This document shows, in pieces, positions 1-64,000 of a stretch of DNA of 64,000 nucleotides. The translations under genes were made by a program, and so were the position numbers. How positions within the stretch are numbered: position 1 is the stretch's first letter; each line of letters opens with the position of its first letter. The stretch lies in assembly GCA_026395595.1 (NCBI GenBank), contig JAPLYL010000005.1, forward strand, positions 76,853 through 140,852. The letters are read 5' to 3'. Below the pieces are notes generated by a model. It had not been told where the DNA came from and did not search any database. It saw nothing but the letters and a program-made list of their open reading frames with translations. The DNA is from Candidatus Parcubacteria bacterium (GTDB lineage Bacteria > Patescibacteriota > Minisyncoccia > Phycocordibacterales > CAIJYI01).

Positions 1-338
1 AGTTGATTTGATTTATAGAAATTTCAATATCGTCGGGTAATCCGCGAGAAAGGAAAGCTTGGATCCAGCCGACGATGTTAAGAATGACCTGCGCAAAGAA
101 CCATAAGCCCAAAGCATAAAATACGGGAACAAGAGAACCGGAAGGGCCGACTTTTGCCGCCACATTCAACGCGTCAAAAAACCGACCGGAAAGATACGGC
201 GTAAAAGCGCTGGCGGCTGCCGAAAGAGTACCTATCCCGATGAGAAGGTAAATTGTTTTGCGGTGGGGAAAAGCCAATCGCCACACCGCTTTCATTCCGT
301 TTTTTATTTTATAGTCCGATTTTGTTGTTTCAGCCATA
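1..338 (-). CDS. ABC transporter, N-terminal transmembrane domain (MsbA-like), partial at window edge
   Basis: ATG at 338 on minus strand, open to the window edge. The translation MAETTKSDYKIKNGMKAVWRLAFPHRKTIYLLIGIGTLSAAASAFTPYLSGRFFDAL... matches the start of ABC exporter TMDs. Not in the ORF track because it is truncated. Confidence 0.45.
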
Positions 339-456
339 AAAATCGTTATTAGTCTTTAATAATAACACTTTTTCGCGATATAGATACAGCTCAAACCGGA
401 ACTTACTTTTCGTCGTTTTTTGGAAATTAGAAATTAGAAATTAGAAATTTTTGTTT

Positions 457-1533
457 TTATATCCCCTCTTCTTTTAGGTCTTCAAAAAGCTTGCGGGCTT
501 TTCGGGAGAGTTTTTTGGGAAGTTTGATGTTGAGTTTGATGAGAAAATCGCCTCGGTGAGTTTTATCCATAGGAACTCCTTTTCCGCGAACCCTGAGTAT
601 TTCTCCATGAGCAACGCCTTCGGGAATCTTTACGGAAATTTTGCCGTCCAAAGTTTCTATCGGATATTCTCCGCCCAAGAGCGCATCGGATAATTTAATA
701 TCCAAATTCATCGCAAGATTCATTCCTTCTCTTTTCAAAAAAGCATGAGGCAAGCAATGAATCTTCGCGTACAAATCTCCCGCGATTCCGCCCGGAGCCG
801 CTTCTCCTTTTCCGGACATTCTGATGACTTCACCGTTGGAAATTCCCGCGGGAATGGAAATGCGCATTTCTTCCTGACCGCGAAGCGCTCCCGCCCCATG
901 GCATTTGCCGCATTTTTCAGAAGGCACTTCGCCTTTGCCGATGCAAGTAGAACATTCGCGAACCGTGCTGATGTTGCCGAATATGGTTCTCTTTGCTTCA
1001 TGAACTTTTCCTTGTCCGTTGCAGGTCTCGCACTTCTTCATTTTTGTTCCAGGTTTCCCTCCCGTGCCATGACATTCAGAACAGACCAGCGTTTTTGAAA
1101 TAAGGACTTTTCGCTCCGTACCAAAAACGGATTCCGCGAAGGGGATCTCAAGGTCAATGGAAATGTCTCTTCCTCTCTTTATTTGCCCGCGTCCGCCGTT
1201 TCCGAAGAAGTCGCCGAAAATATCACCGAGGTCAAACTCCATGCCTTCGGTTCCGTTAAATCCTTGAAACCCGGAGAAGTCAAAACCGCCGAAGCCATTC
1301 GCCTGCGGGCCGGCGTTTCCGCCAGGAAAAGCCGAGCCGTAGGTGTCGTAGGAAGCGCGTTTGCTGTCGTCGGAAAGTATCTGATAGGCCTCATTTATCT
1401 CTTTGAATTTAGCCTCATTTCCGCCCTGTTTATCGGGGTGGTACTGGTGCGCGAGCTTGCGGAACGCCTTTTTGATGTCGTCTTTGGTTGCGTCCTTGTT
1501 GATGCCCAATATCTTGTAGTAGTCGTTTGCCAT
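457..1533 (-). CDS. dnaJ: molecular chaperone DnaJ
   Basis: J-domain with HPD motif (YHPDKQ), Gly/Phe-rich linker, four CxxCxGxG zinc-finger repeats and a C-terminal domain. Confidence 0.95.
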   Translation of the reverse strand: MANDYYKILGINKDATKDDIKKAFRKLAHQYHPDKQGGNEAKFKEINEAYQILSDDSKRASYDTYGSAFPGGNAGPQANGFGGFDFSGFQGFNGTEGMEFDLGDIFGDFFGNGGRGQIKRGRDISIDLEIPFAESVFGTERKVLISKTLVCSECHGTGGKPGTKMKKCETCNGQGKVHEAKRTIFGNISTVRECSTCIGKGEVPSEKCGKCHGAGALRGQEEMRISIPAGISNGEVIRMSGKGEAAPGGIAGDLYAKIHCLPHAFLKREGMNLAMNLDIKLSDALLGGEYPIETLDGKISVKIPEGVAHGEILRVRGKGVPMDKTHRGDFLIKLNIKLPKKLSRKARKLFEDLKEEGI

Positions 1534-1589
1534 ATGCGTTAAAAAATTAAGGTAGTCGCATCATACCACAGAACGCCTTTTCAGACAAT

Positions 1590-1616
1590 TTGACAAAAAT
1601 GGAGTAACTATATACT
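1590..1616 (+). promoter_or_regulatory. sigma70-like promoter TTGACA-N15-TATACT
   Basis: Hexamers read directly. Located about 45 nt upstream of a small ORF with a strong RBS (AAGGAGG). Confidence 0.4.
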
Positions 1617-1659
1617 CTTAAAGAGGGTTTATGCTCAACTTTTTCTAAAGGAGGAACTC

Positions 1660-1791
1660 ATGGGCATGAGAAAAGAAGACAAAAAAATTGTTTGGATGGT
1701 CATCGTCGGCGTACTCGTAACGCCATTCGCTATTTATATTCTTCCGCATTTGGAAGCATTCGTTGAATCACTGCTTGCTTTGATTCACTAA
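1660..1791 (+). CDS. small membrane protein (43 aa)
   Basis: AAAGGAGGAACTC then ATG. One hydrophobic helix (IVWMVIVGVLVTPFAIYIL). Followed directly by a GC-rich hairpin terminator. Confidence 0.5.
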   Translation: MGMRKEDKKIVWMVIVGVLVTPFAIYILPHLEAFVESLLALIH

Positions 1792-1799
1792 AAGAAAGA

Positions 1800-1832
1800 A
1801 CGCCCCGGTTTATCGCCGGGGCGTATTTTTAT
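1800..1832 (+). terminator. rho-independent terminator
   Basis: CGCCCCGG-loop-CCGGGGCG stem followed by a T-run. Confidence 0.7.
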
Positions 1833-1918
1833 CGCAATTGACTTTTTTTGCTTTCCGTATAAAAATAGGTGAAGGCTCGAACGATTTTAAAAATAAACAC
1901 TTTTGCAAAGGAGAAAAC

Positions 1919-2527
1919 ATGATGTTCAATAAAGACTTTGATTTTAACGAGAACAAAGAAGTTCAGTCCATAAAAAAGACGATTGCTTTTCTGGAAGACA
2001 AACTTTCCGAAGAGATGGCGAAACGCCGAGCAAAACTGCATTTCGGCATAGAACACGGGAAAATTGTTTTTGAGCAAGAAATTCTGCGAAGACATCGTGA
2101 ACTTAAAGTCAGTTTGTGGAAATACATCACCAGAGCAAATCCGCTGGTAATTTTATCTTCCATAATAACTTATCCGATGATTATTCCGATTGTGATTTTG
2201 GATATTACCGTGACAATATACCAGCATATTTGTTTCCGTATTTACGGAATTCCTTTGGTAAAACACCATGATTATATGGTCTTTGAAAGGACGCATCTCG
2301 CCTACCTCAACCTCGTTCAAAAACTCAACTGCGCCTACTGTTCTTACGGAAACGGCGTCATTGCTTATGCCCGCGAGATATTTGCTCGCACGGAACAATA
2401 CTGGTGTCCGATTAAACACGCCAAAAGAACCATTCTCGGCAACCATGAACGATACGAAGATTTTGCTGAGTTCGGAGATGTTGACGCCTTTATGGAAAGA
2501 TACAAAAAAGGCAAAGTAAAAGAATAA
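1919..2527 (+). CDS. hypothetical membrane-associated protein
   Basis: RBS AAAGGAGAAAAC then ATG at 1919, in-frame within the 1838..2527 ORF. Hydrophobic central segment. Cys-containing C-terminal motif CAYCSYGNG...WCPIKH. Confidence 0.55.
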   Translation: MMFNKDFDFNENKEVQSIKKTIAFLEDKLSEEMAKRRAKLHFGIEHGKIVFEQEILRRHRELKVSLWKYITRANPLVILSSIITYPMIIPIVILDITVTIYQHICFRIYGIPLVKHHDYMVFERTHLAYLNLVQKLNCAYCSYGNGVIAYAREIFARTEQYWCPIKHAKRTILGNHERYEDFAEFGDVDAFMERYKKGKVKE

Positions 2528-2635
2528 AAAACAAAGAAGAGAGAAGCTCGCAATAGAAAATATCGCAGGCTTTTTTGTTTTGGAAAAACAGGATATACTG
2601 AAAGAAAGTTTTACTCGTTAATCATTTGAAATTTT

Positions 2636-3031
2636 ATGAAAGGATATGTCATTAATTTAGAAAAAGATACGCTGGAGAACGAAGATTTCCGCCGAGTATT
2701 ATATACGGCAAAAAATTGCCAGCTCGTACTTATGAGTTTAAAGCCTAGAGAAGAAATCGGTATGGAAGCGCACGAACTTGACCAATTTCTTCGCTTTGAA
2801 AAAGGCAACGGAAAAGCAATACTGGACGGTGTAGAACACGAAGTCTCTGACGGTTTTGCGGTAGTCGTTCCAGCAGGAACCAATCACAATATCATCAACA
2901 CTTCGGAAACGGAGATATTAAAACTCTATACGGTTTATGCTCCGCCCGAACATAAAGACGGAGTGGTTCGTCACACAAAAGAAGAAGCCGAAGCGAATGA
3001 AGAACATTTTGACGGGATAACCACGGAATAG
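2636..3031 (+). CDS. cupin-domain protein
   Basis: Small beta-barrel protein. HELDQFLRFEKGNG...VVVPAGTNHNI pattern typical of the cupin_2 fold. Confidence 0.6.
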   Translation: MKGYVINLEKDTLENEDFRRVLYTAKNCQLVLMSLKPREEIGMEAHELDQFLRFEKGNGKAILDGVEHEVSDGFAVVVPAGTNHNIINTSETEILKLYTVYAPPEHKDGVVRHTKEEAEANEEHFDGITTE

Positions 3032-3040
3032 TCCTATCGT

Positions 3041-3072
3041 AAAAAATGCTCCGATTACTCGGAGCATTTTGC
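3041..3072. terminator. bidirectional terminator hairpin
   Basis: AAAATGCTCCGA-TTAC-TCGGAGCATTTT with A/T runs on both sides, between convergent genes. Confidence 0.65.
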
Positions 3073-3080
3073 GATATTTT

Positions 3081-3332
3081 TCAATCGCCGCTGAATACGG
3101 GTTTTCTGATAGTGTCTACCTTGTCGCAACCGCCGCAGGGCCTTACGACAGAAAACCATACGATGTCGCCTTCTTTAATGTTTTCTTCGCCGGTAGCAAA
3201 AACAACATGGTCAGGGTCAAAAACATATTCAAGATGATCTTCTTTAATCATTTTGTTTTCTTCAGTTCGTTCTTCGCTAAGGATCCATAATCCTTCGCTG
3301 ATAAACGTAATTTTTCCCAATCTAAAGTGCAT
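3081..3332 (-). CDS. hypothetical small protein (83 aa)
   Basis: GAGGAG RBS 6 nt upstream of the ATG at 3332 (MHFRLGKITF...). C-terminal CGGCDK motif. The longer 144-aa track ORF is an unlikely N-terminal extension. Confidence 0.5.
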   Translation of the reverse strand: MHFRLGKITFISEGLWILSEERTEENKMIKEDHLEYVFDPDHVVFATGEENIKEGDIVWFSVVRPCGGCDKVDTIRKPVFSGD

Positions 3333-3474
3333 GCGCTTCTCCTCTGATTCTTCAGTGAATACCAATTGAATAATACTCTTACATTTCAGTTTTGTCAAAC
3401 AGGAGAACTTGACCATATCGTATAAATATGATATTTTATGTGTTGATACTTTAATACAAACCAAGGAGTTTTTA

Positions 3475-4023
3475 GTGAATACTCTATCAGGCGTATTGTT
3501 CTTTATTGCTTTCATTCCTTATGTCTGGGCCATAGTGCACGGACAAACTGTTCCTTCGCCGGTAACGTGGGCCATCTGGGCGAGCGTTGACACCCTCACA
3601 CTCTTCGCGATGATAAAAGAAAAAGCGATGGTCGGACAGATTACCGGTGCGGTTATCGGAGCCTGGGTCGTCACGATATTGGCAATCTTCTATGGCAATC
3701 CGACAATGGGTTCCATTGAGTGGGTAAGTATTATCGGGGCCCTCGCGGGAGTAGTACTTTGGAAAACAACCGGCAATGCCCTTCTTGCCGTCATTTGCGC
3801 TCAAGTTGCCGTACTTATCGGTGCGGTTCCGACCATAGTCGGCATCTGTAATGGCGTATTGGTAGAAGACCCGATTGCGTGGTCTCTCTGGTCCATCTCA
3901 TGCATTCCCGCATTTCTGGCGATAAAAAAATGGGATATGGCAAACGTGCTTCAACCCCTCTCTTTCGCCATAGTTGATGTGACCATATTCGTCCTTGTTA
4001 TGATTCGCCTCTTTTGGCTTTAA
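3475..4023 (+). CDS. polytopic membrane protein, function unknown
   Basis: AAGGAG 6 nt upstream of the GTG at 3475. Five to six predicted TM helices. Hairpin terminator follows. Confidence 0.55.
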   Translation: MNTLSGVLFFIAFIPYVWAIVHGQTVPSPVTWAIWASVDTLTLFAMIKEKAMVGQITGAVIGAWVVTILAIFYGNPTMGSIEWVSIIGALAGVVLWKTTGNALLAVICAQVAVLIGAVPTIVGICNGVLVEDPIAWSLWSISCIPAFLAIKKWDMANVLQPLSFAIVDVTIFVLVMIRLFWL

Positions 4024-4029
4024 GCCGTA

Positions 4030-4068
4030 ACCCCCATGAGTATAATACACTCATGGGGGTTTCTTTTT
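4030..4068 (+). terminator. rho-independent terminator
   Basis: ACCCCCATGAGT...ACTCATGGGGGT stem plus TTTCTTTTT. Confidence 0.7.
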
Positions 4069-4200
4069 GACACCACGGAAAATCGTTGACGAACTCGTTG
4101 AAATGATGTAGTTTAAGGGCAGGTGAAAGCACCTTGGTACTTTGAAATCATTCCACAAAACACTTTTCGCACCACCAATCAAACAAGGAGAGGTTGCACA

Positions 4201-5616
4201 ATGAAACGGCAAAAACCAAAAGTATTCGTCCTGGATACATGCGTATATGGTCACGACCCGAACGCGATTTTCAGCTTTGAAGAACACGACCTGCATGTCC
4301 CCATCGTCGTAATGAGAGAACTGGACGGCCACAAAAGCAACTACAAAAAACCGGAACTTGCCAGAAATGCGCGGCAAATATCTCGTTATTTTTTAGAATT
4401 ACTCCGTGGAGCAAACCCAAAAGATATGGAAAAAGGATTTCCTATATCACTGATAAAATCCCATTATGGGAAAAACGGCCCAGACAAAAAGACAGGGAGG
4501 GTTTTCTTTGAAACCACTACCCCCGATCAACTGATATCATCTGTTTATCCTGATGGAGCCATAATCAACTATACAAAAAAACTTCAAGAAAAACTTGGAG
4601 AAAAGGTTGAAGTGATTTTTGTTACTCAAGACATAAACGCGTTCAGCACATCACTCATCTGCGGAGTTCAAACCGAAGAATACGAGAGTGGCAAGGCTCT
4701 GGACGATATTGACCTTCTTTATAACGGAATGTATCAATTACCGTCCGGCTTTTGGGAAATGATAGAAATTGAAATGACTGCAAAATCTGAAGGAATTTCT
4801 TATTGGAATATCAAGACCCCGCTCGCGAGAAACTGGTATCCGAATCAATTTCTGTATCTGACAAAAGAAGACTCAACGGAAGAATATATCGTTGATAAAG
4901 TTGACGGGGAAACCGCTTCCATTCGCACGATTATTGATTACCGAAAACTCGAAAACGGCGTCTGGGGTTTACATCCGCTCAACAAAGAACAAAACTTTGC
5001 ATTGAACGCCCTGATGAATCCCGAGATTGATTTTGTTTCTCTTGCAGGAAAAGCCGGTTCGGGAAAAACACTTCTCGCTCTTGCTGCGGCATTGGAACAA
5101 GTGATGGCGGTGCCGAAAATTTATTCCAAAATTCTCATCACCAAAGAAGCCATGCCAATTGGAGAAGACCTCGGTTTTTTCCCAGGAACGGAAGAACAAA
5201 AAATGGCGCCATGGATGATGGCTTTTACCGATAACCTGGATTTTTTATGCAGCGGTATGAATGAAGGCGTTATGAAGCAATCAGCCAAAGATCTTATGAA
5301 GAATTATATTGAAATGCGAGCCATTGGCCCGATGCAAGGAAGAACGTTCCATAAGAAATTCGTTATTTTAGACGAAGCGCAAAATCTGGCTCCAAAACAA
5401 ATGCTGGACTTGATCACCCGCGCCGGTCCGGGCACAAAATTCGTTTGTCTGGGCAACATCAAACAGATTGCGACCCCATATCTTACGGGAGAAGCGTCAG
5501 GTTTGACCAGTGTGGTGGAGGCATTCAAAACATGGGAAAGAAGCGCTCATGTAACGCTTGTTGCAGGGGAAAGAAGTCCGCTCGCGGAATTCGCCTCCAA
5601 TAATCTCTGTCAGTAG
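4201..5616 (+). CDS. PhoH-like ATPase with N-terminal PIN domain (YlaK-type)
   Basis: RBS AAGGAGAGG then ATG at 4201. N-terminal PIN-like segment (VLDTCVY...). C-terminal PhoH P-loop (AGKAGSGKT) and DEAQN (Walker B) motifs. Confidence 0.85.
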   Translation: MKRQKPKVFVLDTCVYGHDPNAIFSFEEHDLHVPIVVMRELDGHKSNYKKPELARNARQISRYFLELLRGANPKDMEKGFPISLIKSHYGKNGPDKKTGRVFFETTTPDQLISSVYPDGAIINYTKKLQEKLGEKVEVIFVTQDINAFSTSLICGVQTEEYESGKALDDIDLLYNGMYQLPSGFWEMIEIEMTAKSEGISYWNIKTPLARNWYPNQFLYLTKEDSTEEYIVDKVDGETASIRTIIDYRKLENGVWGLHPLNKEQNFALNALMNPEIDFVSLAGKAGSGKTLLALAAALEQVMAVPKIYSKILITKEAMPIGEDLGFFPGTEEQKMAPWMMAFTDNLDFLCSGMNEGVMKQSAKDLMKNYIEMRAIGPMQGRTFHKKFVILDEAQNLAPKQMLDLITRAGPGTKFVCLGNIKQIATPYLTGEASGLTSVVEAFKTWERSAHVTLVAGERSPLAEFASNNLCQ

Positions 5617-5626
5617 TTTTTAAGTC

Positions 5627-5659
5627 CATCGCCCCGATCAATGTCGGGGCGATTTTTAT
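5627..5659 (+). terminator. rho-independent terminator
   Basis: CATCGCCCCGA-TCAATG-TCGGGGCGAT plus TTTTAT. Confidence 0.7.
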
Positions 5660-5725
5660 GTTGACAAAGTTCATGTAATGTACTACATTTACCGCAGATA
5701 GACCTTAGATAAAAGGAGAAGAAAG

Positions 5726-5980
5726 ATGAATAAAAGAATAACGAATGTTTTAGATGCCCATGGAGCGCTTCTTGTTCCGGAGAAAGAATACCTCCATCAA
5801 GGAAGAATACTGCGAGTTCTTGATGAATCATACGGTCCCGGGAATCCCAGGCTTCCCTATTATCGCGTGATATGCGAAGACAAATACGGCAAAGAAAAAA
5901 TCATCATCGTTGACGCCCAATATCCGGGCGGAGTTTATGGGGGCATCGTCTTCCAATCAAGGCTTGTTCCGATAGAATAA
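5726..5980 (+). CDS. hypothetical protein (84 aa)
   Basis: RBS AAAAGGAGAAG. Promoter-like TTGACA-N17-TACATT at 5661-5689. Terminator follows. Confidence 0.5.
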   Translation: MNKRITNVLDAHGALLVPEKEYLHQGRILRVLDESYGPGNPRLPYYRVICEDKYGKEKIIIVDAQYPGGVYGGIVFQSRLVPIE

Positions 5981-5987
5981 TCAAAAC

Positions 5988-6026
5988 AAAATCCCCCGAC
6001 TTGAATCGGGGGATTTTTATTTTTTC
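5988..6026. terminator. bidirectional terminator
   Basis: AAAATCCCCCGA-CTTGAA-TCGGGGGATTTT with flanking A/T runs, between convergent genes. Confidence 0.7.
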
Positions 6027-6029
6027 TTT

Positions 6030-6404
6030 TTATTCAACCGTTATGGTTCCTTTCATGCTCGGATGAATGGAACAAATATAATCAAAACTCCCCTCCTGGT
6101 TAAAAGTTGAGCTGTACGTAAATCCTGTTTTAATAACATCGCTTTTAAAGTCTGTTCCGGAAATCTGATGAGGAGCGGAGTCTTCGTTTGTCCAAATTAT
6201 AATGTCGCCTTTTTTCACTTTCATATCAGAGGGAACAAAAGCAAAATTCTTAATGGAGATTTGGCGAATCTGCGCCGTAATGACCGGCTTTTCGTATTTT
6301 ACGGGAGGAAGATTTTGTTCTGTCTTCTTTTGCTGGGTCAACGCAAAGATGGCCAATATGGCAACGACGACAACAATAACGACGAGAACGTATTTTATTT
6401 TCAT
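6030..6404 (-). CDS. cupredoxin (plastocyanin/amicyanin-like blue copper protein), membrane-anchored
   Basis: N-terminal TM or signal anchor. The C-terminal ligand pattern ...APHQ...CSIHPSMKG matches the type-1 copper His/Cys/His/Met motif. Confidence 0.75.
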   Translation of the reverse strand: MKIKYVLVVIVVVVAILAIFALTQQKKTEQNLPPVKYEKPVITAQIRQISIKNFAFVPSDMKVKKGDIIIWTNEDSAPHQISGTDFKSDVIKTGFTYSSTFNQEGSFDYICSIHPSMKGTITVE

Positions 6405-6413
6405 ACGATTATA

Positions 6414-6614
6414 TTAAAAATAGAGTAATAAACCTAAAATTAAATGAACAAAAATAATGCCGGTTAAAATCATGGCGTTCGTTTTATGCGCGCTGAAATA
6501 ATCCGGGTGTCCATGAACCAGTTTGTATCCCAGATAGAGCTGTAAAGAAAAGTCTATCAAAGCAATCAGCCCCAACCAAAACACCAGGGGTTTTCCCAAA
6601 ATAATAAAAAACAT
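6414..6614 (-). CDS. small two-helix membrane protein
   Basis: Hydrophobic 66-aa ORF immediately upstream of and co-oriented with the cupredoxin gene (10-nt gap). Confidence 0.4.
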   Translation of the reverse strand: MFFIILGKPLVFWLGLIALIDFSLQLYLGYKLVHGHPDYFSAHKTNAMILTGIIFVHLILGLLLYF

Positions 6615-6747
6615 AGTGCTTCTATTTTAACACTTTTTTATTTTTCAGGTAAGGGAAAACTCATCATAAGTCCTTGACTTTATATTGTTTTGATGTATAA
6701 TAAGCTTTGAATAATCAGTACTTTTTATACACAACAAGGATTTAACA

Positions 6748-7017
6748 ATGAAAGTGATAAAAGATAAAAAAGATGCTCTTGATGAACTTCTGGAGATGTC
6801 AAAAAGGTTTCGCGGATGCAACGACCCGCAAGTAATTTTTGCTTCGGCAGTGCTTTATACGCTCGCCGGAGCGCTTCAAAAAGGGACAACGGATGAATTG
6901 GCAAAAGTTCTTCTTGAGCACGTAACGCGTGACGGAGAAGTGCTTCGCAAAGCGACGTCCCTTGCCGGGAACATCCAGCTGGCCCCGGAAAGTAACGGAA
7001 GCAAACGACTAAATTAA
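6748..7017 (+). CDS. hypothetical protein (89 aa)
   Basis: AAGGA RBS. Strong hairpin terminator at 7026-7060 in the same orientation. The opposite-strand ORF 6725..7123 is rejected. Confidence 0.5.
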   Translation: MKVIKDKKDALDELLEMSKRFRGCNDPQVIFASAVLYTLAGALQKGTTDELAKVLLEHVTRDGEVLRKATSLAGNIQLAPESNGSKRLN

Positions 7018-7111
7018 AAAACCGCCATCGCTCCGAGCTGTCTCGGAGCGATTTTTTATTGATATTTCTCCACAGTTTATTCGTACCATTTAGTGTGATT
7101 GTATTGTATGA

Positions 7112-8503
7112 TTGAAGAAACAATCTCTCTCTTTTATGAAAATACGAACGCAGCTTATCGTTACTTATATCGTTATAGCGCTCCTTCCTGTTCTGCTTGT
7201 ATCATGGACTGCCTACTCTAAAGCACGCAGTGCTCTTGTCAAAGAACAGCAAAATTCTTTGGAATCAACTACCGAACTAAAAATTGATTCCATACAGAGT
7301 TATTTTTCTTTTTTTTCAAAAGAGATAACTATAACAAAAGAACGTTTTACGATACGACAGTACTTTCCTATTCTTGTCGGGTCGGAAAATAAAATAAACA
7401 CCTCGGAACAAAAAAGAGTGGCGGAAGTTATTGATATGGAAGCAAAAAGCATCCTTTCAACCATAAAAGAAATAAAGGATCTATTTTTAATAGATTCAAA
7501 CGGAAAGATTGTCTATTCTTCAAAAAAAGAAACGGAGCAAAAAAATATAAGAGTGGTATTCCCCGTCAGAGGATTAGACGCTTTTCTAAAAGGAAAAGAG
7601 GGGGTTTTTCTCTCAGATATCCTTTATGACAAAAATCTGAACGAACGAAATTTTCTGGAAAGCGCCCCGATATATGACCTTTCCGGAAATTTTGCGGGAG
7701 TGCTCATTTTTCAAATAGATGCAGAATCTCTCTTCTCTGTCGTTCAAGAAACAATCGGCATGGGAAATACGGGAGAAACGCTTATCGCAAGACAAGTTTC
7801 CGAAGATCCGCTTATTCCCAATAACGAAAAAACGTACGACCCGCAAGGAAAAATGATTATGTTTTTGAATCCTTTGCGTTTTGATCAGAACGCTTCTTTT
7901 AACCGATTCATCCGCATCGGAGACAAAACAGGTCTGCCGATACAGAACGCCATTCAAAAAAAAGATGGCGGCGGTATAAACATAGACTACCGTGGAAAAG
8001 AAGTTCTTTCCGTCTGGAAATATCTGCCGGAATACCATTGGAGTCTGGTAACGAAAATAGATATGTCGGAGGTCTTGTCTCCCGTTTATGAATGGCTCAA
8101 AACGGCTGTCATGGTATTCTTTGCCATAATTTTGTTTATTATTCTTTTTTCTATTCTCCTTGCACATATCCTTTTATCCCCCATCAAAGAGATTATGAGT
8201 GTGGTGAAAGAGTTTCGTGAAGGGAACAAAGCCATAAGACTGAGCAGAAAAATAATTTCTTCCAAAAACGAGATTGGAGAATTCGGACGAATTTTGGAAT
8301 CATATGCCGATGAGGTCCTCTGCTCGGAAGAAAACACGAAAAAACAAATAGAAGAAAAAACGCAAAAGCTGGCGAAACAAGAGGAGGAGATGAAAACAAA
8401 ACTTGAAAATGTTGAGCGTGCGAATAAACTCATGGTGGGAAGAGAACTAGAAATGGTAAAATTAAAAAAAGAGATTGCGGAATATAAAAATAGCAAACAA
8501 TAA
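7112..8503 (+). CDS. membrane sensor protein: extracytoplasmic Cache-like domain plus HAMP plus coiled coil, no kinase domain
   Basis: TTG start at 7112 (or ATG at 7136). TM1, approximately 270-aa periplasmic domain, TM2, HAMP-like segment (LAHILLSPIKEIMSVVKEFREGNKAIRL...EIGEFGRILESYADEV), Glu/Lys-rich coiled coil. No HisKA or HATPase in the ORF. Confidence 0.7.
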   Translation: MKKQSLSFMKIRTQLIVTYIVIALLPVLLVSWTAYSKARSALVKEQQNSLESTTELKIDSIQSYFSFFSKEITITKERFTIRQYFPILVGSENKINTSEQKRVAEVIDMEAKSILSTIKEIKDLFLIDSNGKIVYSSKKETEQKNIRVVFPVRGLDAFLKGKEGVFLSDILYDKNLNERNFLESAPIYDLSGNFAGVLIFQIDAESLFSVVQETIGMGNTGETLIARQVSEDPLIPNNEKTYDPQGKMIMFLNPLRFDQNASFNRFIRIGDKTGLPIQNAIQKKDGGGINIDYRGKEVLSVWKYLPEYHWSLVTKIDMSEVLSPVYEWLKTAVMVFFAIILFIILFSILLAHILLSPIKEIMSVVKEFREGNKAIRLSRKIISSKNEIGEFGRILESYADEVLCSEENTKKQIEEKTQKLAKQEEEMKTKLENVERANKLMVGRELEMVKLKKEIAEYKNSKQ

Positions 8504-8504
8504 A

Positions 8505-8942
8505 ATGAATGAACTTGAAAACATCGTACCAAAACTGATAGAACAGCATCGTCTTTTGCAAAAAGACCTTGGAATGGCCGCGGCAATGACAGAAATGGAA
8601 AAGCCTTCTTCTCAAGAAATAGAAAAATGGCTTCAGCAATTTACCGCTGACCTTACCGAGCACCTGCACTTGGAGAACGCTGTTTTTTATGTTGAACTCC
8701 TCAAAAAAATGAAAGAAGCGGGCGTTGATACGACAAACACGGGGATATTCATCGCCGATATGAAAAATATTGGGAACAAAGTGGAAACTTTTATGAAAAA
8801 ATACAAAAAAGCGGATACTATTGATGCTTCTCTGGCAGAATTTAAATCTGAATTCTTTCCTATTATAAACGCGCTGAACATCCGCATTGAGTCGGAAGAG
8901 TCAGGCGTGTATCTCTATTGGGATTTATATAATAAAGAATAA
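8505..8942 (+). CDS. hypothetical protein, possibly hemerythrin-like metal-binding
   Basis: ATG 1 nt after the upstream stop. HLHLENAVFYVELL H-x-H-x-E style motif. Weak assignment. Confidence 0.35.
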   Translation: MNELENIVPKLIEQHRLLQKDLGMAAAMTEMEKPSSQEIEKWLQQFTADLTEHLHLENAVFYVELLKKMKEAGVDTTNTGIFIADMKNIGNKVETFMKKYKKADTIDASLAEFKSEFFPIINALNIRIESEESGVYLYWDLYNKE

Positions 8943-8961
8943 ATAAAAAAACATTTATCGT

Positions 8962-10621
8962 ATGAAAATCAAGACAAAAATTTTACTTGCTTTTTCCTTT
9001 CTTCTGATTGTTGTTTTAGCAAGCGGCTATGTTTTTCTTGGAGAGATTCTTAAGGTTAAGGAGCTGATTTCAAAAAACGTTCCGCAAGATTTGCCGGTAT
9101 TTTTGGAAATGGAAAAAACGATAAACAACGGTCAAACAGCAGCCTTCTCGTTCATAATTATTGCTTGTTTTTTAATCATTTTCTTCGCCTTATTCTTTTT
9201 CTCTCTGTTCTCAAAATCCCTTAAAAGACTTCGCGATACCATAGAAAATGTTAAACACGGAAACTTAAGCGTTTGCTCCGTTCCTTTGAAAAATGACGAG
9301 ATAAGCGAGCTTTCAAAATCTTTCTGTGAAATGACTGATATCTTAAAAAACTCGCAAACAGAGGCGCAAAAAAAAGTTGAAGAACAAACGACGGAACTTT
9401 CTAAAAAAACTAAAGACCTTGATGACCAGAAAAACGCCATCTTGAATATCTTGGAAGATGTAGACAAAGAAAAGGAAAAAACAGAGGCCTTGGCAAAAGA
9501 TTTGAAAAAATTCCAACTGGCCGTAGAAAACGCGGCCGAAATGGTAGTCATTACCGACCCCGAAGGTATTTTAGTTTATGGAAACAAGGCCGTAAAAAGG
9601 ATTACCGGCTACGAGGTAAGCGATGCAATTGGAAAAAAAGCGGCTGCCTTCTGGAAAAGCCCCATGAAGAAAGAATACTATCAAGAAATGTGGCGCATTA
9701 TCAAAATCGAGAAAAAGACTTTCCACGGTCAATTGCAGAACAAAAGAAAGAACGGGGAGATATATGAAGCTGATATTTCTCTTTCACCAGTGCTTGACGA
9801 TAACGGAAACATTATTTTCTTCGTTGGCATTGAACGCGATATCACTAAAGAAAAGGAAGTAGACAGAGCAAAAACAGAATTCGTATCGCTTGCTTCGCAC
9901 CAGCTTCGTACCCCGCTTTCTTCTATCAATTGGTATACGGAAATGCTTCTCAGTGGCGAAGTCGGAGAATTAAATGACGGACAAAAAAATTATCTCAAAG
10001 AAGTGTATGCCAGCAGTCAGCGTATGGGAGACCTCGTCGGAACTCTTTTAAATGTATCACGTCTGGAACTTGGAACTTTTGATATAGACCCCTCAAAAGT
10101 AGACGTAAGCGCCATCTCAAAATCAGAATTAAACGAAATGAAACCGACGATTACAGAAAAAAAAGATCGTGATAAAAGAAACCTATGGAGAAAATGTCAC
10201 TGAATTCCAAGCGGATAAAAGATTACTAACCATAGTTCTTCAAAATCTTTTATCAAATGCCATAAAATACACCAACAACGAAGGAGAAGTGAGTATTGCC
10301 ATTCAGACGATTCCAGAAGGGTCTCTCCTTGACGGAAGAAAAATGACAGAAGAAAGTTTAGGGATAACCGTGGCCGATTCAGGAATCGGTGTTCCAAAAT
10401 CTCAACAGGACAAAATTTTTACCAAACTCTTCCGTGCCGACAATGCCGCTTCTTCCCGTACAGAAGGCACCGGTCTCGGATTATATATCGTTAAAGCCAT
10501 TGTTGAACAATCAGGAGGACAAGTGTGGTTCACTTCGGAAGAAAATATGGGAACAACCTTTTTCGTTTCCTTCCCTCGCACGGGAATGAAGAAAAAAGAA
10601 GGAACCAAATCTTTAGCCTAA
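8962..10621 (+). CDS. sensor histidine kinase (TM-HAMP-PAS-HisKA-HATPase_c), interrupted by a 1-nt frameshift in an A8 tract at 10157-10164
   Basis: HisKA H-box ASHQLRTPLSSINWY is in frame 1, ending at 10203. The HATPase_c region (NLLSNAIKYT...GTGLGLYIVK...) continues in frame 2 from about 10165. Alignment to the intact paralog 23492..25855 (EKKHIVIQE vs EKK-IVIKE) places the shift in the homopolymer. Confidence 0.75.
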
Positions 10622-10688
10622 CAGATTTAAATAGTAAAATAATAAAAATTGCCGGACAGTATTTGTCCGACAATTTTTGAGATTTTGA

Positions 10689-11060
10689 TTATGAAATATG
10701 GACGAGGGCGTTATTTACTTTTTCTACGAGTTCATTAATAGGATGCTGCGATTTTACCAAGTAATCAATAGCACCGAGTCTAATGGATTCTTTTATCTGT
10801 TCATCGCCATCAAGATTAGAAATCATAATGACTGGTATTTGTTTTACGTCGGGGTCGGACTTAAGCTCTTTAAGAATTACTAAACCTGTCTTTTTCGGAA
10901 GTATAATATCCAGTAAAATAATATCGGGCATGAATTTTTTAGCGGTTGGCAATACCGCGTCTCCACTCATAACAAATTCTACGGTAAATTTCTCCCGTTC
11001 AAATTTCTCACGAAACACCTTTACCAGGGATTCTTCGTCTTCAGCAATGAGTATTTTCAT
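10689..11060 (-). CDS. response regulator, receiver domain only (CheY-like)
   Basis: Acidic pocket (EDE), phospho-acceptor Asp (LLDIILP), conserved T and K. No output domain. Confidence 0.85.
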   Translation of the reverse strand: MKILIAEDEESLVKVFREKFEREKFTVEFVMSGDAVLPTAKKFMPDIILLDIILPKKTGLVILKELKSDPDVKQIPVIMISNLDGDEQIKESIRLGAIDYLVKSQHPINELVEKVNNALVHIS

Positions 11061-11093
11061 AGCGTTATCATTATAATTGTTATTTAATATGGT

Positions 11094-12548
11094 TTATCTC
11101 TGCGATAGTTCTCGGATATTGTCTATAATATATTTCTTCGTCTTACTCGCTTTTTCACTTATCTTTTTAGCGAGAAAACCTATTTCATTCAGACCTTTTG
11201 CGCTTACGTGATTTACTTTTGCAACATCAATTATTTTTTCAGCATCTTCAGAAATGATATTAAACGTATCCCCAACATCACGCTCCGCGACGACGATTCT
11301 CCTTTCAAGCTGATTTTCCCATCTCCTATAAGAATACCACCATCCGCCGAATATCGCTATCAAGACAAGAACCAGTATAACAAAAAATTGGGATTGTGTC
11401 ATGGTCAGAGTGCCGACAGAGAAAAAGGCGTTTTCTCTGATTTTTATCGTTATGTTGGTACTTGTTTTATTGCCTGCTTTGTCTTCCGCAATAACGGAAA
11501 CAATATGATTTCCCGAAGAAAGCGCGGATAAAGTGTACTTTGTAAGAATAGTGCTGGTCGCCTGATCTCCGTCAACTAAAATCCGATAAAAATCAATACC
11601 GGAAGGCTGGTCTTTTGTTTCAAAAGAAATCGTCGGGGTGACCACATACGTGGAATTCCCTTCGTGAGACACGACATCAAAAGCGAGGGGCGGCGCCGTA
11701 TCTATACCGATCTTGTAATCAGTAACCGGGCCCCACCCGACATCATTTTTAAACCGTACATGAAGATACCAAACACCATCAGACAAACTTGGGAATGTTT
11801 TATTATCAAAAAGACCTTCGGAATTTTTGAGATCAAAAACAGGTTGTTGATCAAGAGCTGTCGCAACCCCGGTAACATCAGAAGGAAGCGACCATTGAAC
11901 AATAAAAGGAGAAAGAGAATCATACCACTGATCAGAAGACGGATATAGTGGTATGTTCAGTGCCGGTTTTGCCGGTATTTTTCCTGTCGGAACAGCGATA
12001 CGTTTGATTATTTGAACAGGAGGAACTTTCGGTGCAGGAATAACTCGAGACGCTTCTTGTTTGGTTATACTAGTGATATTCAAACCTTTCATGGCAGAAA
12101 GGACGTTTGTCCCATTGCCGTCAGCGGCCGTAATGGCGCCGTTACTAAAAGAAATTTCTGCGGGACCGGAACCTACCACCTTAAAAGTAATGCGAAGCGC
12201 CTGAAGAGTTTTTCCCGTTAATCCGCTTGAAGAACCTCCGATGAACAAAACCTCCCCCGCTGAATTATCAACGGTCGGTTCCTGCAACCAAAAAGAAAAA
12301 ACGGAATTGGTTTTGTCTGTTTCTTTTTCTTGCAAAACGCCAACGGGAAAATTTATAGAGGCCTGTGCTGCGTTTATTCCCACGCCTTCACTGTCTATTT
12401 TTACATCAACACTGAATTCATCGCCTATCGCGAACTGAGTTTTATCCGTAATAAGGTTTAACGTTCCTGCATAGGCCGGTAGTGCAACAACAAAGAGAGA
12501 GATGATACCGGTTACGAAATATACTATGAAACTTTTTATATGGTGCAT
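11094..12548 (-). CDS. cohesin-domain type-I membrane protein (putative scaffold or anchor for dockerin proteins)
   Basis: Signal peptide MHHIKSFIVYFVTGIISLFVVALPAYA. Approximately 140-aa beta-sandwich segment with cohesin-like pattern (FSVDVKID...ASINFPVGVLQ...EVLFIGGSSSGLTGKTLQALRITFKVVGSGPAEISF). Second Ig-like extracellular domain. TM helix (FFVILVLVLIAIFGGWWYSY). About 70-aa cytoplasmic tail. Confidence 0.6.
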   Translation of the reverse strand: MHHIKSFIVYFVTGIISLFVVALPAYAGTLNLITDKTQFAIGDEFSVDVKIDSEGVGINAAQASINFPVGVLQEKETDKTNSVFSFWLQEPTVDNSAGEVLFIGGSSSGLTGKTLQALRITFKVVGSGPAEISFSNGAITAADGNGTNVLSAMKGLNITSITKQEASRVIPAPKVPPVQIIKRIAVPTGKIPAKPALNIPLYPSSDQWYDSLSPFIVQWSLPSDVTGVATALDQQPVFDLKNSEGLFDNKTFPSLSDGVWYLHVRFKNDVGWGPVTDYKIGIDTAPPLAFDVVSHEGNSTYVVTPTISFETKDQPSGIDFYRILVDGDQATSTILTKYTLSALSSGNHIVSVIAEDKAGNKTSTNITIKIRENAFFSVGTLTMTQSQFFVILVLVLIAIFGGWWYSYRRWENQLERRIVVAERDVGDTFNIISEDAEKIIDVAKVNHVSAKGLNEIGFLAKKISEKASKTKKYIIDNIRELSQR

Positions 12549-12676
12549 ATTTTTAAGATACTTGCTTCTATTTATTATATCTCCATTTTGCAAACGTATC
12601 AATAAAATAAAGGGGAAAACCGAGACGACGGAGAAAAAAGCAAAAAGAAACAAGGAAAAAGAAGACAGAAAGATAC

Positions 12677-12707
12677 AAACACTGCCGGATTATACTCGGC
12701 AGTGTTT
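12677..12707 (-). terminator. rho-independent terminator of the giant gene
   Basis: CAAACACTGCCG-loop-CGGCAGTGTTTG. A T-rich tract follows on the minus strand. Confidence 0.6.
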
Positions 12708-12725
12708 GTATTCTTTTCTCTCTTT

Positions 12726-15700
12726 TTACTTTTTAAGTGTTTTAACAAAGATACTCAGGTCTTGTATATTCACTTTTCCGTCTCCATTCAGGTCGTCTTT
12801 CGCTTTAAGAGTCGCGTTAGCGGACTGCCATCGGGAAACAAAAATGCTGTAATCTTGAATTCCTATTGTTCCGTCTCCGTTAAAGTCCATGTTTGGAGTG
12901 AAGATATTTACGACCGAGAATACTTCCTGAGGAGAGTAATCGCTTTTGAGTCCGGCAGGGCTGACTTGACGCGTACGAACCATATGGCTTCCAAAACCAA
13001 GGTCAAAGGTCGGAACAAGCGCTTTGTAAACTCCTTTACTGTCTACCGTTGCCGTAATAACCGTTGGCTGATTATCTATTTGAATTTCAATTTTATAGCC
13101 CGGTGCTCCCGCTCCCGTTATTCCGAGAACGTCGCCTTTTGTTACCGCCCCGCGAGCCAAACCAATGGTAGGAGAGAGCAAAATGCCATTAACATCAAGC
13201 TGTAATAAAGCGTTGGCTTGGTTGGCATCAAAAATCTTTACCTGTGTAGTGTTGTTATTTTTATCAGTTCCAACAATCCCATAAGAACGTGCGCCGCCGG
13301 TAAGTCCGCTAAATGAGAGAACGAAGTTTCCATTTGAAGTCGCAACTCCTTTTTTTGCTTGGAGAGAATCCGTTCCTCCGATAGCCACAACATTTAAGAC
13401 GGCTCCGGGAAATGCTTTACCCGTGAAGCGAACGCCGGAAACAGACGGGAGAGAGGCAATACCGGCAATGTTCACGATAGTCGGCGGTACAAATACGGCA
13501 TTAAAGATAAGTGTTTGCGTAGAGGAAACCCCTAATCCGGTTGACTGACTATCAATGAGCGAAAGCGTTATCGTTTCTGCAACCGTATCTCTGATCGTCA
13601 TCGTACCAACACCGTTTACCATAGTAACCACCCCGCCACCAGTAGCAGAACCGGAAGTGACGAGGGTAACATTGTGGTTGTAGTTTGCATCAACATTTCC
13701 ATTAACATCTTCCGCACGGATAGTCACTGTCGTAGGAAGATTAATCGTTCCATTAGAAACAGGTTGAATGGTAAAATGCGTTGCGGTAATTATCGCGAGG
13801 GTTACGGTTACTGAGTCAGCAGCATCTTGGATACCCGTCGTTCCATTGGCAATCGGAGTGCCGTCAGAAGCGGTGATAACCCACGTGCCAGGCGCCTCTT
13901 CGTAATACCAGAAGTTTGTCGTTGCAGACCCATCGGCAAAGGCAACAAGATCGGTCAGGAAACCTCCCGTGGCAACATCATAAAATTTTGAAGAGGTCGT
14001 TGCGGCGCTTGAATAGAGGTAAGCAGAAACGATTCCTGAAGTCACGAGATTATCAAAGGTATCTTTTCTGGTAAGTGTGTACTCAAGGCGAGTACCAGCG
14101 GTCATGTTTCCAGGATTATCAATGGTAAACTTTGAGATAGAAGAAGGGGCGACGGCAAAAGTTCTATTAGAGCCTGTCATACCAGGGGCAGTTCCGGCGA
14201 CCGTAACGGTTGCGGATCCGGCCAATTCATCGTAATACCAGAAACGAGCGATGGATTGCCCTTCAAGAATGTTTACCGAAGTGATAACACTTCCTCCTGA
14301 CACGGCGTCATAAAATCTTTTTACACCAGCAGAGGAAGAATCAAGAGTCACATTCGTAACACCGGTAGTAATAAGGTTTCCAAATTGATCTTTTCTAGTG
14401 ACCGTAAACCCGAGTCGCGCTCCCGCTGCGGTATCTCCCGGGTTATCAATGAAAAGTTGTTTTGCTTCTCCTGTGGAAAATATAGCATCAGCGGTTGAAG
14501 AAACATTGAGCCCGGTTGATTGAACGTCAGAGAGTGTTAAATGAACCGTCTCCGCATTATGGTCGGAAATCTGGATTGTACCAACTCCATCGGTAAGAGT
14601 TACCAACCCCGCTCCTGTGGCTGCCCCCGAAGTAAGAAGCATGACACTGCTGGTCGCGGTAGTATCAAGACTTCCCATATCATCCTGGGCTTGTATGGTA
14701 ATGGTTATCGGGCTATCAACCGTTCCTGATGACGGGGGGATAATAACAAACTTTGTAGCAACGATGGGGGCGGGACTGACATTTACGCTTGCCGTACCAT
14801 CAGTAACGCCCAAAGCGTCGGGACCGGAAATACTATCGGAAGCAGTGACCGTATAAAGCCCAGCGACTTCTTCGTAGTACCAGAAATGAGCCAAAGAAGA
14901 ACCATCACCAATAGAAACATTTGATATCGGATTCCCCAGTGTTGCCGAATCATAGAACTGTCTATTGTCCACTCCGAGAGCTCCCGCCGTCGTATAAAGG
15001 TATGCGGTGGTATTGCCGGAAGTAACAAGATTTCCGAATTGATCTTTTCGCGTAACCGTATATCCAAGTCGGGTCTTTGCCGTCATATCGCCAGCATTAT
15101 TGAGAGTAAAAGAACTTACCGGACCGGGAGTAACAGAAAGTACTTTGACGGCATCGCTGATACCAGCAGCGCCGTTTGCTGTTGGAGTTCCATCGGAAGC
15201 GGTAATGGTTACCGTTCCGGGAGCTTCGTCATAATACCAAAAGTTTGCGGTTTGCTGTCCAGAGAGAAGAGTAATTGAAGTAATCGGCGTGCCAGCTGTT
15301 TCTGCATCATAGAATTTTTTATTTGGGCTGACGGAAGAGCTGTAAAGATAGGCCGTAATCTCATCTTGAGAAGTGGAGTTTCCGTGCTGATCTTTACGAC
15401 TGATCGTATAACCGACACGGCTTCCTGCCGAGAGCGTTGTTGGCTCAGTGAGAGAAAATTGAGTGGTTGCTCCGCCAAGCCATTGAACCGTTGCAGAAGA
15501 ATCAACATTGAGTCCGGCTCCTTCGCTATCAGTAAGAGTAAGGTGTATAGATTCGGCTACCGTGTTGGAAAGATTTTTTGTTCCGACTCCATTAACGATA
15601 TTTACTAAGCCGTCGCCAGTAACTGAACCATCGGCATTAAGGGTTACATCTTCTTGAAAACTCGCATCAACATCGCCGTTCTCTTTTTGCGCTTGTACCG

Positions 15701-18700
15701 TAATCGTTAAAGGAGAATCAACACTCGTTGAGCTGGCGGTAAGAATCACAAATTTTACAGCAACGGGAATAACGGTAACATCTCTTGTTGCGTCATTGAT
15801 GCCAACATCAAGGTCTGCGGTGGGGGTGTGATCGGAAGCGGTAAGCGTATAGGTTCCCGGCATATCATCGTAATACCAGAAATTGGCAAGAGCGGAACCA
15901 TCGGTAAAATCAATGGAAGTAATGACGTTGTCCGTTAATGAATCATCATAGAATTTTTTATCAGTACTGGTGGAATTTGAATATAGGTATGCGGTTTGTG
16001 TCCCTGCCAATACGGCATTGCTGTATTGGTCTTTGCGCGTAATCTGAAAACCGAGACGAGTACGAGCATTCATATTACCCGGACTATTAAGAGAAAAGTC
16101 GGTCACTGCACCGGGAGCAAAAACCAAATCTTGCGCCGAAGTAACCGAGAGAAGAGTGCTTTGGCTATCGGTGAGAGTAAGGTGAACCGTTTCCGCGACC
16201 GTATCAGAGAGAGAAAGCGTCCCTTCCCCGTTGGTGATGGAAACCAGTCCTCCTCCCGTGGCCGTCGTGCCAGAAGTATTCAAAGTAACATCATCCTGGT
16301 AATCCGTATCAATCACTCCGTTCGCTTTTTGCGCTTGAACGGTTACCGTTACGGACGAGTCAACCGTTCCCGCCGTCGGAGGGATAATAACAAATTGGGT
16401 TGCCGCATGAGCGACCGTAAATACCTGAGCGTTAGAGGTTCCTCCTCCCGGAGCGGGATTAGTAACCGTAATAAGAGCGCTGGAAGTTGCCGTAATCACA
16501 TCGCTTGTTAAAATTTCTGCCGTGAGTTGCGCCGAAGTAACAAAAGAGGTAGTTCTTGACGATCCGTTAAATTTTACGACTGAATTGGAGAGAAAGCCGC
16601 TTCCGTTTACCATCAAAGTAAATCCGGAATCTCCTGCATCTTTTGAAGATGGGCTGATATTCGTAATTATCGGCACGGGGTTTCTAATGCTTGCCGTAAT
16701 ACCGGTAGGTTGAGTAAGTATGTAATTTGTCGCATCGGTTCCAGACAAAGAGAGGCCGCTTATCGTAACCGGTTTATCAAGTCCAACATTTGCAGAATCA
16801 AAAGTTCCGACAGCAACCGATGAGTTGATGGTAACAATATCGCCTAAAATAACGCCGACCAAACTTGCGCTCGTGGTATTCACCACCGCTGTGTCATTGC
16901 CGTCATAGACTTTATCGTCCGCCATTACGCCGGTAACGGTAATGGTTTTTGCGGTAACATTCCCAACCACGTCAAGCGGATTAGTGACGATGTAATTTTC
17001 TGAATCAGTTCCAGAAAGAGCGACAGAAGAAACATTGACCGCCTTGCCGGTTCCAACCGTTTTATCTGAAAAAGATCCGGAACGCGAAGCGATGGAAACC
17101 GTGTCAGGAGAAATAATGCCAACAAGGGAACCACCGGTAAGGGTTACGGTAATTCCTCCATCGTATTCTTTAGTGGTAGCAAGCATTCCGGTAACAGTAA
17201 GCGCTTTCGCGGTGATATCTCCCGTGATACCGATAGGATTGGTGACCGTATAATTTCCTGCATCGGTTCCTCCAAGGACAACGGACGTAACCGTTATGGA
17301 TTTTCCCGTCCCGACCGTTTCATCAGCAAAAGAACCAACGCGAGAAGATATGGAAACATCATCGGGGATTATAACACCGACGAGCGTTCCTCCAACGAGC
17401 GTTGCCGACGTTCCTCGATCGTATTCCCTGCTTTCCGCCGTCATACCGGTAACCGTTAAAGCTTTCGCGGTGATATTTGCCGTACCAACGGTTGGAAGCG
17501 TAACGGTGTAATTATCTTTATCTGTTCCTCCAAGGGTAATGGAGTCAACCGTTACTGTTTTTCCATTTCCAACCGCTTTATCCGCAAAAGAAGCGGAAGT
17601 TGAGGAAAGAGTAACTATATCAGGGGAAATAACTCCGACTAAAGAACCGCCGGTAACCGTTGCCGTAGTAAAACTATCATAGGCTTTGTTCTCTGCCGTC
17701 ATACCGGTAACCGTCAAAGTTTTTGGGGTAATGTTAGCGATACCGACCGTCGGGAGCGTAACCGTGTAATTATCTTTATCTACTCCTCCGAGAGTGATGG
17801 AATTCACCGTAACCGTTTTCCCATTTCCGACAAATTTATCGGCAAAAGAAGCGGAAGTTGAGGAAAGAGTAACAACGTCGGGAGAAATAATTCCAACCAA
17901 GGAACCGCCGGTAACCGTTGCGGTTATTCCTCCGTCGTATTCTTTGCTATCAGCCGTCATTCCTGTGACCGTCAGTGCTTTCACCGTGATTGTTCCCATA
18001 ACATCAGTCGGGGCGGTAACGGTGTAGTTTGAAGAGTCGGTTCCAGCTATAGTAACAGAAGAAACATTGACCGCTTTACCTGTTCCAACCGTTTTTGTTG
18101 CAAAGGTTCCTGTGCGGGTGTCTATGGAGACAACGTCGGGGTTAATTACTCCGACAAGAGAACCACCGGTGAGAGTTGCGGTAATTCCTCCGTCATATTC
18201 TTTGGTAGTGGCTAACATTCCCGTGACGGTCAGAGCTTTCGCAGTTATCGTTCCGGTAACATCGGTCGGTGCGGTAACCGTATAGTTTGAAGGGTCAGTT
18301 CCGGAAAGAGTCACGGAAGAAACATTGACTGCTTTACCTGCTCCTACCGTTTTGGTTGTGAATGTTCCAACACGAGTGTTAATGGAAACAACATCGGGAT
18401 TGATGACCCCAACTAAAGTACCACCGGTAAGAGTTGCTGTGATACCGCCATCATATTCTTTAGTAGTCGCTAACATTCCCGTAACGGTCAAAGCTTTCGC
18501 GGTAATATCACCAGTAACATCGGTTGGATTGGTAACGGTATAATTTGAAGAATCTCCTCCTGTCAAAGTGACGGAAGTTACATTTACCGTTTTTCCGGCT
18601 CCAACCGTTTTGGTTGCGAATGTTCCAGTGCGAGTGTTAATGGAAACAACATCGGGATTGATGATTCCGACGAGTGTTCCGTTTGTGAGGGTCACTGTCG

Positions 18701-21700
18701 TTCCTCCATCGTACTCTTTGATAGTAGCAAGCATTCCGGTAACGGTAAGCGCTTTTGCCGTAATAGCTCCCGTGACATCAATTGGCGCAGTGACCGTGTA
18801 ATTTGAAGAGTCAGTTCCGGTAAGAGTGACGGAAGAAACATTGACTGTCTTACCTGTTCCTACCGTTTTGGTTGCGAATGTTCCAGTGCGAGTATCTATG
18901 GAAACGACATCTGGATTGATGACTCCAACAAGAGAACCACCGGTAAGAGTTGCCGTGATACCGCCATCATATTCTTTAGCGGTCGCAGTCATTCCCGTAA
19001 CGGTCAAAGCTTTTGCCGTAATAGCTCCCGTGACATCAGTCGGCGCAGTGACCGTGTAATTTGAAGAGTCAGTTCCGGTAAGAGTGACGGAAGAAACATT
19101 TACCGTCTTACCCGTTCCAACCGTTTTTATGTCAAAGGTTCCGACGCGAGTGTTGATGGAAACGACATCAGGAGAAATTATACCGACGAGAGAACCGCCG
19201 GTCAGGGTCGCCGTCACTCCTCCGTCATATTCTTTAGTGGTAGCGAGCATTCCTGTAACCGTCAGCGCTTTTGCCGTAATCGTTCCAATAACATCGGTCG
19301 GATTGGTAACCGTGTAGTTCGTTGCATCTGCACCGATTAAAGTAACAGATGTAACGTTTACCGTTTTTCCGGTACCAGCCGTTTTTGTGGCGAAGGTTCC
19401 AACGCGAGTATTAATAGAAACAACGTCTGGAGAAATTATGCCGACGAGAGAACCGCCTGTGAGAGTCGCGGTCAATCCACCGTCATATTCTTTGGTGGTT
19501 GCTTGCATGCCGGTGACGGTCAACGCTTTCGCGGTGATAGTTCCGGTAACATCAGTAGGATTCGTAACGGTATAGTTTCCTGAAGCACTGCCGTTTAATG
19601 TAACAGAAGTTACGTCCACGGTTTTTCCTGTTCCGACAGTCTTAGTAGCAAATGTTCCGGTTCGTGTATTAATAGTAATAACATCTCCGGAAACAACACC
19701 GACAAGAGAACCGTCCGTAAGGGTTGCCGTTACTCCGCCGTCATATTCTTTAGTTGTCGCGAGCATTCCGGTAACAGTGAGCGCTTTTGCGGTCATAGTT
19801 TGCGCAACCGCGCTTGAAGTACTTCCTGAGAAAGTTGTATCGCCTCCGTATACCGCCGTAATAGAATGTGGGGAACCGGCAACAGAAAGCGTGCTCGTTG
19901 AGTAAGTCGCCACGCCAGCGCTCAATGTTCCCGTTCCGATAGTCGTCACTCCGTCTTTGAAGGTAACCGTTCCAGTTGCAGGGCCTCCGCTTGCGGGAGT
20001 GACGGTTGCGGTGAAAGTAACAGAAGTGCCATATGTCTGAGGAGTCAAAGAAGTACCAAGTGCTGTCATGGTCGTAACTTTATCAACGGAGACAACAGGA
20101 GAAGAAGCGATATTGGTTAAAGTTCCAGAATCAGAAATTTTTGTCTGTGTTGTAAAAGTGGAATTACCGGTAGTATCCGGTGCCGTAGCATTGTTGTAGG
20201 AAACGACCATGGTCTGCGGAGCGGTCAACCCTAAAATGCGAGTATTGATAACTCCGCTACCGGGAAAAGTCGGCACTCCGGGGCCGACAAGAAAATCGTC
20301 TACGTTTATAGTCGTTGCTCCGATGTTCGTAACATATTTAATACCGAAACTGTTTACTGAAGTGCGGGTCCCTGTAAGAGTTAATTTTTGGTACGTCCAC
20401 GTATTCGCGGAAAGCGCTCCGATATTAATGCTTCCGATCGGGCTGGAAACATCGCTCGCGTCATCATACACAAATTGCAAATCTCCCGCGTTAGCCGCGA
20501 CCGCTGAACGAATCCAAAAACCGACAGTCGTATAACCGGACCAGTTTTGAGTCGCGCCTAAAGTCTGATACCAGCTATCCCCGGCCGTAGCGCCGGCAGT
20601 CAAAACATTTTTCAGAGAACCGGTTCCTTCGTGAACGACGCTCGCATCCAAAGAAAGTGTCTGTAAAGCCGAAGTCGGTGCCGTCCAACCGGTTGTCGCA
20701 TCGCCATAATTAATAATAGAACCCATCGCGTCTATATCTATAGTAAGAGCGCCCTTGTCATTCACCTGTCGCAAACCATACGAACGAATAGAGCTCGCGC
20801 CGAGATTGGGAATGGAAAGCGTTACATACGTCCAAGTATTCGCGGACAGAGCGGGCAAACTGACCGTATCGGTAATAGAGAAAAGACTGGCGGAATTATC
20901 ATCTACCCAAGCAAAATCTCCGGCGTTCAAAGCCACGCTGGAACGAACCCAGAAGCTTACTTTATTTCCGGGAAGAATAGTAAGCGCTGTTGATGTGCGA
21001 TAGCATTCTCCGTTCGCTCCGGTTCCAGCGGTTCCCGCGTAAGTACAGCGAATGGAGTTCGTTCCCTCTTGTCCGCTTCCAACCGCAGAAATAGAAATGT
21101 TTGCATCCCCCGTCCAGTTCGTCGTTACGTCGGCAGCATCAAAAAGAATGGAGACCGAATCCAATTTTATGGTTGCGGCGCCAAGGTCGGTCGTATAACG
21201 CAATCCGTAAGAAAGTTGAGAGGTTCTCGCCACGCCTAAAGTGACAGAAGTATATTTCCATGTATTTGCCGTAAGCGCCGCAATAGCCAATGTATCCAAA
21301 GGAGATGCCAAACTGGCGCTATTATCGTCTTGCCAAGAAAGATCTCCGCTCGCCGTATTCACGCTGGATTTAATCCACATGCCGACACGCTGTCCATTTG
21401 CACCGTTAGCGGCAGTACCCCAACTCGTCGCTCCTCCGTAATTGAAGTACCATTGTTCATTCGCGGCAGCATTTGCGGTGATAGCATTTGAAAGAGAGCC
21501 TGTTCCCTCTTGTTTATCTCCCGTATCCGCAGAAAGAGTCATATGCTGATTCGCGGTCCAGCCGGAAATACTATCAAGCGTGTTCAAAACCGTGGCGACA
21601 ATTCCACTCGCGGAAGCAACCGTCGTGTAGCCTGCCGTGGCCGGCGTACTATTGGGAGCGCTCCAACCTGAAGGAACGGTGATGTTGAAACCTCCGCTAT

Positions 21701-21890
21701 CCATCGTTTCCGCGGCCGTCAGAGTGAAGCTCAAATTATTTCCAGTAGAGCTTACGGTTACATTGGTCGGAGAAACCGTATTGGTACCGGAACCGTCAGC
21801 AGCAAAGACATGAGATAGGGGAACAAAAAGAATTCCCGAGAAGGCGATAAACGAAACGATGATTCTTGCGAAAAAGTTCTTCCCTGTCAT
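12726..21890 (-). CDS. giant secreted surface protein (3054 aa): signal peptide, 4 CBM-like modules, 12 MBG/YDG-type repeats, IPT/TIG, Big-like Ig repeats, C-terminal dockerin
   Basis: Single uninterrupted ORF. Sec signal (VFA/ADG). N-terminal approximately 150-aa modules repeated 4 times (W..VDDNSASL). 12 repeats of about 86 aa carrying KEYDGG. IPT/TIG-like segment (NPVPIITNISP...VTNPAPGGG). Repeated Ig-like modules (FVIIPP...VTVQAQ). C-terminal DFNGDGTIGIQD...DLNGDGKVNIQD is a canonical two-segment dockerin Ca-binding repeat. Confidence 0.9.
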   Translation of the reverse strand: MTGKNFFARIIVSFIAFSGILFVPLSHVFAADGSGTNTVSPTNVTVSSTGNNLSFTLTAAETMDSGGFNITVPSGWSAPNSTPATAGYTTVASASGIVATVLNTLDSISGWTANQHMTLSADTGDKQEGTGSLSNAITANAAANEQWYFNYGGATSWGTAANGANGQRVGMWIKSSVNTASGDLSWQDDNSASLASPLDTLAIAALTANTWKYTSVTLGVARTSQLSYGLRYTTDLGAATIKLDSVSILFDAADVTTNWTGDANISISAVGSGQEGTNSIRCTYAGTAGTGANGECYRTSTALTILPGNKVSFWVRSSVALNAGDFAWVDDNSASLFSITDTVSLPALSANTWTYVTLSIPNLGASSIRSYGLRQVNDKGALTIDIDAMGSIINYGDATTGWTAPTSALQTLSLDASVVHEGTGSLKNVLTAGATAGDSWYQTLGATQNWSGYTTVGFWIRSAVAANAGDLQFVYDDASDVSSPIGSINIGALSANTWTYQKLTLTGTRTSVNSFGIKYVTNIGATTINVDDFLVGPGVPTFPGSGVINTRILGLTAPQTMVVSYNNATAPDTTGNSTFTTQTKISDSGTLTNIASSPVVSVDKVTTMTALGTSLTPQTYGTSVTFTATVTPASGGPATGTVTFKDGVTTIGTGTLSAGVATYSTSTLSVAGSPHSITAVYGGDTTFSGSTSSAVAQTMTAKALTVTGMLATTKEYDGGVTATLTDGSLVGVVSGDVITINTRTGTFATKTVGTGKTVDVTSVTLNGSASGNYTVTNPTDVTGTITAKALTVTGMQATTKEYDGGLTATLTGGSLVGIISPDVVSINTRVGTFATKTAGTGKTVNVTSVTLIGADATNYTVTNPTDVIGTITAKALTVTGMLATTKEYDGGVTATLTGGSLVGIISPDVVSINTRVGTFDIKTVGTGKTVNVSSVTLTGTDSSNYTVTAPTDVTGAITAKALTVTGMTATAKEYDGGITATLTGGSLVGVINPDVVSIDTRTGTFATKTVGTGKTVNVSSVTLTGTDSSNYTVTAPIDVTGAITAKALTVTGMLATIKEYDGGTTVTLTNGTLVGIINPDVVSINTRTGTFATKTVGAGKTVNVTSVTLTGGDSSNYTVTNPTDVTGDITAKALTVTGMLATTKEYDGGITATLTGGTLVGVINPDVVSINTRVGTFTTKTVGAGKAVNVSSVTLSGTDPSNYTVTAPTDVTGTITAKALTVTGMLATTKEYDGGITATLTGGSLVGVINPDVVSIDTRTGTFATKTVGTGKAVNVSSVTIAGTDSSNYTVTAPTDVMGTITVKALTVTGMTADSKEYDGGITATVTGGSLVGIISPDVVTLSSTSASFADKFVGNGKTVTVNSITLGGVDKDNYTVTLPTVGIANITPKTLTVTGMTAENKAYDSFTTATVTGGSLVGVISPDIVTLSSTSASFADKAVGNGKTVTVDSITLGGTDKDNYTVTLPTVGTANITAKALTVTGMTAESREYDRGTSATLVGGTLVGVIIPDDVSISSRVGSFADETVGTGKSITVTSVVLGGTDAGNYTVTNPIGITGDITAKALTVTGMLATTKEYDGGITVTLTGGSLVGIISPDTVSIASRSGSFSDKTVGTGKAVNVSSVALSGTDSENYIVTNPLDVVGNVTAKTITVTGVMADDKVYDGNDTAVVNTTSASLVGVILGDIVTINSSVAVGTFDSANVGLDKPVTISGLSLSGTDATNYILTQPTGITASIRNPVPIITNISPSSKDAGDSGFTLMVNGSGFLSNSVVKFNGSSRTTSFVTSAQLTAEILTSDVITATSSALITVTNPAPGGGTSNAQVFTVAHAATQFVIIPPTAGTVDSSVTVTVQAQKANGVIDTDYQDDVTLNTSGTTATGGGLVSITNGEGTLSLSDTVAETVHLTLTDSQSTLLSVTSAQDLVFAPGAVTDFSLNSPGNMNARTRLGFQITRKDQYSNAVLAGTQTAYLYSNSTSTDKKFYDDSLTDNVITSIDFTDGSALANFWYYDDMPGTYTLTASDHTPTADLDVGINDATRDVTVIPVAVKFVILTASSTSVDSPLTITVQAQKENGDVDASFQEDVTLNADGSVTGDGLVNIVNGVGTKNLSNTVAESIHLTLTDSEGAGLNVDSSATVQWLGGATTQFSLTEPTTLSAGSRVGYTISRKDQHGNSTSQDEITAYLYSSSVSPNKKFYDAETAGTPITSITLLSGQQTANFWYYDEAPGTVTITASDGTPTANGAAGISDAVKVLSVTPGPVSSFTLNNAGDMTAKTRLGYTVTRKDQFGNLVTSGNTTAYLYTTAGALGVDNRQFYDSATLGNPISNVSIGDGSSLAHFWYYEEVAGLYTVTASDSISGPDALGVTDGTASVNVSPAPIVATKFVIIPPSSGTVDSPITITIQAQDDMGSLDTTATSSVMLLTSGAATGAGLVTLTDGVGTIQISDHNAETVHLTLSDVQSTGLNVSSTADAIFSTGEAKQLFIDNPGDTAAGARLGFTVTRKDQFGNLITTGVTNVTLDSSSAGVKRFYDAVSGGSVITSVNILEGQSIARFWYYDELAGSATVTVAGTAPGMTGSNRTFAVAPSSISKFTIDNPGNMTAGTRLEYTLTRKDTFDNLVTSGIVSAYLYSSAATTSSKFYDVATGGFLTDLVAFADGSATTNFWYYEEAPGTWVITASDGTPIANGTTGIQDAADSVTVTLAIITATHFTIQPVSNGTINLPTTVTIRAEDVNGNVDANYNHNVTLVTSGSATGGGVVTMVNGVGTMTIRDTVAETITLSLIDSQSTGLGVSSTQTLIFNAVFVPPTIVNIAGIASLPSVSGVRFTGKAFPGAVLNVVAIGGTDSLQAKKGVATSNGNFVLSFSGLTGGARSYGIVGTDKNNNTTQVKIFDANQANALLQLDVNGILLSPTIGLARGAVTKGDVLGITGAGAPGYKIEIQIDNQPTVITATVDSKGVYKALVPTFDLGFGSHMVRTRQVSPAGLKSDYSPQEVFSVVNIFTPNMDFNGDGTIGIQDYSIFVSRWQSANATLKAKDDLNGDGKVNIQDLSIFVKTLKK
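16880..19870. repeat. approximately 258-bp coding tandem repeats (about 12 copies) inside the giant gene
   Basis: Periodic DNA and protein repeat (ITAKALTVTGM..KEYDGG..). The plus-strand shadow ORFs recur every 258 bp (18067, 18325, 18568, 18826, 19084). Confidence 0.85.
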
Positions 21891-21945
21891 AAAAATAAGT
21901 TATTGCTCAATAAAAATGTAATGTTTGTTTTTATATGATATTTTT

Positions 21946-22332
21946 CTAGCACTTGCCTTCCAGACACTGGTTAACTTTTTCCACAACATCCGAAAGTTTC
22001 CAGTCTGTTTTTACCATATAAGCGACAGGAGAAAGCGCATCTATCTCTTTTCTCCTCCCATCGTCATCAGAAGAAAGATTCGTGAGAAGAATTACTGGCA
22101 CTTGTTTTCCGTAACCGCCGTCCTCCCGTAATTTCTTAAGCATCATTATCCCGTCCATATTCGGCATAATAATATCCAGCAAAATAATCTCCGGATGCAA
22201 CCTCTGCGCTTCCGCTAAACCTCGTATTCCGTCAATGGCAGTAAAAACTTCAAAGCCTTCTCTTTGAAATTTTTCCTCCATGGCTTTTCGGGCGGACGAT
22301 TCGTCCTCAACGATGAGTATTTTTTTTGCCAT
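21946..22332 (-). CDS. response regulator, receiver domain only
   Basis: LIVEDE...ILLDIIMP...K motif set. 128 aa with no output domain. Immediately upstream of the giant gene on the same strand. Confidence 0.85.
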   Translation of the reverse strand: MAKKILIVEDESSARKAMEEKFQREGFEVFTAIDGIRGLAEAQRLHPEIILLDIIMPNMDGIMMLKKLREDGGYGKQVPVILLTNLSSDDDGRRKEIDALSPVAYMVKTDWKLSDVVEKVNQCLEGKC

Positions 22333-22507
22333 ACATCTATTTATGTTTTTATCGTTATTTATAGACTAGATTGTTTAATTGTATCATGTCTCCCCTGCAA
22401 AAAAGCGAAAAATACTTGTGGAAAACTCAAGCCGTGACAAGAAAGCATTTTATCGCAAAAAACTAAAAAGTTGTACACAGGCAAATAAACAAAAAAGGTC
22501 ATTCATT

Positions 22508-22516
22508 TGATATAAT
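22508..22516 (+). promoter_or_regulatory. extended -10 (TGaTATAAT) 6 nt upstream of ATG, probable leaderless transcript
   Basis: TGATATAAT at 22508-22516. ATG at 22523. No RBS possible. Confidence 0.35.
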
Positions 22517-22522
22517 AGTCGT

Positions 22523-23488
22523 ATGTTCAAAAACTTAAAAATCAAGACGAAGATTATCGTCGGTTTTCTTGCAATAAACATTCCGCTTCTTGTTATCGGA
22601 TTTTTTGCCGTCCAAAAGATCTACCAAACCCCAGAACAAATAGACGGCACGGTGCAAAAAAGCATGGACGATCTTTCAAAAGCAACTCGTCTGAGCACTG
22701 TTTCCCAATTGATACGCTATTATGACGAATTCTTTACGCAGTCAATGAGAGACTACGCTTACACGCAAGACAGAAAATGGAGAGACCGCTATGTTTCAGC
22801 TACAACAACAGGAGACGCGCTGGTCGCGGAGGCCGTTGATTCAGGCGACGCAAAAGACAAAGAGATCTTTGCGAGAGTCAACGATGCAAACATGTCAATG
22901 ATAACCATGGAAGAAGATGCTATGCATCTTGTTGACAACAAACGCGCATCCGAAGCGATCAAAATCTTGGAAAGTCCCGAGTATGCCAAACAGAAAGAAA
23001 TATACAAAAACGGTTTGGATGAGTACGCAAAGCTTCATGATGAAAAATACGAAGTAGCCAAGTATGCCTCTGCTGTTGCTCTTCGTAATGCCGCCGTCGT
23101 AAGCAAAAATACCGAAAAAGCAAATATAACCTTTCTGATTGTCACCTTCATCTTTTGTTTTCTTGGTGGCCTTATCATGGATATTTTCTTCGCGTTTTTT
23201 GTCACCAAACCGCTGAAAGAATTGGAAAAAACGGTCAAAACCATCGCCTCGGGAGACGAAAGCGCCAGAAGTCTTATCTGGTCAAAAGACGAAATCGGAG
23301 AAATGGCGCAAGCGCTCAACCAAATGGCTGATAATCTCCAAAAATCAAAAGCGAACGTGGAAGAAAAAGTCGCAGAACGAACGTCCGAATTGGAAAAACT
23401 AAACGCCTTTATGTCTAATCGCGAAATAAAAATGGCTGAATTGAAAAAAGAAATAGAAGATCTCAAAAAGAAACAAACGAATGTCTAA
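22523..23488 (+). CDS. membrane sensor protein: periplasmic domain plus HAMP plus coiled coil, no kinase domain
   Basis: TM1 (IIVGFLAINIPLLVIGFFAV), approximately 150-aa periplasmic region, TM2, HAMP (PLKELEKTVKTIASGDESARS...EIGEMAQALNQMADNL), coiled coil. Stops 3 nt before the kinase gene. Confidence 0.7.
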   Translation: MFKNLKIKTKIIVGFLAINIPLLVIGFFAVQKIYQTPEQIDGTVQKSMDDLSKATRLSTVSQLIRYYDEFFTQSMRDYAYTQDRKWRDRYVSATTTGDALVAEAVDSGDAKDKEIFARVNDANMSMITMEEDAMHLVDNKRASEAIKILESPEYAKQKEIYKNGLDEYAKLHDEKYEVAKYASAVALRNAAVVSKNTEKANITFLIVTFIFCFLGGLIMDIFFAFFVTKPLKELEKTVKTIASGDESARSLIWSKDEIGEMAQALNQMADNLQKSKANVEEKVAERTSELEKLNAFMSNREIKMAELKKEIEDLKKKQTNV

Positions 23489-23491
23489 AAC

Positions 23492-25855
23492 ATGAAAAAA
23501 TTTCTCAAGATAGGAACAAGGATCACTATTACCTTCACGAGTCTTTTTGTGGTACTGGTACTTGCCGGAGGTTTCTTTCTCCAGAGAGAGGGAGCAAAAA
23601 GAAGTCTTGACCTGACCTACGAAAATTTGAAGATCATCAACGAATCAAAAAAACAAAACATACAATCTCTTCTGGAGAACGAAAAAGAAATGATCGCGGT
23701 TTTAGCGGTAAGTCCCACCATTCAAGATCTTTTACTGTCTCCGGAGGGGGTATCAGAGAAACAAAAAGCCATTCAAAAACTCCAGCTTGCCATAGAACAA
23801 GCGCCGGAAATCCGAGAATTAATGATTCTGGATAAAAACGGAAAAATCATTTCCACTTCAAATAAGGAGGAAAAGGATTTTGATAAGTCCGAGAAAAAAT
23901 TCTTTCTCCACGCTAAAAACGAAACGCATATTGAAGATTTCTACTTTTCAAAAACATTCGGTCAAAATTTATATTCAATTTCGTCTCCCTCCAAAAATAT
24001 CAATACTGAGGAATTTTTGGGGGTAGTGGTCGCTCAAATATACCCCAAAAAACTCTACGATATTCTCAATACCAATACCGACAAAAAAACGGAAGAAAAT
24101 TTTCTTATCAATCGTGACCTTTATTTTGTGTCGGGTTCTCGTTTTTTAGGAAACGATATAGTCTTGAAAAAAAAGAATGAGAAACCAAACATAAAAGATT
24201 GTTTTATAGACAAAACAGCGTTTTCATCAGTAAAAATCAAAAATGGGATTGATTACCGCGATGTCCGTATAATAGGAGCATACTCATATATTCCGGAGGG
24301 AGACTGGTGTCTTGCGATAGAAACTAATCAATCGGAAATTCTTGCCCAGTCCAATCAAATGGCAATCATTTTTTTGGTTGCCGGATTACTCTCTTCTTTT
24401 CTTTTTGTTCTTATCGGTTATTTGATCTCAAGGAGAATCACTAAACCGCTTGAAAAATTACGCGAAGGGGTAGAAGTGATAGAAAAAGGAGATCTGGACT
24501 TTAAGGTGGGAACGACCAACCCCGATGAAATCGGCGCCCTTTCTCGCGCTTTTGATAAAATGACTTCCTCTCTTAAAAAAACAAAAGAAGAAATTGATAA
24601 GAAAGTAAAAGAACAGACGTATGAGATAACCAGAAAGGCCGAGCAATTGGAGACACAGCAAAAAGCCACCCTCAACATTTTAAGCGACATAGAAAAAGAA
24701 AAAGAAAAAGCCGAGATGTTCGCAAAAGATCTGGAAAAATTCAAACTTGCCGTGGACGGAGCTTCCGACGGGGTTGTCATTACTGACCTTGAAGGCATCA
24801 TTCTCTATGTAAATCAAGGAGCGGAAAAAATTACAGGTTTTCCGAAGGAAGAGATTGTGGGACAAAAAGCCGGCTGTAAAAAAAATTGGGGCGGTTTGCA
24901 AGATGCTCCGTTTTACGAAAATCTTTGGAATATCATAAAAACGCAAAAAAAAGTATACCTTGGGGGCATGAAAAACCAAAGAAAAAACGGGGAAAAATAT
25001 GATGCCATACTCCACATCTCGCCAATTTTAGGCAAAGATAAAGAAGTAAAATTCTTTGTCGGGATTGAGCGCGACATTTCAAAAGAAAAAATGATTGATC
25101 GTTCAAAAACAGAATTCGTATCGCTCGCATCGCATCAACTCCGCACTCCTCTTTCTTTTGTAAATTGGTATTCAGAGATGCTTCTTGGAGGAGAAGTAGG
25201 TGATTTGAATGAAAAACAAAAAAAATACTTGGAAGAAATATACGCGGGTAATCAGAGAATGATAGATTTGGTAAATTCCCTTCTGAATGTCTCGCGTTTA
25301 GACCTTGGCACTTTCATCATAGAACCAATACAAATAAATATACAGGAAATGACAAAAAGCCTTCTTAAAGAATTAAGGCCTCAATCCGAAAAGAAACATA
25401 TTGTCATTCAGGAGGACTACGATTCCATCCCTCCAACCTTCCTCGCCGACCCAAAATTACTCCGTATGGTATTCCAAAACCTGCTCACTAATGCGATAAA
25501 ATATAATCAAGATTCGGGGACCGTCATGTTGAATGTCCAAAAAGTTGATAAAAAAATTATTTTTGCCGGACAAGAAATGAAAGAAGAAAATCTTGTCATA
25601 TCAGTATCCGATAGCGGTATAGGGATTCCTGACGGACAAAAAGACAAAATTTTCACTAAACTCTTCCGAACAGATAACGCCAAAGTGTCGGAATCCGAAG
25701 GAAACGGCCTCGGACTCTACATCATCAAATCAATTATTGACCAGTCAGGAGGACAAATATGGTTTGATTCACAGGAAAACAGAGGGACCACTTTCTATGT
25801 TTCTTTTCCTTTGTCCGGAATGAGAAAGAAAGAAGGAACCAAAAAATTGGACTAA
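23492..25855 (+). CDS. sensor histidine kinase (Cache-like periplasmic domain, HAMP, PAS, HisKA, HATPase_c)
   Basis: H-box ASHQLRTPLSFVNWY. N, G1 and G2 boxes (NLLTNAIKYN, DSGIGIP, GNGLGLYIIK). PAS segment (VVITDLEGIILYVNQGAEKITG). Confidence 0.9.
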   Translation: MKKFLKIGTRITITFTSLFVVLVLAGGFFLQREGAKRSLDLTYENLKIINESKKQNIQSLLENEKEMIAVLAVSPTIQDLLLSPEGVSEKQKAIQKLQLAIEQAPEIRELMILDKNGKIISTSNKEEKDFDKSEKKFFLHAKNETHIEDFYFSKTFGQNLYSISSPSKNINTEEFLGVVVAQIYPKKLYDILNTNTDKKTEENFLINRDLYFVSGSRFLGNDIVLKKKNEKPNIKDCFIDKTAFSSVKIKNGIDYRDVRIIGAYSYIPEGDWCLAIETNQSEILAQSNQMAIIFLVAGLLSSFLFVLIGYLISRRITKPLEKLREGVEVIEKGDLDFKVGTTNPDEIGALSRAFDKMTSSLKKTKEEIDKKVKEQTYEITRKAEQLETQQKATLNILSDIEKEKEKAEMFAKDLEKFKLAVDGASDGVVITDLEGIILYVNQGAEKITGFPKEEIVGQKAGCKKNWGGLQDAPFYENLWNIIKTQKKVYLGGMKNQRKNGEKYDAILHISPILGKDKEVKFFVGIERDISKEKMIDRSKTEFVSLASHQLRTPLSFVNWYSEMLLGGEVGDLNEKQKKYLEEIYAGNQRMIDLVNSLLNVSRLDLGTFIIEPIQINIQEMTKSLLKELRPQSEKKHIVIQEDYDSIPPTFLADPKLLRMVFQNLLTNAIKYNQDSGTVMLNVQKVDKKIIFAGQEMKEENLVISVSDSGIGIPDGQKDKIFTKLFRTDNAKVSESEGNGLGLYIIKSIIDQSGGQIWFDSQENRGTTFYVSFPLSGMRKKEGTKKLD

Positions 25856-25904
25856 ACCCAATATAAACATGTATAATGTTCGTATATAATTATTTTAAAA
25901 AATC

Positions 25905-26312
25905 ATGGAAAACAAAAAAACCATTCTTGTCGTGGAGATTGTAGAAGACGAAGCTTCTATTACGAACGTTCTTACTGACAAGCTGCACAACGAAGGTTTT
26001 TCTGTAATCAAAGCAAATAACGGAAAGGAAGGAATAGATGTAGCAAAAGAAAAACACCCCGATCTTATCTTGCTTGATATCAAAATGCCGGTTATGAACG
26101 GAATAGAAATGCTAAAGGTGCTCCGCAATGACGAATGGGGTCAAACCGTTCCGGTTATTGTGCTCTCAAACTTAAGCGATACCGAAACCATTGCGGAAGC
26201 GATAGACAAAAATACTTTTGAGTATTTTGTCAAAGCGGATACCAAGCTCCAAGAAGTAATAGAAAAAATAAAACAGAAACTCTGTATCCCTCCAAAATCT
26301 CAACAATCCTAA
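25905..26312 (+). CDS. response regulator, receiver domain only
   Basis: ILLDIKMP phospho-acceptor context. 135 aa with no output domain. Confidence 0.8.
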   Translation: MENKKTILVVEIVEDEASITNVLTDKLHNEGFSVIKANNGKEGIDVAKEKHPDLILLDIKMPVMNGIEMLKVLRNDEWGQTVPVIVLSNLSDTETIAEAIDKNTFEYFVKADTKLQEVIEKIKQKLCIPPKSQQS

Positions 26313-26317
26313 AGAAA

Positions 26318-26358
26318 ATCCCGTTCCGATAATACCGGAACGGGATTGTTTTATTTAA
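26318..26358. terminator. bidirectional terminator
   Basis: AAAATCCCGTTCCG-ATAATA-CCGGAACGGGATT plus GTTTTATTT, between convergent genes. Confidence 0.7.
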
Positions 26359-27560
26359 ACGTTTTTCAAGACATGACTTGATTTCGCCACTTCATCGAGA
26401 CGGCGTATCAGGTATGCCATGCCTTCTTTTGGAGTCCCTCCTTTGCGGATAAGCGGACAGTACACGGAAACCGGTACACCTACTAAACATAAAGCCCTGC
26501 GAATGGATTCCCCCATGCCGGTCAGAACTTCAAATTCAAAGTTGGCATAATTGCTCCGCGCTTCATTGATGGCAAAAGCAAGGTGCTTCGCATTATGAGT
26601 CGCGGGAGAAACGTGAATATGCTTGCGATACTTCAGCAAAAGCGTAACAACAAGATCAAACATATCATCGGTCTCTTCCTGTGTTTCAAAGAGAGGAAAT
26701 GGGACGCCGAGTTTCTCGGCAATTTCATGTTCCGCTCCCCAATACGCGCCTTTTACCACGCGCACCCGTATCGGATTTTTGCGTTCTCTCGCCACCTCAA
26801 GTATTTTGAGAGCTGAACTGAACGCATCTTTTCGATAGGTTTGAAGCGCGATGCCGACTTCGTTTTTCATAGTACGGAAACGTTCATCAAGCACGGTTTC
26901 AAAAAACGCTTCTTCCGTGAGCTTGCACCATTTGAAGTATTCTTCAGCGTCTATCATGATAGGAGTTCCGCTTTCCTTCGCTGTCGTAAAGAGCTCGGCA
27001 AATTTTTCCTTAAGCAATGCTTTGTTTTGCTCATAGGTATTTTTTTCAAACTCCGATGCTGGGATAAGAGAAGACGGCTTCACTGCCATTTTTCCCCTAA
27101 ATGTTTTCATTACGTATTTATAGCTTTGCATATACGTTTCAGCATTTTCCGGCAAGTGCGCTTCTTCGCCGACAATATCAAGAATAACGTCAGATCCGTC
27201 TTTCAAATACTTCTCTTTTGTTTCCCGATAAGACTTTTCGTCTACCACAAGAAAGTACGGCACCAGTAATTTATTGACGACAAAAAGCAGAATCATGTTG
27301 ACCAAGAAATCGGGCGCTAATTTTTCCGCCAAAGTGAAAATAACCTGCAAGTATTTCGGGAGCGTGTCCCAAATTTCGTGAATCGCTTTGTAGAGATATT
27401 CGGCAGGATTCGGTACGTCATTAATGACGGCCACGAGATCCATAAAAGCCGGTTGAATTTCCGGTATCAGATTACTCATCCTGAGAATGAGTGCGGTCGG
27501 GGTCAAAGGTCGCGCCTCTATAATGGCGCGTTGCAAGAACGCTGTTGAATATCGTTTCAT
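26355..27560 (-). CDS. proline dehydrogenase-like (PutA PRODH domain family)
   Basis: RVVKGAYWGAE motif and overall TIM-barrel PRODH-like spacing. Moderate assignment. Confidence 0.6.
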   Translation of the reverse strand: MKRYSTAFLQRAIIEARPLTPTALILRMSNLIPEIQPAFMDLVAVINDVPNPAEYLYKAIHEIWDTLPKYLQVIFTLAEKLAPDFLVNMILLFVVNKLLVPYFLVVDEKSYRETKEKYLKDGSDVILDIVGEEAHLPENAETYMQSYKYVMKTFRGKMAVKPSSLIPASEFEKNTYEQNKALLKEKFAELFTTAKESGTPIMIDAEEYFKWCKLTEEAFFETVLDERFRTMKNEVGIALQTYRKDAFSSALKILEVARERKNPIRVRVVKGAYWGAEHEIAEKLGVPFPLFETQEETDDMFDLVVTLLLKYRKHIHVSPATHNAKHLAFAINEARSNYANFEFEVLTGMGESIRRALCLVGVPVSVYCPLIRKGGTPKEGMAYLIRRLDEVAKSSHVLKNV

Positions 27561-27662
27561 CTTTTCTTCCTCCTTTTTGTCTGTCCGCCACGGCCCTTCG
27601 TTTATCTCAGGGCGACAGTGGACTTGTTATGTCAAAAAACTGACGTCGCCCTTAAAGCTACC

Positions 27663-28886
27663 TCATATCCTACCGCCTGTCAAAGCTATTTCCGGCGAAG
27701 AAGCCGGCTTTCGAGAAAAGAAAATAAGAAGAATAACCGCAAAAAGAGACACAGTTCCTCCAAAGAAAAATGGCGCGCTTGGCCCGAATTTGTCCCACAA
27801 AATTCCGGCAAGAAAACTCGCGGGAAGCGCGACCAGCCCTACCGCCGTATTGTAAATACCGTAAGCACGGCCGCGATGATCCGATGGAACCATATCGGCA
27901 ACGAATGCTTTTGCCACGCCTTCCGTGGTGGCATAGTAGAGTCCGTAAAAAGCAAAAAGCAGCCATGCCTGATAGCTCTCGCGAGCAAGAGCAAAACCAA
28001 AGTAAGAAAGCGAAAAAGCGAGCCAGCCAAGAACAATGACCCTTTCTCTTCCGATTTTATCCGACAGACTTCCCAAAGGAATGGAAACGGAAGCATACAC
28101 AAAATTAAAAAGCGCGTACACGAGCGGTATGGCAAAAAGCGCCACGCCAAGATCCTGCGAACGAAGAATGAGAAAGGCATCCGACGAATTGCCGATACTA
28201 AAGAGAATCATGATACCGAGGAAAATATAAAACCGACGAGGCAACGAAATCTTAAGAACAGTATCGGCTGTCTTTAGGGTGACGGGAGTTTCTTTGACTT
28301 TAAATTTGAGAACGAGAAAGGTAAAGAAAAGCGGAACGGTCGTCAGCACCAAAACAATGTGATATTTTGACGGATGATCGCGGAGGAGATACATGAGCCC
28401 GAAAAGTACGATTGGGCCGACGACGGAACCAAAGGTATCCAGCATGCGAGCAATCCCAAATTCTTTTCCGCGTGTCGCCTTTACGGTTGAATCGGCAATA
28501 AGCGCGTCTTTCGGCGAATCTTTGAGTCCTTTGCCGATACCGTCAAGAAAACGCAATCCGAGAATAGTCGAACCGGCGGAAACAAAAGCAAGCAGCGGGC
28601 GTGCGACAAAAGAAAAGAAATACCCGAGAAAAACGAACGGTTTTCTCTTCCCGAATTTATCAGAAAGAAAACCGGCAACAACTTTGAACAAACTCGCTCC
28701 GCTCGTTACCAGCCCTTCAGAAATTCCGATGAGCACTTTATCCAGACCGAGAACATTCGTCAGATACAAAGGAAGTATCGGCTTGAACATATCCTGGCTT
28801 ATGCCGCCGAAGAAACTGATGAGTCCGATATAAAAAACATTCCCGCGTTTCGGTTTCTCTTTTGTCGGAGGAGCATTTGTTTCCAT
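27663..28886 (-). CDS. MFS transporter
   Basis: 12-TM organisation. MFS signature GxLSDKFGKRKP after TM2, repeated (LSDKIGRERV) in the second half. Confidence 0.85.
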   Translation of the reverse strand: METNAPPTKEKPKRGNVFYIGLISFFGGISQDMFKPILPLYLTNVLGLDKVLIGISEGLVTSGASLFKVVAGFLSDKFGKRKPFVFLGYFFSFVARPLLAFVSAGSTILGLRFLDGIGKGLKDSPKDALIADSTVKATRGKEFGIARMLDTFGSVVGPIVLFGLMYLLRDHPSKYHIVLVLTTVPLFFTFLVLKFKVKETPVTLKTADTVLKISLPRRFYIFLGIMILFSIGNSSDAFLILRSQDLGVALFAIPLVYALFNFVYASVSIPLGSLSDKIGRERVIVLGWLAFSLSYFGFALARESYQAWLLFAFYGLYYATTEGVAKAFVADMVPSDHRGRAYGIYNTAVGLVALPASFLAGILWDKFGPSAPFFFGGTVSLFAVILLIFFSRKPASSPEIALTGGRI

Positions 28887-29170
28887 TGATATATTCTACC
28901 ACAAATTTATTCGGGCAAAAATAAAACCCCATCAAATGATGGAGTTTGGCTTGCTATCCTTGGTACGCCTGTTGTTTATCGCATGACTCTGCATCGCACA
29001 GGATTTTATCCTTCTCGGGTGCTTCCCGAGAATTGCACTATCACAAAAGAGCTTGATACTGCGGATACGGGTATTTTTTGTGCCCGGGCATCGCATTACC
29101 ATAATACACTTTTCACATAATATGTCAAGTATTCTCCAAATCTCACCGGCGTGTTATCATTATCAGCATA

Positions 29171-30897
29171 TGGAAAAAACAGACCAACTCTATAAAATAC
29201 GCCACTCGCTCGCCCATCTTTTGGCGATAGCCGCTTTGGAACACGATCCGAATGCCAAGCTCACCATCGGCCCCGTGGTAGATAACGGCTTCTATTACGA
29301 TATTGATTTCTCGGAAGGCAAAGCTCCGACTCCTGAAGACCTGAAAAAAATTCAGAAGACGATGAAGAAACTTGCCGGCCGGAAACTTCCCTTCACTAAA
29401 AGAACGCTGACCGATGACGAAGCCAAAAAAATGTTTGCCGACAATCCTTACAAAATGGAATTGATTGAAGGCATCATCAAAGAAGGAGAAAAAGCGACCG
29501 TCTATGATACGGGAGAATTCACCGATCTTTGCGAAGGCCCGCACGTGGAAAATACGGGAGAAATAGACACCGATGCTTTCAAAATAGATCACATCGCCGG
29601 CGCCTATTGGAGAGGAAACGAAAAGAACAAAATGCTCACGCGCATTTACGGCCTCGCCTTTGAGACTGCAAAAGATTTGGATGACTATCTCAAAATGATA
29701 GAAGAAGCAAAAAAGCGGGACCACCGAAAACTTGGAAAAGAACTTGACCTCTTCACGTTTTCAGACCTCGTCGGCCCGGGACTTCCGCTCTGGACTCCAA
29801 AAGGAACGGTACTCCGCGAAACGCTTGACGGTTTCGTCCGCGAACTTCGCGAAAAACACGGATACCAAAGAGTAACCATTCCCCACATCACCAAAAAAGC
29901 GCTGTACGAAACTTCCGGCCATTGGGCAAAATTCTCCGAAGAACTTTTCAAAATCACGACTCGCGAAGGAAAAGAATACGCGATGAAGCCAATGAACTGT
30001 CCGCACCACACGCAGATATTTGCGCGCACACAGTGGAGCTACCGTGATATGCCCCAGCGATATGCCGAAACAACGATGGTCTATCGCGATGAACAATCGG
30101 GAGAGCTCGGAGGTTTAACCCGCGTTCTTTCCATTACACAGGACGATGCTCACGTCTTCGCCCGCCCGAACCAGATCAAAGAAGAATTCTTCGCCATTTG
30201 GGATATCATTAATACCGTCTACGAAACATTCGGATTTGAACTGCGCGTCAGGCTCTCTTTCCACAACCCCGAAGCATTTGAGAAATATCTCGGTACGAAA
30301 GAAGTATGGGAAAAAGCAGAAAATGCCATTCGAGAGATAGCGAAGGAGAGAAATGCAAACTACTTTGAAGCTCCGGGAGAAGCCGCCATGTACGGCCCGA
30401 AACTGGACTTCATGGCGAAAGATTCGCTTGGACGCGAACATCAGGTGGCGACCATACAATTGGACATGAACCTCCCCGAGCGCTTTGACCTTTTCTGTAT
30501 CAATGAAAAAGGAGAAAAAGAAAGAGTGGTTATGATCCACTGCGCCATCATGGGTTCTATTGAACGATTCTCCGCAGTACTTTTAGAGCATCTCGCGGGA
30601 AACCTCCCCTTCCGTTTCTCTCCCGTTCAAGTCTATGTGCTTCCCATCACCGACGTGCATGAAGAGTATGCACGAGAAGTACTCGCAATGCTCAAAAATG
30701 CCGACATCCGAACGGAATTCCACAACGAATCCGAAACCCTCGGCAAAAAGATCCGAAACGGCAAACTCCAAAAAATCCCCTATCTCTTGGTCATCGGAGA
30801 TAAAGAAGTCGCCGACAAAACCGTCACGATAGAATCCCGAGGAGAAGAAACCAAAGGCGCCGTACCTCTCTCCGAACTTTTAGAAAACTTAAAATAG
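29171..30897 (+). CDS. thrS: threonine--tRNA ligase (lacks N-terminal TGS domain)
   Basis: HSLAHLL editing-domain motif. Class II aaRS motifs. C-terminal anticodon-binding domain. ATG at 29171 chosen; the upstream part of the track ORF has no similarity. Confidence 0.9.
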
Positions 30898-30904
30898 AAA
30901 CAAA

Positions 30905-30960
30905 AATCTCCCGATAAATATCGGGAGATTTTTTATTTATTGCCGGTTCGGGGTTGCACC
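30905..30960 (+). terminator. tandem hairpins after thrS
   Basis: ATCTCCCGATA-AAT-ATCGGGAGAT plus T-run, then CCGGTTCGGGGT-TGCA-CCCCGAACCG. Confidence 0.65.
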
Positions 30961-30979
30961 CCGAACCGAAACATTTGAA

Positions 30980-31621
30980 TTACACAGCCAAGTAAACCAA
31001 AGCTCTTCCTTTTAATCCGTTTGTTTTAATCTTCCCTTCTTTCACGAGTTGAGAAAGATATCGCTCTGCTGTTTTATCGGAAATGTGCAAAAGTTTTTCC
31101 ACTTCGTCGTTCGTAATTTTCCCTTTCTTTCCCATTTCAACCAAAATCCGATCAAGTTTCTTCCGTTTCCGAAATTGCAATTTCTCCCTCGCTTTTATAA
31201 GAAGCTCCTGCAGAAAATTTCGTTTGTTTTCCACTATCGGCAAAGGGATAATGACAGGAGGAACAACAACATCAGCAATAACTGTCGGAGCAACCGGCAC
31301 GTTATTTTGAATTTCAGAGACAGCAGGAACATCTCCGCTCAAACCCTCCGTCATTCCGGCCCCCGAGCCGGAATCCACGTTGTCTGACACAGCAACGGTT
31401 TCTACTGGCATCAAAATCGATTCTGCAGGAATAACCCCACCCGCAGGAGGAGTTTCCGCCACGACAACCGGTTCAACCACCGTCTGGATTTCTTCCCCCA
31501 CAGGAGCAACCGCACCCGCCTCACCCGGCGCTATTTCAACAGAAGTTTCAACCGTTTGAATAATCTCACCGTTCCCCGTTTCTTCTTCAATGATTTTATT
31601 ATTTTCAGTTTCTGTTGGCAT
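30980..31621 (-). CDS. hypothetical protein with Pro/Val/Glu-rich low-complexity N-region and C-terminal winged-HTH
   Basis: C-terminal ITNDEVEKLLHISDKTAERYLSQLVKEG resembles an HTH. Confidence 0.45.
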   Translation of the reverse strand: MPTETENNKIIEEETGNGEIIQTVETSVEIAPGEAGAVAPVGEEIQTVVEPVVVAETPPAGGVIPAESILMPVETVAVSDNVDSGSGAGMTEGLSGDVPAVSEIQNNVPVAPTVIADVVVPPVIIPLPIVENKRNFLQELLIKAREKLQFRKRKKLDRILVEMGKKGKITNDEVEKLLHISDKTAERYLSQLVKEGKIKTNGLKGRALVYLAV

Positions 31622-31652
31622 AGTTATATTTTAACGAAAACAATGGCAGATG

Positions 31653-32036
31653 TCACGATTTCCCGCTATTTTTTAAATAAGCCTTTATCCTTTCTTTATC
31701 TTCGTTTATTTTCTCGCCTTTAAAATACATTTCAAGGAATTCAATTTTGTTCTCGTTTTTGTAATAAACATAAATAACTCGTACTCCGCTAAAAACACCC
31801 CGTCCTTTCAAGGATTTGCAAGCAAACTTTTTTATTTTACAAACAACGATTTCCTCTGTGCAAAAATTCGGTATTGGGAAAATGGAGTGATTATCAATTT
31901 CTCGTACATGATACAGTTCAATCGCATTTTGTTTGACCATTTCCATGTCCTCAACAATACTCCTGAATTTTTTGAGGAGGCGTTTTACGTCCTTTTCAAA
32001 TTCTTCCGTGGTTTTATATTGCATCCTGTTCGTCAT
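31653..32036 (-). CDS. putative RelE/ParE-superfamily toxin (HigB/Gp49-like)
   Basis: C-terminal KGRGVFSGVRVIYVYYKNENKIEFLEMYFKGEK matches the RelE/ParE core. Its start overlaps the stop of the upstream XRE gene (ATGcaaTATAAa), typical TA coupling. Confidence 0.5.
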   Translation of the reverse strand: MTNRMQYKTTEEFEKDVKRLLKKFRSIVEDMEMVKQNAIELYHVREIDNHSIFPIPNFCTEEIVVCKIKKFACKSLKGRGVFSGVRVIYVYYKNENKIEFLEMYFKGEKINEDKERIKAYLKNSGKS

Positions 32037-32808
32037 ATTCGCGCACGGACGTTTCTTCCGTTCGGTAAAATACAGACTCATAATTGATCGGCCTTCCTTC
32101 CTCCGCAACAATCCACGGGATATCTTTATGGGAAAGATTTGAAAGTTCTGTGGCGGTTTTATCCGAAAGCCGTTCAAGAACTTCATCAATATGCTTTATC
32201 TCGCGCGCCGTAAAATCGGAAACATCGGCTCTTTTATGTGGGAGATATTTTGTTTGCTCATGTTCAAAATATTTGCTTTTGACTTGTTCAATAGCCCCTT
32301 CTTTTTCCATTTGAGTGACAATTTTTGCAAAAGCCACAGGCGTAGGCCCGTAATGGTTTTTTATATACAAAGCGCCAATAAGCTGTTCTTCATATTTTTC
32401 GTAATAGTCAAAATCAATAAAATACAGAAGTTTATACAAAACCGTCATGCCGACATTTGGTTTCCCTCCGACTTTTCCAAGGATATACAAAAGCGACTCT
32501 TTAAACTTTTCCACCTTTTCAGCAGGAACACTCACGCGCATTTCCGGCTCTTTTCCTCCGCCAGCCGGCGGATTCTTTTTTTCTTCTTTGAGAGTAACTT
32601 GTATCTCTTTATTGTCACCGCAAATAAGCCGTTCAAATGACATATCAAAAATACCGGCGAGTTTTTCCGCTTGAGAAAGCGTCAATTCACGCTCGCCTTT
32701 TTCAATGGCGACATATGAAGGGCGGGAAAGACCCAATTTTTCGGCAATAAATCCCTGCGAAAGACCGTTTTTCTTTCGCATTTTGTGTAAAATTGTTGGA
32801 TTGATCAT
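32014..32808 (-). CDS. XRE-family HTH fused to Panacea (DUF4065/SocA-like) domain, putative antitoxin
   Basis: N-terminal MRKKNGLSQGFIAEKLGLSRPSYVAIEKGER (HTH_3). C-terminal LYKLLYFIDFDYYEKYEEQLIGALYIKNHYGPTP matches the DUF4065 core. Confidence 0.6.
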   Translation of the reverse strand: MINPTILHKMRKKNGLSQGFIAEKLGLSRPSYVAIEKGERELTLSQAEKLAGIFDMSFERLICGDNKEIQVTLKEEKKNPPAGGGKEPEMRVSVPAEKVEKFKESLLYILGKVGGKPNVGMTVLYKLLYFIDFDYYEKYEEQLIGALYIKNHYGPTPVAFAKIVTQMEKEGAIEQVKSKYFEHEQTKYLPHKRADVSDFTAREIKHIDEVLERLSDKTATELSNLSHKDIPWIVAEEGRPINYESVFYRTEETSVREYDEQDAI

Positions 32809-32820
32809 ATATTGCAGTAT

Positions 32821-32853
32821 ACACTATGTACATATATTTTACAAGTATAGTGT
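32821..32853. promoter_or_regulatory. inverted repeat ACACTAT-N19-ATAGTGT upstream of the XRE gene (putative operator)
   Basis: Perfect 7-bp inverted repeat plus nested ATGTACAT palindrome, 13-45 nt upstream of the XRE start. Confidence 0.4.
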
Positions 32854-33263
32854 GAATAAGTTTGACATTTGCGAACGCATCGCGCTACTTTTAAATTATA
32901 CTTTCAATAAGCTTTCTCTCTTCAAGAGATTCGGCGAAAGAAATTTCGTTTTATTTTTCTCCATAAGAAATAAATACTCGTGATATTTTCCATCGCTGTT
33001 TATCCATTCATTCGTCCACCGCATATTTCCCATAACATTTTTTTTATAATCAATTTCAACCGCCTTGAGTAATTTTCCGGACTCATTGATGATATTATTC
33101 AGTTCTTGCTTTGTTGCTCTCCCGCCGGAACTGTATAGGCAAAGGGGGTCAGCAAATGGGGTCAGACCCATTATTTTTGTAACAAATGGGGTCAGGACTC
33201 TGTTTTCTCACTCCACCGTCCGCTTCGGCGTTAGCAGTGTTTGTTCAGTGCCTTCGACTGACT

Positions 33264-34175
33264 TTATATTTTCACTTTTTTAATTTCCGAAAGATATGCT
33301 AATTTTGTACAAATTCGCATGCTGCGCTCAATTGTTTTAGGAAGCGCGGTTTCAAGAACCCAAAATGACAAAACTACATAGATAACCGTAAGAAAGTTAT
33401 TTTCAAAAACTCTCCATAATGATCTAGAGTAGTAGTGCGTGTACACGAAATACCAATACAAAGAAAAATGCACGCTTGAATACACAATCACGCTCCATCG
33501 AGACACCTTAAGTCCGATAAAATCGATCTTCTTACTTTCTTTTAACGATTCGGATTCTTTTATTTTTTTCTCATCTATCGTTCCAAATTTTGTGCTAATG
33601 GTTTCTCCATTTCGTTTTTCTTCCTCAAAAATATAATTATATATGTATCTATTCCCCGAAATCGCAAACAGCACCCAGTGAAATATTTTTCCTATCCCAA
33701 GTAGAACATTTTTAGCAACCGTTCGCCAAAAATATATTTTTGTTCGCAAGAAGAATCCTCGTATCGGTCGCGTGTTTTTAATATGCTGTTCATAAATTTT
33801 TTTCAGAATGTCGTTACCGCTAATTTTTTTGTTTCCGCTATATAATTCTCCTTTGCATGGATCGTAAAAATATTCGTTCGGAAATTCTGCGTCTAACGGT
33901 TCGGATAATTTTTGCTCGGAACGCATTTGAACACCTCCTTCAACCCGTTTACCATACGATACGTGGATATTCAGTGGTTTTTTAATGATTGATGTGTCAG
34001 TCAGAATCGCTCGTGGAATGTATATCTGAAAAAGAGAAGTATATACAGCATCCTCTCCACCAATTTTTTTTTGAAAACTGAAACCGTTTTCTACACCCTC
34101 AAATTTCACAACATCAGTAAATCCGTGTTTTTCAGGTTCAAATTTCTTTATGAAAATATCATTTAAATTGTTCAT
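33264..34175 (-). CDS. hypothetical protein with soluble N-domain and C-terminal multi-TM region
   Basis: 303-aa ORF. No recognisable motif. Three hydrophobic helices in the C-terminal 120 aa. Confidence 0.45.
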   Translation of the reverse strand: MNNLNDIFIKKFEPEKHGFTDVVKFEGVENGFSFQKKIGGEDAVYTSLFQIYIPRAILTDTSIIKKPLNIHVSYGKRVEGGVQMRSEQKLSEPLDAEFPNEYFYDPCKGELYSGNKKISGNDILKKIYEQHIKNTRPIRGFFLRTKIYFWRTVAKNVLLGIGKIFHWVLFAISGNRYIYNYIFEEEKRNGETISTKFGTIDEKKIKESESLKESKKIDFIGLKVSRWSVIVYSSVHFSLYWYFVYTHYYSRSLWRVFENNFLTVIYVVLSFWVLETALPKTIERSMRICTKLAYLSEIKKVKI

Positions 34176-34465
34176 AAATTAGCTATGTGGATAAATATTT
34201 AGCAAGAATCCAGGACGATCACGATTATTTCAATAATTGTGTTTACAGAATAGCATATATTTTAAGCGGGGAAAACAGGACGACAACGAACGGACGATAA
34301 TTTGTGTGCTTCTCACTCTATTCCGATGTGGCCACAAGTCACTAAGTATATTTCTTCGCTTCGCTCGAAATCTACTAAGTGCTTGCCGACCCCGCCTCAC
34401 CTGCCCGTGCTCGGGCATGGCTCCGGCCTCACAAAACGCCGAAAAGCAAAGAAGTTTGCTTTTCT

Positions 34466-34498
34466 AAAAAATCTCCCGCACGGTTAGCGGGAGATTTT
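34466..34498. terminator. hairpin terminator downstream of tRNA-Glu
   Basis: AATCTCCCGC-ACGGTTA-GCGGGAGATT flanked by A6 and T6. Confidence 0.6.
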
Positions 34499-34508
34499 TT
34501 GCGTTTTG

Positions 34509-34580
34509 TGACCCTACAGGGAATCGAACCCTGGTTTTATCCGTGAGAGGGATATGTCCTAGCCGCTAGACGATAGGGCC
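34509..34580 (-). tRNA. tRNA-Glu (anticodon CUC)
   Basis: Cloverleaf derived by hand: acceptor GGCCCTA/TAGGGTC, D-arm GTC-TAGCGGCTAG-GAC, anticodon stem TATCC/GGATA with loop CTCTCAC (U33, CUC, A37), T-arm CAGGG-TTCGATT-CCCTG. Close to E. coli tRNA-Glu. No encoded CCA. Confidence 0.85.
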
Positions 34581-34800
34581 TTATGGCTACATGGTAGAAT
34601 ATAGCATGTTTTGGGGAAAAATCAAAAAATACGTAGTGACTGCTCACACTCCTTAGTAACGCAAAAATCTCTTTAGCGCCGCTACACCAAGGGCAGTCCT
34701 TTCCCTGTCATTCCGCTTCGCTCCATTCCTCCTTAAGGACTGCCCTTGTTTCCGCTTGTCGTGGTAAACGTAGATTCCGGCTCGCGGGCAGGAATGACGG

Positions 34801-36120
34801 TTACCTTACTTTCCACTCTTCGCTTTGTCGTACCAAGAGTTCCGCTTTCCTTTCCGGTTCGGACATTATTTCTTCTATGGTTTGTTCCATACGAATTTTA
34901 TTGGTGCCGGAGCCTTGGGAGCCTTTGACCAGAATAATATCGCCGTCGTCTATAATCTTTTCCAGATATTTTCCGGCTTCTCGGGAAGAATCAAATTGGT
35001 AGATATTGTTTTCATTCATTTTGGCATCAAGCGCGCCGTCCGCGATTCCCCGTCCGCGGATGCCGACCGTTACCAAAATATCACAGAATGAAGCGGTGAT
35101 GGCGCCAATCTTTTTGTGCTCTTCTTTGGAGTACTTGCCAAGTTCAAGCATATCGCCCAAGACCGCAATTTTCTTGCCATAGCATTTGATCTCTTCCAGT
35201 GTTCCGAGCGCTGCGGTTACCGCAACGGGAGAAGCGTTGTAGGAATCATCAATGATAAGCGTTTTTTTGATGCCGGGGATGATTCTCATTCTTCCGGGAG
35301 GCAAAGCGACTTCCGACAACCCTTCCGAGATTTCTACCAAATTTATTCCCGCCGACATGCCCAGAGCGGCGGTTGCGGCTGACGAGTACGCCATGTTATT
35401 TCCCAATGTTCCTTTGATTCTTACCGGCAGGCTTATTTCTCCCGCATCAAGACGGAAGATAACTCCATCGGGGGATTTCCTTTCCAAGTCATCTTCCTTA
35501 TATAAGACAGAAACATGAGAAGCCTTCACATCTGATTCCTCGCTAAAACCATAGGTTTTCGTTTTCCCTTTCCATTTTTCTTTGAGCGCGAGCACTTTCG
35601 GGTCGTCATGATTCAATATCAAAATTCCGTCTTTCTTCAGAGCGCCCACGAGCAAACTTTTTTCCGCAATAACCGCATCAGGAGAAGTGAAGTATTCCAC
35701 ATGCACGGGGACATCGGCAAAACGCGTAACAATGATGGCATCGGGATATATCCATTCCGCCGCTTCTTTCATATCGCCCGGTCGGTCAACGCCGATTTCC
35801 AAAACAAGCCATTCGGGGTATTCATGCTTTTTCAAAACGAGAAAAAGTCCAGCGAAGATATTTTTTGCCCAACCGATAGGATTATTCCACGCATTCTCGC
35901 AGCCGAGAATCGTCAGAGGAATGCCAATGTCAGAGTTGAAACTTTTCTCGCTTTTTCGCACGAAAAATTCGCGGGAAAGCACCGAGTAAGCGGCGTCTTT
36001 CGTAGAGGTCTTTCCGACGCTTCCAATCACCGCAACAATCTTCGGTTTATATTTTCTGAGCACGGCCGTTGCTTCCGCACGGAGAATAACGGCGATTATT
36101 TTTTTTGCAATATTTTTCAT
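34801..36120 (-). CDS. murF: UDP-N-acetylmuramoyl-tripeptide--D-alanyl-D-alanine ligase
   Basis: Mur ligase P-loop GSVGKTSTK. Central and C-terminal Mur ligase domains. Confidence 0.85.
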   Translation of the reverse strand: MKNIAKKIIAVILRAEATAVLRKYKPKIVAVIGSVGKTSTKDAAYSVLSREFFVRKSEKSFNSDIGIPLTILGCENAWNNPIGWAKNIFAGLFLVLKKHEYPEWLVLEIGVDRPGDMKEAAEWIYPDAIIVTRFADVPVHVEYFTSPDAVIAEKSLLVGALKKDGILILNHDDPKVLALKEKWKGKTKTYGFSEESDVKASHVSVLYKEDDLERKSPDGVIFRLDAGEISLPVRIKGTLGNNMAYSSAATAALGMSAGINLVEISEGLSEVALPPGRMRIIPGIKKTLIIDDSYNASPVAVTAALGTLEEIKCYGKKIAVLGDMLELGKYSKEEHKKIGAITASFCDILVTVGIRGRGIADGALDAKMNENNIYQFDSSREAGKYLEKIIDDGDIILVKGSQGSGTNKIRMEQTIEEIMSEPERKAELLVRQSEEWKVR

Positions 36121-36147
36121 AAGAAAACAAAATTAAAATGAGACCCG

Positions 36148-36585
36148 CTAGGCATATTCTTTTTTTGTTTCTTCAAAACGATTTGAAATCCCCGCAATTT
36201 TAACAAAAATATTATATTCTTCTCTGGTAAGAACGATGAAATCTTTTCCCAGCGTTTCCAACTCAAGACGTTTGTCATAATGCCTAACCATGGCCAGAAC
36301 TTCCTCTTTTTCTTCATTGGTAAAACTTTGGAACTCCAATCGTCCGATTCTTGTTTCTATACTCCCCATTCGAGACTCAAGGCCATCCATTCTAGACTCT
36401 ATGCCGTCCATTCTGGATTCTATTCTCTCCATTTTTATCTCCATATTATCCATTCTGGAATCTAGTCTATCTATTCTACCGCCAAGACGTTCTTCAAGAC
36501 CTTGAAAACCCGCTTGCATCATTTGAGCAAGATCTTCAAGACTCATATTGCTATCTTTTTCTTTTTTGTCTGTCATAGATATCAT
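36148..36585 (-). CDS. coiled-coil protein with 7-aa repeats (ESRMDGI-like), function unknown
   Basis: Heptad repeats IESRMDG/LESRMGS encoded by a 21-bp DNA repeat around 36340-36470. Sits between ftsI and murF. Confidence 0.5.
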   Translation of the reverse strand: MISMTDKKEKDSNMSLEDLAQMMQAGFQGLEERLGGRIDRLDSRMDNMEIKMERIESRMDGIESRMDGLESRMGSIETRIGRLEFQSFTNEEKEEVLAMVRHYDKRLELETLGKDFIVLTREEYNIFVKIAGISNRFEETKKEYA

Positions 36586-36618
36586 AATACATCAACGATT
36601 ATTGTTTTTCAAACTTCA

Positions 36619-38349
36619 TTACCTATCCGGCGGAACTTCGTAATACGTTAGCAAGAATTTCGTGAGTTCCATGAAGGGCGCGGTCAAGGTATGAGAAGCA
36701 TATTCCTCTCCTCTCGGATTTACGACATACAAAAACACCAGAAACTTCGGATCGTAGGCAGGAAAATAGCCGAAGAAAGAATGAAGGTAACGGTCATCGT
36801 AATATCCCGCCCCGCCCCCTTGCGAAATCTGCGCGGTTCCCGTTTTGGCGGCAATACTGTAATTCGGCATTTTAACCGTACCGCCAAGCAAAGCTTTATC
36901 AACGACCGTCACCAACATTCGAGTAATATCTTCGGAAGTTTTCTGTTTTAAAACTCGCGGCCCTTCTTCTATCGGATACTCTTTGGTTATCCCCGCTGGA
37001 TAGAGCGTATTTTTTAAGATATGCGGTTCTACCAGAGTACCGCCATTTCCCAAAGCACAGAGGGCGCGGGCAACGCCTACCGGAGTGAGTGAAATTCCCT
37101 GTCCGAACGAAGCGGTCGCGCTTTCCACAAGGGTAGACCTTTTAAGGTTTTCTATGTTTCCCGGCACTTCCCCGGGAATATCTATCCTCGTCGTTTCGCC
37201 GAGCTCATACGAGTTCATATATTTCGCAAAGCTTTCCTTCCCCATCTGTCTCATCACAAAAACCATTCCGGTGTTCAGAGATTGATTGAGGACTTCCTGC
37301 ATCGGGATATTTTGTCCGCGTCCTTTGCCGTCGTAGTTTGATATTTTTTTCTTGTCTACAATGAGATACCCGAGACTGTCGTTGTATGTCGTCTTTGCCG
37401 TTACTTTCCCCGCGTCAATCCCCGCTGCCATGACAAGGGGCTTTACGACAGACCCCATTTCATAGGTATTTTCAACAAGAGGATTGTTAAAGACAGAAAC
37501 ATTCTTTTCTTTGGAAACATCGTTCGGGTCAAATCTCGGAACCGTGCCCATCGCATAGATTGCCCCCGTCTTCGGATCAATGATGATACCGCCAACCTCG
37601 CCGCTGGCGTATTTCGTTTTTATGTAATCAAGCTGTTTTTCCAATTCGGACTGAACCGTCGGTTCTATCGTAAGAGCAATATCCCCTTTTATTTTTTCCG
37701 TCGGATCAACCGCGGTCTTTACCGAAGAAAAAGCTTCCGCAAAAAAGTTTCGCCGAGACCCGCCGTTGCTTTTGTTGAGAACAGAGTCATAATATCGTTC
37801 TAATCCATATCTTCCTGAAAGGGTCTTTCCGTCTTGTTCATATCCCATAAAGCCCAGCACATGCGCACCCAAAGTTTCGCTCGGATAGTAGCGCCAGTTC
37901 TCCCGAAAAACTCCAACTCCTATAATTTTCAACTCCTGAATTTTTTCCGCCGTCGCCTCGGGGAGACGATGAGCGATTATCTCTGACTTATCGCTTTTTT
38001 TCGTCGCCTGCAACAAAAAAGCGTCCCTCTCCAAGGGGATAATATCTTTCAATTTTAGGTAAACTTTCTCAGCATTGGAAATTTGATCGGGATTCAATTC
38101 AACAAAAAACCCTGTTCGGGTCGTAGCAGCAGAGACAAGATTGCCGTCTTTTTCGGTGAAATAAATAGTATTCCGTTCAAATTGACTGATGAGGGACTGA
38201 TATTTTTTCTCTGCTTTGTCGCGATATTCTCCACCTTTCACTGCCTGCAACAAATACAACTGTCCAATGAGTACGACAGAGATAAATATCACGACGGAAT
38301 AGAGAAACCAAATTCTATTGTGTCCTAAAGACCTATCGGTCATGATCAA
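36619..38349 (-). CDS. ftsI: penicillin-binding protein, transpeptidase (FtsI/PBP2-like)
   Basis: N-terminal TM, dimerisation domain, SxxK (GSVVKP), SxN (SLN), KTG (AKTGTA). Confidence 0.85.
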   Translation of the reverse strand: MIMTDRSLGHNRIWFLYSVVIFISVVLIGQLYLLQAVKGGEYRDKAEKKYQSLISQFERNTIYFTEKDGNLVSAATTRTGFFVELNPDQISNAEKVYLKLKDIIPLERDAFLLQATKKSDKSEIIAHRLPEATAEKIQELKIIGVGVFRENWRYYPSETLGAHVLGFMGYEQDGKTLSGRYGLERYYDSVLNKSNGGSRRNFFAEAFSSVKTAVDPTEKIKGDIALTIEPTVQSELEKQLDYIKTKYASGEVGGIIIDPKTGAIYAMGTVPRFDPNDVSKEKNVSVFNNPLVENTYEMGSVVKPLVMAAGIDAGKVTAKTTYNDSLGYLIVDKKKISNYDGKGRGQNIPMQEVLNQSLNTGMVFVMRQMGKESFAKYMNSYELGETTRIDIPGEVPGNIENLKRSTLVESATASFGQGISLTPVGVARALCALGNGGTLVEPHILKNTLYPAGITKEYPIEEGPRVLKQKTSEDITRMLVTVVDKALLGGTVKMPNYSIAAKTGTAQISQGGGAGYYDDRYLHSFFGYFPAYDPKFLVFLYVVNPRGEEYASHTLTAPFMELTKFLLTYYEVPPDR

Positions 38350-38692
38350 GCATAGTTAAAACCGGAGTACGAGAAACGTAGTCAATCTCGGAAACATCCT
38401 TATACCCCAAACCTTTGGCATTATTCAAATCCAAATTCCTTGCGAGAGCGATATATTCCGATTCCAGACTGGCAATAGCTGAATTGGCAGATTTTACATC
38501 ACTTTCTATTGATTCCCTCGCTACAATATGCAAAATGGTGGAGCTGATAACATACATATAGAAAACAATGGCGCAAAAAATGAGGGAAGCCAGCAGCCAG
38601 AACATTTTTTGTTCAAAATCATACAACGATATTGATTTGATTTGAATGTTTTCTTGCATTGTTTTTTTGTTTATCTTATAAAGACTTTTCAA
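38333..38692 (-). CDS. cell division protein FtsL-like (TM plus coiled coil)
   Basis: TTG start with GAGGA RBS. Single TM then coiled coil. Position between rsmH and ftsI. Confidence 0.5.
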   Translation of the reverse strand: MKSLYKINKKTMQENIQIKSISLYDFEQKMFWLLASLIFCAIVFYMYVISSTILHIVARESIESDVKSANSAIASLESEYIALARNLDLNNAKGLGYKDVSEIDYVSRTPVLTMLDHDR

Positions 38693-39623
38693 TAATCCTC
38701 AATTTGGCGCTTCTTGCTCTTTTGTTACTCTTTAATTCTTCTTCGCTGGGCACTATCGGTTTTTTGGTGATAAGTATTCCTTCTCCTTCTTTTGCTTTTT
38801 CCTTAAAAAACTTTTTCACTAATCGGTCTTCCGTGCTATGGAATGAAATGATGGCAATCCTTCCTCCGGGAGAAAGCGCTTCCCACGAGCTATTCAATGC
38901 TTCTTCCAGCGCCCGTATCTCATCATTTACCGCCATGCGGAGAGCCTGAAATGTTTTAGTGGCAAAATGTATTTTTCTCGCCGACCGATACCACCCCGGA
39001 ACCGCTAACTGAATGATTCCGACCAGTTCTTTCGTGGTGTGAATTTTCTGCATTCCGCGAGCCTCTACTATCCTTTCAGCAATCCTTTTCGCGAACCGTT
39101 CTTCTCCGTATCCCGAAAGTATCGTCGCAATGTTCTCTTCGTCCCACGTATTCACGATGTCTTCCGCCGTAAACGTTACTTTTGAAGGGTCGTTGGAAAA
39201 GGTCATGAGCAGTGGTTCGTCTTTCTGAAACGAAAATCCCCTTCCCGAATTTTCCAACTCATTGGAACTCAACCCGAGATCAAACAAAACTTTATCAACT
39301 TTTTCTATTCCCAATTCTTTCAAAACCGCCGATATATTTCTGAAATTTTCCGGGACCAAATGGATCGTTGCTCTGCACTCAGACAATTTTTCTTTTGCTT
39401 TCGCCAAAGCATTCGCATCAGCATCAATTCCGATAAGCATTCCCTTCTCTCCCAAAAGCGGACAAACGACAGAACTGTGCCCTCCTCCATTAGTGGTCAT
39501 ATCTACGAATGTCTCCCCATTCTTTACGGCGAGACCTTCTATAACTTCATGTAAAAGAACGCTGGTGTGTACGTTGCCTTTCAAAACTTCATCATCTTTA
39601 GTTTCTATCATTTCTTTATTCAC
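38676..39623 (-). CDS. rsmH: 16S rRNA (cytosine1402-N4)-methyltransferase RsmH (MraW)
   Basis: HTSVLL...DMTTNGGGHS SAM-binding motifs. Conserved position after mraZ. Confidence 0.9.
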   Translation of the reverse strand: MNKEMIETKDDEVLKGNVHTSVLLHEVIEGLAVKNGETFVDMTTNGGGHSSVVCPLLGEKGMLIGIDADANALAKAKEKLSECRATIHLVPENFRNISAVLKELGIEKVDKVLFDLGLSSNELENSGRGFSFQKDEPLLMTFSNDPSKVTFTAEDIVNTWDEENIATILSGYGEERFAKRIAERIVEARGMQKIHTTKELVGIIQLAVPGWYRSARKIHFATKTFQALRMAVNDEIRALEEALNSSWEALSPGGRIAIISFHSTEDRLVKKFFKEKAKEGEGILITKKPIVPSEEELKSNKRARSAKLRIIEKSL

Positions 39624-39705
39624 CGTTTTTCGGCTTATTTAATTTCAAATTCCCAATTTCTAATTTCCAAAAACGCCGGAATCATTTGAAATTAGATATT
39701 TTATT

Positions 39706-40140
39706 TTAAAACACTCCTATTTCTCCTAACTTTTGCGCCAACACATCAGCCTGTTCAACAATCTTTTTCTTGTATTCCGTCCATCGTTCTTCATTCCAGA
39801 TTTCGGCTCGGTCATGAACTCCGGTAATCACCACTTTGGCTCCCAATTCGGCAAAATCTTTCAGAAAATCCGGTACGAGAATGCGTCCGAGAGAATCAAC
39901 TTCCATTTCCACGGCGCCTCCAAGCATAAAACGATTGAAACTGCGGGTATCGGATTGTCCGGTGGAGAGTTCGGAAAGTTTCTGCGCCATTTTCTCCCAT
40001 TGTTTGAGGGAATATAACGCCAAACACTTGTCCAATCCATACGTCAAAACCACCTTCTTTCCCACCTCTTGGCGGAATTTTGAAGGCAGAGAAAGACGTT
40101 TTTTCGGATCAAGTGTATGCGTATATTCTCCTAATAACAT
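39706..40140 (-). CDS. mraZ: transcriptional regulator MraZ
   Basis: Two MraZ/SpoVT-AbrB repeats (LDPKKRLSLP, VDSLGRILVP). Start set at MLLGEY; the upstream 23 codons of the track ORF are not MraZ-like. Confidence 0.85.
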   Translation of the reverse strand: MLLGEYTHTLDPKKRLSLPSKFRQEVGKKVVLTYGLDKCLALYSLKQWEKMAQKLSELSTGQSDTRSFNRFMLGGAVEMEVDSLGRILVPDFLKDFAELGAKVVITGVHDRAEIWNEERWTEYKKKIVEQADVLAQKLGEIGVF

Positions 40141-40194
40141 GTTTTTCTTGAAAATCCCTAACTTTTCGTGCCAATACCAAAAAGTGATAGATAT

Positions 40195-40232
40195 TCCACT
40201 TCTTACCACTTGACTGTATTTTATACCACTTT
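40195..40232 (-). promoter_or_regulatory. direct repeats AAGTGGTA x2 plus AAGTGG upstream of mraZ (MraZ-box-like)
   Basis: Minus-strand reading AAGTGGTA-N12-AAGTGGTA-N4-AAGTGG, 55-90 nt upstream of the mraZ ATG. Resembles the direct-repeat MraZ operators described in Mollicutes and the TGGGN repeats of E. coli. Confidence 0.4.
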
Positions 40233-40289
40233 ATCCTAAAAAACAACCAAACTTATCCACAGGACGAGCTAAAGCTCAGAATAGAGCAA

Positions 40290-40350
40290 CAAGAAAAAAG
40301 CAAAAAGGATAAAGACGTAATCCGTCGTTAATTCCTTTTTGCTTTTTCCT
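40290..40350 (-). terminator. terminator hairpin after the CAP-domain gene
   Basis: GCAAAAAGG...CCTTTTTGC stem with an inner GACG/CGTC stem, then a T-run on the minus strand. Confidence 0.5.
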
Positions 40351-40373
40351 TTTTTCTTCTTGCTTTATTTTTT

Positions 40374-41333
40374 CTACCCCGGTACTCCGACGCAGTCGTT
40401 ATAGGCTTTTATTTCCGCATTATACTTCTCCACTATAGCACGAGTACTCAAGATAAGAGGATTGAGCGCTTCAACAATGGCATTGTATATCGCGACTTTT
40501 TGATTATAGAGAGCGTTATTTCCGCTACTCTCAATTTTTGCCATTTCATCAGTAAGAGCATTCGCTTCCACGGTGGAAGAAGCGATAATCGTTTGATTTT
40601 GGCTAATCTCCAGTTTCAAGGCTGGCTCAGGAAAGGGACAAGAAGAAGAAGGTTTGCCAAATTCTTGAACCGCGAGCCATACGTGTTTACTGTTGAATTG
40701 TCCTTCGTCAACCGCCACACCAATCTCTTCGTAGTGTCCATTCAAGATGTTGGCGCGATGTCCGGGGCTTCCCATCCACGCATCAACCAAATCTTTTTCA
40801 TTCTCAAAAATACCCAGAGCAAGATTTTCTCCAACCCAAAGATAAGAATAACCGGTTCCTGTTACCAGCGATGCCGCATCTTTTCCTGTCGGCGAAACAT
40901 GCTCAAAATACTGTTTCTCAAACATATCATGCACTTTTATAATAGCCGCCGTATCAAGCTGTGAATTTCGTTTCAACGGCAAAACGCCGTTTTGTTCTCT
41001 TTGATAATTCGTCCATTTCACTACTTCCGCGCTTTGCAATATCCCCTTCGGTTCGGTACTTCCCGCAAAAGAAACCAAGGGGCCGGGTGTTGATTGTTTG
41101 GCTCGGACAGAAGGAACGGGTGTAACAGAAGTTTTTTGAGGAGCAGAGGGACTCACTATTTTTTTCTGATTTATCACCGGCTCAGAAAGGCTTTTGCTTT
41201 TTTGAGGAACTGTGTTTTTTTCAGAGGTCTGAGTGATGGCTTCTTGAGAAATCGTGTTAAAAAAGCCGATGCCGAGGACCATAAAAAATAATCCGAGAAT
41301 AATCAGCAAAAAAATTGAGAGAGTCTTTTTCAT
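40374..41333 (-). CDS. secreted CAP/SCP-like (PR-1 superfamily) protein
   Basis: Signal or TM at N-terminus. Ser/Pro-rich linker. C-terminal CAP-like segment (GENLALG...WMGSPGHRANILNGHYEEIGVAV). Confidence 0.65.
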   Translation of the reverse strand: MKKTLSIFLLIILGLFFMVLGIGFFNTISQEAITQTSEKNTVPQKSKSLSEPVINQKKIVSPSAPQKTSVTPVPSVRAKQSTPGPLVSFAGSTEPKGILQSAEVVKWTNYQREQNGVLPLKRNSQLDTAAIIKVHDMFEKQYFEHVSPTGKDAASLVTGTGYSYLWVGENLALGIFENEKDLVDAWMGSPGHRANILNGHYEEIGVAVDEGQFNSKHVWLAVQEFGKPSSSCPFPEPALKLEISQNQTIIASSTVEANALTDEMAKIESSGNNALYNQKVAIYNAIVEALNPLILSTRAIVEKYNAEIKAYNDCVGVPG

Positions 41334-41350
41334 ATTGGTAATGAAAGGAT

Positions 41351-41782
41351 TTATTGCACTTTCAACAATTCCACATCAAAAATTAACGTTGATCCGGGGG
41401 GTATAATACCGGAACCCTCGTTGCCATAAGCAAGCGCAGGAGGAATAGTCAATTTTCTTTTTCCTCCGACCCTCATACCGACAATACCCTCATCCCACCC
41501 TTTAATGACTTCTCCGAAACCAAGCGTAAAAGTAAAAGGAGTATCTCCGTGATCGCGACTTGCGTCAAATTTTGTACCGTTAGGAAGCGTTCCAAGATAA
41601 TTCACGGAAATCTTTTGACCGGGAACCGCCGTCATACCGTCTCCAATCAGAGTGTCTTCAATAACAATTCCGGAGTCCAGCGTTTTGGAATATCCGCTCA
41701 TAACAGAAGGAAGGGAAAAATAATATCCACAACCTAAAAAAAGCACCACTCCAACTGTTGCGATAAGCATCTCTTGTTTCAT
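41351..41782 (-). CDS. FKBP-type peptidyl-prolyl cis-trans isomerase
   Basis: Signal anchor plus FKBP core ([18 protein letters not shown]...[15 protein letters not shown]...[11 protein letters not shown]). Confidence 0.9.
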
Positions 41783-41858
41783 TCCAATAAAAGTAAATGG
41801 TAATATATATATTATATCAAAAAAAGAGAAAAAAGAATAAAACTTTTTAAATTACATT

Positions 41859-41886
41859 TTGTCAGCTATTTTAAAGATGGTATAAT
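41859..41886 (+). promoter_or_regulatory. sigma70 promoter TTGTCA-N16-TGgTATAAT, 10 nt upstream of ATG (near-leaderless)
   Basis: Hexamers read directly. The ATG of the binding-protein gene is at 41897. Confidence 0.5.
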
Positions 41887-41896
41887 TAATGTACTT

Positions 41897-42886
41897 ATGA
41901 ATAAAAAAATTGTTGTATCCACCATCGCGATTATTATTTTTATTATCATCGGTATCATATGGAAGCAAACGAGACCAATACCAAAATATACCGGACCGAT
42001 TGAAAAAGTTGTCGTGGCCGACGACTTATACATTCTTAATATAATAGCGCAAGAAAAAGATTTTTTTAAGGAAAATGGATTGGATGCGCATATTACGAAA
42101 GTTGCATCCGGATTATCTGCGATTAACGATCTTTTAGCGGGAAAGGTTGATATTGCTCCAGTGACAGATTTTGTAGGGGTTGGAAAAATTTATAGCAATA
42201 AAAATCTGCGAATTTTAACACAGTTATCAAAAAATAAAGGCGTTAGCATGATAGCAAGAAAAGACAAAGGAATCAGCCAACCCTCAGATTTGAGGGGGAA
42301 GACAATCGGTGTTGCAAAAAAAACTATCGGAGAATTTTTCTTAGGTCAATTTTTAACAGCCAATGACCTTTCTTTTAATGACATCTCAGAAGTTGACTTA
42401 ACTTCTGAGGAAATAATAAACCAGATAGAAAATGGACAAGTTGATGCGGTTGCCATTTGGGAACCGTATGTTTATGGTATCCGCGAAAAAATGGGGGATG
42501 AAATCATAATATGGCCAGACAATTCCGGTTTTTTTATCATAGCTTATTCAACCGATGAATTTATCAAAGCACACCCTGTTATCATAGAACGATACTTGCG
42601 TACGATGATCCAAACGGTACAGTATATAAAAAACAACTCGATAGAAGCAAAAGCCATAGTTGCAAAAAAGTTCCATTACGAAAATGCATATATAAAATAT
42701 ACTTGGCCTCTCTATGATTTTAATATCTCTTTAGAACAATCATTACTTCCTGCATTGGAGAGTGAGTCTCGTTTTTCCATCGCGAATAAATTAACAAACC
42801 AAACAGAAGTGCCAAATTATTTAAATTTTATTTATTTTGATGCGCTAGAGAAAATTAAACCGGAAGCGATAACTATAATTAAATAA
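41897..42886 (+). CDS. periplasmic substrate-binding protein (NMT1/SsuA/TauA-like SBP fold), membrane anchored
   Basis: N-terminal TM anchor. Two-lobe SBP pattern (GKVDIAPVTDF...LRGKTIGVAKKTIGEFFL...VDAVAIWEPYV). Stop 2 nt before the kinase gene. Confidence 0.65.
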   Translation: MNKKIVVSTIAIIIFIIIGIIWKQTRPIPKYTGPIEKVVVADDLYILNIIAQEKDFFKENGLDAHITKVASGLSAINDLLAGKVDIAPVTDFVGVGKIYSNKNLRILTQLSKNKGVSMIARKDKGISQPSDLRGKTIGVAKKTIGEFFLGQFLTANDLSFNDISEVDLTSEEIINQIENGQVDAVAIWEPYVYGIREKMGDEIIIWPDNSGFFIIAYSTDEFIKAHPVIIERYLRTMIQTVQYIKNNSIEAKAIVAKKFHYENAYIKYTWPLYDFNISLEQSLLPALESESRFSIANKLTNQTEVPNYLNFIYFDALEKIKPEAITIIK

Positions 42887-42888
42887 GT

Positions 42889-44826
42889 ATGAAAGTAAGC
42901 ACAAAACTTCGTTTGAATTCGTATCTTATCATTATTTTTGCGATAGTTTTTATCGGCGCGGTTTTTTTCCTTATTTTTGAACTGCAAAAATCCCAACAAG
43001 AACAAAGACTGACTCAGAAAATCACTCGAGATTCATTTCAATTAATATCGCTTCAAGATGAATATCTTTTACACCCGTCAGAACGACCAAAAAGCCAATG
43101 GCGTATCGTGTATCAATCGCTCCTAAAAAGCATAGATGAAGGAAAATCCGTTTTTACCGAGCCTGAAGAAAGTTTCTTGTTTAGAAATACTTTTCTTTCT
43201 TTTGACGACAACAAAGCTCTTTTTGAACAAATGATCGGATCCATAGAGCAAGGCAAAACCCGAGCATTTATAGAACAAAAAAAAGATATTCTTTCAGTAA
43301 AAGCCCAAGAACGCGTCTCAAAAATGCTTATTTTATCCGAATTGAGCAACGCAAGATCGGTTTCTTTCTGGTATTTGCTTGAATTCATCATAATAATTTT
43401 GGTTTGTGTCATCGGAGCAATCTCTGTCTTTTCGTACAAAACAAGCCGTTCAATGAGCAAATCGCTCCGCAAAATCAATCAAGGTACAAAAATTATTGCC
43501 GGCGGAAATCTTAATTACACTCTTGATATAAAAAACGAAGATGAGTTTGGTTCACTGTCCGCTTTACTGAATGAAATGACCTCCAAGCTAAAAAGTTCCT
43601 TCATAAGCCTGGAACAATCGGAAGAACGAGTTAAAAATAGAACGCGAGATCTGGAAAAAGAACGCGCGGAGACATTGGAAGCAAAAACCAAATACGAAAC
43701 CATGTTGGTTAGTATCAACGATGGTGTCATTTCGGTTGACACTGCAGGGAAAATAATCTTCATGAATAAAGCCGCTCAGGTAATGCTCGGCTATTATCCG
43801 AAAGAAACGAGGAACGAGGACCTCTCTGATACAGTTACCGTTGAAGATAAAGACGGAAATATCATACCGCAAGAAAAACAACCAATGAACCTTGCTCTCA
43901 CTGGCGTTCCGACAATTTCTACTGTCGCCACAGGCCCCAGTTATCAATATGTACGAAAAGATAAAACAAAATTCCCTGCCGCAATGACGGTATCCCCTAT
44001 TATCCTTGATAAAAAAATAATAGGCGCGGTTGAGGTGTTCCGCGATATCACCAAAGAAAAAGAAATAGACAAAGCTAAAACGGAATTCGTTTTACTTGCC
44101 TCTCATCAGCTCCGCACGCCACCTACGAGTATGAAATGGTTTTTGGAGATGCTGCTTGCTGAAGAAGCCGGACCGCTAAACGAAAAACAAAAAGAATATT
44201 CTGAAGAGATTTACCAAAGCAACGAAAGAATGATTATTCTCATCAATTCATTGCTTAACGTATCGCGGGTTGAACTCGGCACATTCGCAATAGAACCAAA
44301 ATCAACTGATGTTATCAGTCTCATTAAAGGGGCGACAAAAGACTTGGAATTGGAAATAAAGGAAAAAGAGTTGGAAATACACGAGAAATATCCGGGAGAA
44401 CTTCAGCTGTTTTTTATTGATCCAAAACTTTCCCGCATCGCCATACAAAACGTTATCTCTAACGCAGTGAAATATACCCCAAAAAGAGGCTCTATTGAGG
44501 TGGAAGTTTTTCTGAAGAATCGTGGAGAAAACATAGGGAATCACTCTATCCAAAAAGATAGTTTAGTTATTACCGTATCAGACACGGGGATCGGCATTCC
44601 TAAAGACCAACAAGACAAGATCTTCACTAAACTCTTCCGGGCAGACAACGTCAAAGAAAAAGATACGGACGGCAATGGGTTGGGGCTATATCTTGCAAAA
44701 TCAATCATTAACGGAATAAAAGGAGACATTTGGTTTGAGTCTGAATTAAATAAAGGGACAAAGTTCTACCTCACGATTCCATTCAATGAAACAAAAAGTC
44801 GAGAAGGGACAAAACCGCCTATCTGA
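42889..44826 (+). CDS. sensor histidine kinase (TM, HAMP, PAS, HisKA, HATPase_c)
   Basis: H-box ASHQLRTPPTSMKWF. N box NVISNAVKYT. G boxes DTGIGIP and GNGLGLYLAK. Paralog of the kinases at 8962 and 23492. Confidence 0.9.
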   Translation: MKVSTKLRLNSYLIIIFAIVFIGAVFFLIFELQKSQQEQRLTQKITRDSFQLISLQDEYLLHPSERPKSQWRIVYQSLLKSIDEGKSVFTEPEESFLFRNTFLSFDDNKALFEQMIGSIEQGKTRAFIEQKKDILSVKAQERVSKMLILSELSNARSVSFWYLLEFIIIILVCVIGAISVFSYKTSRSMSKSLRKINQGTKIIAGGNLNYTLDIKNEDEFGSLSALLNEMTSKLKSSFISLEQSEERVKNRTRDLEKERAETLEAKTKYETMLVSINDGVISVDTAGKIIFMNKAAQVMLGYYPKETRNEDLSDTVTVEDKDGNIIPQEKQPMNLALTGVPTISTVATGPSYQYVRKDKTKFPAAMTVSPIILDKKIIGAVEVFRDITKEKEIDKAKTEFVLLASHQLRTPPTSMKWFLEMLLAEEAGPLNEKQKEYSEEIYQSNERMIILINSLLNVSRVELGTFAIEPKSTDVISLIKGATKDLELEIKEKELEIHEKYPGELQLFFIDPKLSRIAIQNVISNAVKYTPKRGSIEVEVFLKNRGENIGNHSIQKDSLVITVSDTGIGIPKDQQDKIFTKLFRADNVKEKDTDGNGLGLYLAKSIINGIKGDIWFESELNKGTKFYLTIPFNETKSREGTKPPI

Positions 44827-44835
44827 TAATATAAA

Positions 44836-44878
44836 AACCCCCGCACTGAATTATTCAGTGCGGGGGTTTGCGGTTTAC
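44836..44878. terminator. bidirectional terminator
   Basis: CCCCCGCACTGAAT-TAT-TCAGTGCGGGGG plus T-rich tail. Confidence 0.7.
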
Positions 44879-44893
44879 ACGTGAAGTCCTTTA

Positions 44894-45559
44894 TCAGACA
44901 ATTTGAGGTACCAGAAAACAGTATCCAAAACCCTTTTCGCTTGCGTTCGCTTTGCGGGCGATGTTGTGCACATCAAAATAGATATTCTCGCCCAGATTAA
45001 CGATATGAAAAGCATACGCAGCCCCGCGTTCGTGAATGACGGGAATGTGCATGATGACAAGGTTCCTGATACCAAGATCATCGAATTGTTTTTTGGTAAA
45101 TTTTTCTTTAACCAAACTGGCCACTTCCATCGGAGCTGTTAACCATCCGCGACAAGAGGCTTCTGCGTAAATATCATCCATAATGCGGTTTTTTCCGCAG
45201 AGATCATCACCATAGATAATTCCCAAAAGATAAGTCACTCCGCTCGTAATCTTGGATTTTGGAAAAATCATCATAGATACGGCGTCATGACCGACTCGAT
45301 GACCTCTTCCTTTCAAAAATACAGAAAGTTGATTCCATGCAACTCCATTTGAAGTGACTGTAAATATATCAGGTCTTTTTACACTTGGATATTTTGCGCC
45401 ATTTTTCAAAAAATTCGTAAACCGTCTGCCAAATTCTTTTGGCGGAAGGTCAATAACTTCAGACTGAAGTTCATCGCCATTGAGCTCGTCCCAATCAACT
45501 TGGGTTCCCACTCGGGCGTTTATTTGCAGAGCTTGACCACGTGATGTAGCTGTACTCAT
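44894..45559 (-). CDS. hypothetical protein (221 aa)
   Basis: AAAGGAGAAG RBS 7 nt upstream of the ATG at 45559 (MSTATSRGQ...). No recognisable motif. Confidence 0.5.
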   Translation of the reverse strand: MSTATSRGQALQINARVGTQVDWDELNGDELQSEVIDLPPKEFGRRFTNFLKNGAKYPSVKRPDIFTVTSNGVAWNQLSVFLKGRGHRVGHDAVSMMIFPKSKITSGVTYLLGIIYGDDLCGKNRIMDDIYAEASCRGWLTAPMEVASLVKEKFTKKQFDDLGIRNLVIMHIPVIHERGAAYAFHIVNLGENIYFDVHNIARKANASEKGFGYCFLVPQIV

Positions 45560-45680
45560 TGTACTTCTCCTTTCAAACAACTCATTGCCATTCAAACAAA
45601 GAACGGACCATTTCCGTTCAAGTCATGACAACCTCCTCAAGGGTATTTAAAAAGAAGAAAAAAGTCAATCTTTTTGTATA

Positions 45681-46754
45681 TTATGAGATAATTCCCCCTC
45701 CAAGACATTCCTCTTTATCATAAACCACCACAGACTGTCCGGGGGCTGACGGATCTTGCGGTTCTATGAACTCAATCTTATCCCCAAAAACTTTGCACGG
45801 AAAAAGTTCCGCGCGATAACGAGTTCGTGCTGAATATATTTCGTCAGGAGACGGCGCTTCCGCTATCCAATTTATGTTTTCAAGGGTAATCGTTTGAGAC
45901 CCTTTTCCTTTCAGGCTTCCCTGTTCTTTGTGAGATACGGTCAGGGTATTTTTCAAAATATCTTTAGCGATAACAAAATACGGAGCATCGCTCGTTCCTT
46001 TTTTCGTAATGGTAAATCCGTGACGAGAACCAAGCGTGTGAAAAATGACACCGTCGTGATACCCGATAATTTCGCCTTTTTCATTCAGCACATCACCGCG
46101 TTTTTTTTCTTCGTAGTGTTCCAAAAAATCGGACATGTCTAATTTTCCCAAAAAACAAACACCCTGACTGTCTTTCTTTTCCGCCGTCGGCAATCCGAAT
46201 TTTTGCGCCAATTTTCTTACTTCCGGTTTTTCAATATCGCCCACAGGAAATAAAATATGTTTGAGTTGTTCCTGCGTCAAAGTCCACAAAAAATATGATT
46301 GATCTTTATTCTTATCAACCCCCATAAAAAGTGCGTATTCGTCCCTTTTTTCTTTTTTCTTTTTTCTTTTTTCTCTCCGCGCATAATGACCGGTAGCGAC
46401 AAAGTCTGCTCCATTCGCAAGTGCATATTTCAAAAATCCGCCAAACTTCACATTCTTATTGCACATCACGTCGGGGTTCGGAGTTCTGCCTTTTCGGTAT
46501 TCTTCTATCATATAATCCGCGACTTCTTCCTTATATTCTTTTTCCAGATCAAGCGTTTCAAAAGGGATTCCCAAGTGAGCCGCGACCCTCATCGCGTCCA
46601 GACGATCTTCTTTCCATGTGCACGGCAAAAAATCCGGATGCCATGTTTTAATAAAAACACCCGTTACGTCATATCCTTCTTTCTGAAGCAAAGCTGCCGA
46701 AACAGAACTGTCTACTCCGCCCGAAAGCCCGACATATACTTTTTTACCTGTCAT
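45681..46754 (-). CDS. mnmA: tRNA-specific 2-thiouridylase MnmA (with Lys-rich insertion)
   Basis: PP-loop SGGVDSS. Catalytic Cys context. ATGHYARR...DKNKDQSYFL. The insertion EKRKKKKEKR is encoded by a (TTTTTTC)x4 repeat. Confidence 0.9.
   Translation of the reverse strand: MTGKKVYVGLSGGVDSSVSAALLQKEGYDVTGVFIKTWHPDFLPCTWKEDRLDAMRVAAHLGIPFETLDLEKEYKEEVADYMIEEYRKGRTPNPDVMCNKNVKFGGFLKYALANGADFVATGHYARREKRKKKKEKRDEYALFMGVDKNKDQSYFLWTLTQEQLKHILFPVGDIEKPEVRKLAQKFGLPTAEKKDSQGVCFLGKLDMSDFLEHYEEKKRGDVLNEKGEIIGYHDGVIFHTLGSRHGFTITKKGTSDAPYFVIAKDILKNTLTVSHKEQGSLKGKGSQTITLENINWIAEAPSPDEIYSARTRYRAELFPCKVFGDKIEFIEPQDPSAPGQSVVVYDKEECLGGGIIS
46347..46374. repeat. heptanucleotide tandem repeat (TTTTTTC)x4 inside the mnmA coding sequence
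   Basis: Four perfect 7-nt units read directly. They encode the Lys-rich insertion. Confidence 0.8.
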
Positions 46755-46800
46755 TCGCTTATTCTATGCGATTTGACAAACTTTTTCAAGAGTGATAAAG

Positions 46801-47358
46801 CTATTCTTTTTCTGCTAAGAGTTTTTTGTACACCTCAAAAGTCGCGCGCGCGTCAGAGAGAGCCGTATGCGCATTTTGATTGGTTATGCCGAAATACTCG
46901 CAGAGAAAACGGAGTGAGAATTTCTCCACTTCCGGTTTATCGTAAAGAACGGCAAAAGCGAGCGAAATCGTGTCTATCCGATGATAATGCATCAGATTTT
47001 TCACTCCGCTTTTCTTAAAAGCCTTATCAATAAAAGCCAGGTCAAAAGCAACATTATGCGCCACAAAAGATGCGCCTCGGACTTTTTCCGAAAACTTTTC
47101 CATGGCTTCTTTGAGAGGAATGGCAGTAGCCCACCGTTCAGGAGTATAGCCGTTTATCATCAACGATTCCGGATCGGCGGTTTCCAAATGCTCGGGCAGA
47201 ATTTTAAATTCAAACTCGTCCAACACTTCAAGCGCGGGGCCTTTCCCTTCTCTCGGAACCTGTCTTGCCAAAATACATCCGATTTCAATCAGTTCGTGTT
47301 TTTCGGGATCCAACCCTGTGGTTTCTACATCAATAAAAGCGAGATTATGCGTTTTCAT
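46801..47358 (-). CDS. DEDDh 3'-5' exonuclease (DnaQ/epsilon-like)
   Basis: Exo I (FIDVETTGLDP), Exo II (FVAHNVAFDLAFI) and Exo III (H..LSDARA) motifs. Confidence 0.85.
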   Translation of the reverse strand: MKTHNLAFIDVETTGLDPEKHELIEIGCILARQVPREGKGPALEVLDEFEFKILPEHLETADPESLMINGYTPERWATAIPLKEAMEKFSEKVRGASFVAHNVAFDLAFIDKAFKKSGVKNLMHYHRIDTISLAFAVLYDKPEVEKFSLRFLCEYFGITNQNAHTALSDARATFEVYKKLLAEKE

Positions 47359-47364
47359 AAGTAA

Positions 47365-49368
47365 TTATTTTGCTTTTTCAATTATCCTCACCGCCCCGTT
47401 ATCCGCATCCACTTCCACAAGGTCGCCATCATGGAGAACTTGCGTGGCAATTTTGGTGCCGATGATGCAAGGCTTTTTCATTTCGCGAGCGACGATTGAA
47501 GCGTGGCAAGTCACTCCGCCTTCATCGGTCACGAACGCTGCCGCTTTCTGCATTGCTGGTAAAAAGTTCGGTGTAGTCATCGGTGACACAAGTATGTCTC
47601 CTTCCGCGATACGATTCATATCACTTTGTTTTTTCACTATGCGTGCAATTCCGCATACATTTCCTTTGTAGGCAATCTGCCCAGACACTTCGTTCAATCC
47701 TGCCTCTATTTCCATCTGTTCAAAATAATAGTTTGGGTGAAGAGCAACATACTCTTTGATGCTTCCCAAGCAAGCTTCTTTTCCGTCAATTATAAGAAAA
47801 GCCTGCGTACGCTTACGAAGCAGTTCCTCATTGGGAATTGAATTAAATTCTTCGGGCAATACCGCTCCCGCCAATTCTTCGGACACGTTCGCAAAGTGAG
47901 CAATATTTTTTCTGGCAAAAAGATCATTTTCTGCAAAAAAATCTCCTTCGTTTCTTACTCGAACGGAAATTTCTTTCCCTTCTTCCGGACTTCTTTCGTC
48001 TATTCCGGTATAGAAAAAGATTGTTTCAACAAAAGCCAACTGATAGACCAGATCAATATATGAAGTGCGGTCTTCTACGGAAATAAGATATTCTTTTTTA
48101 TGAAGTTCTTTCAGTTTTTTCGACAATTCTTTAAACTCACCATATAGTGTGTTTAAAAATTCCAGGCCCTTTTTGTTTTCTTCAAGAAGCCGATTCAAAA
48201 ACCATTCAATCGCTTTTTTATGCTCCCAAATCTCAACCACTCCGTCGTTTACAAAATGAGCAACAAAGGGAATGTGCGGATTCTTCCACCCGAACTTCGC
48301 GAGGGCCTGTTCGTTCAATCCTTTCGCCCAAAGTCCTTGTACAAAAAGAGAAGTGTCGCGAGAATAAGCTTTTACAAATTCAATCTTTTCATTTATATGA
48401 TGAGACTCATCAAACGAAAGTGTCAGAGTTGTAATCGGTCGGCTCTGTGTGATAAAAAATCTACCGCCCTCATATGCCCATTCAACATCGCACGGGAATC
48501 CGTAGTGTTTTTCTATTTTCAATACCAGCTCAGAGAGTTCAAGAATCTGCATTTCTGTTAGCGCTTGTTCTTTTCCTTTTTCCCCAAGGTCTTTCCATTC
48601 ATTTGCCTGCCCTGAACTTGCCGAATAAGCACGATAAAGCGCTTTTGATTGTTCGCTAATATTGATATCAATGATTCTCCTCGGTTCCTTTTCCACCACA
48701 TAACTATCGGGAGTAATCTGTCCGGAAACAATGGCCTCCCCCAAACCGAAGCCAGCTTCAATGATAAGCTGATTTCGGTCTTCCGTTACCGGGTGCACGG
48801 AAAAAGCGATACCCGAGATTTCGCTTTCCACCATTTTTTGCACCACTACCGCAACGGATATCTTTTGAGAGTGAAGACCTTGTTCAAAACGATAGAAGAT
48901 TGCACGCGGGGTAAAAAGAGAGGCCCAACACCTCTGTACGTTTGAAAGCAGAGTTTCCTCATCGGTATTGAGAAAACTGTCCAACTGTCCCGCCCATGCG
49001 GCACTACTGCTGTCTTCCGCAGTAGCAGAGGAACGAACCGCAACGAATTCAATACCGAGTTTCTGAAATTCATTTGATATTTCTTGCGCGATATCTTCCG
49101 GCATTTTTGCGCCGAGAATAAGCTGCTGAATTTTTTCAGAAGCGTGCTCTACCGTGTGCATTTCCTGATGATTAACAGTATGCAGAATGGAATCAATTTC
49201 CACATCAAGATCGGTTTCTTTGAGAAATTGGTCAAACGATTCCGCAAGAATAACAAAACCGGAAGGAACTGGAACTCCTGATTGTGCCATCTCTCCAAGG
49301 GAGGCGCCTTTGCCTCCGGCGATAGAGGAATCGTTTTTTGATATTTTTTCAAAAGGTTTTGTGTACAT
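47365..49368 (-). CDS. PEP-synthase-like enzyme: PPDK N-terminal ATP-grasp domain plus PEP-utilising mobile His domain, no C-terminal PEP/pyruvate TIM barrel
   Basis: N-terminal GGKGASLGEM...VPVPSGFV. C-terminal GGVTCHASIVAREMKKPCIIG phosphohistidine domain. The protein ends about 100 aa after it. Confidence 0.7.
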   Translation of the reverse strand: MYTKPFEKISKNDSSIAGGKGASLGEMAQSGVPVPSGFVILAESFDQFLKETDLDVEIDSILHTVNHQEMHTVEHASEKIQQLILGAKMPEDIAQEISNEFQKLGIEFVAVRSSATAEDSSSAAWAGQLDSFLNTDEETLLSNVQRCWASLFTPRAIFYRFEQGLHSQKISVAVVVQKMVESEISGIAFSVHPVTEDRNQLIIEAGFGLGEAIVSGQITPDSYVVEKEPRRIIDINISEQSKALYRAYSASSGQANEWKDLGEKGKEQALTEMQILELSELVLKIEKHYGFPCDVEWAYEGGRFFITQSRPITTLTLSFDESHHINEKIEFVKAYSRDTSLFVQGLWAKGLNEQALAKFGWKNPHIPFVAHFVNDGVVEIWEHKKAIEWFLNRLLEENKKGLEFLNTLYGEFKELSKKLKELHKKEYLISVEDRTSYIDLVYQLAFVETIFFYTGIDERSPEEGKEISVRVRNEGDFFAENDLFARKNIAHFANVSEELAGAVLPEEFNSIPNEELLRKRTQAFLIIDGKEACLGSIKEYVALHPNYYFEQMEIEAGLNEVSGQIAYKGNVCGIARIVKKQSDMNRIAEGDILVSPMTTPNFLPAMQKAAAFVTDEGGVTCHASIVAREMKKPCIIGTKIATQVLHDGDLVEVDADNGAVRIIEKAK

Positions 49369-49372
49369 GTTT

Positions 49373-50797
49373 TTATTGTATCAAATTTCCCGCTATCTGA
49401 TAAATATCTCCCGCACCCATGATAACCACGGCATGATAGTACGGAAGCATTTTGCGCACTATTTTTTCCGTTTCTTTAAGGGATGTTCCATAAGCGATGT
49501 TGGTATCACGAAGCTTCAATATCTCACTCACTAGTTCTAACGAGTTCACTTTTTTTGCCGTCTCATTTCTGCCCGCAACTTCATAAATTTCAGAAAGAAC
49601 GAGATCATCCGCCGTTTTCAAAACCTCGGCAAATTCTTTCAACAGCTTAGATGTTCGGTCTTTTTGATGCGGTTGAAAAACAAACAGTATTTTTTTGTTC
49701 GGATATAATTCTTTTGCCGCTTGTATGGTCGCGCCAACGCCGGCGGGGTGATGGGCATAATCGGAAATGATAATCGTTTTCCCTAATTTTCCGACCTGTT
49801 CAAATCTTCGCCATGTTCCATGAAATTGCGCCAGCGCTTTTTTCGCGCTCGCAGATTTAGCGCCAAGGGTCAGCGCGCAAGCCAGCGCTTCAAGAGCGTT
49901 CATCACATTAAAAATTCCCGGAACTCCAATCTTAAAATCTCCCAAATCTTCACCTTTCCACCAAACCTGAAACACCTGATTTCCTTTTTCATAACGGATG
50001 TTCGCGGCAAAAGCATCAACGTTCTTTTTCTTCAGAGAGCAGGAAATTCTTTTTGCTTTGGTGTTCTTGGAAACTTCAGCAACATTTTTATCATCGGCGT
50101 TATAGATCAAAAATCCGTCTTTCGGCAATTTCCCGACATATTCTAAAAATGCATTTTTTATGTCATCAATATCTTTGAAATAATCCAGATGTTCCGCTTC
50201 TATGTTCGTAAGAATAACCGCGTTCGGATCAAGCTTCAAAAAATGCCGACGATATTCGCAAGCCTCCGCCACAAAAAGTCCCTGATCCCCATACACAGGA
50301 CTACCCTGTGTACACAGGGTAGTCCTGTGTATTTTTGGCAATCTCAAATTCGCATCCCAACCGGGAACTTTTCCTCCAACAATGACCATCGGGTCTTTCT
50401 TGTCCGCTTCCAAAATTTTCCCCAGCATGGCGGTCGTACTGGTCTTCCCATTCGTTCCAGAAACGCCGACACCATACTTCCCTTTCATTATTTCTCCCAA
50501 CGCTTCAACATATTCAAACATCGGAATTCCTTTTTCTTTCGCCAAGGAAAATTCAGGATTATCCGCAGGTACAGCAGAAGAATACACCACCGCCTCCATC
50601 TTTGCCGGCAAGTTTTTTGCATCATGTCTGATGAAGACTTTAATCCCCCTTTTCCTCAAGTCTTTTGCTTGATCAAAATCCGCCCGATCCGAGCCTGACA
50701 CCTTTGATCCCTGCGCTAAAAAATAGCGGGCAATCGCAGAAACCCCGATTCCACCCAAACCGATGAAGTGGATATTTTTTACCGTAAGAAACTCCAT
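49373..50797 (-). CDS. murC: UDP-N-acetylmuramate--L-alanine ligase MurC (contains a 14-aa palindrome-encoded insertion)
   Basis: GLGGIGVSAIA Rossmann motif, GTNGKTSTT P-loop, NIEAEHLDYF. The insertion PKIHRTTLCTQGSP is encoded by a 42-bp perfect palindrome. Confidence 0.9.
   Translation of the reverse strand: MEFLTVKNIHFIGLGGIGVSAIARYFLAQGSKVSGSDRADFDQAKDLRKRGIKVFIRHDAKNLPAKMEAVVYSSAVPADNPEFSLAKEKGIPMFEYVEALGEIMKGKYGVGVSGTNGKTSTTAMLGKILEADKKDPMVIVGGKVPGWDANLRLPKIHRTTLCTQGSPVYGDQGLFVAEACEYRRHFLKLDPNAVILTNIEAEHLDYFKDIDDIKNAFLEYVGKLPKDGFLIYNADDKNVAEVSKNTKAKRISCSLKKKNVDAFAANIRYEKGNQVFQVWWKGEDLGDFKIGVPGIFNVMNALEALACALTLGAKSASAKKALAQFHGTWRRFEQVGKLGKTIIISDYAHHPAGVGATIQAAKELYPNKKILFVFQPHQKDRTSKLLKEFAEVLKTADDLVLSEIYEVAGRNETAKKVNSLELVSEILKLRDTNIAYGTSLKETEKIVRKMLPYYHAVVIMGAGDIYQIAGNLIQ
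50291..50332. repeat. 42-bp perfect palindrome ATACACAGGACTACCCTGTGT|ACACAGGGTAGTCCTGTGTAT inside murC
   Basis: The reverse complement of the left 21-mer equals the right 21-mer exactly. In-frame. Encodes the same peptide on both strands. Confidence 0.9.
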
Positions 50798-50861
50798 AGT
50801 CTCTCTATCATATCCTTTTTTGGGCGTTTTTCAATAAAGATATATGTGATACAATTTACAA

Positions 50862-52034
50862 ATGGAAACACAACCTACTGCAGAGAAAAAACCGGACTTT
50901 CTTAAAATGTATGAGATTCCCGGCCAAGAAAAAATATCGGAACATTCTTTTGAGCGTTATCTAAAAGACAAAGAGGACTTTCCCAAAGATACGGAGAAAA
51001 TTTCAAAGGAAGTTCCTTTGCTGTATCAAAAACACACCACGAAGTCTTCCTTAGAGAAAGAAGCCTCTCGTGAAAAAACAAAAGACCTTCATGTAGATGA
51101 AATTCCCGACTTCGTAAAAAAAGGTTTGTCGGAAGACGACCCTGAAATGCAGAAAACGGCGATTGAAACCATCGGCGGCGCTCGCAGTAAAATAAGATCA
51201 GCGCTTCTTCAGGAGGCATTTGAGATACGAAACGAGGAAATTCAATTGGCTTGCGTGAAAGCAATAAGCAATATACCAGAAGAGGAGAGGGTCGGTTTTA
51301 TACGAATCGGGCTTTCAAAAGAAAGTTTTCCAGTCAAAAAAGCCTCTGTTAAGATGATTCAGTACTCACCCAAGGAACTCCGTTCAAAACTTATAAAACA
51401 AGGGCTCTTAGGAGAAGATCTTGAACTGCGAAAAGAATACGCCAAAGCAATCCACTCGGCTCCAACGGAAAAAGAAAGGAAAGAATTATTGGATCTGGCA
51501 AAAAAGAAACTCGGAAATGCCCTCATAGAACCGCCTCTTTACGACAATGCAGAAATTTCTTCCGATCGTTTTTCAAGAGAAGAATTTGCAAAAACAGGCT
51601 CCGGAACAACTCTCATCGGAGGAGAGCTGAAAGATAAAGTTATATTTCGACACATTACCCCTGAGGCATTTCTTTCATGGCAAGAAGCCTACGAAAATCA
51701 TGAAGTATGGAAACGCGCGGGTTTTAATTATGTCCCTATTGAACCGATATTTTCCTTTCACCAAAACAAAAACGGGTTGATTGATGTCGCCAGCGGAGTG
51801 CTGGACATTTCTTTCAAAGACTGGAAAAAAATGTCAGGAGACTTTTCAGAGGAACTGGAAAAAGAAGAAATAAAAATAAGAACGGTATTGAATGAATCGG
51901 GAATAATCCACGGACACCCGCATCGAGGAAATTTCTGTCTTCGTTTTTTCCGAAAGGAAAATGGCGATGCAGACTTCTCTAAAAAACCGCGCATCTACCT
52001 GATTGATTTTGACCGCGCCATATCCCCGGAATAA
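50862..52034 (+). CDS. hypothetical protein: helical-repeat N-region plus C-terminal protein-kinase-like (RIO/Kdo-kinase-like) fold
   Basis: The C-terminus has catalytic-loop-like IIHGHPHRGNFCL and DFG-like YLIDFDRA spaced as in eukaryotic-like and atypical kinases. No glycine-rich loop recognised. Confidence 0.4.
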   Translation: METQPTAEKKPDFLKMYEIPGQEKISEHSFERYLKDKEDFPKDTEKISKEVPLLYQKHTTKSSLEKEASREKTKDLHVDEIPDFVKKGLSEDDPEMQKTAIETIGGARSKIRSALLQEAFEIRNEEIQLACVKAISNIPEEERVGFIRIGLSKESFPVKKASVKMIQYSPKELRSKLIKQGLLGEDLELRKEYAKAIHSAPTEKERKELLDLAKKKLGNALIEPPLYDNAEISSDRFSREEFAKTGSGTTLIGGELKDKVIFRHITPEAFLSWQEAYENHEVWKRAGFNYVPIEPIFSFHQNKNGLIDVASGVLDISFKDWKKMSGDFSEELEKEEIKIRTVLNESGIIHGHPHRGNFCLRFFRKENGDADFSKKPRIYLIDFDRAISPE

Positions 52035-52039
52035 AAATA

Positions 52040-52085
52040 AATCCCCGCAAAAGCATTATATGCTTGCGGGGATTTTCTTTTTATT
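52040..52085. terminator. bidirectional terminator
   Basis: Long imperfect hairpin AATCCCCGCAAAAGCAT..ATGCTTGCGGGGATT plus T-run. Confidence 0.6.
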
Positions 52086-52257
52086 GATAATGAAGCGTCA
52101 TGAATATAGCCGCTTGTACAGCAATCAATAAAACAATAAAAAGAGAAAGAGCCGTAATAATAGTCCAGTTGAACTTTCCAAAGACCAAAAAACAGATGAG
52201 TAAAGTAAGAAACAAACTAAGCGCTAAAGAAATTCTATCAAGTATATTTTTCAGCAT
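52081..52257 (-). CDS. small membrane protein
   Basis: Two hydrophobic helices. Weak support. Confidence 0.3.
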   Translation of the reverse strand: MLKNILDRISLALSLFLTLLICFLVFGKFNWTIITALSLFIVLLIAVQAAIFMTLHYQ

Positions 52258-52346
52258 CCGAATCGTCCCTTCACGAAGTTTCATAGAACACCTCCATAAA
52301 ATAGAAAAACCTATTACCAGGGTATCAGAATCCCATTTTTTTTCAA

Positions 52347-53342
52347 CTATTTGAGGTATTTTTGTTTATTTCTCACGTGCTCATCAAAAGTCTTCGCGTA
52401 GTGTATCTTCCCCGTTTTATCGGAAAGATAATACAGATAAGATGTCCTGGCTGGTTCAACCGCAGCAAGAATGGCATCCAGCCCCGGGTTGCAAATCGGG
52501 CCCGGAGGAAGTCCTTTATTGGTATAGGTGTTATAGGGCGAATCAGCTTTCAGATCTTCCGTTGTCAGATTATGGGTGGTCTTTCCATTTACGTAATCAA
52601 ATACGGCATCAACCTGCAGAGGCATGCCAAGTTTTATCCTTTTCCATAAAATTCCCGAAACGATACGGCGGTCAGCGGGGGTTATCGTTTCCCTTTCAAT
52701 AATGGAAGCCATTGTTACGACATCTGAGAGCGGATGTCCGAAAGCTTGTATTTTTTGTTCAACCGGCTTTATTTTTGCATCAAAGTTGCTTTTCATTACA
52801 GAAATCACTTCCTCGGGTTTAACGATGAAAAAAAAGAAATAGGTATCGGGAAAGAGGTATCCTTCTTTTTGCTTTGCCAGTGAAAGAAATTTATTTCCTT
52901 CAAAAGAAGGAACCGTCGACACGAGTGCCTTCTGCACATCTTCGGAATCAAATCCCTCCGGGATAAGTATTTTTACTTTACTGATGCGATACTCGCCGGA
53001 AATAATACGGTTTGCAATTGTGTATAAAGATTCTTTTTCGGAGAGCAGATAAAATCCGGAAATGACAGGACTATCGTTTTTTACCACAGCAATATAAGCA
53101 CGCAGAAAAAACGCGGAACGGATAATTCCCCTATTCTCCAACATAAGCGCCGTTTCAGAAAGAGTGGACCCCTTTGGTATCTCAAACATTTTTTCTTTGG
53201 GTATGGAAGAACCGGGAACAAAAATGAAAAAAGAAGAACAAACGCACGCCAAAAAAAGAACAACGGTCAAGGCCCATCCTAACCGCCGCCGAAATAAATT
53301 CCTCTTTTTTATTTCCTCCAATATGTTTTGAAATTCACTCAT
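52347..53342 (-). CDS. mltG: endolytic murein transglycosylase MltG (YceG-like)
   Basis: N-terminal TM. YceG motifs EGYLFPDTY, ASIIERE, SPYNTY...GLPPGPI. Confidence 0.9.
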   Translation of the reverse strand: MSEFQNILEEIKKRNLFRRRLGWALTVVLFLACVCSSFFIFVPGSSIPKEKMFEIPKGSTLSETALMLENRGIIRSAFFLRAYIAVVKNDSPVISGFYLLSEKESLYTIANRIISGEYRISKVKILIPEGFDSEDVQKALVSTVPSFEGNKFLSLAKQKEGYLFPDTYFFFFIVKPEEVISVMKSNFDAKIKPVEQKIQAFGHPLSDVVTMASIIERETITPADRRIVSGILWKRIKLGMPLQVDAVFDYVNGKTTHNLTTEDLKADSPYNTYTNKGLPPGPICNPGLDAILAAVEPARTSYLYYLSDKTGKIHYAKTFDEHVRNKQKYLK

Positions 53343-53345
53343 CTT

Positions 53346-54539
53346 TTACACAGGCAAGTTTGCCGGCGGTTCGGCTTTATGCGAGCTTAACGTAATAAAT
53401 CCTGGGGTTTCTTCCATTCCTCCCGGGAAGTGATAAATGGTGGCCAACTCTTCCGTATTGAGAATAAACGGTTTCTTTTTAAACGGAAGATAGAAATATC
53501 CGCGCGCCTTATACGCGTTGAACATGTGTTTCTTCTGATCTGAAACTTTATTCCACAAAATCCCTTGCCAAGGATAATCAATGCCCGTCGGGTCTTTCAG
53601 TTTAAATCCGTTTAATACGTCAGAACTATAATGCTTCATCATGCCGATAAGTCCGGGTATATTGAGAGGCGTCCACGAGCCTTTCTCTCCGAGATAGACG
53701 ACTCGGATACCACAGTCAAAACCAAATTTTGAAACTTCGCGCTCAATGGCAGAAATGGCTTCCGAATCGGCTTTGCTCATTTTTTCACCGGCCTTGCTTT
53801 GTATCTTTTTTACTAAATTTTTGGCTTCCGCTTTCCAATCCTGTTTTTCAAAAAACTTGCCGGGTTTTCTGAATCGCTTTCCTGTCGCCCGCACTAATAT
53901 CTGGAACCATATCTGTTCTTTCTTTCCGATGGAACCCATGAATTCCACTGCCGGCGACAAAGGATCGGTTCTGCCTCCCGCTTCTTCTTCTTTTTTGATG
54001 GCCGTATCCAGTTTGTAGTCAACGTATGTTTTTATCGGATAAGCGTCTTCTTTGGTCAATTTGAATTCCGTCGCCCACATCTCCCATTCCGAACCAAAAC
54101 CTTTCGGATCTACCATCTCGGTATAATCTTCCGCTTCGTACAACTCTATCCCCGGAAACTGCGAATATAATTGCGCTTCAATAAAATTCTTAAATTGAAC
54201 GCTTGTTCGTATAAAAAAATGAATATCTCCTCCAACAGAAGCAATCTCCAAAGAGAATGTCGATTTGAGTTTCCCTAACCATGTTTTATCATACCAGTTT
54301 CCTTCCGATGTCTGATGCAAAGCAGAAAGCACCAGCTCTATAGAGAGCGGAGTTTTCATGATATTTTTCGGAAGACGAATTCCGATTAATACCCATTTAA
54401 TTTTTGCCAAGTGTTGCATCTGCACGTATTGCATCCAGAGATTCCAGAAAATAATTCCGAAAAAAACCGGCGCCCAATACGGCGCAAAAGATAACGCAAA
54501 ACCAAGTATGGTAAAGATAAGTTCAAAAGGCCCGAACAT
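53346..54539 (-). CDS. hypothetical membrane protein (2 N-terminal TM helices plus large soluble domain)
   Basis: Start set at MFGPFELIF to avoid overlap with purF. No recognisable motif. Confidence 0.45.
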   Translation of the reverse strand: MFGPFELIFTILGFALSFAPYWAPVFFGIIFWNLWMQYVQMQHLAKIKWVLIGIRLPKNIMKTPLSIELVLSALHQTSEGNWYDKTWLGKLKSTFSLEIASVGGDIHFFIRTSVQFKNFIEAQLYSQFPGIELYEAEDYTEMVDPKGFGSEWEMWATEFKLTKEDAYPIKTYVDYKLDTAIKKEEEAGGRTDPLSPAVEFMGSIGKKEQIWFQILVRATGKRFRKPGKFFEKQDWKAEAKNLVKKIQSKAGEKMSKADSEAISAIEREVSKFGFDCGIRVVYLGEKGSWTPLNIPGLIGMMKHYSSDVLNGFKLKDPTGIDYPWQGILWNKVSDQKKHMFNAYKARGYFYLPFKKKPFILNTEELATIYHFPGGMEETPGFITLSSHKAEPPANLPV

Positions 54540-54625
54540 AGTACTTCTATAATACAACAAAGCAAGCGAAGGATAAAGGTAAAAGTGTTTATAAAAAACC
54601 CGGCTCGTAAAGTGCCGGGTTGATC

Positions 54626-55981
54626 TTAAAGAACGGGATATTTCCCAGTAAAACAAGCGTTGCAAAAATGACTGCATTCGGGAAAATTATTTTCCCCGAC
54701 CGCGCGGTGCAAGCCTTCCAAAGAAATGAAGGCGAGAGAATCGGCATTCAGATATTTTCGTATTTCCTCAATGTCCATTTTTGAAGCCAAAAGTTCTTCA
54801 TCGGAGGGCGTATCAATCCCGTAGATGCAATGATGACTGAACGGAGGACTTGCGATACGAAGATGAACTTCTGTAGCGCCGGCTTCCCTTGCCATTTCTA
54901 CGAGCAGACGAAATGTCGTCCCTCTCACAATGGAGTCATCAACAAAAACAACTCTTTTCCCCGAAAGTATCCCCGGATCCGGACAGTACTTCCGACGAGC
55001 TCCGTCTTCGCGAAGAGCTTCGGAGGGCTGTATAAAGGTACGGGCATTATAACTCCGTTTTCTGATAAGACCGCGCTTCAAACGAAGTCCGGAAACTTTA
55101 GCAAACCCTTCTGCTGATGCGACTCCTGACTCGGGAACAGGCGAAACAAAATCAGCCTCAACCGGCGCTTCTTTGGCAAGAATTTTTCCGATGCGATAAC
55201 GGGAAGAAGAAACGAGCAGGTCATCAATTAAACTGTCGGGACGCGCAAAATATATTTGTTCAAAAATACAGTTTGCATGCTTTTCTTTTTTAAAAGGAAA
55301 AGAACTTTCAAGAGAATGAGGAGTAACAACCACCATTTCTCCCGGTTCTATTTCGCGAACAAATTCCGCACCTATTTCATTCCACACACACGTTTCCGAA
55401 GCAAGGAGATAACATCCGTCTTTTTTTGCCAAAGAGAGCGGGCGAAACCCCCGAGGGTCACGAACACCGATAAGCGTTCCGCCTTCAGTAAGAACAACCA
55501 GAGAAAACGAACCCTTCACTTTTTGAAGTGAATCAGCCAAACATTCCCGAAGTGTTTCTTTTTTACTCTGCGATAACAAATGTAAAAATACTTCCGTATC
55601 ACTCGTGGATTGATAAATACTTCCACTCTGCAAATGAAAATCGCGTATTTCTTCCGTGTTTATCAAATTTCCGTTATGGGCGATTCCTATACCACCGAAA
55701 CGAGTTTCCCCAAAAAATGGCTGAGCATTCCGAAGATTGTTCCCTCCGGACGTTCCATAGCGAACATGTCCAATGGCAACCGGTCCTTTAACTCTTGAGA
55801 GCGTTTCGGCTTCAGAACCCACAAAACCGCGAGCGCGATGAGAGTGAAATCTTTCACCATCTTTTCCTTCATACGACAAAACACCCCATGATTCTTGCCC
55901 ACGGTGTTGCAGGGAGGTAAGCCCCGGTATCACCAACTCTACGGCATTTTTTACGCCAAACGCACCAATAATTCCACACAT
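54626..55981 (-). CDS. purF: amidophosphoribosyltransferase
   Basis: N-terminal MCGI (Ntn Cys1). PRTase motif VVFVDDSIVRGTT. C-terminal Cys cluster. Confidence 0.9.
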   Translation of the reverse strand: MCGIIGAFGVKNAVELVIPGLTSLQHRGQESWGVLSYEGKDGERFHSHRARGFVGSEAETLSRVKGPVAIGHVRYGTSGGNNLRNAQPFFGETRFGGIGIAHNGNLINTEEIRDFHLQSGSIYQSTSDTEVFLHLLSQSKKETLRECLADSLQKVKGSFSLVVLTEGGTLIGVRDPRGFRPLSLAKKDGCYLLASETCVWNEIGAEFVREIEPGEMVVVTPHSLESSFPFKKEKHANCIFEQIYFARPDSLIDDLLVSSSRYRIGKILAKEAPVEADFVSPVPESGVASAEGFAKVSGLRLKRGLIRKRSYNARTFIQPSEALREDGARRKYCPDPGILSGKRVVFVDDSIVRGTTFRLLVEMAREAGATEVHLRIASPPFSHHCIYGIDTPSDEELLASKMDIEEIRKYLNADSLAFISLEGLHRAVGENNFPECSHFCNACFTGKYPVL

Positions 55982-56100
55982 AGTTTACCTCTTTTTTAAA
56001 TAACAAAACTGTTTTTCAATATAACACAAATAACACAAACAAAAAAACCGAACCTTTCAGTACAGTCTTTTTGCTTTTTGCTTTTTTCTTTATTCTTAAT

Positions 56101-57129
56101 TTACGCTATGTGATATTTTCCGTCTTTGTCTTTTTTGAAGTATCTTGCGTTCTGAAGATTGACCAAAATGGTATTTTCTTTGACGTATCTTTCTTTCATG
56201 ACTTTTTCCACTATTTCTTGTTTTGTGAGAGGGCCGTTCTTTTCAAGAACATGACGAATGACATCTTTGACGACACCTCCGGTGTAACCCCATTCAGAGA
56301 GAACATAGAGTCCGCGTCCGACGAGCACAAAGCGATCATCTTTGATGAGTTCATTGTGGCAGGTGGCTACATGAGCTTTCTTTCCGAATGTTTCGGATAT
56401 CTTCTTTGCCACCTCAGTGAAGTGCATAGGAGAACCGTGTCGGCGGATGACCAAGAAAGAATAATCCCTGATACCTCTCGCACTGATGTTCGGAGAAGAA
56501 GCAACTCCCCAATCGCCAAGAGTATTTTTCCCGAGAACTTTGGAAATACCAAGCCATCTCTTCGCCGTCGCTTCATTTTTTTGTTTCGCGTCAACTTTTA
56601 CACGATCCATGAATTTTTCAAGAATTTCTTTTTCCGGGATCAAATCATTCTCTGAAACATCTCCGTGGAGATAATGAAGAGCAGAATGAACTTCGTCTGC
56701 AATATCGCTGTTCACCGACCAACGGTGTTTGAAGTTGTTATCCTCTTTGTGTTTGGTGAATTCGTCGGACAAAACCAAGTATAAAGTAATATGATTTTGA
56801 ACGACTTTGTCGTTAGAAAGATATTCAAGAAAATCTTCCTCGCTCATGATTCCTCCGAGAGTTTCAAGAGTTTTTCTGAGTTCTTCAAATACGGAAGCTG
56901 ATTTTGTGAACGCGTCAGACTTCTTCAAAGAAGCGATGGCGAAGTTCTCAATCTGGCGAACGCGCTCTCTTGTAATGCCATAGGTATTACCGATAGCTTC
57001 AAGCGTCTTTCTTTCCGGTATTTCGTCCAAACCAAAACGGCCGATGATAACATCGCGCGCTCGCGGAGGTATGGTGGCAAGCAAGCTCTTCGTTACCTGT
57101 TTTGGTCTAAATGTAATAACTGATGACAT
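56101..57129 (-). CDS. sigma-70 region-4-like HTH domain protein with large C-terminal domain of unknown function
   Basis: GITRERVRQIENFAIASLKK matches the sigma70 r4.2 HTH. The remainder has no recognisable motif. Confidence 0.5.
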   Translation of the reverse strand: MSSVITFRPKQVTKSLLATIPPRARDVIIGRFGLDEIPERKTLEAIGNTYGITRERVRQIENFAIASLKKSDAFTKSASVFEELRKTLETLGGIMSEEDFLEYLSNDKVVQNHITLYLVLSDEFTKHKEDNNFKHRWSVNSDIADEVHSALHYLHGDVSENDLIPEKEILEKFMDRVKVDAKQKNEATAKRWLGISKVLGKNTLGDWGVASSPNISARGIRDYSFLVIRRHGSPMHFTEVAKKISETFGKKAHVATCHNELIKDDRFVLVGRGLYVLSEWGYTGGVVKDVIRHVLEKNGPLTKQEIVEKVMKERYVKENTILVNLQNARYFKKDKDGKYHIA

Positions 57130-57376
57130 ACAAAATAAATTATTTGAATAATTGATATTTTAACTTCTTATTAATTTTAACGTAACAAATCGTTATCGAA
57201 TTTTGTTTCGCATCTTTTTGGCCCCTTGCCCTTCCTGTTAAACTTTACGTTTTAATATAACATCTTATTATCATATATGTCAAACAATTGCAAGCGTTTT
57301 TTAAGAGGATGTCCTGAAATGATAAAATATGACTAAAAATAAAGATATTTTATCATTCAAAAATAATTTTCTTTCT

Positions 57377-60112
57377 CTACACCACCACACTCACGAGCTT
57401 GTCTTTAACATAAATTACCTTTTTCGGCTGGTTTTCCCCTACCCACTTTCTTACTTCGGGTTGCGTCAATGCCGTCATTTTTACTTCTTCTTCCCCTATC
57501 TCTCTTCCAATTTCAAATGTGGCTCTCACCTTCCCGTTAACCTGTACGGCAATAGCCATGCGGTCGCTCACTATCTTTGACGGGTCAAAGATAGGCCATG
57601 TCTCATGATAAATGAAAGTATCATTTCCAAGGTCATGCCACAACTCTTCCGTCATGTGAGGAGCGAACGGTGTCAGAAGTTTCAAAAAACCTTCATACAT
57701 TTCTTTGGTTACCGATTCAACTTTCTCCAGTTCATTCAAGAATATCATCATACCGGAAACCGCCGTGTTGAATTTGAAGTCTTCTATATTCTCGGAAACT
57801 CTCTTTATGGTTTGGTGATAAGCTGTTTCTAGGGATGCAGTCACGAGTGCGTCGCTTTTCACCTTAGGAGCCAATTTCCAAACTTTTTCTAAAAATCTGC
57901 GCGGACCAATCATACTCTCAGTATTCCATGCAGTAGATTGTTCAAATGGACCCATGAACATCTCATACACACGTAGTGTGTCTGCTCCATATATTTCCAC
58001 AACCGTATCAGGATTGATAACATTCCCGAGACGTTTACTCATTTTTATTCCCCCTTCACCAAGCACTAATCCAACATTCTTGAGTTGAATAAAAGGTTCT
58101 TCATAATTCACCACACCAATATCAAACAAGAACTTGTGCCAGAAACGCGCGTATATCAAATGTCGTGTTGCGTGTTCCACACCACCAACGTACATATCAA
58201 CCGGTGACCAATACTTTTCTTTTTCTTTAGATACCAAAGCATCTTGATTTCTTGGATCAATAAATCGTAAATAATACCATGAAGAACCAGCCCATTGAGG
58301 CATGGTATTTGTTTCGCGTTTTGCGTCGCTTCGGCATACCGGGCATTTCACATTCACCCAATCATGGATATTCGCAAGAGGAGATTCCCCAGTACCGGAC
58401 GGCTCATAAAATTCAACATCAGGAAGGATAACAGGTAAATCTTTTTCAGGAACAGGAACGACTCCGCATCGTTCACAATGAATGACGGGAATCGGCTCTC
58501 CCCAATAACGCTGACGGGAAAATACCCATTCGCGAAGCCTATAAGTGGTTTTCAATTTTCCTCCGGCAAATTCGGTAATAGCCTTTTTTGCATCTTCACT
58601 TTTTATTCCGTCAAATTTTCCCGAATTCACCAAGATACCGTATCCTATAAAAATCTTTGAATCATCAACATCGAGCTCTTCTTCAGGAACTCCTTTTTTC
58701 CGTCCGTAATCTTTATATGAAGCAATTCCTTCATCGGTTGACACATCAAATTCAATCTCTGAAAAAACAACTTTTCGAGAATCATCACTATTAGCATACC
58801 AAGAACCTCCATCATCAGAAGTTTTGAGTAAATTTTTCTTGAGCCAATCAATAAATTCATCCTCTTTTTCTGAAATGCTCACCGTAAAAAACTTTCCCCA
58901 ATCTTTGTCTATTTCCTTTACTTCAACATCCCCAAAAGTAATGAGATTTTGAACACATTCAGCAGGCAAACTTTTCTCTACGATTAACCATTTAGAGGAA
59001 AGCGGTTGAATCACTTTTTTTATATTCAATCCAAACTTCTTGGCGAATTCATAATCGCGCGTGTCATGCGCAGGCACCGCCATAATGGCACCGGTTCCAT
59101 AATGAGCCAACACATAATCCGCGATAAACACAGGAAGCTCTTCTCCATTCGCCGGATTTTTTGCTGTAATTCCCAAAAGTCTCACCCCCGTCTTTTCTTT
59201 CCCCTCCGCCGTTCGTTCAATTTCCGTTTTCTTCTTCATCTCCTCGCGATATGCTTCCACTTCACTCCAGTTTTCAATAGAATCTTTCCATTCATCCAAA
59301 AGTTTATGCTCGGGGGACATCACGCAATACGTCGCACCAAACAACGTATCCGGACGTGTGGTAAAAACTTCAAGTTCGTCATCGTCTTTTTTCTTTTTAC
59401 TTTTTACTTTAAACTTGATCAGTGCTCCTTCTGATTTCCCAATCCAATTCCTCTGCGCTTCTTTAATAGACTCCGGCCAATTCAAAGTATCCAACCCTGA
59501 AAGCAAACGATCTGCATAATCAGTAATGCGGAGCACCCATTGCCTCATTGGTTTTTTCTCCACCGTCGTTCCACATCGTTCGCATGCATTTCCTTCCAAG
59601 TCTTCATTTGCCAATCCTGTTTTACAAGAAGGACACCAATTAATTGGCTCATAAGATTCATAAGCGAGTCCTTTCTCCAGCATTTTCAAAAATGCCCATT
59701 GCGTCCATTTATAATATTTTTTGTCTGTCGTATTTATTTCTCTTTCCCAATCATAAGAAAAACCAAGCGATTTCATCTGCTCGCGAAAGCGGTCAGTATT
59801 TTTCTTAACAGCGGCACTCGGATGAATTTTGTTTTTAATAGCATATTGTTCCGCAGGCAAACCAAAAGCATCCCATCCTGTCGGATGCAGTACATTCAGT
59901 CCTTGCATACGTTTCATTCGTGAATACACATCACTAGCCGTATAAATACGAGTATGCCCCGTATGCAACCCTTCGCCTGACGGGTAGGGGAACATATCCA
60001 AAACATAACATTTCGGTTTGTCGGATACATCAGCAGTTTTAAAAACCTCCGCTTTCTCCCACTCTCTCCGCCATTTACTTTCTATTTTTTTATGGTCGTA
60101 GCTCTTTGTCAT
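57377..60112 (-). CDS. leuS: leucine--tRNA ligase
   Basis: HIGH (HTGHTRIY) and KMSKS (KMSKRLGN) motifs. CP1 editing insertion. Typical LeuS N-terminal and C-terminal blocks. Confidence 0.95.
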   Translation of the reverse strand: MTKSYDHKKIESKWRREWEKAEVFKTADVSDKPKCYVLDMFPYPSGEGLHTGHTRIYTASDVYSRMKRMQGLNVLHPTGWDAFGLPAEQYAIKNKIHPSAAVKKNTDRFREQMKSLGFSYDWEREINTTDKKYYKWTQWAFLKMLEKGLAYESYEPINWCPSCKTGLANEDLEGNACERCGTTVEKKPMRQWVLRITDYADRLLSGLDTLNWPESIKEAQRNWIGKSEGALIKFKVKSKKKKDDDELEVFTTRPDTLFGATYCVMSPEHKLLDEWKDSIENWSEVEAYREEMKKKTEIERTAEGKEKTGVRLLGITAKNPANGEELPVFIADYVLAHYGTGAIMAVPAHDTRDYEFAKKFGLNIKKVIQPLSSKWLIVEKSLPAECVQNLITFGDVEVKEIDKDWGKFFTVSISEKEDEFIDWLKKNLLKTSDDGGSWYANSDDSRKVVFSEIEFDVSTDEGIASYKDYGRKKGVPEEELDVDDSKIFIGYGILVNSGKFDGIKSEDAKKAITEFAGGKLKTTYRLREWVFSRQRYWGEPIPVIHCERCGVVPVPEKDLPVILPDVEFYEPSGTGESPLANIHDWVNVKCPVCRSDAKRETNTMPQWAGSSWYYLRFIDPRNQDALVSKEKEKYWSPVDMYVGGVEHATRHLIYARFWHKFLFDIGVVNYEEPFIQLKNVGLVLGEGGIKMSKRLGNVINPDTVVEIYGADTLRVYEMFMGPFEQSTAWNTESMIGPRRFLEKVWKLAPKVKSDALVTASLETAYHQTIKRVSENIEDFKFNTAVSGMMIFLNELEKVESVTKEMYEGFLKLLTPFAPHMTEELWHDLGNDTFIYHETWPIFDPSKIVSDRMAIAVQVNGKVRATFEIGREIGEEEVKMTALTQPEVRKWVGENQPKKVIYVKDKLVSVVV

Positions 60113-60149
60113 ATCCTTGCAGTATAACCTTTTCGTGTCCTAATTTCAA

Positions 60150-60515
60150 TCACATAAAAAATGTACCAAAATAAGGCAAAAATATAACTGCACCGATAAT
60201 AACGGCAAAAATAGCGGTCATTAAAACCATTCCAGCAGAAACATCTTTTGCACGTTTCGCAGCAATATGATAATCGAGAGTCAGGAGATCGGTCATGCAC
60301 TCAATAGAGGTATTGACCATCTCCGCAACAAAGACCATGGCTATCGTAAAAATCAAAACAATCCATTCACCGGAACCGATGGAAAAATATCGTCCGGCAC
60401 AAACAACTAATAACGTAAAAAATGCATGTACCTGAAAATTCGGCTGAGACAAAAAAGAATAAACGATTCCGTCCCATGCATGTTTGAATGAGATCATGTG
60501 TATTCGTCTTTTCAT
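60150..60515 (-). CDS. dgkA: diacylglycerol kinase / undecaprenol kinase (DgkA family)
   Basis: Three TM helices. AEMVNTSIE motif. C-terminal amphipathic helix with Asp/Lys. Confidence 0.75.
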   Translation of the reverse strand: MKRRIHMISFKHAWDGIVYSFLSQPNFQVHAFFTLLVVCAGRYFSIGSGEWIVLIFTIAMVFVAEMVNTSIECMTDLLTLDYHIAAKRAKDVSAGMVLMTAIFAVIIGAVIFLPYFGTFFM

Positions 60516-60523
60516 AATTAGTT

Positions 60524-60874
60524 TTAGGTTATATATTGATCACGTCCGGCGACTAAATGCGCAAAATTGGAAGCCATCATGATTTTATCTCCGTTCGTCT
60601 TATCGTATTCCGTCCCATAAAGCATCTTACATAATTCATTATGCACTTCCCTTCTTTCTCTTCCTGTTGCAAACCCTTCCCCGCTTTTTCCGGTGACATC
60701 GGAGTGCACCGCATTGGAATATCTTTTGCATAAGCCGAAAAGCCGGATATATGCCTCCGTTCCTTTGAGAGGAAGCTTTACTTTTAACCCGGAATCTATC
60801 GCTGCCTCGGTAAAAAGATTAAATTCCAAAATCGGTTCTTTGTTACTTTCTTCTGAAAAAAATCGTTCATTCAT
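60524..60874 (-). CDS. hypothetical protein (116 aa)
   Basis: ORF co-directional with dgkA, 9 nt upstream. No motif recognised. Confidence 0.4.
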   Translation of the reverse strand: MNERFFSEESNKEPILEFNLFTEAAIDSGLKVKLPLKGTEAYIRLFGLCKRYSNAVHSDVTGKSGEGFATGRERREVHNELCKMLYGTEYDKTNGDKIMMASNFAHLVAGRDQYIT

Positions 60875-61022
60875 AAAAAAATAATTTTAATGTCTTTTTA
60901 TTATACCGCTCCGCCGTTAAAAAAACAAAAAATGACTTGACGAAACTCATTTTTTGTAATACAACAATAACAGCGAAAAACGCTATTTGAAATAAATCAA
61001 CAGAAAAAATAGGAGGCAACAA

Positions 61023-63674
61023 ATGGCTAAAAATGTATTTAGCTTTTATGAAGGCGACGGCAAAAATAAAATGCTTCTTGGGGGAAAAGGCGCGAATCTC
61101 TGCGAAATGACGCAGATTGGGCTTAATATCCCCCCGGGGTTTGTAATCTCGACAGAAGCATGCTTGAACTATTTGGAGGATGAAACCGCCAAATTGCCAC
61201 GCTCTCTCAAATCAGAAATCGCCGTCCACATCAAAGAGTTGGAACGGCAAACAGAAAAACAATTTGGCGGGGCTCTCAACCCCCTGCTCGTTTCCGTCCG
61301 TTCCGGCTCGGCAATGTCTATGCCGGGAATGATGGATACCATCTTAAACTTGGGATTAAATGAAACCACTATCGTCGGACTGATTGAACGCACAGGAAAC
61401 CCTCGCTTCGCTTGGGATGCCTATCGTCGTTTCGTACAGCTTTTCGGAAAGGTGGCATTAGGCGTTCCCGATGAAAAATTTGATGACGTCTTCGATGAAA
61501 TCAAAAGAAGAGTCGGCGCCGAAAAAGATGTTGACCTTACCGCTGAAAATTTAACAGAGGCGACGTATCGTTTCTTGGAAGTGGTAAAGTCACATACCGG
61601 CAAGCCTTTTCCTCACGATCCGCGCGAACAATTGGAAATTGCCATACTCGCCGTATTTCGTTCTTGGAACGGCAAACGTGCGCATGATTATCGTCGTCAA
61701 TTTAAGATTACCAAAGATATGGCGAACGGCACGGCCGTCAACGTGGTAACAATGGTTTTCGGAAACATGGGCGATGACTCAGCGACCGGAGTCGGCTTTA
61801 CTCGTGACCCGGGCACAGGCATTAATGAAATGTATGGTGAATATCTCGTCAACGCGCAAGGCGAAGACGTTGTCGCCGGCACTCGCACGCCAAAGCCTGT
61901 TAAGGAAATGGCAACTGAAATGCCCGACATCTATCGCCAATTAGCAGAGCTTCGCAACAAATTGGAAGCGCATTACCACGAAGTGCAAGATTATGAGTAC
62001 ACCATAGAAAAAGGCGTTCTGTATTGTCTGCAAACTCGCAACGGTAAAATGAATACGGTCGCCCAAGTTCGCACTTCGGTTGAAATGGCAAAAGAAGGTT
62101 TGATTACCAAAAAACAAGCGGTCCTTCGTATTAAGCCTGATGACCTCACCCAGCTCTTAAGCCCTCAATTGGACAAAAGATATGGTGGAGATCCAATAGC
62201 CATAGGACTTTCCGCTTCGCCGGGCGCATCATCAGGACAAATTGTCTTTGACGCTGATGAAGCCGAAAAATGGCGCGATATGGGTCGCAAAGTCATTTTG
62301 GTTCGTGAAGAAACAAAACCGGAAGACATCCATGGATTCTTTGCCTCAGTGGGAATTCTCACTTCCCGAGGAGGCAAGACTTCTCACGCGGCCGTTGTCG
62401 CGAGAGGAATGGGCAAACCATGCGTCGCAGGAGCAGAAGGCATCAAAGTTGACGTCCGAGGAAAAACGGCTGATGTCGGTGAATACAAACTGTATGAAGG
62501 AGATGTTATTACCATTGACGGAGGAACAGGAAAAGTATATCTGGGAGAAATTCCCGTCGTACCTCCTGAATTTTCCGAAGACTTGAAAACTCTGCTTTCG
62601 TGGGCCGACCGATTTGCCACACTCAAAGTGCGTGCGAATGCGGACACTCCGGACGGCGCAAAAAAAGCGCGAGAATATGGAGCGACCGGTATCGGATTGG
62701 TACGGACCGAACGGATGTTTAACGACACCGACCGACTCCCTATCATGGTAGATATGATCGTTTCTGATTCTCCGAAAGAAAGGGCGGAATCGCTCAAAAA
62801 ATTGGCGGATATGCAAAGAAAAGATTTCAAACAAATTTTCCTTGCGATGGCGCCGCTTCCCGTTACTGTTCGTTTGCTTGACCCTCCGCTTCACGAATTC
62901 TTACCAACAGAACTTGAACTTCTCGACAAAATTCAAGAAGCAAAACACGGCGCATCTCTTTCGTTCGCAAGAAACAAGAAACTGCTTGCTGCGGTACGAG
63001 CGCTGAGGGAAACCAACCCGATGCTTGGGCATCGTGGCGTACGTCTCGGTCTGACCAATCCTGAAATCTACAACATGCAGCTGCGGGCAATACTGGAAGC
63101 CGCCGCTGATTGTGAAGAAGAAGGAACGACCATCGTGCCGGAAATCATGATCCCCCAAGTTATCTCAGCGCAAGAGATCAAGCCAATGCTTGTCTCTGTA
63201 AAAGAGATTGCCGAAGAGATCGAAATGAAACGCGGCATTACCGTAAAATTTGCATTCGGTACTATGATGGAAACCGTACGCGCCTGCTTGAGAGCGGATG
63301 AGCTGGCAAAAACCGCCGAGTTCTTCTCATTCGGAACGAACGACTTATCGCAGGCAACCTTCTCATTTTCACGGGAAGACGCCGAAAACAAATTCCTGCC
63401 GTTCTACAACGAACACGGAATTCTGGTTCACAACCCGTTTGAAATACTGGATGTGAACGGTGTCGGCAAGCTAATGAAGATGGCGATTGAAGACGGACGC
63501 AAAACGCGACCCGAACTCAAGGTTGGCATATGCGGAGAGCACGGGGGAGAACCGAGATCCATCGCGTTCTGTCATTCCATCGGACTCTCATATGTTTCCT
63601 GCTCGCCGCTCCGAATTCCTGTCGCACGGTTAGCTGCCGCTCATGCAGCGCTCAACGATAAAAAAACAAAGTAG
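61023..63674 (+). CDS. ppdK: pyruvate, phosphate dikinase
   Basis: N-terminal ATP-grasp (GGKGANLCEM), central phosphohistidine domain (GGKTSHAAVVARGMGKPCV), C-terminal PEP-utilisers TIM barrel. 883 aa. Confidence 0.95.
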   Translation: MAKNVFSFYEGDGKNKMLLGGKGANLCEMTQIGLNIPPGFVISTEACLNYLEDETAKLPRSLKSEIAVHIKELERQTEKQFGGALNPLLVSVRSGSAMSMPGMMDTILNLGLNETTIVGLIERTGNPRFAWDAYRRFVQLFGKVALGVPDEKFDDVFDEIKRRVGAEKDVDLTAENLTEATYRFLEVVKSHTGKPFPHDPREQLEIAILAVFRSWNGKRAHDYRRQFKITKDMANGTAVNVVTMVFGNMGDDSATGVGFTRDPGTGINEMYGEYLVNAQGEDVVAGTRTPKPVKEMATEMPDIYRQLAELRNKLEAHYHEVQDYEYTIEKGVLYCLQTRNGKMNTVAQVRTSVEMAKEGLITKKQAVLRIKPDDLTQLLSPQLDKRYGGDPIAIGLSASPGASSGQIVFDADEAEKWRDMGRKVILVREETKPEDIHGFFASVGILTSRGGKTSHAAVVARGMGKPCVAGAEGIKVDVRGKTADVGEYKLYEGDVITIDGGTGKVYLGEIPVVPPEFSEDLKTLLSWADRFATLKVRANADTPDGAKKAREYGATGIGLVRTERMFNDTDRLPIMVDMIVSDSPKERAESLKKLADMQRKDFKQIFLAMAPLPVTVRLLDPPLHEFLPTELELLDKIQEAKHGASLSFARNKKLLAAVRALRETNPMLGHRGVRLGLTNPEIYNMQLRAILEAAADCEEEGTTIVPEIMIPQVISAQEIKPMLVSVKEIAEEIEMKRGITVKFAFGTMMETVRACLRADELAKTAEFFSFGTNDLSQATFSFSREDAENKFLPFYNEHGILVHNPFEILDVNGVGKLMKMAIEDGRKTRPELKVGICGEHGGEPRSIAFCHSIGLSYVSCSPLRIPVARLAAAHAALNDKKTK

Positions 63675-63690
63675 TTCTTTTTTAACACAA

Positions 63691-63720
63691 AACCCGAGGC
63701 ATTGCGCCTCGGGTTTTTTT
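63691..63720. terminator. bidirectional terminator
   Basis: AACCCGAGGC-ATTGC-GCCTCGGGTT plus T7. Confidence 0.7.
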
Positions 63721-63721
63721 A

Positions 63722-64000
63722 TTAAATCCTGAATTCAATGACATCTCCATCCTGCACGATGTATTCCTTTCCTTCCGTCCGCACCCAGCCTTTTTCTTTA
63801 GCTAAAGAATACGCGCCTGATTCCAAAAGTTTATCGCAATGGATTACCTCTGCGCGAATGAATTTTTCTTTGAAGTCGGTGTGAATAGCCATGCCTGCTT
63901 CGGGGGCGGTGGAATTTTTCCTGATCGTCCACGCGCGCGTTTCGTCTTCTCCGGTCGTGAAGTAAGTCATAAGGCCGAGAATATCATAGCTCATGCGTAT
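63722..64000 (-). CDS. ychF: ribosome-binding ATPase YchF, C-terminal TGS domain (partial; gene continues past window end)
   Basis: TGEDETRAWTI...GMAIHTDFKEKFIRAEV...GDVIEF matches the YchF C-terminus. ORF open at the window edge. Confidence 0.75.
   Translation of the reverse strand: MRMSYDILGLMTYFTTGEDETRAWTIRKNSTAPEAGMAIHTDFKEKFIRAEVIHCDKLLESGAYSLAKEKGWVRTEGKEYIVQDGDVIEFRI

Follow-up and report, generated by a model that had tools for sequence, protein, structure and literature searches.

Kinase-less HAMP sensors sharing a conserved C-terminal helix, and their neighbouring kinases, around a surface-adhesin gene block of Candidatus Parcubacteria

Sequence comparisons indicate that two kinase-less transmembrane sensors of Candidatus Parcubacteria, here named S1 and S2, belong to a large class of proteins, as yet without a name, whose defining feature is a single conserved C-terminal helix (the S-motif). 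Conserved gene order, spacing and the pairing of the S-motif with a linker motif of the kinases (the K-motif) further indicate that these sensors are tied to the kinases adjacent to them. We propose that the S proteins may be co-sensors that dock on the kinase linker, with receiver-only output to surface structures, and we give this proposal an even chance of being right. The window, that is, the whole stretch of DNA analysed, has 64,000 nucleotides; positions 7112-26312 contain two candidate co-sensor and kinase modules around a block of surface-adhesin genes. The features considered were the following.

7136..8503, plus strand: S1, TM-dCache_1-TM-HAMP-signalling helix (coiled coil), S-motif at the end (Pfam dCache_1 8.3e-15, weak HAMP)
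8420..8488, plus strand: S-motif of S1, ANKLMVGRELEMVKLKKEIAEYK, aa 437-459 of 463, 4 residues before the stop (alignment and motif HMM)
8505..8942, plus strand: Hr, hemerythrin-like four-helix protein, middle gene of the S1-Hr-kinase triad (Pfam Hemerythrin PF01814, E 9.5e-8)
8962..10621, plus strand: K1, TM-short loop-TM-HAMP-K-motif-PAS-HisKA-HATPase, frame broken once (Pfam on two ORFs)
9421..9480, plus strand: K-motif of K1, DDQKNAILNILEDVDKEKEK, acidic linker helix between HAMP and PAS
10157..10164, plus strand: A8 homopolymer with a 1-nt indel shifting the K1 frame; the orthologue reads ...PTITEKKIVIKETYG...
10644..10678, no strand given: terminator-like hairpin, two-way, between the K1 and RR1 genes, which converge
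10689..11060, minus strand: RR1, 123 aa, closing the minus-strand surface unit as its last gene (Response_reg 4.6e-21 as sole Pfam match; dN/dS 0.024)
11094..12548, minus strand: Coh-like membrane-anchored protein with signal/TM segment, N-terminal beta domain, Big_13 Ig-like domain and C-terminal TM
12726..21890, minus strand: giant secreted protein, 3054 aa, with signal peptide, at least 12 YDG domains and C-terminal type I dockerin
21946..22332, minus strand: RR2, 128 aa, on the strand of the giant gene and 55 nt upstream of it (dN/dS 0.064)
22523..23488, plus strand: S2, TM-four-helix-bundle ('IRYYDE...' type)-TM-HAMP-signalling helix (coiled coil), S-motif at the end (Pfam HAMP 5.5e-15, weak 4HB_MCP_1)
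23396..23473, plus strand: S-motif of S2, KLNAFMSNREIKMAELKKEIEDLKKK, aa 292-317 of 321, 4 residues before the stop
23492..25855, plus strand: K2, full kinase, TM-dCache_1-TM-HAMP-K-motif-PAS-HisKA-HATPase, starting 3 nt past the S2 stop
24653..24709, plus strand: K-motif of K2, TQQKATLNILSDIEKEKEK (K-motif HMM)
25905..26312, plus strand: RR3, 135 aa, directly downstream of K2 (dN/dS 0.042)
26317-26347: terminator-like hairpin 3' of RR3
41897..44826, plus strand: TM-anchored NMT1-type binding protein and kinase K4, which lacks both an S-motif partner and a K-motif (within-genome contrast)

The gene order and domain calls of the first-pass annotation largely stood, and Pfam searches of the ORFs bore out both its kinase-less sensors and its receiver-only regulators; corrections were needed in the number of kinases, the identity of the small protein, the state of K1 and the cohesin label. 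Where it had counted three kinases in 7112-26312 there are only two (K1 and K2), and its three modules were a miscount, the middle one being two receiver genes on either side of the surface-protein genes. Intergenic spacers in the modules measured 1-19 nt, and a promoter scan gave no excess over shuffled sequence. A chemotaxis or Pil-Chp pathway was discarded, as genes for a CheA-type kinase, CheW or chemoreceptors were found neither in this region nor among the genes called in the related loci that were examined.

In S1 and S2 two TM helices flank an extracytoplasmic sensor, followed by HAMP (TM windows and Pfam), so that both are HAMP-containing transmembrane receptors. The S1 ORF (7112-8503) opens at a TTG at 7112, the likely start being the ATG at 7136, from which S1 is identical to an NCBI protein (P0057); its HAMP score fell under the Pfam cut-off and PF00672 was found in S1 orthologues. 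Neither protein matched HisKA or HATPase in Pfam (HisKA at E<=0.01), which bears out the earlier claim for both, and every orthologue was likewise kinase-less (456-458 aa for S1, 299-373 aa for S2). Frame correction cannot give S1 or S2 a kinase; orthologues at 34-91% identity share the stop position. An origin as truncated or frameshifted kinases was rejected on the orthologue lengths, the common stop position and dN/dS, which was 0.133 for S1 and 0.036 for S2 (against a 91% identical orthologue), the latter denoting strong purifying selection and a tighter constraint than on K2. No MCPsignal domain (PF00015) was matched by Pfam in either protein, both of which stop about 45-65 aa past HAMP, and a chemoreceptor identity was discarded for this reason. 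The AF2 model of S2 (pLDDT 86.9) had as its best Foldseek match the sensor-TM-HAMP fragment of NarQ (5jgp, probability 1.0) and also matched four-helix-bundle ligand-binding domains of chemoreceptors; in this model HAMP AS2, the signalling helix and the S-motif form one continuous helix (residues 257-319).

The S-motif, with the consensus ELEKxNKxMVGRELKMxELKKEI, is common to the C-terminal helices of S1 and S2 and terminates every full-length orthologue in both families. A profile search retrieved 10,406 cluster representatives at E<=1e-3 (327 at E<=1e-10), and in 141 of the 150 best matches the motif ended no more than 16 aa from the C-terminus. Against a set of 5.8 billion proteins the profile found only proteins of at most 98 aa, many of them contig fragments; tiny ORFs composed of a coiled coil and the S-motif alone are present on long contigs. 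The motif was found in bacteria and archaea, with four invariant residues, on unrelated heads: PAS-only, dCache, four-helix bundle and, in one protein, a gene call matching CHASE4. Membership of the co-sensor class was defined as having no enzymatic domain and a ...NKxMVGRELKMxELKKEI at the C-terminus, ~16 aa or less from the stop. S1 and S2 have these features as well as a K-motif kinase downstream on the same strand (K1, beyond Hr, and K2, respectively). No description of such a class was found in literature searches on the motif, on HAMP proteins without an output domain or on CPR two-component systems. Being nearly identical in S1 and S2, the S-motif alone cannot set the specificity of the pairs.

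The claim that each sensor lies upstream of a full kinase was right for S2 and K2, the latter having H-box, HisKA and HATPase_c in one polypeptide; K1, separated from S1 by Hr, is not full as assembled, with HisKA in one ORF (8962-10203) and HATPase in another frame (ORF 10169-10621). K1 also lacks a periplasmic domain of ~140 aa that is kept by its 81-92% identical orthologue; this orthologue, compared by tblastn, is intact at 692 aa in locus L009 and has an S2-type N-terminal domain. Past the break K1 retains 92% amino acid identity to the orthologue with a dN/dS of 0.060, and since it is still conserved there the indel would be recent or a sequencing error. The A8 break may be an assembly error, or a recent or phase-variable lesion. 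As assembled, K1 is frameshifted and has no sensor domain, so the S1 module may be less than fully functional here. The kinase cores of K1 and K2 are 60% identical, and K4 shares 48-50% with them. The kinases had been taken for a lineage-specific expansion; orthologues of both modules in distant CPR lineages contradict this and point to an old family. In one protein (P0059) an S1-type sensor is fused to a HAMP-linker-PAS of K1 type, and domain comparisons indicate that S proteins and kinases can exchange sensor heads.

A census was made of 80 loci from CPR, DPANN and other phyla, 56 with an S-motif and 24 controls. Among 84 S-motif ORFs effectively none contained a kinase core; the single one flagged, a K-motif kinase of locus L084 apparently bearing both motifs, was rejected as having a weak match in the HAMP region and no true S-motif. 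A kinase lay downstream of 48 S genes on the same strand within 1.5 kb (directly adjacent in 26) and upstream of 2. The K-motif, an acidic linker (QKAILNILEDVEEEK), was present in 47/50 partner kinases and in 2/35 other kinases (Fisher 9e-18), a co-occurrence partly confounded by recruitment and phylogeny, all loci having been recruited by one search seeded with S2 and the non-partner kinases coming mostly from other phyla. K-motif kinases are spread over several kinase-core clades (CPR, DPANN, Desulfobacterales, Omnitrophota), and within the window the motif occurs in K1 and K2 and is absent from K4, which has no S partner. The two motifs are opposite in net charge, the S-motif having +2.2 and the K-motif -2.9. 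An S protein and the adjacent kinase usually carry different sensor domains, and several S genes can be chained upstream of one kinase. No kinase was present within 8 kb in 15/56 S-motif loci, several of which have the form [binding protein or FIST][S][hemerythrin-like or small ~145-aa ORF], so that the S-motif may have other or additional partners. The motif pairing had escaped the first-pass annotation. Its suggestion of heteromeric sensor-kinase complexes would, taken literally as a heterodimer, be speculative, and the two proteins bear different sensor domains.

The product of the gene at 8505-8942, previously called only a small protein, was identified as hemerythrin-like: its Pfam score of 33 bits, over a cut-off of 25.3, places it in the HHE family. 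Its metal site is reduced to two conserved His (QHR, HLxLE), the second half having RIESEE and no conserved His, and the conserved residues of the family do not make up the full di-iron ligand set (H, HxxxE, H, HxxxxD). Di-iron binding by Hr is uncertain given these two His and the conserved RIESEE acidic patch. The S-Hr-kinase triad is conserved in 11 loci, and of 94 S genes 15 are followed immediately by a gene of the hemerythrin family; S2-type modules have no hemerythrin gene.

All three regulators proved to be single-domain receivers (123-135 aa), as had been stated, with Response_reg as the sole Pfam match and no output domain. Aligned with CheY, RR1-3 have invariant equivalents of the D12 Asp, the phospho-acceptor Asp (D57) and the Lys (K109), with S/T at the Thr87 position. 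Receiver-only genes occurred in 38/56 S-motif loci, and just 3 receiver proteins in all 80 loci reached 200 aa. Since receiver-only regulators are the rule in these loci, the earlier suggestion of protein-protein output in place of transcription-factor output is reasonable; a role as phosphate sinks, the alternative raised with it, would be conjecture. To call such regulators unusual was less apt, because passages of a survey of archaeal two-component systems already document that stand-alone receivers dominate there, with ~75% of Thaumarchaeota regulators (PMC5847659).

In the giant protein Pfam recognised YDG in 12 stretches (4e-194), and a dockerin at nt 12729-12887 (Dockerin_1 E 5.3e-5, 23.8 bits over a cut-off of 22.9) whose two DxNGDG calcium loops, DFNGDGTIGIQD...DLNGDGKVNIQD, identify it as type I. 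The name cohesin given to the protein at 11094-12548 was not confirmed: Big_13 was its sole significant Pfam match, its N-terminal domain had no Pfam match at E<=10, its profile reached two R. flavefaciens cohesins in the PDB at a weak E of 0.2, PDB sequence searches gave no confirmation either, and a single-sequence AF2 model (pLDDT 43.6) was unusable. The protein is therefore named Coh-like here, a cohesin fold being putative. In at least 7 loci (the window, L007, L043, L048, L066, L081 and L083) a Coh-like gene accompanies a gene for a dockerin protein. L007 is fully collinear, with a giant dockerin gene, the partner gene, S1, a hemerythrin-like gene, a kinase and four receivers. Linkage to surface structures recurred: such genes lay beside the module in 24/56 motif loci vs 1/24 control loci, a background rate that is not rigorous, with type IV pilus genes in 17/56 and dockerin, Coh-like or YDG genes in 7/56. 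The linkage was present in less than half of the loci.

Taken as a mechanism, the S protein would form a dimer in the membrane, a receptor made of dCache or a four-helix bundle followed by HAMP, with no enzymatic output; its HAMP helix would run unbroken into the basic S-motif helix. This helix would dock on the acidic K-motif of the kinase encoded just downstream, a motif located between the kinase HAMP/signalling helix and the PAS or DHp domain. The kinase would then sum the ligand state of the co-sensor with that of its own sensor and, in the S1 module, also with the cytoplasmic hemerythrin-like protein; we infer the direction and sign of this control. Phosphate would pass to the receiver-only regulators, acting by protein-protein contact, with surface machinery as the most plausible targets: in this genome the giant YDG protein with its dockerin and the membrane-anchored partner, and in other loci type IV pili. 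More tentatively, the S-motif could be a hitherto undefined stand-alone output module, a basic helix of ~25 residues that plugs any head (dCache, four-helix bundle, CHASE4-matching, PAS-only or binding-protein-coupled) into a K-motif kinase, one kinase reading an array of exchangeable receptors. This module would be widespread in CPR and DPANN and occur also in Desulfobacterota, Omnitrophota and Planctomycetota, and in small-genome symbionts it would drive receiver-only outputs controlling pili and adhesins.

The kinase-free loci are consistent with a different view, in which S proteins are independent transducers whose terminal helix recruits the hemerythrin-like protein, a receiver, or pilus or secretion machinery, adjacency to a kinase reflecting a shared sensory regulon. 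The recurring orphan units without a kinase, the hemerythrin-family genes immediately following some S genes and the tiny ORFs of coiled coil and S-motif on long contigs all fit it, but it leaves unexplained the bias of the K-motif towards partner kinases and the polar order of the genes (S upstream of the kinase, 48 vs 2), and the S2-type modules have no hemerythrin gene; we consider it rather unlikely.

The two motifs might instead co-occur by shared ancestry, the S genes having arisen by repeated tandem duplication and truncation of K-motif kinases to yield receptors that persist as decoys or dominant negatives, titrating ligand or joining kinase clusters via TM/HAMP contacts, with the helix as no more than a stabilising coiled-coil cap. 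S proteins and kinases do share the TM-sensor-TM-HAMP-signalling-helix plan until the point of divergence, sensor heads have been swapped between them, and the bulk of the non-partner kinases belongs to other phyla. Against this, the same S-motif with its four invariant residues stands on unrelated heads in bacteria and archaea, S2 is more constrained than K2, and the difference from the K-motif in sequence and charge argues that the S-motif is no decayed copy of it. Simple tandem duplication is also disfavoured by the different sensor domains of S proteins and adjacent kinases, and we hold this explanation to be improbable. Decay or an assembly artefact, with S1 and S2 as broken kinases in a non-functional island, is very improbable: K1 is indeed split by a homopolymer indel and without its periplasmic domain, and the L009 orthologue of S1 is itself split (138 + 339 aa), but S1 and S2 orthologues are uniform in length with the same stop over 34-91% identity, dN/dS is low, K1 is conserved past its break, and neither stop is followed by a kinase-like frame, Hr and K2 coming next with starts of their own. 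For S1 and S2 this explanation is largely refuted.

If co-sensor docking is correct, few kinases could read many inputs through separately encoded receptors and a short docking helix, and a function would be at hand for thousands of proteins annotated as 'HAMP domain-containing' or 'cache domain-containing'. It would also provide a small peptide-helix interface, open to testing, with which two-component systems could be rewired. CPR and DPANN have tiny genomes and depend on cell contact, and the hypothesis bears on how they sense and regulate attachment; it links receiver-only regulators to pili and to a dockerin-anchored giant adhesin.

Among known systems, NarQ/NarX and the chemoreceptors share the sensor-TM-HAMP module of S2 (the 5jgp match; HAMP and weak 4HB_MCP_1), but S2 has neither the DHp/HATPase of NarQ nor the MCPsignal of chemoreceptors and stops ~45 residues past HAMP. 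In RetS-GacS-LadS, one membrane sensor modulates another kinase by direct contact and not by regulator phosphorylation; RetS and LadS have retained kinase-like DHp/CA domains, and their mode of action is heterodimerisation through the DHp. The proposed S proteins would resemble them as sensors that modulate a sensor kinase by contact, and differ in having no DHp/CA. A hemerythrin bundle lies on the signalling pathway in the DcrH chemoreceptor and in Bhr-diguanylate cyclase, presumably for O2, redox or iron input, whereas Hr is a separate protein of ~145 aa encoded between co-sensor and kinase. The surface genes recall the cellulosome-type cohesin-dockerin arrangement, with a type I dockerin on the giant protein and a membrane-anchored partner in the adjoining gene; unlike it, there are no carbohydrate-active enzymes, the cargo is an adhesin-like YDG-repeat protein and the cohesin fold of the partner is putative. 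Passages of the archaeal survey describe a similar predominance of receiver-only regulators, for which protein-protein output was inferred, together with HisKA-only 'incomplete kinases' and new output domains, and kinase-less HAMP sensors with an S-motif go unmentioned in the keyword-retrieved passages (Galperin et al. 2018, PMC5847659). DPANN archaea, too, have both S-motif sensors and K-motif kinases; the window itself is bacterial (CPR).

A further parallel is accessory-protein control of histidine kinases, in which a non-kinase protein encoded beside the kinase feeds or tunes its input, as in YycH/YycI-WalK, LiaF-LiaS and the binding proteins of TorT-TorS and LuxP-LuxQ. QseG-QseE is another such case (PMC12691602, PMC6075780), and within the window K4 and the NMT1-type binding protein encoded upstream of it make up an ordinary example. 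Unlike these accessory proteins, an S protein is a complete receptor (sensor-TM-HAMP-signalling helix), like the input half of the kinase itself, and ends in a dedicated conserved cytoplasmic helix with a matching linker motif in the kinase; moreover, several S co-sensors can stand in a chain before one kinase. Co-sensor docking, if correct, would add a new form to accessory-protein ('three-component') signalling.

The region 7112-26312 encodes two kinase-less membrane sensors (S1 and S2) that belong to a real and conserved class of proteins, together with histidine kinases (K1 and K2), a hemerythrin-like protein (Hr), three receiver-only regulators (RR1-RR3), a membrane-anchored protein that pairs with dockerin proteins (Coh-like) and a giant dockerin protein:

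7136-8503 (likely ATG at 7136), plus strand: S1, TM-dCache_1-TM-HAMP-coiled coil
8505-8942, plus strand: Hr, hemerythrin-like, starting 1 nt past the S1 stop codon
8962-10621, plus strand: K1, TM-short loop-TM-HAMP-PAS-HisKA with the HATPase in a different frame, preceded by a 19-nt spacer
10644-10678: terminator-like hairpin of the minus-strand unit
11060-10689, minus strand: RR1, receiver domain
12548-11094, minus strand: Coh-like, membrane-anchored Big_13 protein
21890-12726, minus strand: giant protein of 3054 aa, comprising a signal peptide, 12 or more YDG domains and a type I dockerin at the C-terminus
22332-21946, minus strand: RR2, receiver domain
22523-23488, plus strand: S2, TM-four-helix bundle-TM-HAMP-coiled coil
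23492-25855, plus strand: K2, dCache-HAMP-PAS-HisKA-HATPase, 3 nt past S2
25905-26312, plus strand: RR3, receiver domain, with a hairpin (26317-26347) downstream

The first-pass annotation had counted three kinases here, and we found two; the "small protein" it placed between S1 and K1 does exist and is hemerythrin-like, and the cohesin identity proposed for 11094-12548 could not be confirmed. Spacers are short in the minus-strand unit RR2-giant-Coh-like-RR1. Within the 177-nt spacer between the giant stop and the Coh-like start lies a hairpin with a 17-bp stem (12672-12712), a candidate attenuator or RNA-processing site that would set the giant:Coh-like protein ratio. Immediately 5' of S1, a perfect 11-bp palindromic hairpin (7027-7052) with T-runs on either side looks like a two-way terminator insulating the S1 operon; a minus-strand ORF overlapping it (6725-7123) had no family match and is probably spurious. 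The window is bacterial, encoding LeuRS and ThrRS of bacterial type, MurC, MurF and a PBP; adjoining leuS it also encodes a 342-aa minus-strand protein (56101-57129) with an unusual combination of sigma-70 region 4 and HARE-HTH domains. S1 was identical to an NCBI protein from 'Candidatus Parcubacteria bacterium', which places the window in an uncultured Parcubacteria (CPR) genome, and the nearest species-level genome in our 80-locus scan bore the label Candidatus Nomurabacteria.

That S1 and S2 lack a kinase, as had been read from the sequence alone, was borne out by their homologues, which hold only sensor and HAMP domains. The S2 homologues (34-91% identity) are 299-373 aa long with HAMP as the sole Pfam domain, and those of S1 (35-40% identity; 456-458 aa) carry dCache and HAMP and nothing further. 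Both families share a helix at their C-terminal end, the S-motif (ELE(K/R)xNK(L/F)MVGRELKM(I/V)ELKKEIxxLK), after which only a few residues remain; R, E, M and K within it were invariant among 88 sequences. The S-motif has no model in Pfam or NCBIfam, and its strings did not occur in the literature searched for them. When its profile was run against 1.84 billion representative proteins, 10,406 matches were obtained at E<=1e-3, weak ones included, and 327 at E<=1e-10; the match ended at most 16 residues from the C-terminus in 141 of the best 150, and the lengths of the matched proteins peaked at about 310-320 aa and 420-435 aa. Comparison of S2 with its 91% orthologue indicated strong purifying selection (dN/dS 0.036), S2 being more constrained than K2 (0.110), with synonymous sites saturated in these estimates. 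The AF2 model of S2 (pLDDT 86.9) was all-helical, residues 257-319 forming a single continuous helix of HAMP AS2, signalling helix and S-motif, and its top PDB matches were the NarQ sensor-TM-HAMP fragment and four-helix-bundle ligand-binding domains of chemoreceptors.

A minority of S-motif proteins (L011 6651-7817, L012 6700-7818, L013 8004-9179 and L015 6869-7720) continue past the motif into a conserved helical tail of about 78 aa, W..KFQEA.D.EE...YL...H...F..LI.YE. Tiny ORFs of 41-77 aa with a coiled coil, the S-motif and nothing else were also seen (P0126, P0136, P0145, P0194 and P0199); their contigs span 12-52 kb and come from CPR and, in the case of P0154, from ANME-2 archaea. They may represent docking helices that stand alone, or else fragments produced by gene calling.

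A one-genome-per-species scan with the S2 family gave 80 loci, all recruited with S2-derived patterns, from many CPR lineages, DPANN archaea, Thaumarchaeota, Omnitrophota, Planctomycetota and Desulfobacterales. ORFs were called in all of them, and local HMMs were built for four elements: kinase core, receiver domain, S-motif and hemerythrin-like protein. We found 84 S-motif ORFs in 56 loci, effectively none with a kinase core. A same-strand kinase lay within 1.5 kb downstream of 48 of the 84, directly adjacent in 26 cases and often with stop/start overlap, and upstream of only 2. Chains of two or three S-motif genes ahead of a single kinase were frequent. The clearest receptor-array case is L006 (2959-9646), where a dCache_3-only protein (528 aa), an S-motif protein (410 aa; gene call matching CHASE4) and an S2-like HAMP-only protein (373 aa) precede one kinase and a receiver. 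In the remaining 24 loci the S2-type sensor domain sits on ordinary kinases, and the same heads thus serve both with a kinase attached and without one. Substrate-binding and FIST proteins were frequent upstream neighbours of S genes.

The Hr family occurred in 11 loci, with an S-motif sensor directly upstream in 10, a kinase directly downstream in 9 and both in 8. Its metal site is reduced, because only two His (QHR, HLxLE) are conserved, together with an acidic RIESEE patch. Four further loci had other hemerythrin-family genes after S genes, some without a nearby kinase. In L061, L062, L068, L085 and L089 no kinase was found within 8 kb of the S-motif genes, which sit in a recurrent unit of periplasmic binding protein or FIST, S gene, and hemerythrin or ~140-aa ORF; this is a hint that S protein and hemerythrin may together make up a core unit capable of acting with a kinase from another locus. 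Close to the S1-Hr-kinase triad, three genomes carry a small cupredoxin/plastocyanin-like gene (window 6030-6404, minus strand; L007 14259-14681; L009 4532-4912), and in one of these genomes S1 is just 39% identical to that of the window.

A second conserved element, Q(Q/K)KA(I/L)LNILEDVEEEK (the K-motif), was found in the partner kinases between the HAMP/signalling helix and PAS, or immediately before DHp. It occurred in 47 of the 50 partner kinases, as against 2 of 35 non-partners (Fisher 9e-18), the non-partners coming mostly from other phyla. Kinases with the K-motif fall in several kinase-core clades. In one of the three apparent exceptions (L052) the ORF immediately upstream of the short kinase has the K-motif, so this kinase is probably frameshift-split. 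A contig-truncated ORF 3' of an S gene in L072 also bears it. The S-motif is basic (net charge +2.2 +/- 1.3) and the K-motif acidic (-2.9 +/- 1.2). In P0059 an S1-type sensor (47% identity) is fused to a K1-type HAMP-linker-PAS (60% identity), and therefore exchange occurs at exactly this junction. Within the window the K-motif is present in K1 and K2 and absent from a further kinase, K4 (42889-44826; HAMP-PAS-HisKA-HATPase), which has neither an S-motif partner nor an adjoining receiver gene. A TM-anchored NMT1/THI5-type substrate-binding protein is encoded 2 nt upstream of it (the two genes spanning 41897-44826, plus strand), and the two are an ordinary binding-protein co-sensor pair, an internal contrast to the S modules.

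K1, previously taken for a complete kinase, has its frame interrupted by a 1-nt indel within the A8 homopolymer at 10157-10164. Its orthologue in the sister genome L009 (GCA_026395575.1; 692 aa, 81-92% identical) is uninterrupted across this point (...PTITEKKIVIKETYG...). Since the sequence beyond the break keeps 92% identity with a dN/dS of 0.060, the indel either arose recently or comes from misassembly. K1 has also lost some 140 aa of periplasmic domain that the L009 orthologue retains, a domain of S2 type (29% identity to S2 across 297 aa). In L009 the S1 orthologue is itself split into 138 + 339 aa, and an IS200-like Y1 transposase lies between the orthologues of K1 and RR1 (sites 5816-7175 and 9831-10517); the S1 module seems lesion-prone in this lineage. 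The C-terminal extension past the HATPase (...GTTFYVSFP..GM(K/R)KKEGTK.L), earlier noted only within the window, is family-wide in CPR partner kinases, being common to those of the window, L024, L027 and L009.

RR1-RR3 are indeed single-domain regulators (123-135 aa, receiver domain alone). Aligned with CheY, all three keep one Asp of the acidic pocket, the phospho-acceptor Asp and the conserved Lys, and have Ser/Thr at the position of Thr87. Receiver-only genes, up to four consecutive, accompanied 38 of the 56 S-motif loci, and only three receiver proteins of at least 200 aa were found anywhere in the census. Type IV pilus genes (PilC-like, pilins, PilM) adjoined the module in 17 of the 56 and dockerin-protein/Coh-like pairs or YDG giants in 7, compared with 1 and 0 (dockerin genes), respectively, among the 24 control loci without S-motif, a taxonomically confounded control. 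In L007 (S1 orthologue 39% identical) the giant YDG-dockerin protein, Coh-like, a 207-aa protein, S1, Hr, the kinase and four receivers are collinear on one strand.

The best-supported model, to which we give about an even chance, casts S proteins as plug-in co-sensors that tune the kinase encoded downstream. The ligand state would be passed through HAMP to the terminal basic helix, which would contact the acidic K-motif helix of that kinase and tune its activity; Hr would add a cytoplasmic input in S1-type modules, and the phosphorylated receiver-only proteins would act on the surface-structure machinery. Beside the observed architecture, conservation, gene order, motif pairing and charge pattern, we infer the motif contact, the sign of the control and the receiver targets.

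The orphan S-motif loci without a kinase support a partner other than the kinase, a reading we consider somewhat unlikely. Co-occurrence of the two motifs through shared descent, with the S proteins as decoys, appears less probable still. Decay or artefact is very improbable, and for S1 and S2 it is essentially excluded.

The dominance of receiver-only proteins among regulators is already known for archaea (PMC5847659). The closest functional likeness of the co-sensor module is accessory-protein ('three-component') control of kinases. Here the accessory S protein is a complete receptor, receiver-less and kinase-less, with its own output helix, and the kinase bears a motif to match; no description of such an arrangement was found in the literature searched. 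If the docking model is true, the S-motif/K-motif pair would be a new and widespread signalling interface.

Follow-up and report, generated by a model that had tools for sequence, protein, structure and literature searches.

The segment at positions 31653-32867 of the analyzed Parcubacteria DNA (referred to as the window, i.e. the whole stretch of 64 kb) is likely to represent a type II toxin-antitoxin cassette of the PanA/PanT class. With a length of approximately 1.2 kb this cassette is self-contained and comprises a promoter, two operator-like sites and both genes (see Table 1); the candidate activity of its RelE/HigB2-like toxin is probably mRNA cleavage. Cassettes of this kind are common in Patescibacteria and have already been catalogued: The class that combines HTH-PanA with a HigB2-like PanT is cluster T14 (pT15) of Kurata et al. 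(2022, PNAS 119:e2102212119, Dataset S1), the entry being marked 'notest' there. From its architecture we infer that the present cassette belongs with T14, as Dataset S1 consists of accession numbers only. In the preliminary description of this DNA, an XRE HTH-Panacea antitoxin was proposed to be coupled, through overlapping genes, to a toxin of the RelE superfamily, which is borne out by Pfam domains, fold matches and the gene overlap itself; the gene and tRNA-Glu coordinates given there also agree with the ORF and tRNA checks. The pair is not a new kind of compact Panacea pairing, however, since the HTH-PanA/HigB2-like PanT combination is already contained in T14.

Table 1. Features of the cassette and its surroundings (window positions).
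Feature	Position	Strand	Basis
Bidirectional terminator hairpin, thrS/213-aa gene intergenic	30902-30933		terminator scan
213-aa protein, winged HTH	30980-31621	-	Pfam HTH_24, promoter scan
panT, RelE/HigB2-like toxin candidate	31653-32036	-	fold, homologues, residues, dN/dS
panA, 264-aa antitoxin and autorepressor candidate	32014-32808	-	Pfam, gene order, dN/dS
panA promoter and candidate operators	32816-32867	-	promoter scan, motif, homology edge
D12-class (Dam-like) N6-adenine DNA methyltransferase remnant	32956-33204	-	PADLOC, tblastn
303-aa predicted membrane protein, uncharacterised family	33264-34175	-	hydrophobicity, homologues
Conserved non-coding segment 3' of tRNA-Glu terminator	34293-34445	-	blastn
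Terminator hairpin 3' of tRNA-Glu	34465-34501		terminator scan
tRNA-Glu (anticodon CTC), downstream of murF	34508-34580	-	ARAGORN; Rfam tRNA 60.5 bits

The candidate antitoxin gene and the spread of the cassette

HMM searches located both domains expected for the antitoxin in the panA product, HTH_3 at residues 7-60 (Pfam, E 5.7e-12) and SocA_Panacea/DUF4065 (PF13274) at residues 124-232 (E 6e-19); the protein is thus laid out as an XRE HTH, a linker, the Panacea domain (about residues 108-232) and a conserved C-terminal tail. Among the NCBIfam models, matches to SocA and the DarG C-terminal model were weak (SocA_antitoxin: E 3.6e-4, 20 bits versus a cut-off of 190). Not every PanA neutralizes its toxin by means of the Panacea domain (NetFlax, PMC10440598): In the Bacillus fungorum MqsR:PanA pair, whose toxin is a ribosome-independent RNase and whose PanA bears an HTH, dimerization and autoregulation are mediated by the HTH, an extra zinc-binding domain neutralizes the toxin, and HTH-Panacea alone is insufficient (PMC10440598). 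As no such zinc-binding domain is present within the PanA described here, the toxin would be contacted via either the Panacea domain or the conserved C-terminal tail.

At least 445 species genomes encode the toxin family; most of them are patescibacterial, and the family is abundant in Saccharibacteria. This breadth and the present Parcubacteria member go beyond what the catalogue of Kurata et al. displays, because the latter was built on RefSeq genomes. In 79 of 80 GTDB loci, the gene immediately preceding that of the toxin encodes a Panacea protein, with an HTH wherever the contig allows its recognition. Gene overlaps of 8-26 nt were recorded for 81 of 85 loci, the neighbourhoods of the cassette being unrelated between loci. 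DNA homology to locus L001 is limited to positions 32868-31667; panA and panT move as a 1.2-kb unit together with their own promoter region. The dN/dS values relative to L001 (0.06 for panA, 0.09 for panT) point to strong purifying selection on both genes.

The same molecular parts might serve phage defense by abortive infection rather than addiction or stress response, with PanA functioning mainly as a sensor and PanT being released or activated in the presence of a phage product. This role is possible, if rather unlikely. The NetFlax authors propose a sensory function for Panacea and tie toxin-antitoxin systems to defense (PMC10440598), the cassette has a methylase remnant as its neighbor and lies in a variable region of the type that often gathers defense genes, and it is widespread in Patescibacteria, which are reported to be without many classical defense systems (PMC12455944). 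On the other hand, no PADLOC defense model matches PanA or PanT beyond generic HTH models, and there is no consistent defense context around the 85 loci. A defensive role would be compatible with the toxin-antitoxin assignment, which provides the best explanation.

The interval between tRNA-Glu and thrS

The interval between tRNA-Glu (plus its conserved flanking segment) and thrS is variable, since relatives retaining murF, tRNA-Glu and thrS have different cargo in between; the gene set found here is not conserved as core genome, being absent from these relatives. GC content amounts to 33-41% in the interval versus 46-48% in the flanks. Three pieces are found there, namely the cassette, a Dam-like methylase gene reduced to its last 83 codons, and the membrane protein gene; the interval resembles a patchwork built up by separate acquisitions and by decay, not one intact element.

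The methylase remnant (32956-33204; the corresponding 91-aa ORF is listed at 32896-33171, minus strand) is C-terminal: Of roughly 376 residues, only about 293-375 are retained (PADLOC MTase_II: positions 321-382 of 383, E 7.5e-19). Its homologue in L172 is intact (376 aa; PF02086, E 1.4e-18); when this protein was compared with the window by tblastn, only residues 293-375 were recovered (57% identity), the catalytic part being absent from the entire window. The 303-aa protein, whose gene has the lowest GC content of the genes considered here (34%), is beta-rich in its N-terminal half and contains long hydrophobic helices, and its two strongly hydrophobic segments (residues 153-175 and 256-282) agree with its previous designation as a membrane hypothetical. 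Searches of Pfam, NCBIfam, PADLOC and PHROG assigned this protein to no family, and its AF2 model (pLDDT 86.8) had no PDB or BFVD neighbor at E < 0.05; its own family, however, encompasses 256 representative clusters of nearly uniform length (about 300 aa). The label of orphan hypotheticals is consequently inappropriate for this protein as well as for the previously unnamed 91-aa ORF with its methyltransferase remnant.

In the 213-aa protein, a disordered N-terminal half rich in Val, Glu and Pro precedes a C-terminal winged HTH (HTH_24, E 1.2e-4), in agreement with the HTH protein with a long Pro/Val-rich region of the preliminary description; its inclusion in the islet is probably incorrect. 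Its gene is probably resident rather than cargo, based on its core-like GC content (45%, as in the flanks) and a counterpart near thrS in the relative L089 that is 81% identical in the C-terminal part. The promoter scan gave this gene a promoter-like site of its own (GTGACA-17-TAAAAT, 31656-31628; 10/12), and genes resembling it adjoin the cassette in L062 and L048.

The low-GC stretch (31622-34290) could alternatively be read as a single decayed element that had integrated at tRNA-Glu and lost its integrase and attachment repeats, close to the integrated remnant suggested before. Its proximity to the tRNA 3' end, the low GC content throughout and the truncated methylase inside would be in accordance with such an origin; moreover, the relatives L166 and L167 carry a serine-recombinase plus Rep element inserted in exactly the same tRNA, which starts inside the tRNA-Glu 3' end (a degenerate copy of this end is present at about 14983-15013 of L166). 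Nevertheless, a single element is unlikely. Neither an integrase nor a direct repeat of the tRNA 3' end bounding the islet was found in this region of the window, none of the genes of the L166 element is present in the window, and the homologies of the cassette and the 303-aa gene to other loci stop at their own borders (that of the latter to L171 at the ORF ends). In addition, a non-coding segment of roughly 150 nt that is tRNA-syntenic in relatives separates the tRNA from the low-GC genes, so that the insertion point would not be the tRNA itself. The cargo looks like independently acquired pieces. The separating segment, which delimits the variable region on its tRNA side, is conserved with 74-75% identity in L166/L167 and L168/L169 only; its consensus fold comprises 41 pairs, six with compensatory changes (three sequences), and no Rfam match was obtained at E <= 1. 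The same tRNA-Glu follows murF in L166-L169. The two terminator hairpins have a 14-bp stem in common, and the 11-mer AAAATCTCCCG occurs only in these hairpins within the 64 kb; relatives possess other hairpins at both terminator sites.

Fold of the PanT candidate and comparison with known systems

The panT gene can start at ATG 32024 (123 aa, the NCBI call) or at the upstream ATG 32036 (127 aa). The former is positioned inside the final panA codons (ATGCAATATAA), and the overlap of the XRE-Panacea stop with the toxin start, as noted before, amounts to 11 nt or, from the upstream ATG, to 23 nt. There was no match among the Pfam, NCBIfam or PADLOC models, and the earlier RelE/ParE-like designation holds at the fold level only: The AF2 model (pLDDT 85, pTM 0.81) displays a beta-alpha-alpha-beta4-alpha topology, and its best PDB matches in Foldseek are aRelE (1wmi_A, E 6e-4), HigB2, HP0892, YafQ and YoeB, with moderate TM-scores of 0.5-0.67. 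The family profile matches HigB-2 weakly (E 0.04), which is the sole tie to RelE/HigB2 at the sequence level; three of the 469 homologues retrieved are called RelE by JGI. R82, Y100 and K102, which align with R64, Y82 and K84 of HigB2, are invariant in the family, likewise the loop residues K63/K66 and G74/G76; the HigB2 active site is formed by R51, R64, Y82 and K84, and the protein has a basic Gly-rich beta2-beta3 loop (PMC5416850). According to the model, the panT product is a RelE/ParE-superfamily (BECR-fold) protein with Vibrio cholerae HigB2 and archaeal RelE as nearest relatives.

As RelE and ParE represent one fold with members that differ in target, PanT might instead be a ParE-type gyrase poison; ParE structures do appear lower in the Foldseek list (6x0a, E 0.18) and ParE-like PanTs are included in the PanAT catalogue. 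This is very improbable, however, given that the best fold and profile matches are all mRNases and that the Arg/Tyr/Lys set of HigB2 and the basic Gly-rich loop are invariant in the family. Least to be expected is an XRE regulator with a RelE-fold partner that has lost its activity: Eight PanTs assayed by Kurata et al. (2022) were non-toxic in E. coli, but the invariant putative catalytic residues, the selection on both genes, the obligate pairing and overlap, and the patchy, context-independent distribution typical of toxin-antitoxin modules argue against it.

T14 resembles the cassette in its PanA with an N-terminal HTH plus Panacea, in the order antitoxin-toxin and in gene overlaps within the range observed here, which are -11 nt for Ca. 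Saccharimonas aalborgensis as well as for a TM7 genome, and -8 or -17 nt for other entries; its toxin was assigned by HHpred to HigB-2 (99.7%), RelE, YoeB and YafQ, and abundance in Saccharibacteria is likewise shared. HigB2/HigA2 of V. cholerae (PDB 5ja8, 5ja9, 8a0x), whose toxin is a RelE-like ribosome-dependent mRNase, provides the best sequence-profile and second-best fold match for PanT, although sequence identity is only 13-20%; both toxins share the basic Gly-rich loop, and the HigB2 antitoxin also has an HTH for autoregulation. In contrast to the cassette, the toxin gene comes first in higBA2, and HigA2 neutralizes through a disordered N-terminal segment (PMC5416850) instead of possessing a globular Panacea domain. 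Pyrococcus horikoshii aRelE (TM-score by target 0.67) is the top fold match; aRelE-aRelB and E. coli RelBE correspond to the cassette in their overlapping antitoxin-toxin order, but RelB, a small antitoxin of ribbon-helix-helix or helical structure, has neither a Panacea nor an XRE domain, PanT is 30-35 residues longer than RelE, and RelE-family HMMs miss it. The Panacea domain is shared with SocA of Caulobacter SocAB, the founding SocA/Panacea protein. SocA is a ClpXP adaptor through which SocB, an inhibitor of the replication clamp, is passed on to be degraded; the cassette differs from this pair in the RelE fold of the toxin candidate and in the HTH of PanA.

Promoter, candidate operators and proposed mode of action

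In the toxin-antitoxin cassette proposed here, PanA would bind PanT directly and hold it inactive; if PanA were depleted or triggered, free PanT would enter the ribosomal A site and cleave mRNA, with growth being halted. The panA promoter (promoter scan, 9/12) consists of the -35 box TTGTAA (32844-32839), a 17-nt spacer and the -10 box TATACT (32821-32816). The panA ATG follows 7 nt past the -10 box, which suggests a leaderless mRNA; in the family, the most frequent distance is 6 nt (25 of 71 promoters). A single leaderless bicistronic mRNA would begin about 7 nt after the -10 box, and panT translation would be coupled to panA termination.

The inverted repeat ACACTAT-N19-ATAGTGT (32853-32847 and 32827-32821), previously considered the autoregulatory operator, is indeed present, but a 7-bp repeat of this kind is expected by chance in 13-16% of comparable 87-nt segments, and this one is unique to the window (0 of 70 homologous promoters). 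Conservation points instead to a pair of TGTMAA-N5-TNNACA sites as the candidate operator, TGTCAAACTTATTCACA (32867-32851) and TGTAAAATATATGTACA (32843-32827), both of 6-N5-6 type and the second overlapping the -35 box; PanA dimers would occupy both sites and repress the operon. With the pattern used, the motif is present in 38% of the unique homologous promoters (27/71) versus 3 of 1400 control segments.

Domains of PanA and the fold of PanT

All genes between thrS (plus strand) and murF (minus strand) are located on the minus strand (see table for coordinates), among them the cassette panAT, which consists of the antitoxin candidate gene panA and the toxin candidate gene panT. The 264-aa PanA contains an HTH_3 domain (residues 7-60, E 5.7e-12, above the Pfam cut-off) and a SocA_Panacea domain (PF13274; residues 124-232, E 6e-19, 69.5 bits versus the Pfam cut-off of 25.7); the DUF4065 domain proposed for this protein in the preliminary description was thus correctly recognized. 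In addition, NCBIfam yielded weak matches to SocA and the DarG C-terminal region. According to the NetFlax study (PMC10440598), Panacea can either neutralize a toxin directly or represent an accessory, possibly sensory, domain.

Coordinates of the features in the thrS-murF interval of the window and of related features in comparison loci
Feature	Sequence	Coordinates	Strand
thrS	window	29170-30897	+
213-aa protein gene (winged-HTH gene beside panAT)	window	30980-31621	-
winged-HTH gene beside panAT	L062	4404-5177	
winged-HTH gene beside panAT	L048	1101-1616	
panT, 123/127-aa ORF	window	31653-32024 or 31653-32036	-
panA, 264-aa ORF	window	32014-32808	-
TGTMAA-N5-TNNACA (6-N5-6 motif)	window	32867-32851	
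TGTMAA-N5-TNNACA (6-N5-6 motif), overlaps -35	window	32843-32827	
91-aa ORF	window	32896-33171	-
303-aa ORF	window	33264-34175	-
conserved ~150-nt segment after tRNA-Glu terminator	window	34293-34445	-
conserved ~150-nt segment after tRNA-Glu terminator	L166	15052-15194	
conserved ~150-nt segment after tRNA-Glu terminator	L168	9565-9700	
tRNA-Glu(CTC)	window	34508-34580	-
murF	window	34801-36120	-

PanT (identical to NCBI entry NTZ13_03675 of a Candidatus Parcubacteria MAG, as is the 303-aa protein to NTZ13_03690, on a contig of 169,963 bp) was missed by all curated HMMs: no match was obtained in Pfam, NCBIfam and PADLOC and no informative family among the PHROGs, no curated family (e.g. PF06296 RelE/HigB2, PF05016 ParE, PF05973 Gp49) was hit at E <= 1, and the RelE/ParE-type Pfam models recognized none of 34 PanT homologues even at E <= 5. 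A single-sequence search against the PDB yielded noise only. The family is tight (469 database clusters, typically 60-65% identical), and three homologue clusters carry the JGI name RelE. The confident AlphaFold2 model built on 34 sequences (pLDDT 85.4, pTM 0.81) comprises the elements E2-5, H7-19, H23-39, E48-50, E59-67, E81-88, E93-101 and H110-120, the element order of RelE (strand, two helices, four strands, C-terminal helix); its best Foldseek match in the PDB was the archaeal RelE 1wmi_A (E 6e-4, TM-score by target 0.67), followed by Vibrio cholerae HigB2 (E 2e-3) and next by Helicobacter pylori HP0892, YafQ, YoeB and Escherichia coli RelE. As modeled, PanT is shown to have a RelE fold; the RelE/ParE-like partner postulated from the sequence was therefore borne out at the fold level (AlphaFold2, Foldseek) but not in the HMM searches, where no curated family matched.

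The PanT family profile matched HigB-2 chains at E 0.04, and in this weak alignment, which covers the C-terminal half only, R82, Y100 and K102 of PanT align with R64, Y82 and K84 of HigB2, residues found by mutation to be required for activity (Hadzi et al., PMC5416850). The three PanT residues as well as K63, K66, G74 and G76 are invariant across 34 family sequences, and a Gly/Lys-rich beta2-beta3 loop is common to both proteins (KSLKGRGVFSG in PanT, ASKGKGKRGGS in HigB2). Because of the HigB2-matching fold, the invariant residues and the loop, PanT is read as a putative RelE/HigB2-type mRNase and not as a ParE-type gyrase poison, an activity that we infer from sequence and fold comparison.

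PanA/PanT systems have been defined, with HTH domains in 343 PanAs, by Kurata et al. (2022). Toxin cluster T14 of their Dataset S1 (PNAS 119:e2102212119), all entries of which are marked untested, comprises toxins with an HHpred match to HigB-2 of 99.7%, paired with HTH-PanA; the antitoxin gene comes first, and for Ca. Saccharimonas aalborgensis and a TM7 genome the listed overlap is -11 nt. Compared by description only, the pair of the window shares the architecture, gene order and 11-nt overlap of T14, and its family likewise occurs in Saccharibacteria. panAT is a genuine member of a catalogued toxin-antitoxin class; the current understanding of toxin-antitoxin biology is left unchanged by the present findings. 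The cassette would offer a natural first test case for the HTH-PanA/HigB2-like class. For annotation purposes, the PanT family, which the curated HMMs miss, should carry the label RelE/HigB2-like.

Distribution and promoter of the cassette

When one genome per GTDB species was scanned for PanT relatives, these were detected in at least 445 species genomes, across which PanA and PanT stay 50-75% identical. Approximately 58 of the best 80 of these 445 genomes are named Patescibacteria of many classes (Saccharibacteria, Paceibacterota, Gracilibacteria, Microgenomates, Dojkabacteria and others); a further 14 are assigned by name to other phyla, and short contigs are frequent among them. Immediately upstream of the PanT gene and on its strand, 79 of the 80 loci encode a Panacea domain (in the sole remaining locus the contig begins at the toxin gene), and an HTH was found in PanA wherever the upstream DNA suffices. 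Of 85 loci, 81 show an overlap of the two genes by 8-26 nt, the toxin ATG lying within the antitoxin gene and the relative frame being the same throughout; 11 or 23 nt are shared in the window. The genes surrounding the cassette are unrelated across loci, e.g. NADH dehydrogenase in L001, an UvrD/AddB-like helicase in L002-L005 and argS-like genes in L014 and L015, and no conserved third gene followed panT in the 85 loci compared. The homology to the closest copy, that of L001 (87% DNA identity), is confined to positions 32868-31667 and thus starts with the first operator-like site and ends 14 nt short of the toxin stop; the dN/dS values between these two copies are 0.06 (panA) and 0.09 (panT).

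Some genes adjoining panAT, including the 213-aa gene of the window, encode proteins with an acidic, Pro-rich disordered N-terminus (MPE/MPD/MPT start) and a conserved winged-HTH C-terminus; in L048 the gene is located 259 nt upstream of the cassette, in L062 and the window 5-32 nt downstream. As this family was met only once in ~1 Mb of other fetched DNA, the adjacency looks non-random; a role as constant panAT partner was dismissed since the gene adjoins the cassette in few loci only. A 55-aa ORF with a similar N-terminus is present in L001 (10360-10527).

Patescibacteria, whose genomes measure about 1 Mb, are believed to have shed most of their modules for defence and stress; panAT, conserved and repeatedly transferred across the phylum, offers a simple handle on episymbiont growth arrest or phage resistance. 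That the leaderless 1.2-kb cassette is an autonomous, very successful selfish or defence module which moves itself between the classes of Patescibacteria, perhaps with a preference for sites beside the winged-HTH gene, is considered improbable; if true, panAT would be one of the principal means by which these minimal episymbionts arrest growth or defend themselves. PanT had no match in the plasmid and phage collections, and the pair was present on only one of 2.9 million IMG/VR contigs.

The panA promoter is sigma-70-like (TTGTAA-17-TATACT, 32844-32816), with the ATG 7 nt past the -10 element and no Shine-Dalgarno sequence; within the family, the commonest distance from -10 to ATG is 6 nt (25 of 71 promoters). 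The short distance and the missing Shine-Dalgarno sequence suggest a leaderless panA mRNA. The inverted repeat ACACTAT-N19-ATAGTGT, previously proposed as autoregulatory operator, is indeed present in the window promoter; however, such repeats occur by chance in 13-16% of comparable 87-nt segments, and it is absent from all other homologous promoters (70 examined) including that of L001, in which the two arms form a direct instead of an inverted repeat. For annotation purposes, this obvious repeat is probably not the panAT operator. Better candidates for the binding of an XRE-type dimer, as judged from motif conservation, are the two copies of TGTMAA-N5-TNNACA, a 6-N5-6 motif detected in 27 of 71 unique promoters versus 3 of 1400 control segments. 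At a promoter-like site of the 213-aa gene (31628-31656), as at the panA promoter, the -10 element lies 6-7 nt from the ATG, likewise without a Shine-Dalgarno sequence; leaderless transcription may be a common feature of the genome.

The variable interval between thrS and tRNA-Glu

The GC content of panT (33%), panA (41%), the 91-aa ORF (37%) and the 303-aa ORF (34%) is low; thrS, murF and the PBP gene have 46-48% and the 213-aa gene 45%. The relatives found via MurF retain the order mraZ-rsmH-PBP-murF-tRNA-Glu(CTC): PBP-murF-tRNA-Glu is kept in L166-L169, and thrS also in L166 and L167 (MurF 77% and ThrS 80-83% identical to the window). All four relatives L166-L169 lack panAT, the 303-aa gene and the methylase fragment described below. 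Given the low GC and the different cargo of the relatives, the interval is variable. Since a counterpart of the 213-aa gene (81% identical in the C-terminal part) is located near thrS in L089, this gene is probably resident, so that the variable cargo would span about 31622-34290. Among 80 metagenome loci, the order of the genes downstream of thrS varied even where ThrS was 89% identical, and a tRNA was found in none of them.

In L166 (9481-15030) and L167, an element of ~5.5 kb is inserted within the 3' end of the same tRNA-Glu, carrying a large serine recombinase (domains Resolvase, Recombinase and Zn_ribbon_recom), a Rep-like protein (REP_ORF2-G2P) and hypotheticals; past the element follow a degenerate copy of the tRNA 3' end, the conserved segment (corresponding to window positions 34293-34435), an EamA gene and thrS. 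The tRNA-Glu is an insertion site in this lineage, and for annotation purposes the tRNA-Glu-thrS interval is a local hot spot of foreign DNA. The recombinase gene overlaps the rebuilt tRNA end, and the degenerate copy at the far border reads …GGTTCCAATTCC…GGGTCAC. In L168 and L169 the tRNA adjoins the conserved segment; next come genes for a cupin and a 344-aa protein, then EamA.

The suggestion that the cargo of the window is a tRNA-integrated island was supported in part: the atypical GC and the absence of the gene set from L166-L169, which keep the flanking genes, agree with it, but no repeat of the tRNA 3' end (34508-34530) was found within 30850-34850 and, as already stated in the preliminary description, no integrase or recombinase gene is present between thrS and murF. 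Moreover, the cargo starts only beyond the conserved segment and not at the tRNA, and homology of each cargo piece to sequences elsewhere ends at the borders of that piece. A patchwork origin is more likely than a single decayed element.

The 91-aa ORF corresponds to the last 62 positions of the PADLOC type II methyltransferase model (E 7.5e-19). An intact 376-aa homologue on one viral contig of IMG/VR is a D12-class N6-adenine methyltransferase (PF02086, E 1.4e-18), of which the window holds only residues 293-375; no Pfam match was obtained for the ORF, and as the catalytic domain (PF02086, DPPY motif) is absent, the gene is considered a dead remnant. Neither the phage collection nor the PDB contained a match to the fragment. 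At its broken 5' edge (33140-33205, minus strand), CTGACCCCATTTG occurs twice exactly, with a degenerate third copy, GCTGACCCCCTTTGC (translated VLTPF / GLTPF / ADPLC), which looks like a slippage or recombination scar.

The 303-aa membrane protein (hydrophobic segments 153-175 and 256-282) had been labeled an orphan; an exhaustive HMMER search places it in a family of 256 representative clusters, nearly all of about 300 aa, although the word-index search retrieved a single homologue in an uninformative 2.4-kb contig. No family name was found for it, and comparing its confident AlphaFold model (pLDDT 86.8) with the PDB and BFVD gave no fold neighbour; the predicted fold may be undescribed. In L171, the 303-aa gene is accompanied by a HicB-like ORF, a secreted-looking 170-aa ORF and a Fur-like ORF.

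Conserved segment, hairpins and repeats near tRNA-Glu

The conserved segment behind the tRNA-Glu terminator is 74-75% identical in the relatives and folds into a long hairpin with compensatory changes in 6 of 41 pairs among three distinct sequences; it had no Rfam match at E <= 1. Judged from these three sequences, it may represent a tRNA-Glu-linked small RNA not described before.

The terminator hairpins at 30902-30933 and 34465-34501 have an identical 14-bp stem (AAAAATCTCCCG/CGGGAGATTTTT) with differing loops and enclose the whole thrS-tRNA-Glu interval; their 11-mer does not occur elsewhere in the 64 kb, and the relatives have unrelated hairpins at both positions. As borders of the islet they were rejected, since the one near the tRNA has the tRNA on one side and, on the other, a segment that is syntenic in relatives; gene conversion or past recombination is a possible source of the common stem.

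An internally palindromic 34-nt sequence, CCGTCATTCCGGCCCCCGAGCCGGAATCCACGTT, is present in inverted orientation (91% match) at 31348-31381, in frame within the disordered region of the 213-aa gene (encoding DSGSGAGMTEG), and at 34767-34800, immediately past the murF stop; as neither the window nor the 171 fetched loci contain more copies, it was discarded as a dispersed element. Upstream of tRNA-Glu, 82 nt with a 14-bp inverted repeat (CAAGGGCAGTCCTT/AAGGACTGCCCTTG; 34678-34759) are 95% identical to positions 3533-3614 of L168 and L169, where they are placed between a CAP-domain gene and mraZ; this identity at a different position suggests a small dispersed repeat.

Follow-up and report, generated by a model that had tools for sequence, protein, structure and literature searches.

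A perfect in-frame palindrome in murC of a Parcubacteria MAG is probably an intragenic copy of a REP/REPIN-like repeat of Patescibacteria

The murC gene of a Parcubacteria/Paceibacterota MAG contains a perfect 42-nt palindrome that preserves the reading frame. This palindrome is likely to be a REP/REPIN-like repeat in an intragenic location, tolerated in a MurC loop that is predicted to be disordered. The repeat family is spread through Patescibacteria (CPR) and in several genomes brackets an IS200-like Y1/HUH transposase gene in the layout of a REPtron, as known for REP-associated tyrosine transposases (RAYTs). The coordinates of all features in the analyzed 64-kb stretch of DNA, referred to here as the window, are collected in Table 1.

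Table 1 Palindromic elements in the window, their parts and the neighboring genes.
Feature	Coordinates	Strand	Description
tRNA-Glu	34508-34580	-	gene next to the second family copy
Second family copy	34688..34748	.	arms CAAGGGCAGTCCTT (34688-34701) and AAGGACTGCCCTTG (34735-34748), 33-nt spacer
MurF-like gene	34801..36120	-	gene next to the second family copy
murC	49373..50797	-	UDP-N-acetylmuramate--L-alanine ligase, 474 aa; assigned by Pfam domains and NCBI identity
Whole element	50291..50332	.	42-nt palindrome read as REPIN-like doublet of two inverted units
Arm 1	50291-50311		ATACACAGGACTACCCTGTGT
Arm 2	50312-50332		exact reverse complement of arm 1
Unit 1 (+ strand reading)	50293..50311	.	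stem ACACAGG, loop ACTAC, stem CCTGTGT
Conserved core of unit 1	50297-50307		AGGACTACCCT
Unit 2, reverse complement of unit 1	50312..50330	.	stem ACACAGG, loop GTAGT, stem CCTGTGT
Core of unit 2	50316-50326		AGGGTAGTCCT

The element consists of two 21-nt arms that abut without a spacer. The 42-bp perfect palindrome that a previous sequence-only reading had described inside murC was borne out, with arms matching at 21/21 nt, and an arm match with three or fewer mismatches was found in 0/100 dinucleotide-preserving shuffles. Both arms are themselves hairpins, 7 bp in the stem and 5 nt in the loop, a feature absent from that reading, and the unit can be written in general form as NNN-AGG-ACTAC-CCT-NNN plus the reverse complement of this sequence. 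As single-stranded DNA or RNA, the element is predicted to fold alternatively into two small hairpins or one long hairpin. For the hairpin of the whole element, the predicted free energies are -41.7 kcal/mol (z -6.9) for RNA and -23.7 kcal/mol (z -7.8) for DNA. The 42 nt have no coding capacity of their own and contain no transposase, and no target-site duplication was seen at the element. A gathering-threshold Rfam scan of the window assigned the palindrome to no family, its sole match being the tRNA-Glu gene.

Each of the three Mur-ligase Pfam domains is present in the host ORF, whose product matches a MurC entry at NCBI exactly; the accession of this MurC is MCX6736174.1. Both ends of the palindrome coincide with codon boundaries of murC, and on the minus strand it encodes residues I156-Y169 (IHRTTLCTQGSPVY) between the conserved MurC blocks GGKVPGWDANLRL and FVAEACEY. 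The peptide named in the sequence-only reading (PKIHRTTLCTQGSP) came from the same stretch but was two residues off from the encoded one. As the length of the insert is a multiple of three, its sequence is stop-free and the ORF is intact on both sides, the insert appears to be translated. An in-frame insertion into a variable MurC loop, as previously proposed, was supported by comparison with the closest solved MurC, 9ir5_A, which has a 16-residue gap here (PKIHRTTLCTQGSPVY), and with minimal-loop CPR MurCs, in which the loop spans 4 residues versus 20 in this MurC. The same loop takes many other insertions among CPR. Structural modeling, which the earlier reading had suggested as a check, yielded an otherwise confident AlphaFold model (mean pLDDT 90.5) with a sole low-confidence segment: residues 157-171, the inserted loop, are the only ones below 50. 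On the basis of this model, the insert occupies a disordered surface loop of MurC.

Palindromes at orthologous positions were drawn from JGI, ENA, Logan and NCBI assemblies; a metagenome scan with generic Mur-ligase peptides contributed only one close relative (L001). For comparison at the DNA level, we used close MurC orthologs with 64-92% amino acid identity, all carrying a palindrome, and left out P0017. The identical 42-mer (42/42) occurs in the window and in two further genomes, L081 (NCBI GCA_026395575.1) and L082 (ENA ERZ27249449), although the murC genes of the three share 77-89% nucleotide identity. Between the window and L082, where the element matches at 42/42 positions, overall murC identity is 77% and, among codons for identical amino acids, 45% differ (P ~2e-4). 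Palindromes of other sequence occupy the same codon position in L083, L084, L001/L189, L086, L087, L088 and L089, with arms of 19-24 nt, spacers of 0-18 nt and the stem triplets CAC, CCG, CTG, CCA or CCT. The core of the murC copies is mostly ACTAC, with ACCGC only in L001/L189.

Despite these sequence changes, pairing is kept. Across the orthologs, 97.8% of cells in the long hairpin pair and 12/20 pairs have changed on both sides; slid controls reached 30-48%, and the observed value was attained by 0/500 shuffles. In the sub-hairpins, 98.1% of cells pair, with 4/12 pairs changed on both sides. Copies differ from each other by coordinated multi-site changes, the order of arms and loops is swapped in some orthologs, and the reading frame of the second arm varies, so that one ortholog has TQGSPV where a second has PRAVLG. 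As this arm is read in different frames, it is the DNA or RNA structure that is kept and not the peptide. The codon position of the element is constant through a MurC clade reaching down to ~65% identity, which indicates an old insertion whose arms have been kept complementary. The recent event that had been read from the perfect 21/21 match is at odds with this distribution. Losses also appear to have occurred: L206 (gene P0003) has a single unit at the murC site and is nested among doublet carriers in the tree, so that its singlet is more simply explained as a loss, and L207 and L208, sisters ~89% identical to carriers, have empty sites and an intact murC.

The palindrome is not unique. A search for further copies, as advised in the sequence-only reading, identified a second family member in the window that is intergenic, lying between the MurF-like gene and tRNA-Glu and upstream of the latter. 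Stem and loop differ between these two copies, and the 64-kb window thus holds no homogeneous REPIN population. In L082 and L001, copies that share core and design overlap the last codons of mnmA, with the loop supplying the TAG stop, and L082 has an additional single unit. Across the family, cores are spaced 6 to 35 nt apart.

A genome-collection scan placed 40/116 loci in CPR, among the matches listed. The scan pattern, being an inverted repeat, likewise matches ordinary terminator hairpins in many phyla, and the 11-mer alone is not diagnostic; at least ~70 ordinary hairpins or terminators from other phyla were among the matches. We, therefore, left the raw match count unused and took four-fold symmetry, RAYT adjacency and within-genome similarity as evidence. 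Four-fold symmetry was present in 55% of CPR elements versus 3% of non-CPR matches, among the matches listed. Other CPR genomes contain in-frame copies in LigA, UvrB, RecG, TsaD, PfkB and a class-V aminotransferase, and a second MurC lineage has an in-frame copy at a different site. These copies are read in different frames, with peptides such as RTAL, GPPF or KDRP. In the few loci examined from other CPR genomes, 3-4 near-identical copies per genome pointed to genome-specific master sequences. A search of 2.9 million viral contigs yielded 1 match to the two-core pattern and 0 to the exact arm, which led us to discard a phage origin.

In at least seven CPR loci (L093, L095, L096, L107, L126, L145 and L156), a transposase ORF is enclosed by two copies, which are separated by 714-775 nt. 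Using tblastn, we detected the RAYT-like gene in at least ten loci, with L175, L187 and L200 beyond the seven bracketed ones. The ORF encodes 220-260 aa with an HUH motif (HFHLL) and a tyrosine motif (YIHLNP), and matches Pfam Y1_Tnp at 43 bits (cut-off 23). Its best NCBIfam match is REP_Tyr_transpos, and JGI names one homolog ‘REP element-mobilizing transposase RayT’. A motif beside the RAYT genes prompted a DnaA-box search in the window, which returned weak matches within chance.

According to the favored REP/REPIN-like reading, the ancestor of one Paceibacterota clade would have acquired a copy within codons of the putatively disordered MurC surface loop. IS200/IS605 and RAYT systems suggest by analogy that the copy probably entered while the DNA was replicating, in the form of a single-stranded hairpin. 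By chance, its length would have been a multiple of three without a stop codon, leaving the essential MurC functional. Vertical inheritance would have followed, with occasional halving to a single unit (L206) or loss (L207 and L208). A RAYT presumably mobilized the murC copy, and the host genome presumably has or had such a gene. The complementarity of the arms may have been kept by selection on the hairpin, by hairpin-templated repair or by template switching. Several observations count against this reading. Searches by tblastn with two CPR RAYT-like proteins detected no such gene across the 64-kb window and ~130 kb of murC-clade loci, and the window has only two copies, differing in stem and loop. 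The RAYT-flanking copies mostly have an ACCGC core, with GCGG where the murC copy has GTAG, as opposed to the mostly ACTAC core of murC copies. The RAYT-like protein scores below the curated NCBIfam cut-off (43.9 versus 80 bits). The canonical 5' GTAG head of REPs has no clear place in the element, where GTAG lies in the loop/core (AGG-GTAG-TCCT), and neutral decay of a selfish insert does not predict the long-lasting perfection of a fixed copy.

In a different explanation, the hairpin is a functional cis-element of murC kept by purifying selection. One variant is a 19-21-bp mRNA duplex that might be a suitable RNase III substrate or impede ribosomes, and another is a single-stranded DNA site that may be used in replication. 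The identical 42-mer in three genomes with murC only 77-89% identical, the compensatory change that holds 97.8% pairing clade-wide and the very stable predicted fold agree with such a function, as does the expectation that an immobile selfish insert would decay. We nevertheless judge it unlikely: the same design recurs in unrelated genes, at intergenic sites and around a transposase gene, close sisters lacking the element (L207 and L208) or carrying half of it (L206) have an intact murC, and Rfam offers no match. The explanation is compatible with a REPIN origin followed by exaptation. A broader version, to which we assign a low and only slightly higher probability, is a previously undescribed Patescibacteria REPIN-RAYT system whose copies in essential genes (murC, ligA, uvrB, recG and tsaD) are under purifying selection on the hairpin, the murC copy having been exapted. 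In that case, the hairpin might adjust the synthesis or decay of MurC as an mRNA structure, or serve a domesticated transposase as a single-stranded DNA site. A purely local origin and upkeep, in which template switching made the inverted duplication and re-perfects it with no mobile element, appears distinctly improbable. Template switching is documented to produce perfect stems, one-step multi-base compensatory changes and loop inversion (PMC8794818, PMC5453318); the coordinated multi-site changes and swapped loop order among orthologs resemble such products, and the L206 singlet could be a precursor state. The process leaves unexplained, however, the recurrence of the 11-nt core and four-fold design at unrelated loci and RAYT flanks, and the nesting of L206 among doublet carriers makes a loss the simpler account of its singlet. 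Template switching fits better as a maintenance mechanism than as an origin.

Selection on the 14-residue loop as a protein, with palindromy of the DNA incidental, is highly improbable. HRTTLC...TQGSPV is conserved in several orthologs and the MurC loop accepts many other CPR insertions, both of which would suit this explanation, but variation in frame and arm order changes the peptide fully while pairing is kept, the segment is predicted to be disordered and different reading frames are used for the element elsewhere, giving RTAL, GPPF or KDRP in other proteins. Spacer-less perfect palindromes are a known signature of chimeric junctions, and the sequence-only reading had offered an inverted chimeric junction from MDA as its alternative. 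Such an amplification artefact, or a mis-join during assembly, is almost certainly not the explanation: the identical 42-mer comes from independent samples and pipelines (GCA_026395575.1 and ERZ27249449), related palindromes occupy the same codon in seven further assemblies, and palindromy is confined to 42 nt, with both flanks forming one ORF in one correct orientation, unlike a chimeric junction. Additional candidates were rejected. An intrinsic terminator lacks a T-run on the murC sense strand, and a consensus scan called neither strand; for an antisense terminator, TATTTTTGG follows in the window but is absent in L084, L001, L088 and L089. Translational bypassing or an excised intervening sequence conflicts with a frame that is always kept and a stop codon that is never present. 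A protelomerase, dif or operator site was dismissed because a core spacing of 6 to 35 nt is unfit for a rigid duplex-DNA binding site, and an autonomous IS200/IS605 element because the 42 nt have no tnpA between the hairpin ends.

Among known systems, the closest parallels are the REP/REPIN-RAYT systems of Enterobacteria and Pseudomonas, in which doublets of repetitive extragenic palindromes (REPs) form hairpins (PMC3116915, PMC3337134, PMC3479197). REPIN hairpins show compensatory changes, and REP singlets are decayed REPINs (PMC3116915). The CPR family shares with them a short hairpin-forming unit, its inverted pairing into a longer hairpin, compensatory changes and singlets as decay products, as well as, in other CPR genomes, apparent genome-specific master sequences and a single Y1/HUH gene with the repeat on both sides (the REPtron), and copies near gene 3' ends (mnmA with its TAG stop) or between genes, as at 34688-34748. 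It differs in its host phylum, Patescibacteria/CPR, for which no report of a REP/REPIN-RAYT system was found in the literature searched. Unlike in known REPINs, spacers are tiny (0-18 nt), the doublet measures just 42-64 nt, copy number is apparently low (two in 64 kb), the RAYT-like protein is longer and below the NCBIfam RAYT cut-off, and the murC copy lies inside an essential gene, where it has long been kept. Precedents for an intragenic location exist: GTAG/CGTC REPs can sit wholly inside ORFs and be translated, their termini can supply a TAG stop to the upstream ORF, and intragenic copies are biased towards replication and repair genes, with recB of two related species interrupted at approximately the same site (Di Nocera et al. 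2013, PMC3733652). That study, which also equated RPE-4 and RPE-6 with CGTC REPs, did not follow an orthologous intragenic copy across a clade with compensatory evolution (PMC3733652). The CPR elements resemble these REPs in being translated inside ORFs, in the TAG stop at mnmA (L082 and L001) and in the hosts ligA, uvrB and recG, but belong to another sequence family and another phylum.

The resemblance to Rickettsia palindromic elements and other small dispersed palindromes, noted in the sequence-only reading, gained substance from the family copies, the in-frame hosts and the intragenic REPs described above. Ogata et al. are said to have described, in 2000, the elements RPE-1 to RPE-10. RPEs are ~100-150 bp long, occur in Rickettsia and have their own consensus sequences; RAYT association is not their defining feature. 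As with RPEs, the palindromic repeat lies in frame in protein genes of a reduced genome, the protein is retained and intergenic copies also exist. The murC element is set apart by its 42-nt length, its different core and its host, a Parcubacteria/Paceibacterota MAG, a distinction based on description, with consensus sequences uncompared. IS200/IS605 elements have hairpin ends recognized as single-stranded DNA, and a target-site duplication is not expected for them. The Y1_Tnp signature (HUH plus tyrosine) of the associated protein in other CPR genomes is shared with this group, but the murC element lacks a transposase and would be at most non-autonomous. Very small mobile elements that can sit in genes are also known from mitochondria, namely the double-hairpin elements of chytrids and the GC-cluster or ‘byp’ elements of yeast, the latter being skipped by the ribosome. 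Two adjacent hairpins inside a gene are common to these and the murC element; the mitochondrial elements, however, are organellar and unrelated in sequence, and, unlike byp, the murC insert keeps the frame, is free of stops and appears to be translated.

To our knowledge, work on REPs and REPINs has dealt almost exclusively with Proteobacteria, and there is still debate over whether these repeats parasitize or benefit their hosts. Our data place a REP-type system, with palindromic doublets around a Y1 gene, in CPR with ~1-Mb genomes, with copies in frame within essential housekeeping proteins, providing a CPR counterpart to the RPE story in Rickettsia. For MAG curation, they show that such perfect palindromes are genuine and not chimeras to be trimmed, and such inserts account for unusual loops of low confidence in models of CPR proteins. 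At a single codon position, one copy has kept its perfect hairpin while the host gene diverged deeply, making murC a clean natural experiment on whether hairpins are maintained by selection or by template-switch repair. If the exaptation reading were true, this copy would represent direct evidence of host-level REPIN function in genomes too small for junk.

A perfect 42-bp palindrome lying in frame in murC had been noted in the sequence-only reading and was confirmed: ATACACAGGACTACCCTGTGT occupies 50291-50311 and directly abuts its exact reverse complement (50312-50332), leaving no spacer. The host ORF (49373..50797, minus strand, 474 aa, three Mur-ligase domains) is identical to NCBI entry MCX6736174.1, which is named UDP-N-acetylmuramate--L-alanine ligase and comes from a Candidatus Parcubacteria MAG. 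Read in the coding direction, the palindrome runs from codon ATA (I156) to codon TAT (Y169), adding exactly 14 codons. Each 21-nt arm also contains a short hairpin of its own (ACACAGG-ACTAC-CCTGTGT in one, ACACAGG-GTAGT-CCTGTGT in the other), and the full hairpin is predicted to be very stable, with folding energies of -41.7 kcal/mol for RNA (z -6.9) and -23.7 kcal/mol for DNA (z -7.8). Allowing up to three mismatches, the arm had no further match in the window and matched in 0 of 100 shuffles.

The palindrome is an insertion in a permissive loop. Alignment to 9ir5_A, the closest solved MurC (E 7e-90), left a single sizeable gap, PKIHRTTLCTQGSPVY, between ...NLRL and GDQGLFVAEACEY, and the loop comprises 20 residues, compared to four in more distant Patescibacteria (CPR) MurCs (GNSQ, GESD, GKGE). 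An AlphaFold model built with 32 input sequences was confident overall (mean pLDDT 90.5, pTM 0.89), the only segment with pLDDT <50 being the palindrome-encoded stretch at residues 157-171. The proposed in-frame insertion was borne out, and it lies in a variable loop. In other CPR lineages this site is occupied by unrelated insertions of 8-42 residues that are not palindromic, and the loop after WDANLR is a general insertion hot spot in CPR. In the MurC alignment, proteins P0023, P0036 and P0109 have unrelated 23-42-residue insertions there, one with a TNTDS direct repeat.

We compared the DNA of 12 close murC orthologs from independent NCBI, ENA, JGI and Logan assemblies (loci denoted by L numbers). 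The 42-mer was identical in L081 (92% amino acid identity) and L082 (82%), while L083 and L084 carried the same palindrome with a 4-nt or 1-nt loop and, in L084, one mismatch. Palindromes of other sequence occupied the same codon position in L001/L189, L087, L088, L089 and L086, with arms of 20-24 nt, spacers of 1-18 nt and core-adjacent stem triplets CCG, CTG, CCA or CCT versus CAC in the window. In a MurC distance tree with the loop masked, the insert was found throughout the clade P0001-P0020, with sequence types intermixed. L206, containing the P0003 gene, retains one unit only (CCGAGG-ACTGC-CCTCGG), and L207 and L208 lack the element despite encoding MurCs that share ~89% identity with the carriers P0017 and P0019. 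The same or related palindromes in independent assemblies led us to reject the previously considered assembly artefact, and the occurrence of the insert at one codon position throughout the clade contradicts the recent event that the perfect arms had seemed to imply. Downstream of murC, the window contains a PEP-utilising enzyme gene (47365-49368), compared to RNase T and then mnmA in the relatives L081, L082 and L206. L089 also contains a perfect intergenic palindrome (1286-1390, 49-nt arms, 7-nt loop) with no sequence relation to the murC element.

Judged from the aligned sequences, the conserved feature of the element is base pairing, not the peptide. Among nine distinct murC elements, 97.8% of cells in the long hairpin were paired, with both sides changed in 12 of 20 pairs; for the two sub-hairpins, the values were 98.1% and 4 of 12. 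Sliding the partner by 1-3 columns reduced long-hairpin pairing to 30-48%, and the observed values were reached in 0 of 500 shuffles. Because spacer lengths differ, the reading frame of the second arm varies across orthologs, giving TQGSPV in the window versus PRAVLG in L001, and arm order is reversed in L086 and L089. A protein-level function of the insert was rejected, as the peptide varies by frame while pairing is kept. Between the window and L082, murC is 77% identical and 45% of codons for identical amino acids differ, yet the palindrome is the same at 42 of 42 positions (P about 2e-4); every other gap-free stretch of 14 codons in the gene contains at least one difference.

The design x-AGG-L-CCT-x' plus its reverse complement is common to all murC elements. 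Most have the core AGGAC(T/C)(A/G)CCCT / AGGG(C/T)(G/A)GTCCT; L086 and L088 have variant loops (ACTGA, ACTCC). Copies elsewhere (see table), along with the gap relative to 9ir5_A, uphold the original main idea of a small dispersed palindromic element inserted in frame. In L082 and L001, the GTAGT/TTAGT loop of a family copy supplies the TAG stop of mnmA; L082 contains an additional single unit, and a run of nine T after its mnmA copy gives a terminator-like look. As a control, the 11-mer occurred once in ~400 kb of unrelated MurC loci (L002-L080). Perfect or near-perfect hairpins with 14-17-nt arms and A-run plus T-run flanks at window positions 4029-4061, 30902-30933, 34466-34500 and 44835-44869 look like bidirectional terminators unrelated to the murC family. 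At 40251-40369, between two minus-strand ORFs and with several CCAC boxes just upstream, ACTTATCCACA precedes an A-rich inverted repeat (35-nt arms, 86% complementary, 20-nt loop).

Family copies outside the murC site; in-frame hosts were drawn from fetched loci and confirmed by Pfam
Feature	Locus	Positions	Remarks
Second copy in the window	Window	34688-34748	33-nt spacer; gap between MurF-like gene and tRNA-Glu
mnmA 3'-end copy	L082	13343-13375	Overlaps last codons
mnmA 3'-end copy	L001	6166-6201	Overlaps last codons
In-frame host LigA	L201		
In-frame host UvrB	L183		
In-frame host RecG	L178		
In-frame host TsaD	L168		
In-frame host PfkB kinase	L139		
In-frame host class-V aminotransferase	L152	3404-3443, 4121-4160	Zambryskibacteria; two elements
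In-frame host MurC	L184	4383-4411	Distant Parcubacteria lineage (36% identical)

Scanning a species-representative genome collection with the pattern AGGACYRCCCT-N4-20-AGGGYRGTCCT matched at least 116 loci. Among the matches listed, at least 40 loci were from Patescibacteria (Saccharibacteria, Paceibacterota, Yonath-, Vogel-, Kaiser-, Terry- and Zambryskibacteria). About 70 of the matches listed belonged to other phyla and looked like ordinary hairpins, 37% with A- or T-run flanks; four-fold stem pairing characterized 3% of these versus 55% of the CPR elements among the matches listed. In-frame copies are common in CPR and are read in different frames, yielding RTAL, GPPF or GLPL peptides. One aminotransferase palindrome has the variant core AGGGTCACCCT/AGGGTGACCCT. 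The distant MurC carries an independent copy a few residues upstream of the window site (..IVGTKLREL[ EGPPFLEGRSFS ]GGNNFRLG..).

In at least seven CPR loci, two copies 714-775 nt apart bracket a 220-260-aa ORF with the motif GEYYH.YNRG, the HUH motif CLMPNHFHLL and the tyrosine motif YIHLNP. The encoded protein, resembling REP-associated tyrosine transposases (RAYTs), scores 43 bits against Pfam Y1_Tnp, above the cut-off of 23; among NCBIfam models it fits REP_Tyr_transpos best, although its score of 43.9 lies below the cut-off of 80. A database search returned >7,000 relatives, those with a source name coming from Patescibacteria-type MAGs, and JGI names one relative RayT. The gene was located by tblastn in ten loci. 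In most of them, one palindrome precedes the start codon by 20-50 nt and a second lies at the stop codon or a short distance beyond it, which is the layout of a REPtron, a RAYT gene flanked on both sides by REPs. Copies within a genome have genome-specific flanks in common, as in CAYORS01, where two of four copies of the form TGCA-core-TGCRTGCA-core-TGCA flank the transposase gene. Neither the window nor the murC-clade loci yielded the gene. Just downstream of its 3' palindrome, the DnaA-box-like AAAGTTATCCACA occurs in L096, L200, L145 and L187, with variants in L175 and L093; its position beside the gene in unrelated CPR genomes may reflect an adjacent origin or conserved promoter.

The most economical reading of the murC palindrome is an intragenic REPIN-like doublet of two inverted hairpin units. 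It would have inserted once into the disordered MurC loop, in the ancestor of its Paceibacterota clade, and been tolerated owing to its preserved reading frame and lack of stop codons; it would then have been passed on vertically and at times halved or lost. A RAYT presumably moved the murC copy, and we infer that the window genome has or once had such a gene. A terminator role was rejected, since a consensus scan did not call the palindrome on either strand and the T-run on the antisense side is not conserved. A phage origin was likewise dropped: 2.9 million viral contigs gave one hit to the two-core pattern and none to the exact arm. The arms may be kept complementary by selection on an RNA or single-stranded DNA hairpin. 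They may also be maintained by hairpin-templated repair or template switching, which would additionally account for the swapped arm order; perfect stems, multi-base compensatory changes and inverted loops are documented for template switching (PMC8794818, PMC5453318). A murC-specific regulatory hairpin is less likely, since the element is lost in close sisters.

REPINs, inverted REP doublets forming the replicative unit, have hairpins with compensatory changes, and singlets are their decayed remnants (PMC3116915); the murC elements are likewise inverted doublets with compensatory changes, plus a singlet in L206. The in-frame copies fit published work on intragenic REPs, in which RPE-4 and RPE-6 of Rickettsia belong to the CGTC-type REPs (PMC3733652). 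The murC element is of a known kind (REP/REPIN, intragenic REP, RPE-like behavior) and entails no new mechanism; the phylum is new. Our literature search found no paper linking REPs, REPINs or RAYTs to Patescibacteria, and a REP/RAYT-type system has apparently not been described before for CPR bacteria. The system tends to place copies within essential proteins, and its murC element offers an unusually clean example of long-term hairpin maintenance.
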